Position numbers and translations under genes: made by a program | Assembly (NCBI GenBank): GCA_051362555.1 | Contig: CM120647.1 | Coordinates: 13,802,651-13,866,650, forward strand | DNA length: 64,000 nt | From: Lingula anatina | Lineage: Eukaryota; Animalia; Brachiopoda | Direction: 5' to 3' | Notes under the pieces: generated by a model | What the model was told of the DNA's origin: nothing | Database searches by the model: none | Seen by the model: the letters and a program-made list of their open reading frames with translations, nothing else | Part shown: piece after piece, positions 1 through 64,000 of the stretch | Numbering within the stretch: position 1 is the first letter of the stretch | Layout: each line of letters opens with the position of its first letter

Positions 1-220
1 GGGGGGGAGCAATGACCCATGAGAGAGTTAGACATGTGAAGTTGTAAACTGTGAAGAAAGAGAATTTATTTTCATCACTGTGAAGGTAATCAGAAATATC
101 ATTTCTATTTCAGAAAACGAATGTCAAAGATTAAAGTGATGCCTGATACAGTAACTGCATTACCAGTGTGCCATAGCAATATCAGTCACACCAACAACAG
201 CGGTAATAGCTGTAATTACA

Positions 221-8646
<8,426 letters not shown>

Positions 8647-11179
8647 AATTAAAGAAAAAAAAAATGAACAAAAAAAAAAAAAAAGGAAAGTCTGTGTCTG
8701 CCAGCTTATCCTATGTAAACTTATCCCTTGTGTAAATTTGAGGAATGGAGCAAGAAGTCTAACTCAAAGGGAGGTTGTATTTCATCAGTGATATAAAATG
8801 GTTCATGTTATTGAGAATTCAAAGATGAGGTCAAGATTCTTAGGCTATTTTAAAAGCTCTAAATTAGGGTATAATTTGATTATAATAGATACATCTCAGT
8901 AGTTCAAAGGCTCAGTTGTACGAGCCTCTTAATTGGCTTTTTGTTCTGCACATATTTTCACCTTTGAACATAATAGGATTCAAAATCTGGATTCAAGAGA
9001 TATTTTTGAGATTTAAAAAAGATACAAAAGAAAAGAGAGAAAGAAAAATGTCCTAGTCCAGCCTTTATTTTATGATGTGCCATTGATTGACAGACTTCTA
9101 GGAAAAGGATAGATTGCAAGAGTGGCTGCACTTATTGGCAGTTAAGCTTTCTTTTTGTGATTGGCTCCAGCAAAGAAAATAAGCCCAGAATTTGGTTTAA
9201 AATTTAAGACAAAAACTTAGGCAATACTTTGAGTTCAAGATATCTTCACTGCACTTAAGTTATCATAGCCAAATCTTTCTTGTCATAAAATGGACATAAT
9301 ATTTGGTTAATTTGGACTTTTATTGGTTTAACTAGGGTCACAAATTTTCGTCAAGAAGGTTAGACCAATTATTGGGATAAATTATGTCAAACTAACCCCT
9401 TCTTTTCAAAACTGAGGCATGTTCACAGACTTACTTGGGCCAAGATTTGGTTTGCACCTAAAAAAGTATTCTAGCCTAAAGACATAAATTAAAAAAAAAA
9501 ATTAAGCATCCTAGATCCAAAACAGAAGTGTAGCACCCCTCTTAGATGACAGAGTTTGTACTGTTTTACAAAAAAAGGTAAAAGTTCCAAAGACTGAGTA
9601 ATGTTTTAATTTAAAATTGACAGCTATACAATTTGGTGGAAGGTAGAATTAACCTTTAGTATTAGACAGGATGGTTGTCTGACTATTTCTGGTTTAAGTA
9701 AGTCCCTGTGTGAATGCGGCTGTAAGAAAGGTACTTAGGGCAAACTGAATGTGTAGCAGTGGTGAGGTTTGTGAATTAAAATTTGATAAAACAAAAAATG
9801 CTATTTTAATGAGGTCATATTTTTGTACATTGAATGAAAACAGGACATGCAATGTCTACTTATTTTCAGCATTAAAGATACAGTACTCTAGGTAGACTTC
9901 TGGGTCATAAAAAAAAAAGAAAGAAAAATAACATAATGCTATAATTAGAGATTTTCTAGAGAGTTATGTTTGGTGACCAGTTGTTAATTCTCTTGCATCG
10001 ATATGAAGAGGTCTAGAGCTAATACAGTGTAGGCATGCCTAGTTTGACTGTGATCTCTGCACAATTATTTAGATGAGTGCAGAGTTTATGGCTGCTTGAA
10101 CAGTTTACCCTGTTATGTCGTGTTGCAGAACGTGGTCCATGCTTAATTTAGATTTAGAAAGAGGATAAGGTATAGAGGTAACTTCAAAGTTCAGCATTCA
10201 ACCATTGGTTCAGCCAGTTCAGTAGACTTTTGGTTAGTTGAAGCAGGCGGAAGTAGGTAACATTTAGTTAATTAATTATTTAGTATATTATAAGGTATTA
10301 TCTGGTTTAATTATTGGCACAACAATGCAAAATTGATGAGAAGAAGACGGTAGACGCATAACGGATGCGGGGAATTTCTCATCAGTAAATGAATTATGTA
10401 AAATTATGAACATTGAATATGCATTTAAAATTATAGGGTATGTTCTGATATTTTTCCAGTATTATGGGATCCCGTAAGTAGAAGAAAGCAAGTTACAAAA
10501 CATGAAAGATATACTAAACAAGTATATTGTATTTGAATATTTGTATATCTGCTCCTGAAATTGATAAAGAGCCGGTGACGCCAAATGAAAATAGCGTAAC
10601 ACTTAAGCAGCCGTATTTGTCCAATCAGAATACTTATAAATATTTTATTGGCCATATTTTAATTGGCAGTTAGTAATCATATTTTACTGCCAGGAGCGCT
10701 GTCAAGCGTAAGTGCCAGGATATAAAATTAATGGGATATTAATCGGATAAGATTTGAACTCAGAAAAAAGGGCATTTAGTAATGAACTTGATTTGTCGAT
10801 AGCTGGCAGTGCGTCTTTTATTCATGGAGATATGGCAGCACGCGGAAATACGTTTTCCTAGCGAAGTACTACATCGAACATGGTGTGCGTTTTCATTGTA
10901 CATAAGCAATTATTATTTGACCGTAAGAGGAATGGAGCAACTATTTAAAACTTCCCGGAGAAGTTATGAGCGGTGTGATTTTATCTGCGTTATAATGGGA
11001 TTTGCCAGACATAACTGATATGAGGATAACGGCGCAGATAATGTGTTCAGGTTGCACTTGGAGCGTGCGTCTGTACTGTATATTTAAGGTGATTGTGTTT
11101 GTTTTTGGTGCTAAGTGTTGATAGCATGTAGTGATGAAATAAATGGATCAAACATTTGAATAATCAGATCGGCGGTCGA

Positions 11180-11216
<37 letters not shown>

Positions 11217-11899
11217 TGCATAAATATACATCATATTTTACCGGAAACGTTGCGCGAAAATAAATTGTTCCTAAATCGAACTACGGATGACGATGCATCC
11301 GAACCTTTAATATTTCGTGCAGATATAATGTAAGGAAACAAACAATGTAAACTTACTGTGCAGTTATGTAAAAAGGATTTATTTTGCTTGAAGTATCAAT
11401 TTGAACACGATGTAACTCGTACATGGCGGTACAAATCAAGATATTTAGGAGACATTTAATGTAGACGTTTCCGTGCTCTATATATGTAACTTTTGTCACC
11501 AACTACTTTCATTTGAATGATTAATGCCGCAATGAAGATTGAGACATATTTCTTATTGGACTAGCACTATCTAAATCAGAGTACTACTTCGTCACTGATT
11601 TGACATAAAGCTAACTGACAAGACAGGTGCTTTAATAAAAACAAGGCGTACAGCAAGTCACGGTTTCAAAGTAAAGTTTCACGCTATTTTAGAACTACAA
11701 CTGCTTACACGTACCAAAAGATGCACATGTGTACACATATATATACGTTCTTTTAAATCTTACCAGAAGTCAACATTTTGTGATGCAAAGTCCTTTAAAT
11801 AGAAAACGATTGAGGGCGGTTAGTCATATACACTTGACGTTTGACCTACAGTATTGCCATAACGGCTGCAACTGTGGAAACTGCACGTGTGTATTCACT

Positions 11900-13027
11900 T
11901 CACTCCTCGGGCACTTCAAACAACGTCTGCGCCTCGTAGCCTCTGTGCGTCATTTTAGCGTACGCAGCGTCGTAATCCCGTAGAAAGGCAGCATTATCGG
12001 CAATGTACTCGTCTACAATGTCGGCGGTGGACATGTACGTTGTCCTGGGGCAGTCGGTGTTCAGGGTCTTACACGAGGTCTCCTCTCCGTTTTCGTCCGG
12101 TTTGATATCGCGATACAGACACATATCGGAGTTCAGCATAAAACCCCTGCCGCCGCCCCCGCCGCCGCCTTGTCGTTTTTGGCGATGGTTGCTGGCCATT
12201 TCCGCTTGTTCGTCGACGTCGGCGAGCTTGCGTAGGATTTCACGTAGGAGAGACGAGGGGTTAGGACCTGTAGAGTCCCTATCAAAGTCTTGTGCTGTCG
12301 CGGTACGTTGTTGAGTCGAGTCTTGTTGTCTCCTTCTTACTGTTGTCCACTGCCAGTGGTTATCGCCAGCGTCCATCTGACTGAATGACATCTCTTTGAG
12401 ATTGCGGTAATACTCGTTGTCGAAAAGGTCTCGTACCGTTGTCCACCGTCCACTAAAACCGGACTGAGTGGGATCGGCGCGGCCAACCGTGTGGGCACCC
12501 ATCAGGGCAACAACATCGCGAGCCTCCATGTCGAAATTGTCCTTGAAGTACCCCAAGGTGTTCTCAATTCCTTCCAGAGAGCTGGGGAAGTTGTCCATCG
12601 CACTCGTGGTAGGGGACGTGGCGCAATCCTCGCGGCCCCAGCGAAAGGGGGTCGTGACTGTGTCTCCCCGGCCCATCTCTGTTGCCACCACGCCAGCAAG
12701 GGCCCAGAAATCGGCCCTGGATATCACACCGGTCAGTCTGTTTCGATCGTAAACGTTCTCAATTCGCCGATGGATGTTTCCGAGGCCGAGGTTGGACGGG
12801 TCGTCCAGGTTTATGCACCCGTCGCACCTCTCGCTCACGCAGTCATGGAAGGCCAAGCGGATGGCGGACGCGACCAGAGGACGCTGGAGGCCACCGTCGG
12901 GGTTTCTGTTGAAAGTTCCGTTGATGAGGTCAGTTAGCAAGGACTTGGCACGGTCGTATTCGGCTCTGGTGAGACCGTGCACCGCCACTGCACAGAGGGC
13001 GGCCGAGACGATCAGTACTCGCAGCAT
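11900..13027 (-). CDS. Secreted non-animal heme peroxidase (peroxidase-catalase superfamily, APX/CcP/plant-like), intronless CDS, 375 aa
   Basis: ATG at 13027 (the ORF track start at 13057 is GTG). Signal peptide MLRVLIVSAALCAVAVHG; distal motif IRLAFHDC; CDGCINL; ISRADFWALAG; FRWGRED; proximal His motif VALMGAHTVGRA; GFSGRWT; FDNEYY; MLNSD. Visibly more GC-rich than its flanks. Confidence 0.93.
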   Translation of the reverse strand: MLRVLIVSAALCAVAVHGLTRAEYDRAKSLLTDLINGTFNRNPDGGLQRPLVASAIRLAFHDCVSERCDGCINLDDPSNLGLGNIHRRIENVYDRNRLTGVISRADFWALAGVVATEMGRGDTVTTPFRWGREDCATSPTTSAMDNFPSSLEGIENTLGYFKDNFDMEARDVVALMGAHTVGRADPTQSGFSGRWTTVRDLFDNEYYRNLKEMSFSQMDAGDNHWQWTTVRRRQQDSTQQRTATAQDFDRDSTGPNPSSLLREILRKLADVDEQAEMASNHRQKRQGGGGGGGRGFMLNSDMCLYRDIKPDENGEETSCKTLNTDCPRTTYMSTADIVDEYIADNAAFLRDYDAAYAKMTHRGYEAQTLFEVPEE

Positions 13028-16000
13028 CTTCGGCCAAAGTAGAGTGTAGCGCAACACTTCTCGCTGTCTGTTATGAAGGCTTCATACTCAATGGATAGTT
13101 TTGTACCTGGCGAGTATCCTTTGTCCAGTTTTTATTGGAAGATATCTTATTCAACCAAGGCAGGTTTACACGTTAACTCTGATGCAGTCCGATCCCGCTC
13201 AACACCTATCCGAGCCACACCCAAAGACTTACGTTTACCCCGAAGTCGTCCTAAAGCTTCAGCTAGACGAAGTTTTTCTACTTTAGGTAATTAATCAATC
13301 AATTTGCCATAGTTACACGTACATCCTTTAAAAGCAAAAGAATCCGACCTAGGAGCGTCCTGCTTTCTCCAGTATAAGCCAGGTTTTAACAATGATGCCT
13401 GTGGTATGTTAAGGACACTCAACCTTGAAATGACAGCGTTACGGAGCTTGAGTACGTTGTCATCGCGTCACGACGTTATTAAATTTATGCTTACAATATT
13501 ACTCTAAAAGTTACTTAGCCTTGAAATTAAACGTACTAGGTGCCACAATAATCCCTCTGTTGTCGGAGTGTTACCATTGTTGGCGTGAATATTATTGTAT
13601 CAATTGAATAAGCGTTTGATATATTCACCTATGAATAGTCATTTGGCAAATAAAGCCACATTTTGTTCTATTCTTGAGGTGAAAGCATCGTATTCAAGAC
13701 TCGCTTTCTTTTAGACAACAAACTTTTGGACTCATTGACGTAAATCTCATAAGCAATTCCCTCAAAAGCGACGACGTGCTTAGTAACAAAACAAGGAAAA
13801 CCAGTGAACTTCAGTACTTAAAAGGAGGAATGGAACACGTCATATTAACAGGTACATGTAGTTAAAGACAAAAAATTTAATGTTGTTGTTTGACAGGCAA
13901 TACTCGATTGTATTACCGATACCCAATTTATACTGATCTTGCTTATCCATATTAAAACCAGCATCATTTTGTTGTGAGCACCCCCCCCCCCCCCCCCCCG
14001 CGCCATCCAACTTCTAGACATTACACATTAATGGAAAGAAATCTGAATAATTTCGAAATAAATTTTTCTTAGGTGGCAGAAGGGATGGTTTCGTTGGCAA
14101 TTTAAATCTTTGACGTGTATCCCTGTTTAATGTACCTTTTCAGTACGATGTACAACCCAGACAACCAGTTAACGAAGGATGTCGATCTTATCCATCTTGT
14201 ATCAGTTTAAGCCCCAGTGCAAATCCCATAAGTCTATTTCCATGCATTAATTAGTCAATGTATTCGACTGATACATTTTAATACGATACATCGTATTATT
14301 TACATCAAACTTGTTTAAATCTTTTTACACCTTGAACACAAAAGGTCGCAGTACATAGAATAAAACTCATCAAAACAACCTTCACGTTGAAGACGTCAAA
14401 CAGGGTCGTACATGTGCCAGGGTATCTTAATCGAATCGTGCTCAAAGTCGTGTAAGGTGGACACCGCGGCTCGATTTACACAAGGCATATTTAGCCCGAA
14501 GTTTGTTCCAAATTTTTAGATCGAAAATGTAGCCTAATGTAGCGTAATGGCGTGGTACATTATTCATGTCTTTTGTTATAAAACTGGCAGTGCTTTTGTT
14601 TTATTGTCATGCAACGGATGTACTTCTTTTCTCAAAGTCAAAAATATTATTTAAATGTTTGGGCCAAATTTCGGACTATGCTTCTTTTGTGTAACAGGTG
14701 CTGTCGAGGCCCAGCTGTCTGCTCTATCGGTGACTTGATCGGTCAGGCGTCCAGGGTGACACCTATGGTGTCTGACCATTCCACGGACGGTGATCAAGGC
14801 AGTATCAGGGACGCGTATACCATTGACTTTATTTGAACCGAATTAAGTGAATATGTAGTCCTCTCTTTTTCTCTTTCTTTCTTTCTTTCTTTCAAAGATA
14901 AAATGGAGAGAGAAGAGTGAGGGAGAGAGTGAGAGAGTGAGAGGGGTAAAATGGAAAGAGGGAAAGGGGAAGGGAGAAAGAGAGAGAGAGAGAGAGGGCA
15001 GTATCCGCGGCCAATACACAGATGACTCACGAAGTGTATGAAATTAAATACACATTTTCCTGTTTTGTTCATCAAAGAGAAGTTGAGTCATGACTGAATG
15101 GCAAACATCATAATGCTGGCCCGTAGGGAAAAGGTCCACTCTAGGTAAAAATTGATCTAGGTACATGACGTTTTTATGGGAAAAGGTCCACTTTTTCAAA
15201 AAAAAAAAGAACCCCCCTTTTGAAATTACTGGCTACGGGCCTATAATGATGCACTCACTGAGAGTGGAGAGAGAGAAAGAGAATAGAATCCATTTATAAC
15301 ACAGCTTATTAACAAGTGTCACGCAGAGTGCAAGCGGACAGTTTCATTCTATAACAGCAGATAATATCTGCAACTATATTCTAATGTTGGCAAATACACA
15401 GAATCGAACGTTTTGTTTGAGAAACCGCTGCCGACCAGAGCACGTATTTATAAGTTAATTTATCGCGTTTTAAAGGGTTTTGATTCTGGAGACACAAATA
15501 TCTTCTTTTGCACTCCCCATGTCAAAAGTAAGATCTCAAAGTAAACAGAAATTGAAGAACTGACGCCTTGTTGGGTTACCCACCACATACTAAAGCACTT
15601 TCTAGTCCTATACGTGATCACCAGGTATTTTTAATGAGCAGGCTTGATCTTATTTTATTAAATCTTATCAACAGATCATATTTATTTTCATTTTATACTT
15701 GTAAGAGGGAAAGGAATAGGGTTTAACTTTATAAAAATAACATCAAAATGTTAGTTTCGGAAATCTGAAGGGGGGGGGGGGCTGTCCTGCCCCATCTCCC
15801 TTGTATGATTCGGCATGACAGGTCCATATACAAAATTGTACGTGACTTAGTGATAACACGTGTTCCTGAGCGAGCGAGACAGAGAGAGAAAGGAAGAGAA
15901 AGAGAGAGAGAGAAAAAAAAAGAAAAAGAGCTACAGAGAGAGAAAGAAAGCACGCACACACACACACATCATTTTTTTCACCCAAGCCTACCCACTCTAC

Positions 16001-16407
16001 CACGTAACTTCAACGGACATCATCTCACAGACAATGAAAACCTATATCCGATCACGTGCGTGACAGACACCACATTAATATCCGTACATTAGCTTATTAA
16101 TCAATCAAAAATGGCAAAATTGTGTGATTTCCGTTGGACTAAGGAGCACTGCAATTGCGAGGCAAGTTGAGTAAATTTAAACGTGAACCTGTAAATCTTT
16201 GAAACATGACGCTTTATTTTGATGTCGGCAGGTTGTCTTTATCTCGTTTTGAATGACACATTGAAGCGTGAATAACAAGGCGTTGCACTATCTGTTCGTA
16301 TTCCCTTCACAGATGAGACAAAAATGCTCAACATTTTAAACAAGTACAAAATATATGTAACAAAAACAAATGCATTTTACGGTGTCCAAATTAATCCATA
16401 GCTGTGC

Positions 16408-16413
16408 ATATAA
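16408..16413 (+). promoter_or_regulatory. Candidate TATA box of the Argos-like gene
   Basis: gcatataaacc about 75 bp upstream of the ATG at 16487. Confidence 0.45.
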
Positions 16414-16486
16414 ACCAAGAATCGTGGCATATTTAAGGATACTTTAGCCAGCGACACGCAAAAGTCTCATTTTGCGAAGTTAGCTC

Positions 16487-16828
16487 ATGATGGTCTTTTC
16501 AAGAGTTTTGGTATTTCTGCTTCTTGCTGTCTCCCACAGCGCATACGGAGCAACCACAAGTCGTAATCCCCTGACGATAGTTCTGCCAGAGGTTTGTATT
16601 TCTGGGATAATTTTGAAACGCCAGGAGCAACAGGGCAACTGCATTTTTAAAACTATATTTTCGTATATTACTCTGAAAATGAAATAGGCGGATTTTGAAG
16701 AAAAACAGCTCCAAAATTAACGCTCGTGTTGATCATTTTTCAGCGTTGTTTGATCCTTCTCATTTTAATAGCATTAAATTTTCATTAAAACTTACAAGGG
16801 TAAGACTTATTATTATTATTATCATTAT

Positions 16829-16879
<51 letters not shown>

Positions 16880-18798
16880 TAGTAGTAGTAGTAATTTCGT
16901 GCGCCTATATAGGTTATTTATAAAAAAAATACATGTATATGGAAATCATAAAATAGAAGGAATTCGAAAATGCTTTGGTTATCATTATCTTTGTCAGTTG
17001 TCATTCATGTATTCAGGGTGTTGACAGTCAAACCGACCTCCCAACATGTACTCCTACACAAGTATGCAGCGAGGTGCGTCCGTATCTCCCGGCGTGGCTC
17101 TCCACCGCCAGATCTTCACAAATGAGAGACGTCACATGGTTGCCACGCAACGCTACCCTGTTCTGTAAGTGCCCGGATGAAGCCTCGCCCTGTGCGACTT
17201 CGTTTGGGTTTGACTCACTCTCAGGGCAAATATATAATGGCGCCAAGTTGCACACGTGTGGAGCACCGTCTCCTGTGCCCTACTGCGCCTTTTCAACCCC
17301 GGGAGTTCTAAAGAAAGAACCTGTTAAAAACGCTGCAGGGAAGGATACGGTGAAAATTGAATTGAGCTGTAGGTGCCCCGGCGACAGCAGAGCCGTGTTT
17401 TCAGATCCAAAGCTGGAAATCACGACATTTGAAAACGAGATAAAGACTGTGGATATCTCGTGTGAAAGGGTAAATATATAAACATTTTCCTATAAATGAA
17501 AATGAAAACTTATCTTTTATTATTAATAATGTATGAATGGTATAAATTTAGGAGGCATTGGGGGGGGGGGAGGGTTTATTCCTTCAATGACGAAACGAGT
17601 GGATGCTCTAAAGGGTAAAACTGACAAATAAACAAGGAAACAAACTTAAAATACATTTAAAAGCCAGTTTCTAAGGTGTTAATTTGAAACCCTCAATGTT
17701 GCGATAAAAGCGAGGGTGCCGTTACAATGGCAGATCCAGGGAGTGGCCTTCTTATTATACTTGTAGTTAGAATATTTTCGTCGAATTTTATACTTGCGGA
17801 GTACCGTTAGGGGATTACCCGCTGATGTTTTGAGCCCACTGTAAGAGCATTCAGAACAGCGGACGAACAGACCCGCGGATCAAATATGGCCGATCCACTT
17901 GAATGCTTGTTGCGTATTCAGTGTCTAACCGGAAATTAACCGGCAAGCTTTTTAGTGAGTCGCTTTACTTGATCTGCAGGTCTGTTAGTCAGTTGTTCTG
18001 AATGCAACAGTTTTGTCAAGCATCTTACCGTTGTCAGGTGTCAGAAATTTGTAGCATTGAAAACGATGCTGAGTCTCCTCAATGTTTGGACGTGTCTTAC
18101 GAGTACGGGGACGAGAGCCAAATCGTACTGGGAGATGTTTCAAGGCCTTGCAGGTAATGTTATGGGTAACGTGATGACTTACCGCTATATAATGACGTAA
18201 ACGTAATAGGAAAATGACGTGGTGATTCGTTCTTTGTGTCATAAAAAATGAATGATGAAATACGAATGTCAACTCGCAATTTATGTTATCTCCAAGACTC
18301 GTCAGTGAATATAACCTGACCTGTGACGTAACCAAATAATGACGTTAAATATCTGCATTCTTCAGTTGTGATCAACATATTTGGATGGTGATAATGAAGT
18401 AGTCTTCCTCTTTAGGACTGGAAACTCAAATACTTTCAGAATCTCTCGATTTTTCTTTCTGTTAACGTTTCTAGGTGTCCCGGTGGGAACACTTGTTTAC
18501 AGTATTATCGCCATTGGTCTCGGTTAATGCAAGAAGCAAGAACTGCCATAAGACGGAACCGCAAGACAATTTCACCTAGCATGATGCAGAGATTTAATTA
18601 TCGTGTAAAGAGAAAAGAGCTGTTGCCATTATGTTTTCCTGTAAGTATCTTATTTTGATAATTTGAATTCATATTTAATAATTGAAATTAGAGCTTCCAT
18701 TAATCAATTCTATTTTTCTATAAATCTGTAGGCCTATAGAATATTTTGTTACGGCAATTTTTTAACAGAAAAATGATCAAATAAAAATGCACACACTT

Positions 18799-18841
<43 letters not shown>

Positions 18842-21800
18842 TTTTATGTTTTGCAGGGAAGTCTCGAAAACTCGACTGAATATTTCAACGAGGTACGTTG
18901 AATCCCTTTTGCATTTACACCAGATAGAAGAAAAGAAATTGTACTTTGATTAATTGAACGTTTGATAGGAATATGCATTATTTCAGAGTGTTATCACTTA
19001 TGTTCATGGTTTAAATCATGAAATAATGTTGTAGGAGCTTATGGTCATAACCCTGATTACACTTTAAATTACACTTTGAAGTGTAATGACATTGATGTAA
19101 CACTTTCCGTGGCGGAAACTGGGAACCCGGATAACACTTTCCGTGAATCTGCACTGTTTAAACCGGGTGTCACGTGTACGGTCCGTTCTGCGTGAACCAT
19201 CCGTCCTGACTGATTGCATACACAGCAGACGCGTGTATGAGCCGTTCCGTGAATGATCCGTTGTTATTCACCTGTACTGTTATATTCGGCTAGTTCATTT
19301 CCTACCTCATTATAAATTAACTAGCTATGATGGGAATATTTCTAGGTAAAATTCGCGTGTTAATTGATAATTCTGATAGAGAATATTTTAATCAGCGTCA
19401 AATTACAGTTCGACGCATGGATGAACCTACCGTGGACGAGCCGTCGTTATTCAGCTGTTGGCCAGCTATTTTAGTATTGATTTTACTTTTATTTTATAGG
19501 CTAGTGTGTTGATATGGCCACCTGAGGGAAATCGCAGTAGAGGTAAAAAACTAAAAGATATGAATACTTCTAAAGATTATGTTTGAATTTGCAGTTTGTT
19601 CTCAACAGTGCATGTTTATTGAAGGCTAAGAATGTATAGATGACTCGCTAGAGACGGACTGTACACGCCGGAAGTCTCTCAGATTTGCCTGCACTTTGTG
19701 CGCATGAGCGGATCCTCTTGGCTATTTGTTGTATTGCGTGCATAACTCTCTATATTTCTTCCTGTTCATTTGTTTTTCATATTGAAGGACACTATATTTT
19801 AAAAGAAAAAATAACGAATGGACAAGTCGATTTTTGCAAATACTGAACAAAACGTGTGCGACAATGAAGTATTTGAAAAGCTCTGCTGATTACTTCAAAG
19901 AGGTTATGTTTTCACCCATGTTTGTTTGTTTGTTTGTCATCAACATAACTCAAAATGTTTGGATGAATTTCGATGGAGTTTTCAGGGAAGGTCAGAAATG
20001 GGTTAACTTAGAAGTGATTAGTTTTTGGTGGTGATCCGGATCAATAATCAATCAATAAACAATAATCAAAAATAAAAAAAAGCTAAGTTAAGTACCGATT
20101 TTGATGAAATTTTCTGGAACTGTCAGAAGTGGGCCAAGGAACAGATGATTAGTTTTTGGTAGTGATCCGGATCAATAATCAATCAAAAAAAACAAAAATA
20201 TAGAAAATGTCGGGGTGAAACGGCATTGGATGGAGACTTAGCTGCCTTGGCGGAGGTCTGCGCTCTCTGAGTGCTTTTCTAATTTTAAAGTTATTTGTTT
20301 ATTTTATTCATTCGTTCACTTATTTATTCATTATATTTATTTATTTTTGTTGCATGAGTCTACCAAGGGCGTGACCTTTATTTCCAGGGCGTAAACTCCG
20401 ATGATCAGTTGCCTCAGTGTTCCCATCCTAACCAGCTGTGCAGTGTGGTGAAGCCGCATTCCTTGGTATTAGGGGTACGAGCGCAAAGCTTCTATTACAT
20501 TGCGTCTCTCCGGCACAGTTGCTTTAAATTTCCCCATTCGTACATTGTACACTGATTCATCCGGATCGATTGTGGAGTGGCAATGGAACACAACAATGTG
20601 ATCGGTATCTTAATTGTTTAGAATAGATAAACAAGCAAACAAACAAACAAACAAGCAAACCGACAAATGAACAATAATAATTATATTATTAATTTATATA
20701 TTAAATGAATAACTTAATTAATAATTTCCAATTTCAGAGAAAAACAATGACCAAAACAGTCACCAAATATTGTCGCTGCAGTGGGGACAAACCTTGCCGT
20801 GACGATTTCACCCCAGATCCTGTCAGGAGTCTGATAATCGGGGGTAAACAATATCACACCTGCGAAGGCAACGCTGGTGTGCCTTCTGAGGAGAGGCCTT
20901 ATCAGGGTAGGTCTCCGCGTCTATGCAGGGGCGGATTGAAGCCGTCTTCTGGGTCTTCCGGAAGACGGCCATATTTTCAAGTTTAAATTGACGGGTAGGC
21001 CTATCTAATTTTTTCTGTCGGAAGACGGTCAAAAATGGATGGATCAACAAAGATTATTTGGAAGACTGTCAGAAAATATCTCTGAATCCGCCCCTGCTAT
21101 GTGTAGCACCTGTTGTGAGATCGGTGTCTTTATTGTCGAAAACTGAGACATTTTATATAGGGTTTTCATGTACCAGAAAATATGTAATATCCTGCGATGT
21201 GTTATGTGACACGTATCACGTGACATCAGGTGCGACGCGGAAACTGCAAGTGTAAATATACAAATATATCGAAATATTAACGAATTGAATGCTAGGAGAA
21301 TTATTAATAAAAATTCCGAATGTTAAAGGGGTTGGAAATGGAATACAACATCACTGAGATCTGATTCCCACGTTTAACTTCTATTTGCGCCATTTAATTT
21401 ATTTAGAAGTATGAGTAGGCCCTATATTACACATTTCATTGTCTCTAGTATAAAAACATTACAAAAATATGAAAGAGATTTAACGTTCTTAGATTTTTTA
21501 ACGTTTTGATCCTTCATCAAATGACATTGATCACGTGACTGACTGGTCTCATATCAAAAGTACGTAGATTGATGCTACATGTAGGCCTACCTACCATTTG
21601 GAAAGAGAGATACAATTATCTTAGAAGTTTGATAGATTTGACGTCAACATTGGGAAAGAAAAGTTTCTTTGCAAGATATTTTCACATAAAAAATATGACT
21701 TTAGAACATTTTTAAACACGGACCTTTGAGCTTTTTAAAATACTTTATTGATTTACATATGGTACATCGCTCGATGCGAAAAAGGCCTAACGTTTTTATC

Positions 21801-23237
21801 ACGAATAAAAATGTTTATGATCTTACGTAGCCATGGTATGTGAAGTGAAAACAGTCTACCCAAACACCGAGTTTACGTGGACGGAGGCCAGGGCCGGCCT
21901 ATCCAGTGACCAACTTAAACCTTATGACGTCAGCAAATACGTCACGCTAGACTGCAAGTAAGATTTGACGTCATATCTTGTTTCGGGATCGTAAAGGGGT
22001 GTGGTAGTGGTTTTATTAGTAGTATTTTTTTGTCTGGTAAGGGGTTGTTTTCAATAATGTTAAATTATAGAGCATGCAGAAATATTCGAAGACTTGGACA
22101 GTAACAAATGGAGACAGCTTTCGTATCATTTGCGCAAAATGCTTATAATAATCCTACTAGCACCTCCTTTCTTCTTCTTTTACCCTTTTTTTTATTTTTT
22201 TCTTCTTATTCTTTTTCTCTCGTCACACATTTTTTATAAATGCATGTTATAATTTCAATGAAAAAGAAAACTCTGCCCTTCCTCAAAATATGATTTCTCT
22301 CTCTCTCTCCCTCTCTCTCTCCATCGTGGCAAAGGTAACAGCACCTTTTTGTTTTATCTCTGATCATTTCAGACCACAGGGGAGTAGGTACGGGGCCACC
22401 TTTCGCACAGGAGAGCTCAGCAGATATGGGGCTGGAATGGCAGGCGTCGACGGAAATCTGACATTAACAACGTCCCGTAAAACTGATTACATATCGGTGA
22501 GTTTTACAAATTAACATTCCTTAGGGCTCATTGCCAATTACGCTATAGTTCTACGTAGATCGAACCAACTTCCCGTGTACTCTTGCTGAATTCAATCCGA
22601 TTAACAGATTGACGTGCTTCCTCTCAGTGTTGAGTAGAATACAGAAAAACTCGTAATTGTACGAATGTTTTGGAAGCAAGAGGAGGAGTGTTAATCTGTT
22701 AACCTGATCGCATTTTGTAACTCCGCGGAGTTGGATCGATCTACGTAGAGCAAAAGTTTCATCGGGAATGAGCCCCGAATTTTTCTTTAATTTACTTTTT
22801 GATTATTTGTATTATTTTATATAATCTTATAATTCAAACTTTTCTGTACTGCCAGGTGAACCACTGCCGTTACAAGAAGGAGTCTGACGTCTGTGGGACA
22901 GTTACCCTTAACTACCAACATCTTTACGTCACCACTCAGAAACCTGCCTGGGAGTTCGCCAAAGCCGAGCAAGACTGTATGTAAGTATAGACAATTTATA
23001 CATTCAACTTGATGTAAATATCATCTTCTCTTTTTGTTTTTCTTTCAAGAATCACTAACCTAATTAACGTACTTCCGGTTTAAATATATGAACATTTTCC
23101 ACAGGTGCCCCCGTGACAGCATCTGCCCGATAGAAAAGTGGGTCAAGGACGTCCACACCGGTAACGTCACCGACTTGACGCCTCGCTACAATGGTCCGGT
23201 TACCGTCACGATCCGCTGCCAGAAGAAGCCAGAATAA
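16487..23237 (+). CDS. Secreted Cys-rich protein with two tandem Argos/giant-lens-like modules, about 546 aa, 11 exons
   Basis: Exons 16487-16591, 17017-17469, 18038-18153, 18475-18640, 18857-18892, 20388-20474 (or -20465), 20738-20906, 21831-21957, 22373-22496, 22856-22980, 23105-23237. All GT-AG and phase-compatible, 1641 nt with no internal stop. Signal peptide; motifs LPTCTPTQVCSEV, FCKCP, HTCGAPSPVPYC, SCRCP, CRCPGGNTC, then LPQCSHPNQLCSVV, YCRCS, YHTC, CMCPRDSICP parallel the Argos cysteine pattern. Confidence 0.8.
17847..18005. mobile_element. MITE family with GCATTCAGAACAGC terminal inverted repeat
   Basis: gcattcagaacagc...gttgttctgaatgc. Related copies at about 32550-32680, 44080-44200, 55662-55887 and 63699-63858 share cggatcaaatatggccga. 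Confidence 0.7.
19888..20282 (+). mobile_element. Non-autonomous Helentron/DINE-like element (HINE)
   Basis: 5' ttac..aagaggttatgttttcaccc, (gttt)n microsatellite, internal tandem gatccggatcaataatcaatc, 3' gccttggcggaggtctgcgctctctgagtgcttttcta. Confidence 0.75.
20926..21096. mobile_element. MITE with CAGGGGCGGATT terminal inverted repeats
   Basis: caggggcggatt...aatccgcccctg, flanked by ctatg on both sides; same family as 3621-3730. Confidence 0.8.
22524..22775. mobile_element. PIF/Harbinger-like MITE
   Basis: Inverted ends gggctcatt...ctacgtagatcga / tcgatctacgtag...aatgagccc, preceded by TTA. Confidence 0.7.
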
Positions 23238-25297
23238 ACATGACGCCAGATAGGACATCTGATTTATTGTGACCAGGTTACATGTCATGCTTGCCGTACC
23301 GCTACTATGACTAATTAAGTGCACTTCACAGTCTGGCAACTGTAGTGAAAAGATAGAAAGTGAGATCAAATGAGAGAGATAAACCTAATTTATTTGTTAA
23401 TTTTTTTCATTTATGGCTTTATCTATTTCTTTTAGATATATTTGCTTTTCGACTCAGTCACAATGTTGGTTGAGAGTACTTCATGTATGTTTCAGGATTG
23501 AGCAAGAGGATACCGACCATCTTCAACGGCACTTTTAATGTTAATAATATGATATGATAATCGCTTTCTGAAAAAAAATGTTAATCAAGCATTCAAGAGA
23601 ACAATTGTCAGACACCAATAATACTAAAACAAACCTATTGTATTATTAAATAAGTTGAAATTTAATTTTTTCCACTATTTTGGTGCCACAACAGTAGCAG
23701 AAGCAAAAGCTGTCTTGTCCCTGAATATGTAATTTATGCATTTGGCTCATGAGCAAACACGGAGGGATTCAATTTTTTACTAAGGCAAGGACACACACAT
23801 ATATATTTCATAATTCGCTCGGCACCATTGCCTGATAGAATGTTACCCCTTATGGTGGTCACCACTGTGGGATCTGTTGGTCGAAATGATACACTTTAAG
23901 TTTATATGGCACGGTGCCAGCCAGTCAAAAAGACTGTTGGTGCCATATTGCTGGTATTGATTACATCCAGGTACATGTATGTATATATTGTTTATTTGGT
24001 AAAGCAATATGTTATTTGAGACGGCCTAAAACTGGTCTACAGTATGGGAGGTGTTGTGTTTTTTTAAGGAATGGCCAAAAACAGTACACTGCAATGTTAA
24101 ACAATGACACTGCTGCAAAATAATAATAATAATAATAATGATAATAATGATAATAATAATAAATAAATAAATAAATAGTTAAATAAATAAGTAAAAATAA
24201 AATTAAAACAAAAATAAAAATGAAAATAAAAAAGCAGTGTTTGTTGCCCCACATGTCCAGTTAAGTGACGCCCACGTGCACCCTGCGCCCACCTTTGGGT
24301 GTGCCATTAAGTCCGGTCGATGACTATTAAAAACTAAATATTATCTATCAAACAAACTCACGGAGACGACAACGTGCCATTACCGGCTAATCGTGCTTAA
24401 TTGGTCAACAGAATAAATAGGGTTAATGTTTGTGAAACAAAGTGACAATAGCCAATCAATGTATTAAGTAACACCACTGATCAATGTGTCGTTGGTAACT
24501 GAGCTCGTCAAATCGATATTGTAAAAATTAAGATAAAATAAAACCGCTCATTGAGTATTTAATGCGCTACCCACCAGCCACGCGTAGAATGCTTTCAGAT
24601 CTGTCTCGGGGAATGTGATTTAGACCTTGAGGTAAGTTTTAATTAGTAAGGCCCTCTTCACAAGGAATTACATCGTTACAACTACTTTGTGCGGCATCAG
24701 ATTTAAACGTCATTTTGGTTCAGCCGATAGTGAAATCACCCATGTGAAACAAGTTAGACGGGGCAATCTGCCGTCTGTACTTTGTGTTACAAAATCGATG
24801 AACTGCAAATTAATATTGTCATAAAAACTGAGCGATAGATTTCTTTTCTCAGCTAAGAGGAAAGCAATTGGGAGAAGAGCAAAAGTTAGTAAATCACGTA
24901 TTGAGGCAATCTCAAGTACTGTGACATATTTTCAGTCCGTTATTTTCTCTGGAGCCGAGGCAAACTCTTGATGGACTTTGCTTGGTTGTCAGAAAAAATA
25001 TAATTGTTGTGCGGCAAATCTAAGAACCCATAGTTGCTAAAAAAGGGACAGACAATCTAACGTCACAAACCATTTTGTGTTTTATACCTAAACTGGACAA
25101 AAAATAAGGAACAAAGATTGCCATAGAGCCTGCTCTACACACAAAAAGCTGCAAGGATTAAAATAAAACTGGTTATCAAATTATTTGACTGACTGAATGA
25201 ACATTTGATAGTCGCTTTATCGGGAATAAAGACAGTTGCAATGCGTGCACATGAAAGCCAGTTGGATTCATATAGCGCAAGGATACTTGGATTCAAA

Positions 25298-26797
25298 ATG
25301 GACGCGAAAAAAAGTAAAACCACCAAGAGCACAATGACAAAAGTGCACGACATCTCCACCGCGCAAGCCAACGTGGATAGTGAGAAAGAAGGCCCGGATG
25401 CAAAATCCCACTGCTTGACTTTCGTCAACGAAGTCAGCATCCTTGGCGTCAAATATGTCACCAATCAAAACCTCGCTTTGCTTCGAAGAATTATCTGGCT
25501 CTGCTTCGTTCTGGCTGGTTTCGGCTTCTTGATCTACCACCTTCACAACCGGATTTCGTACTTTTACCGATATCCCTCATCAGTCAATATCGAACTGAAT
25601 TACCCGGATTCCATCCCGTTTCCGTCTGTGACCATTTGCAATAATAACAGGTTCCGAAAGAGTAGTTTAAACGCTTCTGGGGAATTGGACGTAGGGTACC
25701 TGTATACGACACCCAATACGCAAACCACACGAAATCTGACCGGTTATAACTGGACGGAATTTTACCGGACCCATGGTCATCAAGCAGAGCAGATGTTAGG
25801 GGCCCCTGGGGTAAGGCACCTCCTCTAACACCGGTCTGACGAAACTGAGGGTTCGTGTAACAGAGAGTTCCATTTAATTATACAGGTTAGGGTTAACCTG
25901 ACGTAAGTGTGTCAAAATCTAAGGTGAGGCTTACCTGTGAAAATTGTTGGAAACCGAACTCTCTATCATTTGGGACTCTCTGTCACGTCACACCGGTCGT
26001 GCGACCACGTGGAGAACGGATGTTTGGTACTTTACAAATATTTGATAGCTAACATCAAATTCATACATCTGTGGGGGTGAACTTTTTATATTGCAGCCTT
26101 TTTTATATACACATTAATGAGAGTTGGCCAATCGAGGTTCTCCTAGCGGTCGCAATCCCGTTGTAACAGGCTTTTTTTACCTGTACACATATTAACAGAT
26201 TTATGTGATACATACATGGATCATTTCAAACGCAGTTGCATGTATGACTAAATCATGTAGGACTATATCATACATGCAACTAGAAAAGTACTCAGAGAGC
26301 CCAGACCTCCACCAAGAAATATAATTACCTCCAACAAGGAGGTTATGTATTCACCCCTGTTTGTTTGCTTGTTTGTTTGTTTGTTTGTCTGTCTGACTGA
26401 CTGTCTGTCTGTCTGTCATCAACATATGGGCCAATAAACAGATGATTAGTTTTTTGTGGTGATCCGGATAAATCAATAATAAAAAAATTATTATAGAATG
26501 AAAATTTAGGGGTGAAACGGCATTGGGTGTAGACTTTGCTGCCTTGGCGGAGGTCTGCGCTCTCGTTGACTAATGATCAATCATTAATGGATTAATGGAT
26601 CATCTCTAAAATCGAATAACTTTTAAATTCGCCCATTTCTTCTTGAGGTATCCTGGACATTTCAACAAAACCCATTACACCGGTGACGAACAAACAGACA
26701 TATAGACAGAAAGACAGGCAAACGGTGGTGAAAACATAACGTCCTTGGCGAAGGTGAACAGTGGTCGAAACAGTTCATATGATGTGAACTGGCGAAT

Positions 26798-26838
<41 letters not shown>

Positions 26839-29668
26839 ATTATATTATTATTATTATTATAATCATTTTTCTATTTTTTTTACTCAGGCCTGCCGGTGGA
26901 ACGGAAGATATTGCTCCCCCTCACAGTTCACTGAAGTCATCACAGATTTGGGCTTATGTTTTACATTTAATCACGGTAAGTTATCCTTTAAGTATTGCCA
27001 TTTTTTATGCTTGCTATGTATGGTCCGGATATTTTCTAAGACCCCATTCCCACAGATTTTAGATCGATCCATCCCTGTGGGGAGTCTCACTATATTACTG
27101 TCACCTTAGCCGGCTTAAATGTCCGTCCCGCCTACTTAAAGCTGTAAGGGGGTAATTAATTACCGTGCGCGCTTGGCTGACAGCAATTTAGCGTGAACCC
27201 CCAGGGAGTTAGGTCGATCTAGATGGATCGATCTAAATCTATGGAATGCACTCTAAGGGTAGGGTGGCTAGTTTAATCATGCTTTGCTTACCCAGTTGAT
27301 TATAATGTAAGAATAAGGTAATTAGTTAGATTATGCTATGATTACATTATTTTGTAAAAGTTAAGTAGGTAGTTAAATATTTTACCGCTTTCTATGACTA
27401 ATGCAATAACACAAAACCAAGCAAAGCAATCCTCGTGATTTTGCAAAAATTTAATCGACCACATGCATGCATGCATGCGTATTACTATTATATCTTTGAT
27501 GTCAAGACCAGCGAAGACCTAAATAATATATTTAAAGTCTCCTGTGCTGATCCTGTCTTGGCACTTCCCAGCATAAACCCCTTGGATGTAACGGTAGATA
27601 CATCACACGCACGAAATGATAGACAAAGTGTAGGTCACCAAACTTAACGCGAAATAGAGGAGATAATTGAAGAGGCGTACAGCCGTGTGATTTTGTCTTG
27701 GCACTCTCCAACGTAAACACTATTGGGTGTAACGGTAGACACGCACGAAATGATAGATAAAGTGCATGTCACCGAACTTAACGTGAAATAGAGGAGATAA
27801 TTGAAGAGGCGTACAGCCGTGTGATTTTGTCTTGGCACTCTCCAACGTAAACACTATTGGGTGTAACGGTAGACACGCACGAAATGATAGACAAAGTGTA
27901 GGTCACCAAACTTAACGCGAAATAGAGGAGATAAGTGAAGAGGCGTGCAACCGTAGACGTTATTGTACGGTGGAATAGCTGAGAAATAACGGAGATGAAA
28001 TTAAATTGGTATCAAACGCTATTTCTTTGTGTTTTCTTGATTTTGTGACAGCTTTACATTTATTGTATGTTTTACAAATGTCGTTTCCAACTAGTTGAAA
28101 TTTATCAATACATGCACAAGCTTAATCAGTATGAACCATATCCTCCATAATGTACTTCACTTTTGCAAAAGATTTGTCCACATTCAAATCTTTTCAGGTA
28201 CATAATGCACATATCAAATACCCAGGCTTAAACACCAGATTTCAATACTGTAATAGACCATCAACTTGAAGTTATAGGTTATCGCTTTAATCCAACACTA
28301 ATGGCTTAAGTCACATACATTTCAATATTCAGATAACTACACTAAACACATACGTGAGTAGGGTATAAGTTTAAGTACAGCTAATTAATCGACAATCAAT
28401 TACATTAAACAGCCAGGCGTGTCGCAAGCCTACTTTGTTGTATTGTAAGTTTCAAAAAAGCCTCTAGGAGCACGAAACTAGAAGTTTACTGTGTTTTTTT
28501 TCGGACGTTAAATATGATCTACTTCAGTGAATTATAAGACCATAGTTTTCCACTGTAATTAAACAAGTTATCAACGGGAAACAATAACGACATCTTCCCA
28601 TTTATAAAATTGGAGTTACATTGGGTTTAAATGGACTGCTACTGATCTATCTACTTGTCTGCCGTTATGACAAAATAGTCAATGGCCCCATGGCTACTAC
28701 ATAAAATAGACGTATTTTCAGCGGCCTGTCCGTGAAATTTTCGTAGTCCGATTGCAAGCATTTTTATTGTCCCTTTCAGTGATTTGAACTTATTTAGCTA
28801 AGCATTATTTTCAGGGGACACTGGTCTGCAAACCAAAATCATTGGGTCAACGTTTGGTCTCACGTTGATTCTGAACACTGAACAGTATGACTATCTGGAT
28901 ACGACGTTTAACGCCGGATTCACAGTGAGTATATACTGTTCAAAGTGTGAAGAATTTCAGCAAGGTATGTGAATGTTTTTACAAAACTGATTTTCAACGA
29001 AAGTCAACGTTGTATTGGCCCGGGATGTTCTTAAACCGCGAAAATGTCATTACCAAAGTACCGCAAGATGTGAGGTGCACTACAGCTGGAATATCGTCCG
29101 TAGCTTTTCCACCTTATGCATGGCTCACTACATGTTAATACTTTGCAAACGCAGATTTGGATTGGATATATGCTTGATTATTGCGTAGGCATCTTCACTT
29201 GCCCATCTGAGTTTGCCTTATAACATAAATAAATTAATAAATACTTAAATAAAAACAAGACATAAACAACATGAATTTGTTTCAAAATTCGATTTAAAAT
29301 CTCGTGTCAAGATTATAAACCTTGCGACCCTATGGAGCCTCGTTTTCGTTTCAGATTCTTCCTCATCACCCTGACAACACCCCCTATGTTGATAACCTAG
29401 GGTTTCAGATCGCACCAGGAGAATTTGTGAGCGTTGGCTTGTCACAGACTAAGGTGCGTGGGTTTGGAGTCCATAAAGGCAAACAGCATGTACAATCGTT
29501 AGTCCATAAATGATGGATATTGCATCGCTTTTACTTTGTTAACTGTGGAACACCACAGACAGGATACAAAACCCTTCACAAAATTAGGATCCATAACTAC
29601 TTTTTTAGTTCTGAATTATGTGTTCTTGAGTCTCACTTATTTTTACTTAAAATGTTAAAGAAACATAA

Positions 29669-29725
<57 letters not shown>

Positions 29726-30937
29726 AATGCTTTCAGTTTTAATTTCCCCTCGTATCTCTACACCTATTCTTTGAAATGTTTGGAGACGTATGCATGTGTT
29801 ATGCCTTTTACAATAAAACCTTAGTACCAGGTGAGGCATTTGTGATGCGCTTTTTTCCTTCGAATTATCATAGAGTGTACATTACTGACAAACATACTAG
29901 ATGCGCCGCCTAGTTTACATATTTTAGTGAAGGTATGCATTTCTGACCTTTGTCTGTGTGCCAGTATTTATGTTCGTGTTTTTACATACTGCATTTCTTA
30001 AAACATTTTTACAGATACAGAATTTGCCTCCACCTTACGGAAAGTGTACGGACAAACATCTGGCGTATTATTCTCCCTACACAACTACCCACTGCTTGAC
30101 TGAATGCAGGTAAAATAAGCGTAGTCACACTGAACAGGTTACATTTCCACTAATGATTTTTTTTACATTATTAGACGCAGAATCAACATAAACAGTTGTT
30201 TTTCTATTTTTAGTCAGTTTGACTATAAATGTACTCAAGTAAAACACTTCCTCTAATATTTTGGGTGCTCTCTGAACGCCTTTATTCACCAGATATGTTT
30301 GTGCACTGCATCTTCACTGCTTCTAAAGACTATGCCTAAAACCAAGATGATCATGTGGATTACAGATATCAAAATTTCTGGTTAAAAAAAAAAAAAAAAT
30401 ACCATGTGCGAATGGAATTCAATACATCTAAATTCTGATTCATTATAATAACTTCACAGCTTTTTTTTAAGGTTGAATTTCACGATAAGAAGATGTGGTT
30501 GCCGAGAGACACACATGGTCCCGGTAGACGACGTGCCTGAATGCTCTCCACTCCAGTATTGGGGCTGTATTGTGGGCGCCATATCGGAACTTGCCGATGA
30601 ATATATCAACTGCGCATGCTCTGTCCCGTGCCTTTCATACGATTATGGATACACGATTTCCCACTCAAAAATGTCAAATGCTTTCTCACAAGTTTTATCC
30701 GCAACTTACCCGACATATACCAAGGAGTATTTTTTGGAAAACTACCTCATGTTATCTCTGTATTACACGGAGTTGAATTATCAGCTAATAGAGCAGCAGG
30801 TCGGATACGAGGGACTGGCTCTTTTCGCAGATATAGGTGGCGCTCTGGGACTAGTATTGGGCAGTACCCTGATGACCGGGGCCGAAATAATGGACTTTGT
30901 GATAGCAATGGGGATGGACATTTTGTATCAGAAATAA
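25298..30937 (+). CDS. DEG/ENaC (ASIC-like) ion channel subunit, about 456 aa, 6 coding exons
   Basis: Exons 25298-25810, 26888-26975, 28815-28924, 29355-29453, 30015-30109, 30472-30937, phase-consistent. Motifs RRIIWLCFVLAG (TM1), FPSVTICNNNRFR, CRWNGRYC, TDLGLCFTFN, GLTLILN, GFQIAPG, LPPPYGKC, CGC..CACSVPC thumb, LFADIGGALGLVLGSTLMT (TM2). Possible upstream in-frame ATG at 25241 and a non-coding exon ending at 24631. Confidence 0.93.
26281..26760. mobile_element. Nested or rearranged HINE-like copies in ENaC intron 1
   Basis: Contains both orientations of the 19888-20282 family (tagaaaagtactcagagagc.cagacctcc; ttacctccaacaaggaggttatg; gccttggcggaggtctgcgctctc; gtgaaaacataac). Confidence 0.7.
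27040..27253. mobile_element. PIF/Harbinger-like MITE with TAA target-site duplication
   Basis: taa|gaccccattcc...ggaatgcactc|taa; reverse-orientation copy at 48932-49134. Confidence 0.8.
27555..27955 (+). repeat. Tandem repeat, about 134-140 bp x3
   Basis: Units begin gtcttggcact at 27555, 27695 and 27829. Confidence 0.92.
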
Positions 30938-31895
30938 AGATTGTCTGTAAGAAATGAAGAGCTTTGTGATAACACTAGGGGTGAAGATTCTGTGTCAGAA
31001 CTAATGGGCTCTGTGATGGCACTGAAGATGAAGACTTTGTGTCGTAAATAATGGATTTTGTGATAACCTTGGGAATGAAGATCTTGAGCCAGAAATAAGT
31101 GACAGTGTGTTTGCCACAGTACAGTACAGTACAGTACAGTATTTTATCCACTGGAGAAAAATTATATAAGCTTCACGTACATGTAGATCCAACGCATTAG
31201 GCCCTATACAGTAGGTCTACCAGTAGGCTACATGGAGAGGTCTCTTATTATATACGTCAGCTACCCAGAAAACACATACAATATCATAACGTTAATGTTA
31301 CAAAACGTTCTGTTCTTCTGCTGGGAAGTAAACACACTTACATGTAACTGTATGACTCGAATTTATGAAATGGGAACAATAACTGTTTTATAAAGCTGCT
31401 TACTTAGAATAGTTAAGAGAATTAAAAATCATTTTACTATAAGATGTATTTCGGCACACTAGTATAGGTCTGTACAATACGTGAATGCATTAGCAAATGG
31501 CATAGGCCAACGTAGTTCTTAATCCATCTGTATGTATATCGGATACGGTAAAATTAAATCAAATCCCTCTCTCTTTTCAAGACCCGGATGTACATGCATG
31601 TGTGCTAGTTTCCAGTAGTTCATTTCCCAACAGCTAATTTCCACTGAGCTTACACACTATCAGTATAAAATAAATTTGTGCACTGTAGTTATGTGTCTTT
31701 AAATATTGTAAAATTTACGAGTTATATTCCTCTTGTAAAATGATAATGTTAATTTTATGAGTGCAGCCGCTAAACGTGCTTTCACAAAATATAATTAGCC
31801 CTTCTTGTGATGGGGCCTCCAGCTGGATAGCGTAATGCAAAGTTAATATTTAATTGTGAATTATTACACTTAAATTACGAAGATATACAGTTGGG

Positions 31896-34800
31896 CTAGC
31901 AGAAGTGAACGTAGTCCCCGTTCGGTAAAACAGATGGCAGTTTATACCTGGGGTTGGTCAAGAGAAAGTAAAGTTCAGGGAGTTTGGTCCTCACCAGCTT
32001 CTTTGTACACAATTCCCACTCGTCGGAAATGGTCTTGCATCTTTTCCTCTGTGCTCCAAGGATGGACGTGAGGCCCCAGTAAAAGAATTCCGTAAGAAGA
32101 CATTCAAAATCACAGGTTGGATCTCCAAAGTGATACAGGCCAGTGCAGTTTGGATATCTGAAAATTGTGTTGAGAACAAAATCATCGAAATTATCAAAAC
32201 GATGTTTTGTGAGAATTTATTTAAATCAGGAATTGTGAATATCGTAGTGTTCTGTTTGATTGTGTCGCCATGGGTAAATTGTACTTTTTTAATTAAAATG
32301 TGTCACGGTTGATTAGCTTTTCGTTTTTCTCTTATTTTTCTAACCTAAGCTTTTGAGAGTGTCATGAATAAACGCATGAGTTTTCATGTCAATGGGACCT
32401 ACAGCACCTGTTTCGTCACGGGATTATGCTTTAAGTACCTCATGAAGGTTAAAAATAATAAAAAAAATAATAAACTTATTCTTCCAAAATATGTTTTTGA
32501 TGTAGTTTGTGCATAGAAGTAATTTGCTTGTCGGTATTCAAATGTTGTGATCAAGTATATGGCCGCTTTCCCAACAGCGGACTAACAAGTCCGCGGATCA
32601 AAGTTTGCCGACCCAGTTGAATGCTTGTTGCGTAATCTCCGCTGGGAATATACATGTATTCAGTGTTTGCGGTATTAGGGGACTTGTATTCATTTTACAG
32701 CGCACAGCGGACGACTCGTGTTGTAGGGCCTACCTAGTACAAGTACCAAAATATGAAACCTGATTTGAGGGAAAATCATTTACCTGAATGTATGATTGAA
32801 TGCAAAGCCACAGTCCTTTATAGCCTTGAGCATAGCCTTGCCCAGAAGAGATGTGTCATTCTGTGCAAACTGTTCAGGGAAAGCATATGTTATGCCAATA
32901 TCTTGGATGAGGTGGAGAATCTCTTCAAGAGATTCGTCGAACTCAGAACTATGTTCCTCTGGTGGATGGATTTCATTGGCCTCCAGGTCTTGGAACATGT
33001 ATTTCCTGAGAGAAAATAAAAAGTTAAATCAAAGCGAAAAGTACCACTGACTTGTTGACATTTGATAAATAACTTTAAGGAATTCATTAGACTTGCTATA
33101 AATCCGCTATGATTATTCTCCTATTTCATAGCGGGACTTCTATTGTATTTTAATGTGTATTTTAAGAGATATCTTGGGACATAAGATTAATCCATAGGTC
33201 AAAGCACATCAGTGCTTGAAAAATTATTTGTAGTGTGTTTTCGCATCCACATACCCTTCCGTTGCTTTCTCGACTTGTTCAATCTTGGCGTTCATTTCCG
33301 CTTGGTCTCTGAAACAGCGACAGTATTTAATTAATTGCTTGCGTCGCTACCTCGTATACATGTAGCACAATACACAATGTGTATGGGCCTGTAGAGCCGT
33401 ATGCTAATCAACTGAATACCAATCCACAACGAAGAGCAATATCCCCTTGAACACTGGCAACTTACATGAATGCGGTATATTTGTTGTCTCTTAATCCGAA
33501 TATAAGGCAATATTCATACTCTCAATAACACGTACAAGAGAGCTCCGGGGGGCAGGTTGTATATATACAGTGTCATTAAACGATGCTTGTTGGAATAATA
33601 ATAATAATACTTTTATTAGGTCAATCTTATTTTTCAACCATGTTTTTAACCTACAGAGACAGGAATACCCTTTTTATCAACATTAACGACCTAGTACAGG
33701 TACTTTAGTATTATCATAACGCTGAACTTTATTCTTCATTTACAATGACAAAAATATCAACCTGAACATGATCAACGTAGCCCTTCGTTTCACCATGTTC
33801 TTGATCACAGCTGGACTATCCACAAGACCGTCACCATTGTTATCCAGGTACTGGGCCATCACTCCAGCAGCATGGATCATCTTAACATCCGGGAATCCAG
33901 CAGTTGCGACAATATACACGCCAAATACGTTGAGATATTTCGCAAAGAACGGTTTCAGTTCGGGAACAGTGCTTGGCAAACGAGAGATTGTTTTGTTGAC
34001 GCAAGGGATGCTGGGATACTTTATAGTGTTTTGGTTCTGCTTTTGGGCCTTGTGCTGGAACAAAAAGATAGAAGAGGGAGGGATGGGGGAGGGGGAGGAG
34101 GAAAGGGAGGAGGGAGAGGAGTGTAGGGCCACTGAAGAAGAGGACCTCGAGTCAAATAAGGGCCTGAATACACTGAAAGAGAAGTAAGAGAAGGGATGGT
34201 TGATTTTGTCGCCTGCAGGTGTGCTGCACTCATAATTGATCTTTCCTGTCGCTGCGCCTGCGCACACTGCCTTTATGTACTGACACCTGTGTCAAAGTAG
34301 ACAAATAAATATATAAATAAACAATAAACAAAATAAAATAAATCAACGATAAGTTAAAAGAATTACATGTACCATAGATACTGTAAACGTTCGTGTCTAT
34401 GATTGGAAATGAAAACAAACTGCTTGTAATTAAAAATGAATAAATAAATGAATAAATAAAAATAAATAAATAAATAAAACTTGTTTTTATTAAAGCTCTT
34501 GCAGACAGGCTGAGCTACGCTTTAACCATTTTTTCTAATAATTCTAACACGTGTCCTCCATTGACCAGTGGCCACGTTCAGTAAAGGGATGTGGATTTTT
34601 AAGTAGGCATGACGTCATAACTCTGCTGACCTCCTGTAGAAGGCATCGGTCGACCAAGTTACAGGCAGTTCCCATGTTGTTTTCATCACAGCTCAATAAA
34701 ACACATTCACGATAATATCAGTCAACTTGAACTTACTGACTCTGACGCTGTGTAAATAATACTAGGCAGGTGCAGTTGCAACCCGGCCGTTTCTCATTTC

Positions 34801-36056
34801 CGTATCAGATACAAATTTTGAAAATTCTTTGGAGTGCCGTTTGTTTTTCTCGATCTGGAGGTTTGGTATGGGTATTGGGGGGGGGGGGGGGGGGAGGGCT
34901 TGGATTGTTGTTTAGTTATCCCTCTTTTCAAATCTTGAGATTCTTGCAAATGTAAAAAAAAATAATAATAATAAAAAAATTAAAAAAAGAACAATCCTAA
35001 CGAGTGAATATTATGTTTAAATTAGTTTAATATATTGATTAAAAATATGGCAAACTCTTACATGTTGTCGTACTTCTTCCCATTGTTGTCACACAGTGGC
35101 GTGTCACCTTTGAAATATGAATTCACGCTGCATATGGTGTTCTCATTGTATCTTGTACAAAAAGGCAGCACTGGGATGGCAAGAGTAGCTGTAAGAAACG
35201 TTGAAAACAAACGTTTACGATCTAATCTTGTTTAGGGCCCCTTTACACTGGACGGCGTTCTTTCTGCGTCCAGCAGTAAGGACCCATTTGAGAGTTAAAA
35301 AATTATAATACTTTACGTGTCGACAACTGGCCGATCATTGAGCATTCATTCTGATACAAAATCAATGCTCCTGTCTCCTTATTAAGACCACAGCGATGCT
35401 AAATTTCATGGTCGCAGAAAGGACGCAGAAAGGACGCCGTCCAGTGTAAAGGGGGTATTATGAACAGATACGATGACACACATCTGGATTGGAGGCGATT
35501 TTTAGCCCTATGGCACTGAATGAGGTGACCGGTGTATCCTGGCTCTGTCCATAGAAATGTCTTAGGCTTCGTTCACATGCAATGTCTATTTTCTAATTTC
35601 TATTTTCTATTTTCGCTATCTTATTATCACGGTCTGTGCCCTGAATATCCCGCCGCGTAATTACTGGCAGCGCGAGCCAGTTACTTATAGTAACTTATAG
35701 TAACTGGCTCGCGCTGCCAGTAATTACGCCGCGGGATATTCAGGCCACAGACCGTGATCATAAGACATACCGCAAATAGAAAATAGAATTTAGAAAATAG
35801 ACATTGCATGTGAACGAAGCCTAAGTGTGAGACCTGAACGTCGGCTTGACTTTAATATTACAAGAAAAATGATTTGCCTATAATCTTTAAAGAGTTAATT
35901 GAGATGCTTTTGAAAAGTATACTGCACTATTTTGAGGCGAATCAAGGAATATCGATAGGAATAGAGTAAACCAACTTTTTAAACCTCGTGATACTCACCA
36001 TCAAACAACAGCAGTGATAGTACTGAACACTTCCAAATTTTCAAATTCCCCGACAT
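31896..36056 (-). CDS. Secreted Kazal-domain plus EExxH zincin-like protein (paralogue B), about 415 aa, 6 exons
   Basis: Minus-strand exons 36056-35999, 35188-35062, 34286-33762, 33308-33255, 33005-32784, 32157-31896, all GT-AG and phase-consistent. Signal peptide MSGNLKIWKCSVLSLLLFDATLA; six-Cys Kazal-like CTRY..CSV..PLCDNNGKKYDNMCQYIKAVC..YEC; Ser/Pro linker; core FFAKYLNVFGV, HAAGVMAQYLDNNGDGLVD, FDESLEEILHL, CDFECLLTEFFYWGLTSILGAQ, LPSVLPNGDY. Confidence 0.88.
35235..35457. mobile_element. PIF/Harbinger-like MITE with TTA target-site duplication
   Basis: tta|gggcccctttacactggacggcgttctttctgcgtcc ... ggacgcagaaaggacgccgtccagtgtaaagggggta|tta. Confidence 0.85.
35565..35821. mobile_element. 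Foldback MITE forming a near-perfect hairpin with about 120 bp arms (Harbinger-like)
   Basis: tta|ggcttcgttcacatgcaatgtc...cgcgagccagttac-ttatagtaacttata-gtaactggctcgcg...gacattgcatgtgaacgaagcc|taa. Confidence 0.9.
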
Positions 36057-38050
36057 CTTGTGAGAACCCTGTCTGCCAGTGTTAAGCACAGAGCGTGTGT
36101 ACTTGCTTATTATAACTGTTGGCTTTCAAAATTGTTTTCCTCTTGATGATTGTTATAATGACAACTTGCGTACACTACTCTGTCTGCAATAAATGGCAGC
36201 TGGGAACAAAACATCTTAAATCCACCAACGTGCTTCTTGATTAAAAACCTTCCGCGCGAGGTCAACGAGACCCTGTTAAAGTGCACGTTATTGGTAGAGA
36301 TTATGTTATGTTTCCCTTCTGTATCAGCAGGCTCGCAGGAAGGATTGCAGTAATCTTGTATGGAAAGGAAGTCACGTCAGAAATTCCTTTTTATGCAGGG
36401 TATTATACTCATACGGTTTATTTAAACATTTGGCATCATACCCTTAATATCCGTTTTCTGGTTTGAACTTTACTGAAGCTGTGTTGGCCGCGTTTCTCAA
36501 GTATGAAGAACGTGGATAAATGCAATCGTTGATAAAGTCCGTCTCTCTGGGTTTGACCTTGACTCATTTATTTATAAAAGCACGGTTTAGATAATATTTA
36601 TGGCATATGGTGACTAGCACACATAAAACCCTATTGAATGGTTCGCTGAATGGTAATACCAATAAATCATAACACGCCACATGATGTGGGTTTAAAAAAG
36701 GAGTGGGTAAGCAACAATATTTAGGAGGAAAGGAAGAAGCCCGTTAAATCTATTATAGTACATTTAAGGGGGGTATTAGGTGAGTAGCTATAGCTGACAT
36801 CCGATGTATTTTAAATGCACAGTAAAATGGGGGTGGGTATTATATGGCCCAGTAAATGGATTATATGTAATAAACCTTATTTTCAAATTTGAGATGAGGA
36901 GAGCTGAGATATGCAGTTCCACATTGCAAATATTATTTTGTGTGAAACAATTGTGTTTGCATGCTAAGAGGAACAAAATGGCAATTAAGCTTCACCTTCA
37001 TGTACCTTCTCACTCAACATACTTCCGGTTTTGAAGTTCATCGCCAACGGGAGGGGGGGGACTCTGGAAAAAGAGTATGTACTACATTAGAATTACAAAA
37101 GTGTTGTTGCCTGCAAATTCGCTGCATCCACTTACGCTCAAACTCTTGTATATTATTTTAAAATAAGTTAACACTACATCATGTCCACGAGCATTTGACT
37201 TGGTTAACTACAATAACATCTATCCAGATATTTACGGTTCTTACCTTTTTAAATATTAATAAATATTGGTGTTCCTCTGCATATTTCTATTTCCAATAAA
37301 TTCCAATAAACAAATATCATGCTTTCCTATTCTCACAAGTCTAAAAATCTTCCCAGCCGTACACAGGAATAAGGGCAATCGTCTTATCAGTATGGTCTAT
37401 CTAATCAATGGGACACACGACTGGCACAGATGTGTCACGAAAAAGAAATGGAAATTTCGTCTAACGCACTCGGTTAGAAAAAATATAATTGCCAAAGTTC
37501 TCACCTCATATAGGGCATTCGACGCAAAAGGCCTAGTTCATCTCAGAAAAAGTAAGTAAATTACAAGTACTGGAAAGTCCCGTTCTTATTTTAGTCTTAG
37601 TGTAAAAGCTAATAGAAATGATTTATTTTAATAATCATATCTGTTGATATTGATTTGTAAATATGTCCAATGTCTACGAAAAATGTTTAGGAACAAATAT
37701 ATGTATCATCCTGGTTTAAGTCAGATAAAGCACTCGACGCGAAGCTTTATGCGAAATGGAGCAGATAATTGTTCCGAACTCATTTCGCTCGTACTTTGAG
37801 ATAATCTCCGCGATTCATCTATAATCCGTGCATGTTGTGACCTTGTGCGCGAAATGATAAAACCGAACAGATAGTTCCACCAAAATTCACTGGGGATTTT
37901 TGATGCCAACGGCTGTATATATATAACCTAAAATGAACAATGAAAATTATCAGCGCCGAGGAAGGGAATAAAGTGGTTTCGAAAAGGCTTAGCTTTGAGA
38001 CAATAACGCCAGCGACCATCAATTATATTGCGTTATTTTTTGCTGTAGAG

Positions 38051-41000
38051 ATGATGTTAACACATTTATTTCATTGGAAGGGCGTAGTGATGGTACTCTG
38101 TTTGGTCCATGGTGAGTACTGACTATTTGCAGAAGGTATTCTCGCTTAAAAGACAGATTATTTAGATTGCCTGTATTGCATCTGCATTTTTGGGGTAAAT
38201 CCTTTTTTATAGGTGTTTCAAAAATTGGTTTTGTAAACGTCGACATAATATTTTCTTTTTTACAATATTCCGCATTTTTACTGAACCACTTCTTGGCTAC
38301 AAAGTCAAGTCATCACCTGGGGTATCATACCATTCTACAAAAAGACATGACTAAAATGGCATAACGATTATATTTTTCTTCAGCTTGAAATTTATTACTG
38401 TCTGGTAGAAAACATATCAATCCAAGTGTATATCAAAAATATTATAAATACAGCATTTAGTTGACATACCACTAGTGTATTTCTAAATTATGCATTTTTC
38501 TTTTAAATTTCAAACTTTAACTAAAATTTTCATGGAATTCCAATGGTATTCCCATGCAGGCATAATGCGAGCAATGAAAAAACCTATGGCAACTTTCTAG
38601 CGACTGGGATTGCTTAAAGGTTGCTAAAAGGTTGTAAGCGCAGTGTGACCAAAGCTTCTGATAAATAAATATGCGTTCCTGCTCGTGCCCCTGCAGCCGT
38701 ATCCATGTACGGTCGAGTTCCAGTGTAATGCTAGCTTTCAGTACCTCATACGACAACAGGGCTCCGTATCTCGAAAGGTTCGCTATGTTGCGCACGTGCG
38801 CAAGCGTCTCGATTCCATAACAGATTCTATTTCGAGATACGGGGATATGGAATCGAGACACGTGCGCAACATAGCGACCCTTTCGAGATACGGAGCCCAG
38901 GGCTGTATCCTCTTCAGGGGGTTTAGTTAGGAACGTCTTCAACCAGTTTGAATCAGAGCCAAAATATGCCAGGAATATTATAAACGAAGTGTTGCTCAGT
39001 ATTAAAAAAGAAGACTTAACATTGCTGTTCTTCCATTTCCATCAATCAGCAAGGGCAGCTGAGAAGACGGCGGCGACATCCATGGTAAAAGCAGAGGAAC
39101 ACAATTTCCCTACTTTGTCCCCCGATCCCGTTCGTTTCCTGTGGCCACTCAGAACCCTTTTCTTCCCAACCAAACACAAATCAAAGAAGAAGAATAAATA
39201 TTGTCTTAACACTAGAGACCCCATCTCACCAAAAACCTTGTTGTCTTTAATCAAAAGAAAACCAAAAAAGAAGAACAAAAAGTGCCTGGACAAGACAATA
39301 TCGCCTGTACCAGATACCTTACCAGAGCTGAAGACGTTCTTCGTGAAATACCTCAACGTATTTGGCGTGAATATAGTCGCCACTGCCGGTGTCCCGGATG
39401 TTAAGATGATCCATGCTGCCGGAGTGATGGCCCAGTACCTGGATAACGATGGTGACGGTTGTGTGGATAGTCCAGCTGTGATCAAGAACATGGTGGAGCG
39501 TAGATCTACTATGATCATGTTTAGGTTTGTGTTTTCTGTTATTTCTTTTATATTGGGGGCGTTCATATCCAACTTTTAAAACAGGGTGAATCGAATCGAT
39601 TAATGGTCATGTGCATACGATTATTTTCGTCTTTTTCGTATTATTTCCTATTTTACTATAATTTATATGAATAATAGTTCAAATAACACGTGATGTCTCT
39701 TTTTTTCTTCTTTCCTTTTTTTTTGGTTTACTGCATTCAAGCTCAAAACTTTGGTGTGTTTTTTTGTTTGAAATGGAAAACAAAAACCGTGTTGTTTAGC
39801 TATTTTAGATGTAAATAATTTTATAGAAATTTCAATTAAGTGAATCCTTTTTGAAGAATTTTCAAAATTTTCATGTTTGTTTTTATGTAGAGACGAGGCT
39901 GAGTTGGAAGAGCGTGCCGACGAGATTGATGAACTTCTTGACGAGATAATTGGGTAAATATTTAAACATTTAATCCATATAAAATTGTCTTGTTTCTGAT
40001 TATCCTCATGTACCCTTGAGCATTAGGGTTTTAATGTTTTTAATTCGACTCTTTGTTAGGACTAGAAAAGCACTCCGAGAGCGCAGACCTCCGCCAAGGC
40101 AGCAACTTGTAATTATTATTGATAATTGATTGATTATTGATCCGGATCACCACCGAAAACCTATCATCTCTTCCTTGGCCCACTTCTGACAGTTCCTAAA
40201 AATTTCATCAAAATCGGTCCATAGCGTATTGAGTTGCGTTGGTGACGGCAAACAGACAAACAAACAGACAAACAGGGGTGAAAACATAACCGCCTTGGCG
40301 GAGGTAGTAATTGCCATGCCATCTCGTACAAGGACGGGCGGGGAGGGGGATGGCGAAGGAGTTGGGGAGGGGAGAAGAATGGGTTCAGGCGGGAAGGAGG
40401 GCGACGAGTGGGAATTCAGTCATAAGTAGATCCCAGGTTAATAAACTGAGGCTCTGTGCTACATCGAACCCACCCTCATTAGGTTCTAGCGACGATTTCG
40501 CTGCAAAATAATTGTCCTCATTCTAGATTTTGATCCACTTACGTCGCTTGTCTGTTTCATAGGGAGATTTCCCTGGTAATAGATCTCTATCACGGGGAGA
40601 TTTCCCTGGTAACGACTTTGTATCACAGGGAGCTCCCCTGGTAACAACTTTGTATCACAGGAAGCTCCCCCTGGTAACAACTTTAATTTGCATCACAGGG
40701 AGCTCTCCTGGTAACAACTTTGCATCACAGGTGCCCTGGCTTCACCTGTTCACGATTCCAACTCAGTTACGTCACGCTAACCCTTATTTATTTGAATTGA
40801 GGGCGGATTCGATGTTACACCTTGTTATAATGCATATAGAAACTACCTTTCACGACAACAGTGATTATCACCCAATTTGTTCCGCAGAAAAATCAAATTC
40901 CAAGCTCTTTTTGGAGATGAAACTCACCCTCCAGAGGAGAGTAGCCCTGACTTTGACGCCACTCTGGAAGAGACACTGCACCTTGTCCAAGAAGCTGGAT

Positions 41001-42277
41001 TAGTGAATGCTTTCCCGAGACAGTTTGCTGTTGACGAAGACTCACTACTGGGTCGGGCTTTGGAAAAAGCTATCGATGACTGTGGTAATGCTTTTGACGG
41101 CACCTTTAGGTAAATATTCTGCATTGGGTAAATGAATGGTCTGGGTTTGCTTTTATTTAAATGATATCAATGATGGTTTAATACGGCAAAATATATAATT
41201 TTTTTTGTCTTTTGTGTAATGATGATAAAAGGCAAATTGTCTCTAAACAAAATAAGCTAGTTTACAATCTATACAGTAGGCCTATATATATGTTTGTTTG
41301 TTTGTTTGTTTTCTCTTATGTTATGCAAAATTATTCTTTCCACCCCAGACGTATTCACCATATTTTTGCTTGTTAAATTCACATTCCTTTCGAAAACGAC
41401 AATCTTGGCGAAGAATGTTGTTTCGACCTTCATATCTAAGTCACGCGGATTAGATTCATGTACGTTTTCTAATCTAGTTAAGTATGACGAAATGTGCGGT
41501 AATGCCGTCATCTGGCATGTTCAGATCTCCATTAAAAAACATTTCACTCGATTGTTTCTACATCAAACCTTCAATTAAACTGATCTTTAGTCGCTGAATC
41601 AAGTCTCTAGATTTAACACAGACTGCTTTTATTGTGTTACGTAATATTTATCCTATATTAATGTTACAGATGTTCCAACAGACACATAATCCAAAAACAA
41701 AGCAATTTCCCTCTAATCATGCGCTTGACTGCAAGTTTTCTAGAAAATATTAAACTGGCAAAGGGATAATTAATCTCATGAAAAAAAGCAAATATCATAC
41801 ATGATAAAGCCAATGTTTTTTCCGATATATATTTTTTCAAGTCAGCCAAAAAGTGACTATTTTTATGAAAATCAAACGTGTTATTTCGCAAGAACATGTA
41901 TAAAAGTCTTAAGGTTGCAAGATCAATATTACCGTGATAAATTAATGTATTTGGCAATCAAACACTTTAAGCGATTATTTAAAGGTACTTTTCTTGCATT
42001 TAGGTATCCTGACTGTGAAGGCGTCTTCCACTATGATGATGACACGTGTGAATACAAATGTCTTCTCACGGAATTCCTATACTGGGGACTCACGTCAATT
42101 CTCGGCGCACAGGATTACCCCGGGCGATGTGACGAAATCTCGGATGAGTGGGAGCTGTGCACGAAAGATTTAGTAAAGGAAAAACTACCAGAACTTTACT
42201 CTCTCTTGACAAGAAGAATTGGAAAGTACAGGTTGCCTACAATTTTGCCGAACGGAAAGTATGGAAAGTTCTGTTGA
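38051..42277 (+). CDS. Secreted EExxH zincin-like protein (paralogue A), about 364 aa, 5 exons
   Basis: Exons 38051-38111, 39050-39524, 39891-39953, 40888-41109, 42004-42277, phase-consistent. Signal peptide MMLTHLFHWKGVVMVLCLVHARA; Lys-rich repeats; FFVKYLNVFGV, QYLDNDGDGCVD, FDATLEETLHL, YDDDTCEYKCLLTEFLYWGLTSILGAQ, LPTILPNGKY. Intron positions in the core match paralogue B. Confidence 0.9.
38757..38900. mobile_element. Palindromic MITE in intron 1 of paralogue A
   Basis: cagggctccgtatctcgaaaggttcgctatgttgcgcacgtg ... cacgtgcgcaacatagcgaccctttcgagatacggagcccag. Confidence 0.8.
40062..40310 (-). mobile_element. HINE-like element, reverse copy of the 19888-20282 family
   Basis: ctagaaaagcactccgagagcgcagacctccgccaaggc ... 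gtgaaaacataaccgccttggcggaggta. Absent from the paralogous intron of pseudogene C (about 59930). Confidence 0.8.
40555..40740 (+). repeat. Minisatellite, about 32 bp x 5-6
   Basis: Unit atcacagggagctcccctggtaacaactttgt; shorter homologous array at about 60320-60440. Confidence 0.85.
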
Positions 42278-44299
42278 CTTTAGGCGCGTTTTGATTTTAT
42301 CATGATCGACTATATAAAGCACATCAGTTTGACGCATTACTAGTCTGAAGCGTATCACATACGCAATTGAAGTATTTTGTGGATATGATGGGCACAGAAA
42401 AAGAAATTAAAATAGTTATAAAAAGACAAACATATAAAAATTGCAATACATTTAACAGTGAGATATATACCATCTCCGTCTCAATTACGTCACGCTTACC
42501 CTTATCTATTTGAATCTATTTACCTCTTAATTGGAAGGTTAAGTGCTCTTCAACTCTCATGTTTGTCTTAAGTGTATCGAATGCACACTCACTGGCGATA
42601 TTTATCTCAGATAAAAATCTACATGTGTGTTATTTTCAAAGAGCAGCTCCAGCAGACCTGGGGGCACTAGATGAAATCTGAACATAGGGCTTTATAAGGA
42701 GCCAGGGAAATAAAGAAAATTTTTTCTTGCAAAGCTTCAAATATATATATATATGTTTTTTGACACGGGCTTGATCCAGCTTAGCCCTCCAAACTAACAG
42801 GGTTGCATTGGCAATTTTCACAAACAAATAATAAAAATAGATATACCGGATCTTTATCCTGTAATATAATTGGTTGGTTTTGAATTATACCATATATAGG
42901 TTCAACTTTTAGAAGATCACCATTAAGGTGACCATGGCTAGGACGAGGAGAACATCAAGAAGGCGTTATAATCCTACAACAATCAACTGTTCTTCGGATT
43001 TATTAGTTATTTTCTGACAATTCAGGATAACTGCCGCAAACCACATCGAACAACAGTACCGCTCCGTTATATTAGAATTAGAATTTAGCTCGATACAAAC
43101 AGGCACAATCTGCACTAGTGCCCAAAGTTTGTGTCAGTAAGCCCTTAGTCAAATAAATATACTGTTCTGGGCAAGGCTTTTCCCAGCGAACCGTTCAGCT
43201 GTCATTTGGACGGTGACAAGAATGATCTACATACGGTTCAAAACACATGTGGGCCTTAAATGAATGCTGAGCCTTGGACATAATATTCGTTATAATGTCC
43301 AAGTCTGAGCTAACTTGCCGCTAAATTGTATTAGGGTACACCCTCCGGATCTTTATACGTACGGCACCTGACAAAACTGATAGACAAGAGAGGCAATTTT
43401 AATATCTTCAGCGAGAGATCGTTCTTAATCCGAAAGAGACGAGAAGGCAATTTTCATATTTGTTCAAGAGATTTCGTAAGCCGAAGATCGGGAGCAAAAT
43501 CAGCGATTCGAGCGAAACGAGAAAAACAATTCTCATATTCGTTCAAAAGACTTCGTTTGCAGAATATCGCCAGCCGCAGATCGTTCGCAATCCAAGCGAG
43601 ACGACATGGCAATTTTCATATTCATTGAAGGGTATTCTTTTGCGAAAGAGCGTCAGCGGAAGATCGTTGCCGAGTATTTTTAACCCTCCCTCCCCGATGA
43701 AATTTATTGTTTTTTATAATATTTTTCGTTTAATTTCTACCCCATTTAATTATGGCAGTTTCCCTTCTTAATCGTGTTACCATATTAAAAAAATGTTTGC
43801 ACCTCTCACACTCAGTAAATTATCCGCCGCTGATATGGTTTCTCCAATTTTACTTAGAACTACACATTTACAGGACTTTGTCGTTTTACTAACAGATCTA
43901 ACTATAGTTGTTCTCCCATAATAAAAAGCAATAATTTTAAACTTCATTTATGAATTAAATAATTGTAGTTGGCATATACAAGTACATGTACATTATGTTA
44001 CCTTTTCTGCTTGACCATAAGTAGATGCTAAGATGGATTGCGTGTGACGTCATACTCAAAGTTTCAACCCGACTGTACCGCAGGCGTTCAGAAATAAAAC
44101 GTATGAATTTGACCAACATTTCTTAATGGACAGTTTACATGGCCATTCAGAATACATAATGCGAGTACTTCCTGATCCGCCGACTAAATATGGCCGATCC
44201 CTCTTCAAAAGCAATGCCGCTAAATCCATGGTGGTCTCCCCGCCTCCACATCTTTTTTTAAAATTAACTTTCAAAATACGAAATTAGTATTTGAAATTA

Positions 44300-45670
44300 T
44301 ATGTGTGAGATAATACACTGTCACCCGAGCGATATATGCCATAACACGTCGAGCGTCAGCGAGAGGTGTTCATGGCATATATCGCGAGAGGGTGACAGTG
44401 TATTATTTGACATACATACCGAGAACAAATACAGTCATTTCATGCTAAAACACCCCTAAAACCGAATAAAGTGACCCTATATCACGCTCTAGAGATGTTA
44501 TACGAAATAAACTCGTCCACGTGCGCTGGCCACCTCCAGCCAAATTCTTACGTTATGTCTGACCAATTTGGTCAATTTTTGTTAAATACTTGTCGTGGAC
44601 GTTCATTTGCTTGAAAAGTATTTAATCAACCGTCGACACTGACCATGCGCGTCTCAGTTGAGCCACACCTAGCTGGGACTGCTGCGGAAAAAAGGTTCCA
44701 TTGCAAAACCTCTACTTTTTAGTGACATTTCTGATAAAAAAGGAGCGTCGGACCGGAATATAGTCAAACTATTTTTTCACAAGTTTACTAAGAAAGAAAT
44801 TTACTATTTGGTGATATTTCTGACGAGGCAGTTTCGGAATATAGTCAAAATCGACGGATGTTTATTACAAGTTCACGGGAGTAATAATTCTAATTTTTTT
44901 ATTGTTTTTTTCTGACGACGAGGTGGTTACGGAATATAGTCAAAATCAAACGGATGTTTATTTCAAGTCCACAGGAGTAATAATTCTACGTTTTGGTGAC
45001 ATTTTTTACTACGAGGCGGTTTCGGAATATACATGTGCTGGTTTTCAGAGCATTCATATGCTATATGTAATTACAAGTTCAAAGGGAAGATACATTTGAT
45101 TTTTACCGATATATCTGATAAAGAGGAAGAATGAACAGCTTAAAAACAAAAGGTAAATAATAACACAACCCTCGTTAAAAAGTTATAGATTTACAAATAA
45201 TTTGTATACACGTGTGGCTTAAATGTTAACTAATTCCCGTTTTCAAACCATACCCATATGACATGCCTTAGTGTAATAAAATGATAAATAATAATTGTTA
45301 AACGTGAAAAGTCTATGCTAATTTTTTTAAGAGCGTGAGAGATTGTAAATTTGTCTACTGGTAGGTATATAACGTAAGCAACGTCACTATTCTCTTGGTG
45401 CCAAGAAGGTCACATGATCACTGTCTTTGGCTTTCAGCATTCAAGAGACCACGACTGATTTAACCAAGATGTAGTCGTGAAATTCTAGACTACATCGAGG
45501 TTAAATCCGAGTTCTCCGAGAGACGCTACGCAGGAATGTCGAGTGAAGCGAGACATTTTTGGGTAGCGGCTCGAGGTTGCCCTCGATCTTCACTGAAGCT
45601 TGGCTAAATGGACAGGCTTCAGTGATCATCATATCGCCACGGTCATATAACATCCCTAGGTATGTATGAA
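44300..45670. mobile_element. Putative non-autonomous DNA element with a terminal hairpin and internal tandem repeats
   Basis: Hairpin 44300-44418 with arms of about 48 bp around cgagcgtcagcgag; repeats of about 95 bp (cggaatatagtcaaa) at 44750-45030. The right boundary is inferred. Confidence 0.45.
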
Positions 45671-45734
45671 ACAATAATGCTGTTTATATAGAATTTAGAT
45701 ACCAAAATGTTGTTCATAGGTGTCGTTGTGTTTC

Positions 45735-45792
<58 letters not shown>

Positions 45793-48700
45793 TGGGTTTT
45801 GTCACAAACGATCTTGTTTATAGTTTTTTTTGATCGGGAAACGGATACCACAAAATGTCCAAACGTGTTCCATTTTCATCGACTGTTTGTCCACTTCTAT
45901 AAACTCAATAAACAGCAACAGAAAATCAATATATAAACTACCCAAACTATAGCCTGTTACTTTTAATAATGCAACCGTGGCACGACAACAAATGATTGTC
46001 CTTTTAGAAAAAAATGTATTCGTACTTTCTACACGTCCGATCACTGGTGTATCTCCCTTGAATTACGCGCCAACTGCTTTTATAGTACAGGGTCACATGA
46101 CCCACGTGACACAAAAAGGGCGCTAATACCAGCTATACATATTCATTACATCTATTTATATACATTAGCTATTTATAATAAGGTACTTATATGAAGGTAG
46201 GCTACAATATACTATTACATATTTATACATACATGTGAATACATGTACCCTACTACAAAAATATATTCCAAATATCACAGAAAGGGTCCTTTATGTATAT
46301 GACTGTAAAAAATGTTATGGTATTTCGATTGGTCAAAAGAAAAAATAAATAAATAAATAAAAGTTTAAAAAAATTAAAAATAGATAAATGAATAAACGTT
46401 TGATTCCCTGTAATTCTCCAAAACACAGCTTGTGTTATGCTAAAATAAGTACCAATTTTCAAACAGCGGATTGTTCTACAAAGTCAGACAATCCATACGT
46501 GATTAAACTAAAAATTTGTAGAGTAGAACTTTTTTGTTAACAAGGAAACCAAACAAGTGAAGCATATTAATGATCTAGCTTTATGATTGTTTATATGTCA
46601 AAAGGTCATCGACCGTGAGGCTCGCTCAAGGTGATGTAGGAAAAGTCTACCACTTAAATGTTGTGATGAATTTCAATATCAACCTGTTCCATCTAGAGCT
46701 TAGGGATACATACAGCTGTTAGTCCCCTGTTCTAAATGAGGCCACATCATGTTAAAAGCCCACTATCTAGGATCTGAAACGCAATCTAAAATCATTAATT
46801 ACTTCTCGATAAATTTTTTTGAGCAAAGTTAAAACTTTTAAAACAAAAATGACAGATGAATGGCCTTAATCAATATCGCATAAATAGTTACATTTACCGT
46901 CCACTGCCCTTCCTCGGTAGTCAGCCATCTTGGCAATGTTTGTAAAGAGCGGGAGTCACGGTGGGACAGTCTCGCGATATCTGTTAGTTCAGTCATTGCG
47001 CGGGTTTGGAACTTTAGCTTTTTTCCAAAATTATTACAGAGTTCTGGCGATTGTCAGGAAAAGATTAGGAAAGGTTGGTAAATCGGAGATAAGATAAGAT
47101 GAAATGCTTATTTAGCTTTCCTTTAACCCATATTAGCCAGTACAAACGAACTAAATTAAGGGTCCCACTGGGAATTTTCTTTACCCGTGAAATCCACTTT
47201 TTATTTTCCAAAATACTTTAAATGTTCACATCGTTATCCGTGAATCCCCCCCATTCCCCTGCCCGGATTCGTAAATGCGGCCTTTAATTCCTCGTTCCTC
47301 CTGAAACGAAGTCATTGATTTTATACTCGGTGATTCGTTACTTTCAACTAGCCAGACTCGCATTTTGAATAAGATACCAATAAAGTTTTATTTACTAGGA
47401 TTTGTGATTTGATGATTTTATTTTCATTGAACAGTTAATATCCCCCTCCCCCGAAATGGGACCTCCTAAACTGGTACCAGGTCCGGTCAATTTAAGCCAC
47501 AAGTGACACATGAGCTTGAGCCTTAAAAGAATAACCTTTTAAAGAAAGTGGTATATCATTAATTCTATATCATAATATAATAAGTAATATTATGCAGTGA
47601 CAGAATAAGGGGGTGTCAGTGCGGTCCTAACCCTCCCCCTTTAATTTCTGAAAAAAATCACAACAGTGGTCCCTCTGAATATTAGAATTTTAGCTAGCTA
47701 TATCATAGTTCTAAACCGTACCGTACCGTTTGATAACCTTCGCATTGACATATACCAGCATCTATGAGAAAAAAAAGTGTTTCCAAGAGACACCAAAACG
47801 CCTAGACATATCGCGGTCGCGGTTTGAATGGTCTGTTTAAACAGTAGTTGGTCTATTTTAACAACGCCTTGAACGCTGTAAATAAAGTTCATTTGTAAAT
47901 ACTTTTTTATCAAGACGAAAGAGAATTGTTCAGTGAATGGAGATTTGAGATTAACGATAGCTTTAATCAAAATAGAAAGACGAAATGGATCTAATTTTAG
48001 TAATAGGGTTTCAAATGAAAAGGTGTAAGTGTATAAACATTTCAAGAGACCATATGTCGTGAATATCATTTATTAATCATGCTTCTCCATTCATATTCAT
48101 TCCCGTATACAGCAGATCAAAGTAGTTTCTGAATCATAAGTTGTTAGTACCAGTATTGTAATGTGCGTTTTCAATAACAGATGATTGAGGCGCCTTCGTA
48201 GTAAAAACCCTCATATGTCTAGGCATTTCTACCCATCAGTTTAATTGATTTTAGCTGGGTGGAGATACACGGTATAAATGTGAAGGTTGTCAAACTTTGT
48301 AAAATTCTGCTTAAAAGTTATCAAAATTTTGTGGGATTATTACTTAAGAACGAGAATTGTTCACATTTCACACAAAACGTCAACATCATCTTCAATTTGA
48401 TTTTAAGACCACGCGTTTACTAGTTTCCTAGCGCAACCACAAGACCATGACAGTAAATATAAACCTTTCCTCTACTTATATGGTGTTTCTTCTTGAGTAG
48501 CACCCTCTGTAGCTCAATTATGCCCATGCCACCCTGTTAGTTAGGAGGACTAAGCTGGATCAAGTCCGTGTCAAAAATCCTTTGAAGCTGTCCAAGAAAA
48601 AAATTTTGTTTCTCTGCATATTCTCTGCAATATCTCTCTCAAACAGTGTTAAGTAATTACTGTTTTGAAAGGTAGTTTCTTATAACTGATCATAACTTGG

Positions 48701-48829
48701 CCATTTCGTACAGAAAAAACGATGTTTTTGCACACCTCGTCCACGCACACACATTGTGAGTATAATTAAATTGTCACCAGTGAATTGCAGTAGGTGAGCT
48801 TGCACAGCAGTCACAATACATGGGTGCGC

Positions 48830-50630
48830 GTTTTCTCAGCCTGCAAAAAATGTTTTCTTTCGTTTTAACATTGTTTGTGTGTGTGTGCGTATGAGCAACT
48901 GTGCCCCATGTCCTACACAGTTGAAACCTTAGAGTGCATTCCCAGAGATTTAGATTTAGATCGACCTAACTCCCTGGGGGATCACGCTAAATTGCAGTCA
49001 GCGCGCACCATAGTTAATTACCCCCTTACAGCTTTTAGTAGGCGGGACAGACATTTAAATCCGTTAAGCTAACACCAATCTAGTGAGGCTCCCCAGGGGG
49101 ATAGATCTATCTAAATATTTATGGGAATGGGGTCTTTATCCCTCACTTATTTGTAAAGGCTCGGCTGCTATGCCCTGTCATATACATATTGTTGAACATA
49201 TTTTTCTTTATCTTGATGTATGCAGAATGAAGTCTTCTGTGCCAACGCAATTCTGCTGTTTAATATTTTTCAAAGTGTGTAATACATAAATAGCGACAGT
49301 AAATGTAGATGTAGAAACACACGGGTCAGCTATGAAACCCAAACAGTTATAAATAAGAGAGCGATCTTATCCAAAAAAGTTAAGGAAATTTTTATGTACA
49401 CTGATCAACTTCATTATTTTTTTAAATTGAAGCTACGTGTCTTATTTAATAAGCGATGTAAACCCGTATCTACCAACACACCCATCTTTGGAAGAGACGA
49501 GCTTACGGTTCGTTGGAAACGGAGTAGATGGTCTGGGATGGAAGAAAAGGTCAGCCGTCAAGCTCCTTTTTTTTCTTTAGAATAAGCATTGGTATTCAAT
49601 TTAAATTATAATAAATCTGCTTAATTCTTCTTTTTATCATTATATCAATAGCATAAGCCCAGCAAATCCACAGATATTGGTATAACATTTATACTTAAGA
49701 CTTTCCGCCCCTCCCCCCCCCCCCCCCCCCCCCAGAGACGAGAAATACCGGCACATGTTTATAACTGATGAAATTGCAAATTATAAGCTATGCACTTAAT
49801 AGCATGGTAATATGTGATTTCATCATACGTTCTATTTCATTCGTACAGGTGGTATATTGCTTTTATAATGATGATGTTTACTGAGAACGAAATTACACAA
49901 TTGGTACATTTGCTGGCTCTTTAAGCTTCGTTAGACGTGTCATTTTCTCAGCCTGCAGGAATGTTTTCTTTCGTTTAACATTGTTGGTGTGTGTGCTTGT
50001 GAGCAACTGTGTCCCATGTCCTGGACAGTTGGAACCTTAAGCTTCTGTTTGTAAAGTCTTGACCCCTGCCCTCTCTTATAAGTATTATCGAACATATATT
50101 TGTTTATTGTGTTAAAGATATGTAGAATGAATTATTCTATGATATCGCACTTCTGGCGCACAGTTTTTTTCAAATCGCGTAAAACATAAATAGCAACAGA
50201 GATATGACTTGATAGAGAAACAAACGCGTTGGCTATGAAATCCTTAAAGAGAGTTGTTTTATCACGATGCCCTACCAAGAAACGTTCGATTCACAAAGTG
50301 CCGAAGAAAACATTCTCCTGCCTTCACACAACGAACCATTTACCATGTAAAATAATTATTTTGAAAATGTAAACAGCAAAAGCTGGGAAAGAGACATTGT
50401 CCAAACAGTCAAGGGAAAATTTGCATGTAGACTGATCAATTTCATCATTTATCAAAATGAATCTACGTGTGTAATTTAATAGAATATTGGCAATGTAAAC
50501 TCATATTTACCAACATGCTTTCACTTGGAAGACACAGGATCAAAGAAAGAAGATAGCATAAGGTCCTTGGTCAACGGAGTACTAGCAGTTGGAGGAAAAA
50601 CCAACCATTTTGCCAGAAAAGGTCAGCTGT
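48830..50630. repeat. Diverged tandem segmental duplication (about 48830-49560 vs 49943-50630)
   Basis: Shared blocks ttttctcagcctgca, gagcaactgtg.cccatgtcct, gaatgaa.t.ttct, taaatagc.acag, ctgatcaa.ttcat, gaaaaggtcagc. The first copy carries the MITE at 48932-49134. Confidence 0.8.
48932..49134. mobile_element. PIF/Harbinger-like MITE, reverse copy of 27040-27253
   Basis: tta|gagtgcattcc...gggaatggggtc; an empty site is visible in the duplicate at about 50040. Confidence 0.8.
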
Positions 50631-53543
50631 CTGTCTGAATCTTGTTTCAGTTGATAGTCCAGTAAACGAACGGCTTAGGTTGGAAAAAACTGTTAACCAA
50701 GGTTTCTCAATAGAATCCGGTCCAGTTTTGGACTAACAGCATCCAGATAATATCCCACCGGAATCCACCCATGGCAAAATGCCAAAAATCTAAAATGGCC
50801 GCCAATGCATAGGGGAGGGTGTTTAAGTGGGGATATCATGGTAACTAGGTAACTAGAAAGTTGTGATAAGTATCATATCTAATATTCAAAGGCATGGCCA
50901 TTCATTTGAAAAAAGTTTAGAAGTCAACAGAGGTAAAGGTCAATCTCAAAAAAAGGACCAAAATAGCTTAAAATACAGCATCAACTTTCTGTATTCTTTC
51001 AAAATGAACTTTTTATGAGTTTTAGAGCTCCTATTGAGAACTGCATACAAGAGACCACCTTTGTGAATATTGTATTTAACTGACCAAGGGGTAAAATAAT
51101 GTATGTCAAGGTCAAATCTGCATCTTAAAAGATACAAAAGTAAGCTTTGTGATCCCCAGAACACATGCCAAGCTAGTTAATTTAATCATTTGATGGCCAA
51201 ATTTCTTCAGATGAAAATTTTGAAATAAAAGGGCAATACTTTTTTAACGAAGGGAAGCCAAGGTAATGTATGTCTGTCAAGGTCAATCTCAACAGTGGCT
51301 TGAAATGTAACTACATTTTGGGGGACTTTGGTTTTCTAGAAATGTATACTTTAAAACATGTTTATGTCATCTTTTAGTGACAAATTGTCACAAACACATG
51401 ACGAGATAAAATATTCTTGGATATTCATATTATGATCCTTTGAATGTTTATACACTGTACATGCACAATGTAGTTGCCCAAGGTTGCCGACGTGGCAACC
51501 AATCGACATTTGTTTAGGACCCCAGGAAACTCTAATCAGGAAATGGAACAAAATAGGAACAAACATTTCTAGGTTCCGAAAATTTCGCTTTGACTATAAT
51601 GTTACTTTTTTAGCTCGACGAAAATGCCCCGATGGAGCCATCGACATTTTTCACATAACTCAAAACCTATCTACCCGGTATACCTATGAGATCTCTCGTC
51701 CAACAGTTTAGGCATGAATTAACACCTACACAGTGCGTGTTGATCGTGACCAAAATGAATGCATGATCAGTACTAGAGTGCGTGTTCTAAGAAAGAGAAG
51801 AATTACATCAGCTGTGTTATGTCATAATAATTCACCTGGATATCCTCATATCCAGGAACTGCGGAAATTTGCCCAATTTTCCAACATGATTATCTCGTGT
51901 TTGGTCCTGTTTGTGCTTCCTTATCGCAGGGCTTAAGTGCAGGTCCTGATTTGCAGCAACAACAACATTACAAAAGAGAGCAGCTGCAGTCGCAGCTGGT
52001 AGAACTCGCTGGCTCAAGCAGAAGCGTGTTGCTGAACAGAGTCATGCACTCTTGCGTGTACGTGTACCTGCTCGTAGTCACTTTAGCTGCCTTGAAACCC
52101 GCGATTCGCAGACCACAACCGTAACAACTCAGACAACTGAAGACCCGCATCGAAATTTGGAAGATGTGTTATAATGGTTTTATTTATGAATGATGATTCA
52201 GAAAGAATTAGTCAAAAGAAAAGTAATATAGACGCTAAGTATGAGCAAGATATCTTCAATCATATTAATTTAGGTAATATAAAAATAGTCCAAATTAGAC
52301 ACAGAGTAGTGTACCTGTAGACTGTAATTAGTGACCATTGCAGAAAACCAAAGAAATTCCATTCGAATGGCATATAGCGATTGTTACTTAATTGACCCTG
52401 AATTAAGAATATGGGAAGAGGAAATTATGCTTAAAGTATGTATCAAAACAAAATGGAGATCTGAGAATAGATAGAAATGATTTGCTCAGAATATATAGTT
52501 TGCCCCTTTAAAGGAAATCTTTGACCATGGTATACCGGTACGTAAAAAAATATGACGTGTACAATGAAAACTGGATCATCATATGAGGCAGATAAAAGAG
52601 AAGCCCACTCTTAGAGTTGCCCATTATTCATTCGTTACGGTTCCAATGCCGCTCCATCTGAAGCGCCTTTATCTTCTGAGTCAGCGTTAATCTACTTAGA
52701 CTATAACTTTATTCAGAAGGTGTACTTTGTTAGTACCTCTCTGCCAAGAATTCAATAAACCCTATTTGACTGGATTGAAGGAACACCAGGAGTTTGTTGT
52801 TCTTTGCCTGCTTTATTACCCCCGTCTCATGAATCCGATAAAAAAGAAAAAGAAAGAGAGAAAAAACCCGTGAAAGATGCACTCGCAATAAAGTGCATCG
52901 CAGAGTCGTCTCCCAGTATATTGCGAAAATTAAGGGGAACATGCAAAGTACTGCCCGGGCAGCGTCAACTACCACTGGTGGGACGTCATGACAATGTGGC
53001 GCAGAATGTTCAAACGAGAAACTCCCTGTAGCGACAAATTGATGCTTGAGACAGGAGTCTCTGCACTGAGACGATAAGTTTCCCTTAATGAAAATTGTGC
53101 TGTTTAAAGTGAGTTGATTCTGACGTTTTATTTGTTTTTGTTTTGTTTTTTTTTTGAAAAAAAAAAAGAAACGGTTGTTGTCTCTTTAGGCTGGTTGAAA
53201 AATTAGAAAACATAATCTGTACAAAGGGGTGATATAATGAGGTAATTTTGGCTTTCATAATTATAATTACAAGAAATTACAATGTGATAAATACGTAAGT
53301 ATATAAAATATATATATATATAAAATATATAAAATAAAGAGAAAAAATCCTAACAATATCGTTAATCTCTTTGAAACTTATTCCCCGTTTTCACATCGCG
53401 TGTTTACGTAGGTCGCTCGTGGTGCATGTTGTAGAAGAGCGCTCAATTTTTTCCATGGGGATCCACTCACATGAAAACTTGATAACAGATTTGCTAATGT
53501 TTATGACTCCGAGTTACTTTAAATGTTTGACAAGACTGATGTT

Positions 53544-54625
53544 ATAATGATAATAATAATAATAATAATATTTATTTCTTAAAACCGCACTACACTACCG
53601 TCTCAGTGCTGTTTACAGATAAAATTATCAGGATTACAACTAATTATATAGATAATAAAAGCTAAGGTAAAAAACAATTAAGATTATTAATGCTTGTGAA
53701 AATAGTAATGATCTGAACAATAAAACTTTTTTTCTGATAAAATGAGAAAATAATAATTAAAATACTGTTCAAATAAGAATGTATTTAAGTCTTTTTTAAA
53801 AAACCTCAACACTATCAATAGTCCGAATGTGTGAGGGTAGTTGATTCCATAAAATGGGTGCTGCAATTGAAAATGCCCTGTGGCCGAAGGTTTTGGTTGT
53901 TTTTTTTTATTATCATTTCTGGAAAAACAAAGAGTGGAGGTGGATCTGGTAGATCTGGTGAGCCTGGGTGTACTTGGATGTAGCATCGAGTTAAAATATG
54001 AGTGGCATTCACCTCTGGTGATTTTAAAAACAAACAACAGTAATTTAAAAACAATTCTCTGTCGTACAGGAAGCCAATGTAGTTCGAATAAAATGGGTGA
54101 AATGTTTGATCTGTGAGGGTTTTGGTTAGTAGTCATGCTGCAGCATTTTGGACAGATTGCAGTTTTTCAATTTGGTAGGTAGGAAGACCATACAGTAGGC
54201 TGTTTCCGTAGTCAAGATGTGCAGTTACAAAGGCATGGACAAGTCTCTCAATTTGACTTTTATCAAGAATATGGGACAGGTTGGAATTTTTTAAGACCAT
54301 AGAAAGCGACTTTGCATTTTTTACTGATGTCGGCAGCCATATCGCACCTATTATCAAAAATTACTCCAAGGGTTTTAACCCCATCTTTTACCGTGACTGT
54401 ACTGTTTCCGATTTCTAATAGTTCTAGTTTTTCTGCGTCCTTAGAAAACGCGAGGTAAAGTGATCTACTTCTGTTTGGCATCATTGAAAACAAGTGAATT
54501 GGCATTAAGCCATTGACTCAACTGAATAATTAATACATTTCTGGATAGATGGTATTACATCTGATGGCCTGTCGCAAACAATATAAATTTGTGAGTCATC
54601 TGCATAGAGCATTAGGTTAATGTTG
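53544..54625 (-). mobile_element. 5'-truncated, frameshifted non-LTR retrotransposon (L2/Crack-like), RT C-terminus and 3' tail
   Basis: Motifs YADDSQIY, KTLGVIFD, LVHAFVTAHLDYGNSLLYGLP, ISPILFELHWLPVRQRIVFK, RAFSIAAPILWNQLP across shifting frames; 3' end aaataaata(tta)n. Confidence 0.9.
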
Positions 54626-54870
54626 TCGGTCACCCATATGATTTTGGGCTGTTGTTGATCTTTATTTATTTATTTATTTATTTATTTATTTTTTACACTG
54701 CCAAGTATTGATTTACAACGATAATTTGGATTGACTCTTGAAACTCGTCAATCTGTTTCGTTTTCAAAATTCGTTATCATGCAACAAAACGGCGTCACCT
54801 CACTCAAGGTCAATAATGGTATAGTAAAATCAAACATTGCGCTAATTTGCAAAGAAACAGCTTTTTGTAG

Positions 54871-55213
54871 GCTAGGGTTCGGGAGTGTGACATTTACAAA
54901 TCCCGGTGCGACGGGACGTCTTGGGCCGACTTCAGTTGGTAAACATCACGACGGTCAAGACCATCAGGGCAAGGTGACCTTGGTGAACGGGACACAGTTC
55001 TTTACCATCCCTGTCCCCGGTCTCTACTGGATACGTGCTGCTGGTAGACTAGTAATTTGGGTAAGATTAAATTTTAAATTAAAGAGGTTTTATGTACTCA
55101 TACGTATATTTATAATAATAATAATAATCATCATCAGTCTACCTGCAGGGGCCAATAATGAAACTACTGCAGCCGCGGCGCCGTTGCGGCTGGGGCGTTC
55201 AATTTAGATGCAG
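54871..55213 (+). pseudogene. Two-exon fragment of an ALK/LTK-type glycine-rich (TNF-like) extracellular domain
   Basis: Exon 54871-55043 encodes FTNPGATGRLGPT..QDHQGKVTLVNGTQFFTIPVPGLYWIRAAG. Exon 55149-55213 encodes RGAVAAGAFNLDAG only after a frameshift. No further exons were found. Confidence 0.7.
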
Positions 55214-55877
55214 GTTAATTAAAACGGATCGTGAACACAGGCTAAGATAATAGACAAAACAAACGCAAACACCGACTACTCGGTCGATTGGATGAGCTCG
55301 TTGTTGGACAGCCGTTGATTTGTCGCAACGGCATTATAATGCTGTCAATATATGATGTCCTTTGTCTTCCTGTACTTTTCCGAGCTTATACTCATTATCT
55401 ACGAACAGGTGAATGTAAAAACAATTTTTACACTGGTTACCCTAAGTTTAACATACAATTACTTGCTCTACTGATCTGATAATAATTTACTTATTTCTTC
55501 ACATTTTTGGAGGCTTAATTTATACTCAATTAACTTTTCAACATTAGTTTACATACGCAGAATTAAAGCAAGTGGATTATACTTACTAAGGTCAGACTTC
55601 TAACTTACCTTAGTTGAACATTTTTTATTAGATATCGTGCGGGTAGTCACTACATGTAAGAGAGCATTCAAAACAGCTGATCCTTGGACTTAATATGGCT
55701 GACCATGTTAAAAGCGATACTGCTAATCCCCTAATGGACCCCCCGCCTCCCCACGCGCCATTGCTGCAGGGGCGTAGCAATTAAGGCGGGGAGACCATCA
55801 GGGAATCAAGCAGCTTGCTTTAAAGCGGGGTCGGCCATGTTTAGTCGGCGGATCAGTTAGTCCGCAGAACATCTGTT

Positions 55878-56760
55878 CTAAGTGCGTTTTAAGTTGGTTG
55901 TGCTACAACTGAATAACCCTTTGAACTGTGATCTGAATTGTGAACCACTAATCAAAAATATCAGTAAATTGAAAGCATGGTATGACAGCTCAGCAATTCT
56001 ACTTACATAATGGAGATAGAGCAAAGACCAATCAGTGGAACCCGCCGATACATATGCCGTTTCAACCATGTTAACGAACGCTGTCGTACACATAATTAGA
56101 AAACAAAGAGACGAAGCCAACAAAGAAAAAGTGCTAATTATTTCTTTTGCCTTTTTCTCACCCCCTCTTCCAGATGTGAGTTCTTTTCGAATTTTCCTTT
56201 GAGCCCAGATGAAATGAATTATCTTTGTGTTCATTCCGATAATGGTGAGTAACATCATGGCTCTTCCGGTGATGCGTATTGTTGTTACAATCCCTAAGCG
56301 CCTTTGCCAGTCCTTGTATTCATATGCGGCTAACGCACACGGGGCGTCGGTGTAGATTAAGCTTGCAAAGGCCACCGCTCCACAAGCTACTGTTGCGGCA
56401 AAAATCATCTGCAAAAATGAAAGAATTTTCAGCTTCAGAAATTGGTTCATAATATAATAAAAGTTATAGTAGCATTATGTGAGCTGGTAGATATATCTAA
56501 ATCAGTAAAATCATAGTCTGAGGGTTGAGGCCGTGCATTGTGAAAAGAAAATAATTAATTAACTTACACTGTTGGTCAAAAAGTTTTCCCAACTTCAATT
56601 ACATGTGCTTTTGCTTACAAATGAGCACCTCAGAGCTGTCAATCGTTTCAGACATAGCTTTTTATTCCAGATATCATATTTAACATGACTGATGGTAGGC
56701 CTACATACTGGTACTCCAAAAAGAGACTTTATTATAAAACACACTAATTTAACTAAACGC

Positions 56761-56827
<67 letters not shown>

Positions 56828-58381
56828 CTGGCACCCAAAAAGGGTTAGACGGATTCATAGACAAACTGGCGCCTTCAGATAAAATTACTAAATGAAAAAG
56901 CTAAGATATCATTCCTGGTATATACTTACCGCTTTGAAAAAAGTCTTTCTGGCGCATATGAAACTGGTCTTGAACGGAAAACAGACAAAAAGAAACCTGT
57001 CAAGTGTTATGACGAAGATGACAACTGCGGCCCAGTCTGATGTGAAAATTTCAGAAATGGCTACCAAGTTGCAGAAGACAACTCTTACCCGGGAAAAACT
57101 ATCTCCCTGGTTCGAATTGCTCACTATCGCCAGCACTAACTCACTCAACGCCCGAAGACAGTGTGCTATACCAAGAGTGCAAGTCAAGAAGGTCTTGGTT
57201 TCTGATCTACCTCTGAGTCTCCTGTCACCGATCAGAACAACAACAACGAGAAGAATGTTGCTGGAAAGGGACAGGGGGAAAAGAGCATAAACAGTGTATA
57301 TGTATATATTAAGCATCCTGTCTAATTTTTCTTGGTCCCAATGGAATCTCTTGATCAACCAGCTGATGCATTCTAGTGGGTTGTTTTTTACTACCATTTC
57401 CAGGGCACGTGGTTTGATTTTATCCACGTCCATTGGACATAGGCGCTTTGCTAATTCCTGCGTATTATTTAAAATTTCCACCGGAACTTCATCCAGTCGG
57501 AAAGGACAAAAAAGAACTTCGTTGCGATTTATACCAAAATCATTTGATAAATCCTGAATATCTTGTCGGATGCAAATATACAGTTCATTAGTTGTCTTTT
57601 CATCTCCTAGTTTATTTCTGGCCAAACATTGTTCTTTGTTCACCTCGTGTAGCACAGTAGCCGCAAAAAGCTCCTCTGACAGCTCGACTATCCCGCAGTA
57701 TTCAGAATATGTGCTGTCAGAGAACCAAAAGTCAGCCAATCGAAAACTGTCTGTCATTCCGCTTGAAACCCTCGGTGAGCAATAGAAATACCTGTCTTTG
57801 ATAGCGGTTTTCAAATCTGATGAAGAAAAATCTTGATTAACATGAACTTCTTGGATTTGTGGCGATGCTTTGATGCACACATGCGTGCTTTCGGTGGATG
57901 TGCCCGTAGCTGTAAAGTTTTCACTTTGAGTAAGGTTATGGTGATTATATGAAGTATTTTTCTTCTCATTGTCGGTTTCGTAGACGATTTGAGACATGCG
58001 CTCCAGGCCATCTTGTATCAAACCGTCGACCGTTTTCCTAAAGTCAACAAATGTACTTCTTTTTGCGCTGTTCGTCAGCTGAGTGCAATTTTCTTGTTCA
58101 ACGCCCATTAAGACGACAGTCCTGCGCCTCGTGTCCAACATATTGGTGAAATCAAAGAGACACGATGAGTCCATCGTTTTCAGGGCGACTTCTATAACGT
58201 CGATTGGCATTCCTAGTGTTGCAGTCAGCTGGTCGTACAATTGCCTCGTAAGGTTGAGGTGACAAGCGGAGAGGACTTGAATTTTTCCCACTCGTCGCGA
58301 AATAGGATTTTCACCAAACAGATTGTGAATTTGAAACAATGACAGTTGCATAATGCAAATGGGAATAATGTAAAACACCAT
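55878..58381 (-). CDS. Orphan class A (rhodopsin-like, peptide-receptor-like) GPCR with long N-terminal extracellular region
   Basis: Exons 58381 (or 58471)-56930 and 56408-55878, phase 0 intron. TM1 ..LSLSSNILLVVVVL, TM3 VITLDRFLFVCFPFK, TM5 LLTIIGMNTKII, TM6 LLASSLCFLIMC, TM7 YHAFNLLIFLISGSQFR. Confidence 0.85.
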
Positions 58382-58937
58382 GACTTTGACTTGGCGTTCG
58401 ATGTAACAGTAGTTTCCAATGCAATAAATAAAATAATATGCGAATCGTGCCTTATTTATATGGCATGACATGAATTAATGTAAGGATGCCTGTCATTGGG
58501 AAATACTATCAGCCACTCATAAGCCTCAAGACAAAAAGATTCATATGCATGATGATAAACATGAACATTCCTTTTGTCTTTCCCATGATTAAATGTTTGG
58601 GTACAAGTTAATCTATTTAATAATAATAATAATAATAATAATAATGATAATAATAATAATAATAATGAAGATGATGATGTACATGTAAGTCTTGAAAACG
58701 AGCTACACATACACAAATCTAATGGCACTGAGGTGACTAAATGGCTCAAAGTCTTTAGTATCTGTTTGCTTTGATATAATCAACAATGGGTTAAATGCAT
58801 GTTTGTGACTTACTGCCTTATCTGAGCTTCTTATTCCCATTCACTGCAACTGTTATCGAAATATCTTTCTAATTCAATTTATCCAGTTAAAAAATCACGG
58901 AAAAGAAATTATAGCAATCCCTAAAACATTTTTTTAA

Positions 58938-59181
58938 CCTTCAAGTGACCGTGTGGGGTCATTAACGACCCCAGCCATATGATTTAATGTGCCATCTCTT
59001 TTTATTTTTTATCTGAACTTTTTATTCCTAGTATGAGTTTGTCAGTCTACTAATCTTACACACTTTCACAGTTTTTTTTGCAATCAACCAATTAGTGTGG
59101 CGTATACATCACAAACTCTTGTGGGGTCAATTATGACCCCGAAGAGAAGCATTTCAGTCAGTAAAATAGCTTGGTCGAGGG
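58938..59181. mobile_element. piggyBac-like MITE
   Basis: ttaa|ccttc..gacc..ggggtc ... gacccc..ggtcgaggg|ttaa: TTAA on both flanks, imperfect TIRs. Confidence 0.55.
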
Positions 59182-59755
59182 TTAAGAGCAGTATATCAAA
59201 ATTTTCTGAACAAAATTTGGTTCTTAAATGGTTATTTCGTCAGAGTAAAAAGGTCAGTGTGGTGTCTTACCAAATATCACAGGTCGTTATTGCCACCATA
59301 ACGATCAGAGTCCATTTGAACGGTTGATCGAACAGCACATGCTGCACTTTGCTCAAGCACATTTGGCTACTGCCTCTGTTACAGCCGTCGCTGGACATTA
59401 TCCCAGCTGTACCTGTGAAATGAAAACACACATGCATGTGTACGATTCTCTACTGTTTTCGAGTTTTTAATTTTCATTGTCTATACATACCCAGGGATGT
59501 TGTGTGGCCATGGCGGTATGCCGATCACTGAAGCCAGATAGGGTCACTTTATTCGGTTTTAAGGGTATTTTAGGATGAAAAGATAGTATTATTTCTCGGT
59601 ATGTACATGTATGTTGAATAGCTAACACGATTTTAGAAAAGACAACAAGGGACAAGAGTACAGAAAAAAAAAGTTCCCAAACACACCGTTTTTATAGAAA
59701 TCTCAATTAAGTGAATTCTTTTTGAAGCACCTTTTTCACGTTTGGTTTGATGTAG

Positions 59756-61300
59756 AGACGAGGCGGAGTTGGAAAAGCGTGCCGACGAGATTGATGAACT
59801 CCTTGGCACCATAATCGGGTAAATGTTAAAAGGCCTACCCATTGAAACATTTAATCCAAATAAAAAATGTCTTGTTTCTGATTATCGTCATGTAGTCTTA
59901 AAAATTAAGATTTTAATGATTTTATTTGAACTCTGTGTTAAAACAATTACCATGTCATATCGTACAAGTTTATGCTGTGAGGGCGGGTAGGGGGATGGCG
60001 AGGGGGTTAGCTGTGAGGGCGGGTAGGGGGATGGCGAGGGGGTTAGCTGTGAGGGGAGAAGAAGGGGGTTATGGAGGGGAGAAAAAGGGGAGGGGCGGGA
60101 AGAAGGGCGGTAAGTATAGTAGGAGGGATGAGGGCGATGGAAGGGAGATGAGTGGTATTTCACTCATAAGTAGATCCTGGTTTAAGAAACTGAGGATCTG
60201 TGTTACCTGGAATCCGCCCTCATTAGGTTCATATACAAATTTCGATTCTATCGACGATTCCGGTGCACAATAACTACTGTAGCCTCATTCTAGATTTTGA
60301 TTCACTTACGTCGCTAGTCTCTTTCACAGGGAGATTTCCTGGTAACAGATCTGAATACAGGGAGCTCCTCCTGGTAGCGACTCTGTATCACAGCTGCTCC
60401 CCCTAATAACGACTTTGTATTACAGGTGCCCTGGTTACACCTGTCCTAGATTTCGACTCAATAACGTTACTCTAACTCTTATCTATTTGAAACTTATGGA
60501 GGGAGGATTCAGTGTTACAGGGTCCTACATTATTTTAATTTCTATTAGACGTAATGCATAGAAAACACCATTCACGATAATATTGATTATCACCCAATTT
60601 GCTCCGCTGAAAAATCAAATTCCAAAAGCTTTTTGGAGATGAATTTATTTATTAATTTCCTGTGCTGCACCAAGTCACAAATGTTGCTACAAAATTGAAG
60701 TTTTTTTTTAGCCCCGACTTTGACGCTACTCTGGAAGGGACACTGCACCTTGTCCAAGAGGCTGGATTAGTGAATGCTTTCCCTAGACAATTTGCTGTGG
60801 ACGAGGACTCGCTTCTGGACGGGCTTTGGAAAAGGCTATCGATGACAGTGGTTATGCTTTTGACGGAACCTTTAGGTAAATCTTTTGTATTTGGTAAATG
60901 AATGGTCTGGTTTTGCTTTTATTTAAAGGATATCAATGATATTTTAATACAGCGAAATATATATATATTTTTTTGTCTTATGTGTAATGATGATAAAAGG
61001 CACATCGCTTAATCAGTTTATAGCTTCAACACAGGCTGCTTTTATTGTGTTGCATAGTAGTTGTCCTAAAATTATTTTACAGACATATTCCAACAAACAC
61101 ATGATCCAAAATCAAGCAATTTCCCTTTTATCATGCGATTGGCTACGTTTCCAGAAATATGAAATTCGCAAAGGGAAAATTTACCTCATGAAAAAAGTAT
61201 CATACATGATAAAGCCATTGTCTTTCCAAGAATTTTCTTCACGTCAGCCAAAAAATGACTATTTTTTTATGAAAGTATACAGGTCTTAAAGTTCTATTAA
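59756..61300 (+). pseudogene. Pseudogene of the EExxH zincin-like family (paralogue C, partial duplicate of A)
   Basis: Exon 59756-59818 is intact. The next acceptor is mutated cag>ctg (about 60607); 66-bp insertion at 60644; LEETLH>LEGTLH; 1-bp deletion near 60818. The last coding exon is deleted, with intron sequence joined to the stop/3'UTR at about 61290. Confidence 0.9.
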
Positions 61301-63578
61301 CTTTGAGCGCGTTTGTTTTATCATGATCGACTATACATTTGTATTAAACGCACCAGTTTGACACATTACTACTTAGGAGCGTATCACATACGCAGTTGAA
61401 CCATTTTGTGAATATGATGGGCACAGAAAGAGAAATAAAAAATAGTTTTAAAAACGCCTAAGTGCCTGCGTGATCATGACCTACTCAAGTCTTGAATCAG
61501 GTAGAATTGATCATTTATCTGGGCCAATATGTTAGTTATTGTTCACTGTTCGCCTGGGTACTCGCTAGGGTGCTAGCTAGGGGTGAATTTATTTATTAAT
61601 TTCCTGTGCTGCACCAAGTCACAAATGTTGCTACAAAATTGAAGTTTTTTTTTTTTTTTCTTGTTATCTCATTATTGTATTGCAGATCTCTATAGTCGCC
61701 AAACATATGTCATAAACTCGTTTACATCCTGTACTTGAGTGGCTGCTTTCAAACATCGGTTTCACTTCTTGGTACACATGCGGACATATGCTACTTGTAT
61801 ACCTTTATGGATTGAAAGTATTTCTTGCAGGTTGTTTCAATAATTCGACAGCACCTGCGCATAAAAATTATGGAATTTTGCATACAAAGAGCAGATGTTA
61901 TGGTGCGTAAACTGAGCTGTGCGCTACATCATTGTTGCTCTGCGCCAGAATGGTGTACAGAATGAGTGTCAGAGCAACGTAAAAGCTACATGTAGCTTGT
62001 TAAATATACCTTGTGATGGAGTCGCTTGTACTAGCTCTGACGAACAGCGACAATCTGAGGGCGTTCTTCTTCAAAATTTTGCCTGGGGCGCTTCCATATT
62101 TGGAAGTCACACGTCACAGCTGTGTCCGCCTGGATCCATATTTGGAAGTCATAAGTCTCGTACGTCACAGGTTCAGCCGCCTGGAGCTGCCTTTCCCGCC
62201 TTGCGCTGAAGTTATCTCGTGCAGACGAGACAAGATGCCTGAAGTTTGAATTGAAAATATATTGCAGTCGAAGGTCAGTGCCACAATACAAGCAACATTC
62301 TGCTTTACAAACTGATTTTGGTGTAGCCATTGCGCAGCCCTTATAGTGGTATCATACAGTGTAGCTGTCAAATTTGGCACACGGCAAGCACGTGTATTGT
62401 GCACGGGTATATCTCAGGACTTAATGTTCTTTGATTAGCGAAAAATACAAAAACATTGGATATATCTTTTCTTTTCGAAGAATGTTATTTTATTTATTCA
62501 CTTTACATCTTAAATACAGCAAATAAAATTAAATAAAGCAGAATTAAATCTGTTTTACGTTTCATTTTGGTCTGATGACATTCAACTGCAGATTCACTGC
62601 GGAGCAGTTCTATTTGATTGACGGAAGTGTAACATGGCTGCTGTTCGCTAGAGCCGGTATTGCTGATATGGGTTATATATGAAATCAAGATCGAGCTGGC
62701 AATACCGGAATCTAGAACCTAGGGTTGAATGGTGCAAAACAGATACACATTGCCAGGTAGATTATTCTGTCGCAACGAACGCCCCGCGCAGTGCTAAGGA
62801 TGTATGCCCAGCCTGAATTAATGAGGGGCAAATTGTCACAAAGACGCGCTTTTCAAGATCCAATGTTGTCAATGTTTAAGCAGGTTACAGTATTTTAGAA
62901 TAATTGCGATAACCACCACTTTGGTAGTAAAATCATATTTATTATTTGTAATTCCTTAAAATTGGGGTTGGGGTGGGGTCCTTTTGGTGCTCAAGTAAAG
63001 GAGAAATGGTAAAATGGCATCGGTAAATGCAAAGGCATTTAATAAGTGTACTCTGACAATTCATTTATTTTCAAAACCATACATAAAGACAATAATTTTG
63101 GAGTTTTAATATAACACTGTCCTCCGTGTCTTATTCATTGATATAATGGACACATAGCATTGATCTGTGTCATGATAAATGGACGAATGCACGAAAAAGA
63201 GCACAGTGCAAAAGCTTTTTTTAGATAAACCACTCCTCGCGAAACTTTATTTGCTAATACAGCAGAAAATTTTATTTGACTTATTTCGCTTGTACTTTGC
63301 GATAATCTCCGCGATTCATCTATACCCTCGTGCGTGTTGTGATTCTGCACGCGAAATGATTGAGCCGAACAGATTGTTTGGTCAAAATTCCCTTTCATTA
63401 AGATGTTTATGAACAATGGGTGCATTATTGATGCCAACGATCATACACATGACACCTAAAATGCTCAGCAGATATTATTTTGATACTAAGGAAGTGAACA
63501 AAACGGTCCCAAATAAGCTGATCTTTGCAACATTGTAAAGAGCGATCGGCGGTTAACATACGTTATTTTGCAAAGGAG

Positions 63579-63639
63579 ATGATGTTAACACATTTATTAC
63601 TTTGGAAGAGTGCTCTAATTGCAGTTTCTCTGAGCCATG
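63579..63639 (+). CDS. First (signal peptide) exon of a probable fourth EExxH family paralogue (D); continues beyond the window
   Basis: MMLTHLLLWKSALIAVSLSH G|gtgagt, 61 nt like exon 1 of paralogue A. Upstream 63220-63580 is homologous to 37720-38050. Confidence 0.75.
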
Positions 63640-64000
63640 GTGAGTATTCAGTATTTACAGTATTGCATGTATTCACTGGTAAAAAATAGTTTTTTTTTGC
63701 GCATTCAGAACAGCGGATCAAATATCCACTAGAAAGCTTGCTGCTTATTCCCCATTAGACCCTGAACAGATTTTCCGCAGGATTTTGCAACAATTAAGTT
63801 TCAATTGGGTCGGCCATATTTGATATGCGGATCTCTGAGTCCGCTGTTCTGCACGTGCTCTGTATTGTAAGTCTTGCGTATGTGACGATGGCATTGAATT
63901 GTACTTTAATTGCTACGGGGGAAACCATAAAACCTTAATTTTCTTTCATTTTATTTATTTACTACTTCCCATGTGGTTCCCGCGCCGCTTTCTTTCCCTT

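Follow-up and report, generated by a model that had tools for sequence, protein, structure and literature searches.

Two intact genes, a pseudogene and an orphan first exon in Lingula

The window, a 64-kb stretch of Lingula anatina DNA, contains two intact genes (A and B) for proteins with a shared EExxH core of about 260 aa, a truncated copy of A (C) and an orphan first exon (D).

31896..36056, minus strand: gene B, six exons (36056-35999, 35188-35062, 34286-33762, 33308-33255, 33005-32784, 32157-31896); product, in order, a hydrophobic leader, Kazal-like domain, Ser/Pro linker and EExxH core
38051..42277, plus strand: gene A, five exons (38051-38111, 39050-39524, 39891-39953, 40888-41109, 42004-42277); product, in order, a hydrophobic leader, Lys-rich linker and EExxH core; 364 aa, intact
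59756..61454, plus strand: pseudogene C, a copy of A; exon 3 at 59756-59818, damaged exon 4 at about 60608-60876, 3′ flank at 61288-61454
63223..63660, plus strand: D, a stretch homologous to A that covers the first exon (63579-63639) and the DNA before it

The spliced translation of gene B is identical to P0001 (XP_013384868/9, LOC106154878, Lingula anatina, 415 aa). Gene A reads as one open frame across its five exons, with every intron predicted from the sequence as GT-AG, and its protein is absent among the database matches listed. The core motifs quoted in an earlier note on this DNA were all found at their places in A and B, and so were the intron positions it described as shared: three phase-2 introns at the same core positions (F/R, x/G and F/R) and a further common phase-1 intron after the N-terminal hydrophobic segment. 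The two cores are 64% identical over 279 codons with a dN/dS of 0.16 and are under purifying selection.

Spliced transcripts, which the same note had proposed as a check, were observed for gene B: RNA run X4 (145 reads) joined its core introns at GT-AG in 17, 9 and 9 reads, with a splice-joint strand that agrees with the minus orientation of the gene. Three other RNA runs yielded 1, 4 and 4 reads for gene B; these reads were only 95-99% alike, so that the low counts do not imply absence of expression. Genes for PI4K, DEG/ENaC and GPCR-like proteins lie on the flanks, and the GC3 of A and B (0.49-0.54) falls inside the range of neighbouring genes. A and B are genuine integrated, intron-bearing animal genes, and expression was seen for B. 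Contamination is ruled out by the introns, the spliced reads and the animal flanking genes.

The leaders of A and B, called as signal peptides from hydrophobicity only, would direct secretion. The Kazal-like N-terminal domain of gene B, missed in the earlier note, matches PF07648 weakly and below the cut-off (17.3 bits against 22.8, E 0.005); the same region has a weak PDB match to a Kazal inhibitor (E 0.25).

The locus had been described as a local expansion of four paralogues, of which A and B stand as intact genes while C is a truncated pseudogene and D an orphan first exon. Exon 4 of C has lost its acceptor AG and carries an insertion, a 1-bp deletion and a change of EE to EG; exon 5 is deleted with the 3′ flank kept, and no exons 1-2 were found within the 64-kb window. 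The first exon of D (61 nt, with an ATG and a GT donor) lies within 442 bp that are 67% identical to the first exon and upstream region of A; D comprises this exon only within the window, and any remainder would lie beyond it. One further paralogue is present in Lingula on another scaffold. The local expansion is modest: two intact genes.

An EExxH family homologous to HExxH zincins

The core belongs to a family of 1659 clusters at 50% identity (E 0.001 or better, some of them distant relatives), in which the marine bacterial relatives of B are 35-46% identical to it. The 260-aa core has no Pfam family match, and NCBIfam has none on the core of 12 proteins, which fits the earlier proposal of an undescribed family with marine bacterial relatives. 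The B core matched neither ATLF PF07737 nor Peptidase_M90 PF06167, and neither family was among the best 25 of the 31 Pfam families matched by 105 members at E<=1. PDB sequence searches with the B core, the family profile and the bridging protein L162 gave no match, and a PF07737 search of 201 genomes of one phylum found nothing. Among prokaryote members, some have export modules (T9SS tail, RTX, dockerin) and others are fusions with M8 or trypsin-like peptidases; the Tenacibaculum and Ferrimonas proteins are examples of small members. When neighbours were clustered across 160 loci, no conserved partner gene emerged; the commonest real neighbours were a sulfatase and a response regulator, at 14 loci each.

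Homology was established by profile alignment. HHalign aligned 105 EExxH family sequences with 32 HExxH proteins at a probability of 93.6 (E 2e-7, 210 columns, 21% identity), placing LEEILH on IHEFAH and TEFFYW on AEYFAE. EExxH is thus a true HExxH variant, with EEILH falling on HEFAH and the later Glu aligned to the third-ligand position. The assignments of the earlier note, EExLH as a variant of HExxH and TEF as the source of the third-ligand Glu, both agree with this alignment at the level of sequence position. Moreover, the HExxH profile scored above 15 bits for 120 of 566 cores and for 0 of 566 reversed cores. L162 itself reaches Pfam M90 at 1.5e-5 and ATLF at 1.7e-4, both below the cut-off; HHalign against a mixed ATLF/M90 alignment was not useful (probability 16.6), and only the homogeneous L162 family aligned.

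The planctomycete HExxH family (L162 and L181 type), for which no characterisation was found either, shares full-length homology and secreted-type N-termini with the EExxH proteins. It differs in retaining HExxH and E[YF][FW]AE (the latter in 32/32) and in lacking the DNxDG and TCDYxC insertions. Because HExxH is treated as the zincin signature, an EExxH family that keeps the fold is invisible to motif and Pfam annotation. No report of EExxH in the metallopeptidase literature was found: searches for EExxH or EEXXH with zinc or HEXXH led to ZIP transporters only, and a literature search with four family accessions found nothing. Three family motifs were not found in a PMC4595640 supplement, which may contain no sequences. 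The idea that a polymorphic-toxin metallopeptidase has EExxH was discarded, with 0 occurrences in the portion of PMC3482391 searched.

Predicted fold

In the model of the B core (pLDDT 94), helix 125-141 carries the E/E/H residues and helix 191-207 the third Glu. L162, modelled from its single sequence, gave a poor structure (pLDDT 41) that was discarded. Structural ranks 1-11 of 48,161 chains were zincin-fold proteins or LF-type domains, headed by PPEP-2 (Z 8.1, rmsd 4.7, 155 aligned) and including PPEP-3 (Z 7.9), the LF catalytic domain (6.6) and collagenases (6.4 and 6.2). These scores are moderate, and a Z near 8 can reflect a common arrangement (the VIA caution). Foldseek likewise ranked PPEPs first, but at E 0.07 or worse and TM 0.35-0.40. 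With moderate scores backed by the profile alignment, the core is predicted to have a zincin-like fold with an active-site helix, nearest to the PPEPs and the lethal-factor catalytic domain, as the earlier note had anticipated in proposing a zincin.

PPEP-1/Zmp1, PPEP-2 and PPEP-3 resemble the A/B family in their alpha/beta N-domain, active-site helix and helical C-domain and in being secreted single-domain proteins. They carry HExxH (PMC8610288, PMC12828418), in contrast to EExxH here; identity is about 10%, the DNxDG loop and Cys loops are inserted in the family, and nothing indicates Pro-Pro specificity for it. The LF catalytic domain/ATLF PF07737 and MtfA/Peptidase_M90 share the fold class (Z 6.6 and 5.8). 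In the Atlas, ATLF and MtfA/M90 are the named clusters that lie nearest (0.81, no more than a lead), and L162 ties them to the family by sequence; they have another metal motif, the family is without a toxin delivery domain, and nothing points to a toxin. One ATLF cluster is dominated by molluscs.

A predicted rewired metal site and its likely function

The motifs of the predicted metal site and the inserted loop lie at the following positions.

32912..32926, minus strand: B EEILH active-site helix motif (E282, E283, H286), aligned to HExxH
40967..40981, plus strand: A EETLH active-site helix motif, assigned by sequence
32076..32093, minus strand: B TEFFYW, with the predicted third-ligand Glu352 and with Trp356 at the second-shell Glu position of the sister family
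42068..42085, plus strand: A TEFLYW, sequence counterpart of B TEFFYW
33827..33844, minus strand: B DNNGDG, Dx[DN]xDG-type loop, putatively calcium-binding
39442..39459, plus strand: A DNDGDG, Dx[DN]xDG-type loop, putatively calcium-binding

EExxH, instead of the HExxH of gluzincins, was found in 82 of 83 domains (80 genome loci). Across the 486 cores that do not carry the two-cysteine loop described below, D278, E282, E352 and W356 (B numbering) are conserved at about 100% and E283 and H286 at 99%. Among loop-type cores, Glu stands at the third-ligand sequence position in 94% of 36 (100% of the 486 non-loop cores), and the general-base-position Glu (E283) is present in 36/36. ExxxW replaces the second-shell ExxxD/E carboxylate in about 100% of the 486 cores and 83% of 35 loop-type cores; the HExxH sister family has Glu at i+4 in 32/32, and a second EExxH subfamily also lacks it (S 8, A 3, D 3, I 2; n=16). 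As aligned, Glu at the first HExxH position is paired with Trp for the second-shell Glu, a natural experiment on metallopeptidase metal choice. CExxQ stands in its place in six of 36 loop-type cores, a sign that the metal site can decay.

Dx[DN]xDG is a calcium-binding loop motif. The pattern, singled out in A and B by the earlier note, is inserted, with no counterpart in the HExxH sister family, and is conserved in the 486 cores (D210, D/N212 and D/N214 at 100%, G215 at 93%). B carries Phe at 339 and 346, where most members carry Tyr. A Tyr lies at -7 from the third ligand in the sister family and at -6, inside the insertion, in the EExxH family (96% of non-loop cores; Tyr in A, Phe in B); one of the two Phe residues of B may stand at the oxyanion Tyr position.

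These features suggest that the family is a variant of the gluzincin kind and likely a secreted metallohydrolase. In our leading reading, which we hold at about even confidence, A and B belong to a marine family without a name that shares ancestry with the HExxH gluzincins; they encode likely secreted metal-dependent hydrolases, most likely endopeptidases, with a predicted Glu-His-Glu single-metal site, and likely derive from a microbial-eukaryote branch of the family and not from a bacterium directly. As in gluzincins, E282, H286 and E352 would bind the metal and E283 would act as general base; ligand roles in LF and the role of ExxxD are treated in PMC5668564 and PMC3356374, respectively. 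Gluzincins use a second-shell carboxylate to orient a His; Trp356 stands at its place here, as would be expected if that His is gone. Two carboxylates, together with the invariant Asp278 a turn before, would make a harder metal such as Mn preferable to Zn at this site. ZIP8 and ZIP14, in which the His to Glu change in HEXXH is reported as needed for Mn transport (PMC10457451), are unrelated membrane transporters and offer an analogy for metal choice only. Outside the cell, stability would come from the DNxDG loop and disulfides.

A more ambitious form of this reading, tentative and improbable in its entirety, is an active secreted peptidase class with a Glu-His-Glu, Mn- or Fe-preferring site, a rewired HExxH zincin centre with a matched second-shell change, spread in marine bacteria, archaea and protists; it would have passed from a microbial eukaryote to a brachiopod ancestor and then acquired introns, a Kazal-like module and diversification.

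It is unlikely that the proteins are non-catalytic zincin-fold binders that hold metal, peptide or glycan without cutting. The loss of both the first His and the second-shell carboxylate would suit such pseudo-peptidases, as would CExxQ in a protist subgroup and the absence from B of two usually conserved Tyr. Dead enzymes, however, usually let active-site residues drift, and here E282, E283, H286 and E352 stay at 99-100% in 486 cores from many phyla, with the general-base-position Glu kept in every loop-type core. Action on another bond, as an amide or ester hydrolase or a deacetylase, possibly with two metals via Asp278, appears quite unlikely: invariant D278, D210, D341 and E375 supply carboxylates beyond the gluzincin set, the cleft is reshaped by two inserted loops that the HExxH sister family lacks and no conserved gene neighbour hints at the substrate, but the nearest solved relatives are peptidases and fusions to other peptidases exist.

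Origin of the brachiopod genes

The Lingula genes carry a two-Cys loop common to a subgroup with Alexandrium, Triparma, an MMETSP transcript and L156, a loop-type gene with a GT-AG intron at a position different from the Lingula introns. Of the 23 residues of this loop, B shares 10-16 with 27 of the 35 loop-type rows and no more than 8 with any of 486 others, and none of the 80 prokaryote genome loci examined has the loop. Strong support for the loop group as a clade depends on including the loop columns (97 in one tree, 23/65 in another, 99/96 after removal of 22 of 64 rows); without them the group breaks up and the Lingula clade falls in a polytomy, with monophyly not rejected (p 0.48). Placing the root between the prokaryotes and the loop group is likewise not rejected (p 0.65), and the trees leave the root ambiguous. 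In the rest of the core, B has 44-46% identity with the best prokaryote-type cores and an average of 35% with protist-type cores. Its sister, P0004, is 51% identical and may come from a distant animal; the loop-type P0006 and P0310, which lie on long contigs, could be bacterial. The nearest relatives appear to be proteins of marine algae and other protists and not bacterial ones directly, a placement that depends on the loop columns.

We infer, at even probability or thereabouts, lateral entry into an animal stem lineage from a microbial eukaryote. Transfer from a eukaryote to an animal is documented less than transfer from bacteria, and this is a candidate for it: a gene of patchy marine distribution that a brachiopod has fully domesticated, with nearest kin that are apparently protist proteins. 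Vertical inheritance of an old eukaryotic gene lost in most animals is a possible though less probable account. Alveolates, stramenopiles and an animal are all represented in the loop group, and the unrejected root and the distance and possible animal source of P0004 agree with retention; against it, almost every well-annotated animal, fungus and plant would have had to lose the gene (none of them is among the matches listed), and the one other intron seen, that of L156, lies elsewhere.

Direct transfer from a marine bacterium to the brachiopod lineage, the origin favoured in the earlier note, is unlikely. Most homologues are prokaryotic, the best non-animal matches outside the loop are prokaryote-type, the polytomy seen without the loop columns would allow it, no other named animal occurs among the matches listed (best 120 of 138; 150 of 1659; 120 of 596), and P0006 and P0310 might be bacterial loop carriers. 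Yet the detailed loop sequence is common to Lingula and protist proteins, dinoflagellate and stramenopile ones among them, and missing from 80/80 prokaryote loci, which weakens the direct reading, and all-column trees put Lingula with the protist loop-type proteins. A giant-virus carrier was not found: the viral contigs covered by two scans gave no relative, and the viral structure library gave no match at E 0.001.

Following entry from a microbial eukaryote, intron gain and duplication would have produced the LOC106155430 paralogue, then A and B, then C and D.

Two intact genes, a broken copy and a lone exon

The full set of motifs quoted in an earlier note on this DNA is present twice, in two genes arranged head to head with 2 kb between them.

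Gene B, minus strand: six exons; spliced product identical to P0001 (XP_013384868/9, LOC106154878, Lingula anatina)
Gene A, plus strand: five GT-AG exons forming one frame of 364 aa

Both genes have a phase-1 intron behind the hydrophobic leader and three phase-2 introns whose places in the core coincide, confirming the claim that motif-bearing A and B share intron positions, four in all. Their cores are 64% identical (dN 0.26, dS 1.6, dN/dS 0.16 over 279 codons). The A protein was absent among the protein matches listed, and a different scaffold carries one more paralogue, LOC106155430 (47%). In RNA run X4, 145 reads, from about 6% of the run, aligned to 31000-34068; the three core introns of B appeared as read joints in 17, 9 and 9 of them, on the strand expected of a minus gene, substantiating spliced transcripts. 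Runs X1, X7 and X9 gave 1, 4 and 4 reads over the same interval. The introns of B and A also hold three long, MITE-like inverted-repeat elements (35561-35825, 35238-35454 and 38759-38898).

The remaining copies are real, yet the local expansion was overstated in size, with C broken and D represented within the window by its first exon only. C duplicates A (dS 0.37, dN 0.046 over 73 codons) but has lost an acceptor and exon 5 and gained one insertion and one frameshift; its exons 1-2 were not found within the window. An exact 70-bp duplicate occupies 60640-60709 and 61584-61653, one copy splitting exon 4 of C.

The flanks of the A/B cluster are animal-type, comprising a PI3/PI4 kinase, a DEG/ENaC channel and a GPCR-like ORF.

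About 4000-8646, plus strand: PI3/PI4 kinase exons (PF00454, E 1.7e-12)
11903-13027, minus strand: intronless heme peroxidase of plant/fungal/bacterial type (PF00141, E 6.5e-28)
25193-30937, plus strand: DEG/ENaC channel gene (PF00858 at both ends)
55878-58474, minus strand: GPCR-like ORFs, with a 521-aa frame (weak 7tm_1 match, E 5e-5)

The channel gene and B lie tail to tail, and the B transcript extends at least to position 31000. The 521-aa frame has a long N-terminal region and is followed by a second hydrophobic ORF. The heme peroxidase, which carries a leader and has a higher GC3 (0.66) than its neighbours, is a candidate for another gene of patchy distribution. Fragments at 53687-54517 (minus strand) resemble, by eye, a non-LTR retrotransposon end, and had no Pfam match.

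A widespread, probably exported family

The 260-aa core of B had no Pfam match, the family core had none in NCBIfam, and 105 aligned members match Pfam through accessory domains only, among the matches listed. Relatives numbered 138 proteins by word search, 596 by profile and 1659 cluster representatives (E 0.001). Prokaryote genomes yielded 216 confirmed stretches; the best 80 carry 83 domains, distributed among Bacteroidota (37), Pseudomonadota (15) and, with a few each, seven other bacterial or archaeal groups, under mostly marine record titles. Because T9SS tails, RTX repeats and dockerins occur in members, and a lipobox-like pattern (crude regular expression) in 33 of the 83 domains, the sequences indicate that the proteins are exported. 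Tandem domain copies also occur. Neighbour clustering across 160 loci revealed no conserved gene neighbour.

We found no description of the family in literature on EExxH with metallopeptidase or zinc, or under its accessions, in a search that covered few subscription journals; in its main text, PMC4595640 says nothing of horizontal transfer, proteases or Kazal domains. A second, more distant EExxH type, RDASxEEIxHxxH (17 domains, including P0012, P0143, P0144, L015 and L099), often stands beside domains of the first type and RTX tails or is fused with them.

The modelled fold and predicted metal site resemble those of zincins

The predicted model of the B core was confident (pLDDT 94, pTM 0.92). 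Foldseek returned no significant match for it, with PPEP-2, PPEP-3 and PPEP-1 (Pro-Pro endopeptidases) ranked first at E 0.07 or worse. An exhaustive structure search placed PPEP-2 best (Z 8.1, rmsd 4.7, 155 aligned), followed by PPEP-3 (7.9), the anthrax lethal factor (LF) catalytic domain (6.6), two collagenases and MtfA (5.8). Taken alone, these scores are moderate, and the sequence evidence is the stronger. Scanning planctomycete genomes with PF07737 yielded weak matches, including loci L162 and L181, whose N-termini resemble the EExxH family.

L162:907-1974 and L187-L216: unnamed HExxH planctomycete sister family, below Pfam cut-offs

This sister family, matched in 65 of 251 Planctomycetota genomes (E 0.001; many weak), bridges ATLF/M90 and the EExxH family; L162 itself matches both M90 and ATLF under the cut-off. 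HHalign aligned the EExxH family with 32 sister sequences (probability 93.6, E 2e-7, 210 columns), pairing LEEILH with IHEFAH and TEFFYW with AEYFAE. Furthermore, the HExxH profile exceeded 15 bits in 120 of 566 family cores versus 0 of 566 reversed. With this alignment and zincins at the top structure ranks, the proposal that EExxH corresponds to HExxH and TEF to the third ligand appears well upheld. Aligned to the sister family, the DNxDG loop stands out as an insertion of seven residues.

LF is reported to use His686, His690 and Glu735 as ligands and Glu687 as base (PMC5668564); mapped onto B, these become E282, H286, E352 and E283, each conserved in 99-100% of 486 non-loop cores. One of the histidines in gluzincins is reportedly oriented by the carboxylate of an ExxxD motif (PMC3356374). 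The ExxxD position holds Glu in all 32 sister sequences and Trp in about 100% of the 486 EExxH cores; in 16 of 17 RDASxEEIxHxxH domains read, it holds Ser, Ala, Ile or Asp, and Glu in none of them. The histidine that this carboxylate orients is the first, and the second-shell change fits the expectation for a first His turned carboxylate ligand, but it counts as one or two evolutionary events rather than hundreds. The EExxH family is predicted to work as gluzincins do yet fails two of their defining features, and for that reason we set it apart from their members.

On the best reading, the family would comprise exported metallo-endopeptidases with a predicted E/H/E metal site and E283 as base. 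An oxygen-rich site, with the invariant D278 one helical turn off, would favour Mn or Fe; the sole precedent found for EEXXH metal choice, offered as analogy only, is ZIP8, where the motif is reported necessary for Mn transport (PMC10457451). Against this reading, positions 339 and 346 are Phe in B but Tyr in A and most members, and because PPEPs are reported to require an oxyanion Tyr (PMC12828418), the B copy may have weak catalysis or none. Also counting against the metallo-endopeptidase reading, CExxQ replaces EExxH in 6 of 36 cores with the two-Cys loop described below. This subgroup (P0164, P0207, P0225, P0272 and cluster mates) retains the base-position Glu and third Glu; pseudo-enzymes or a Cys-ligated site are possible.

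Probable kinship of the Lingula genes with microbial eukaryotes

In place of the prokaryotic ARGGxF..YPxxAW segment, the Lingula proteins carry DCGxAFxxTFxYPxCxG; a two-Cys loop of this kind was present in 36 of 522 distinct cores. Named carriers comprise Lingula (two, plus A), Alexandrium margalefii, Triparma (two) and MMETSP transcripts. The loop also occurs in 4 of 80 metagenome loci, and on metagenome contig L156 a loop-type gene is interrupted by a GT-AG intron. Direct bacterial transfer, as the earlier note had it, was therefore overstated: protist proteins share the loop, which is absent from all 80 prokaryote genome loci (best 80 of 216). Of the 23 loop residues, B shares 10-16 with 27 of the 35 loop-type rows and no more than 8 with any of 486 other cores.

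FastTree (481 rows) united 30 loop-type rows in one clade (97). On 64 rows, quick IQ-TREE supported the loop group at 98, with the non-loop row P0216 inside, and a careful run left it on one side at 23/65; a 48-row tree with six outgroup rows, for which 22 of the 64, P0216 among them, were dropped, gave 99/96. With loop columns removed the group fell into three, a single group not being rejected (p 0.48). Placing the root between the loop group and prokaryotes was likewise not rejected (p 0.65), and the constrained tree scored higher. A clade of A, B, LOC106155430 and P0004 received 97/92 to 100/93 in three trees and 97/63 in a fourth.

Set against this are the loop-type proteins P0006 and P0310, on contigs of 2.5 Mb and 551 kb, which could be bacterial, and identity to B outside the loop, which reaches 44-46% in the best prokaryote-type cores and averages 35% in protists, a difference that may reflect faster protist rates. 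On balance, loop sharing and the trees suggest that the nearest kin of the Lingula genes are most likely microbial eukaryotes, a statement of kinship only, not of donor or direction. A further lead is an ESM Atlas cluster of 52 eukaryotic members, dominated by Mollusca and with 17% ATLF, which scored 0.84 to P0006, under the reliable range, and may belong to the HExxH side.

What the first reader, a model, noticed from the sequence alone, without database searches (positions are those of the whole stretch)
34200..35188. Kazal protease-inhibitor domain fused to the putative metallopeptidase in paralogue B only
Seen: an exon missing from the ORF track (35188-35062) bridges the phases between the signal exon and the large exon. 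It builds a six-Cys domain CTRYNENTICSVNSYFKGDTPLCDNNGKKYDNMCQYIKAVCAGAATGKINYEC. Known: PxC-x-x-x-G-x-x-Y-x-N-x-C-x5-C is the Kazal signature. The CysII-CysIII loop is 12 residues instead of the usual 7 and the predicted P1 is Val. Inference: exon shuffling added an animal module to a foreign enzyme, giving an inhibitor-plus-enzyme chimera, an autoinhibitory prodomain or a targeting domain.
Basis: partly seen in the sequence, partly recalled or inferred. Interest (0 to 1): 0.8.

Follow-up and report, generated by a model that had tools for sequence, protein, structure and literature searches.

The report
Kazal-like cap on orphan zinc enzyme
One of two neighbouring sister genes in a lamp shell (brachiopod) encodes a small six-cysteine, Kazal-like module tethered to an undescribed, predicted zinc-enzyme domain; the module's altered loop makes it more likely a binding or targeting appendage than a working protease inhibitor.

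Summary
Exon 35188-35062 has GT-AG ends and is needed to keep the frame. The six exons spell the 415-aa RefSeq protein XP_013384868 of Lingula anatina letter for letter, so the exon is already annotated; the domain is not. Stranded RNA reads cover the exon in one of four runs; no junction read was seen. The six-Cys domain (spacing 8-12-10-6-11) is Kazal-like by Pfam (E 0.005, under the gathering score), PDB (11 of 13 hits Kazal/follistatin) and predicted structure. It is absent from paralogue A and from 262 other homologues. Three inferences weaken. (1) It is not a 1-1 exon cassette: a phase-2 intron splits it and its second half shares an exon with the core. (2) The 12-residue loop and follistatin-like second half argue against canonical inhibition. 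(3) The core does not nest among named bacteria, and an intron-bearing relative exists elsewhere, so recent bacterial transfer is not shown. The core is an unnamed, widespread family with EExxH...E in place of HExxH...E and a PPEP/M34-like predicted fold (Z about 8); it often carries accessory domains. Best reading: an HtrA1-like accessory module on a likely secreted metallohydrolase.

The parts
35999..36056 (-). Gene B exon 1: start codon and hydrophobic, signal-peptide-like N-terminus; phase-1 donor
   Evidence: best 9-residue hydropathy 2.57 (no signal-peptide predictor was run); RNA depth 5-14 in X4
35062..35188 (-). Gene B exon 2: end of signal and Kazal-like N-half (C30, C39, C52, PLCDNNGKKYDN); phase 1 in, phase 2 out
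   Evidence: Pfam Kazal_1 E 0.049 on this exon alone; stranded RNA cover in X4
34226..34286 (-). Start of exon 3: Kazal-like C-half (helix with C63, C70; C82)
   Evidence: helix 62-75 in the model; follistatin-like alignment
34007..34225 (-). Ser/Pro-rich, basic linker (about residues 83-155), predicted disordered
   Evidence: 28 Ser+Pro in 71 residues; pLDDT under 50 at 77-139
33762..34006 (-). Rest of exon 3: N-part of the conserved core (H200, D210)
33255..33308 (-). Gene B exon 4 (core)
32784..33005 (-). Gene B exon 5, with the EExxH motif (E282, E283, H286 at 32926-32912)
   Evidence: E282 332, E283 334, H286 333 of 335 homologue cores
31896..32157 (-). Gene B exon 6, with invariant E352 (32090-32088), F339 where the family has Tyr, and the stop
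   Evidence: E352 335 of 335; position 339 Tyr in 327 of 335, Phe in 4
38051..42277 (+). Paralogue A, head to head with B: exons 38051-38111, 39050-39524, 39891-39953, 40888-41109, 42004-42277; 364 aa; signal, Lys-rich linker, core; no Kazal-like domain
   Evidence: my model, (64% identity over 266 core columns; same intron phases 1,2,2,2); acceptor 39050 is the best of 12 in-frame candidates, not RNA-tested
59690..61454 (+). Decayed partial third copy of A's 3' part (frameshift in the exon-4 equivalent, last coding exon missing)
   Evidence: blastn 71-81% to A and translations; tblastn 60710-60876

Best explanation
Gene B encodes a likely secreted protein in which a divergent Kazal-like six-cysteine module is tethered by a predicted flexible Ser/Pro linker to a predicted zincin-fold core, and the module likely works as a binding or targeting appendage rather than as an inhibitor. 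Shown: exon structure, protein sequence, transcription of the exon, absence of the module from paralogue A and from the other homologues examined, conservation of EExxH...E. Inferred: secretion; Zn binding by E282, H286 and E352 with E283 as general base (by analogy with the HExxH...E site of PPEP/M34); hydrolysis of an extracellular peptide or amide bond; docking of the module on a partner or matrix so that B acts at a different site from A, whose Lys-rich linker may play the same role by charge. Origin (inferred): after A and B duplicated, a piece of a two-exon Kazal/follistatin-type gene, with its own internal intron, was joined into the 5' end of the linker exon behind the shared phase-1 signal intron.
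For: Loop between CysII and CysIII is 12 residues, and the model draws 35-44 as a helix, not an extended loop (pLDDT about 60). Four of the six best PDB sequence matches are follistatin entries and a fifth is FSTL1; the follistatin domain shown has a 10-residue loop and the same CxxxKAxC helix spacing. Atlas structure rows are SMOC, FSTL4/5, agrin-like and Kazal clusters (10 of 10, TM 0.52-0.61). Precedent: the Kazal-like segment of HtrA1 does not affect its protease (PMC8509474, passage). The core takes many unrelated accessory domains: 20 of 64 long homologues scanned hit Pfam (trypsin, EF-hand, Ig, dockerin, TPR, BNR and others), and the Atlas shows T9SS, RTX and dockerin tails. Paralogue A and homologues with signal plus core only (P0009, P0011) exist without any prodomain. 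Core fold: PPEP-2 Z 8.2, rmsd 4.2, 152 aligned; 13 of the 14 best rows are zincin-fold entries.
Against: No partner is known and no binding or activity was measured. Bull seminal proteinase inhibitor IIA is the best single-domain match (E 0.013), and Kazal inhibitors tolerate spacing changes (PMC13101452, PMC4999845, passages). The helix at 35-44 comes from a region with no alignment depth. The core lacks HExxH (0 of 335), Foldseek E is only 0.05, and Z about 8 is near the tool's stated background. B has Phe339 where 327 of 335 have Tyr, so B may be a weak or dead enzyme. Direction (gain in B versus loss in A) rests on few complete relatives: P0122 and P0007 start at or just before the core and may be truncated.
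Confidence: 0.5

Rival explanations
1. Inhibitor-plus-enzyme chimera: the module is a working serine-protease inhibitor (P1 Val41, or Lys46 if the register is counted from CysIII) that shields the enzyme or blocks host or microbial proteases while the core does its own chemistry.
For: All six Cys and the G-x-x-Y-x-N-x-C anchor are intact. Seven rows besides follistatin/FSTL1 and C2 are not all inhibitors, but IIA, SPINK6, three ovomucoid rows and horseshoe-crab SPI-1 are. Atlas feature hits are small Kazal inhibitor clusters (0.80-0.82, leads only). Non-classical lophotrochozoan Kazals inhibit (PMC13101452, PMC4999845, passages).
Against: Twelve-residue CysII-CysIII loop; model shows a helix over P3-P3'; follistatin-type C-half; HtrA1 precedent.
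Confidence: 0.2
2. B is a degenerating or repurposed paralogue: the core is catalytically weakened (Tyr339 to Phe) and the protein acts as a two-part binding protein, or the Kazal-like piece is a near-neutral passenger.
For: Phe339 against Tyr in 327 of 335 and in A; the matching Tyr-to-Phe change is used to inactivate PPEPs (PMC12828418, passage), though the positional match is not shown. No orthologue with the module was found. A decayed third copy shows turnover at this locus.
Against: E282, E283, H286, E352, H200, D210, D278 are all kept; B's branch (0.33) is close to A's (0.27); P0009 also has Phe; all six Cys are kept and the exon is expressed.
Confidence: 0.15
3. Autoinhibitory prodomain: the module or linker folds back into the core's cleft until cut off.
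For: Position N-terminal to the core on a long linker; RECK Kazal motifs are reported to inhibit MMP-9 (PMC11809362, passage).
Against: A and signal-plus-core homologues need no such prodomain; no R-x-x-R or dibasic site lies in B's linker; the Kazal standard mechanism is directed at serine proteases (PMC13101452, passage).
Confidence: 0.08
4. Gene-model artefact or minor isoform: the main transcript joins exon 1 or exon 2 to an internal acceptor of exon 3, so the whole six-Cys domain is rarely made.
For: Exon 3 holds pyrimidine-rich internal AGs, in phase 2 at 34172 and 34163 and in phase 1 at 34131. No junction read was displayed. Domain-combination novelties are often prediction errors (PMC4967905, abstract start and passages).
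Against: Two RefSeq isoforms give this same protein; exon 2 is covered by strand-consistent reads that stop at its border; both halves match Kazal/follistatin in register across the intron.
Confidence: 0.07

Closest known systems
HtrA1/3/4 (IGFBP-Kazal-trypsin-PDZ)
   Same: Secreted animal protein with a Kazal-like module N-terminal to a protease core that has bacterial relatives; the module was added in animals and does not affect the protease (PMC8509474, passages).
   Different: Core here is a predicted zincin-fold metalloenzyme, not a serine protease; no IGFBP or PDZ domain; found in one paralogue of one species so far.
Kazal subdomain of follistatin-type modules (follistatin, FSTL1/4/5, SMOC, agrin; Pfam Kazal_2 PF07648)
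   Same: PxC...GxxYxNxC-x6-C spacing, KAxC helix, lengthened CysII-CysIII loop.
   Different: Only six Cys; no EGF-like N-terminal subdomain (definition recalled); score under the Pfam cut-off; split by a phase-2 intron.
Kazal serine-protease inhibitors (PF00050; ovomucoid, SPINK6, bull seminal IIA)
   Same: Six Cys and anchor residues.
PPEP-1/2/3 (MEROPS M34, ATLF-like) and MtfA (M90) zincins
   Same: Best predicted-fold matches (Z 8.0-8.4, rmsd 4.2-4.6, 152-168 aligned); central helix with Glu-x-x-His and a later invariant Glu.
   Different: EExxH rather than HExxH; 8-12% identity; no sequence match to any PDB chain, Pfam or NCBIfam peptidase family; extra disulfides; substrate unknown.
Unnamed bacterial, archaeal-type and eukaryotic 'EExxH' family (for example P0007, P0016, P0060; Lingula LOC106155430 = P0122)
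   Same: Direct homologues of the core, 35-52% identity; 1075 representatives at E 0.001 or better.
   Different: None of 262 examined carries a Kazal-like motif.

Membership tests
Kazal domain (Pfam Kazal_1/Kazal_2) | Six cysteines in Kazal order with the PxC-xxx-G-xx-Y-x-N-x-C anchor | tested here: met
   C30, C39, C52, C63, C70, C82; 0 of 200,000 shuffles
Kazal domain (Pfam Kazal_1/Kazal_2) | Pfam gathering score | tested here: not met
   Kazal_2 17.3 bits against 22.8 (E 0.0051); Kazal_1 13.2 against 21. Filed as Kazal-like, not as a Pfam member.
Kazal domain (Pfam Kazal_1/Kazal_2) | Helix packed on a small beta-sheet | tested here: inconclusive
   Atlas model of 24-90 matches Kazal-bearing clusters in 10 of 10 rows, TM 0.52-0.61, all under the tool's naming bar; own model has short strands at 52-53 and 59-60 and helix 62-75, pLDDT 83-85 at 51-70
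Kazal domain (Pfam Kazal_1/Kazal_2) | Disulfides I-V, II-IV, III-VI | not testable with these tools
Canonical Kazal serine-protease inhibitor | Seven-residue CysII-CysIII reactive loop with P1 at CysII+2 | tested here: not met
   12 residues; P1 rule from PMC13101452; the 7-residue norm is recalled
Canonical Kazal serine-protease inhibitor | Inhibition of a serine protease | not testable with these tools
   needs assay
Follistatin (FS) module | Ten cysteines with an EGF-like subdomain ahead of the Kazal part (recalled) | tested here: not met
   only six Cys between the signal and residue 156
Zincin, PPEP/M34 type | HExxH on the active-site helix | tested here: not met
   EExxH; His at the first position in 0 of 335 cores; definition from PMC12828418
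Zincin, PPEP/M34 type | Downstream Glu as third zinc ligand | tested here: inconclusive
   E352 invariant in 335 of 335 and on helix 346-362; distance to the motif could not be measured
Zincin, PPEP/M34 type | Zincin fold | tested here: inconclusive
   PPEP-2 Z 8.2, rmsd 4.2, 152 aligned; 13 of the 14 best rows zincin-fold; Foldseek best E 0.052; Z near the stated background of 7-8
Zincin, PPEP/M34 type | Zinc-dependent peptide hydrolysis | not testable with these tools
   needs assay
Class 1-1 exon-shuffled module (recalled concept) | Phase-1 introns at both domain borders | tested here: not met
   phase 1 at the 5' border, phase 2 inside the domain, none at the 3' border

The most novel reading that the evidence does not exclude
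B is a true two-function protein: a Kazal inhibitor with a remodelled loop (Lys46 as P1) joined to an active member of an undescribed class of EExxH zinc peptidases, in which glutamate replaces the first histidine ligand across more than a thousand sequence clusters. The A/B pair would then be a natural with-and-without experiment on how a new module rewires an orphan secreted enzyme, and the first animal handle on that family.
Probability: 0.2. Interest if true: 0.68.

Novelty: new variant of a known kind. Interest (0 to 1): 0.42.

Why it matters
A Kazal-like module ahead of a protease core is a known design (HtrA1), so the fusion alone is a modest, lineage-limited novelty. It was not found in any other homologue examined or in the papers searched. 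The larger open item is the core: a family of over 1,000 clusters with no Pfam, NCBIfam or PDB sequence match, a near-invariant EExxH...E site and a PPEP-like predicted fold. Two expressed-type paralogues side by side, one with and one without the module, make both the core's chemistry and the module's role directly testable.

Tried and rejected
No whole genome is held for this window, so other Lingula Kazal genes, the donor, and the intron position in them could not be compared. No listed run holds the stretch as indexed RNA; raw-read runs were laid instead, and the read tables were dominated by two inverted-repeat elements in intron 1. A search with residues 24-92 found only P0001 among 48 candidates of 228-727 aa; this is word-limited and does not exclude distant fusions. 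Single-sequence folding failed (pLDDT 34.7). Complex prediction of module against core with zinc gave no answer (score 0.00, alignment not used); it counts neither way. No Kazal chain appeared in the whole-model fold searches, whose lists were filled by the core; the module was not folded alone. A decayed Kazal remnant in paralogue A was tested and rejected: 973 and 1931 of 2000 protein shuffles scored as well, 68 and 91 of 500 DNA shuffles; signal and linker regions of A and B are only weakly alike (77 and 79 of 2000). A weak tblastn hit at 46119-46042 (E 0.04) has no DNA support (94 of 500 shuffles). No bacterial donor was found: 0 of 80 GTDB loci carry the disulfide insert. The careful tree did not finish; the quick tree leaves the 16 insert-bearing rows unresolved as one clade, whereas FastTree gave the 14 then included 0.978; no rooted clade test was run. 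Alignment A2 could not seed a locus search. Paper searches: EEXXH plus metallopeptidase 0 papers; EEXXH alone 9 listed, none by title on peptidases; the accessions 0 papers; the follistatin/Kazal/SPARC/agrin query 0 papers, so the non-inhibitory status of follistatin modules is recalled. Earlier scan findings: nothing near, nothing by sequence, eight unrelated by words.
Full report
Setting. The window is intron-rich animal DNA: neighbours hit PI3/PI4 kinase, amiloride-sensitive channel, a haem peroxidase and a weak 7TM family. A search with the large exon returned one protein, P0001, named by its sources as Lingula anatina LOC106154878.

The observation. Gene B runs on the minus strand in six exons: 36056-35999, 35188-35062, 34286-33762, 33308-33255, 33005-32784, 32157-31896, all with GT-AG ends and phases 1, 2, 2, 2, 2. 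Joined, they equal P0001 (415 aa). Without exon 2 the frame closes at codon 24. The exon is therefore real as a model and already in RefSeq, which names no domain (precomputed Pfam '-'). In RNA, 1 of 4 laid runs (X4, about 6% read) covers exon 2 at depth 4.7-9.6 and exon 1 at 5-14, with first mates on the + strand only, as expected for a minus-strand transcript in most stranded libraries, and with zero depth in the unique intronic bins; X7 and X9 give about one read, X1 none. Splicing of the whole domain thus rests on RefSeq, splice signals and in-register similarity across the intron. Internal pyrimidine-rich acceptors in exon 3 leave alternative splicing open.

Is it Kazal? Pfam gives Kazal_2 E 0.0051 (17.3 bits, cut-off 22.8) and Kazal_1 E 0.095, and nothing else. 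Against the PDB, 11 of 13 matches at E up to 10 are follistatin, FSTL1 or Kazal inhibitors; the best is follistatin (E 0.0009 over two domains), and two are complement C2. The Atlas gives Kazal clusters by features (0.80-0.82, leads only) and Kazal-bearing proteins in 10 of 10 structure rows (TM 0.52-0.61, under the naming bar). Each line is weak, but all point the same way, so 'Kazal-like' is sound while formal Pfam membership fails. The reactive loop is not canonical: 12 residues, modelled as a helix at 35-44 with pLDDT about 60. P1 is CysII+2 by rule (PMC13101452 and PMC4999845, passages), which gives Val41; counting back from CysIII as in a 7-residue loop gives Lys46 (inference). The follistatin domain aligned has a 10-residue loop and the same helix spacing, which places the module nearer the follistatin type. 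That such modules do not inhibit proteases is recalled; my search for a source returned nothing.

B only? Paralogue A lies head to head, about 2 kb away, has five exons with the same intron phases except the extra one, and is 64% identical over the core. Its signal exon splices in phase 1 straight to a Lys-rich linker. No remnant of the module is detectable in A's protein or DNA. A Kazal-like motif occurs in 1 of 263 proteins held (P0001 itself) and in 0 of 160 loci read in six frames; Pfam finds Kazal in 1 of 86 aligned members and 0 of 64 long homologues. These sets are the best-scoring part of larger lists (120 of 549; 150 of 1075; 80 of 307 and 80 of 281 loci). A third Lingula copy, P0122, starts at the core and may be an incomplete model. 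Gain on B's line is the simplest reading; loss in A is not excluded.

Exon shuffling? The 5' border has the phase-1 intron shared with A, but a phase-2 intron cuts the module at Met62 and its second half shares exon 3 with the linker and the first third of the core. This is not a symmetric cassette. Capture of part of a two-exon Kazal-type gene, or insertion followed by intron loss, would fit; neither could be tested without the genome. Domain shuffling is reported as common in Lingula (PMC4595640, passages); 'Kazal' does not occur in that main text and the two supplement passages I saw of four concern SPARC.

The core. Residues 156-415 belong to a large unnamed family with no Pfam, NCBIfam or PDB sequence match. 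Across 335 cores, E282, E283 and H286 are kept in 332, 334 and 333, E352, D210 and D278 in all, and none has His at the first motif position. A confident model (pLDDT above 90 over most of the core) matches PPEP-2, PPEP-3, Vibrio collagenase, MtfA and other zincins best (top Z 8.2, rmsd 4.2, 152 aligned; Foldseek E 0.052). PPEPs use HExxH, a later Glu and an oxyanion Tyr (PMC12828418, passages). The likely reading is a zincin in which Glu replaces the first His; activity is not shown, and Z about 8 is near background. B has Phe339 where 327 of 335, A included, have Tyr; whether this is the oxyanion Tyr could not be measured. The family is a frequent fusion partner: 20 of 64 long homologues, chosen by me for length or clade, carry a Pfam domain of many kinds, and P0037 and P0263 show small Cys-rich N-termini on Pro/Thr linkers with no Pfam hit.

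Foreign? In FastTree runs of 255 and 335 cores, A, B and P0122 group with P0007, P0009, P0011 and eight more unnamed sequences (support 0.978) that share an extra Cys pair. None of 80 GTDB loci has that insert. In a 52-row quick IQ-TREE run (30 of the 80 GTDB loci kept, spaced by me to thin Poribacteria), all named prokaryotes fall on one side of a branch with SH-aLRT 99 and the Lingula genes on the other; the insert group itself is unresolved. L156 carries the insert and an 81-nt GT-AG intron with an in-frame stop inside the conserved motif, so it is likely eukaryotic. The only named animal hits are from Lingula. The family is mainly prokaryotic and patchy in eukaryotes; an old transfer is plausible, a recent bacterium-to-Lingula transfer is not supported.

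How it most likely works. A secreted, probably zinc-dependent hydrolase is carried to a partner or matrix by a disulfide-bonded Kazal-like cap on a flexible tether (0.5). [quoted passage not shown] Rivals: working serine-protease inhibitor (0.2), weakened or passenger state (0.15), autoinhibition (0.08), minor isoform or model error (0.07).

Verdict. Observation confirmed; interpretation partly supported; new variant of a known kind; interest 0.42. Papers were seen as search listings or passages only; none was read whole.

Noticed in passing
window 31896-42277; homologues P0002-P0263, L001-L160: The core family itself (EExxH...E, PPEP-like predicted fold, 1075 clusters, no Pfam model) looks undescribed in the papers searched and is common in Poribacteria, Colwellia and other marine bacteria; it merits its own study.
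   Followed up: partly
window 59690-61454 (+): Decayed partial copy of paralogue A's 3' half, 71-81% identical, with a frameshift and without the last coding exon.
   Followed up: partly
window 35238-35454, 35561-35825 and 38759-38898: Three short elements with terminal inverted repeats (MITE-like) in the first introns of B and A; the two in B attract hundreds of RNA reads from other copies.
   Followed up: partly
window 35180: C>T on + in 8 of 9 reads of run X4, changing Ala23 to Thr near the likely signal cleavage site; allele or population difference.
   Followed up: no
window 11900-13081 (-): Single long ORF for a signal-bearing haem peroxidase of Pfam PF00141 (E 8e-28), the non-animal peroxidase superfamily by recall; possibly another patchily distributed gene.
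   Followed up: no
window 39160-39310 (+): Paralogue A's linker holds two similar Lys-rich, Cys-containing segments, an apparent internal duplication (pI 10.6), next to a strongly acidic core (pI 4.4).
   Followed up: no
window 55878-58474 (-): A 521-codon ORF with an unexplained 400-residue N-terminal part followed by weak 7TM hits.
   Followed up: no
window 16957-17481 (+): Cys-rich 174-codon open frame with no Pfam hit.
   Followed up: no
P0248, P0187: Two relatives replace EExxH with CExxQ, a likely inactive or re-liganded variant.
   Followed up: no
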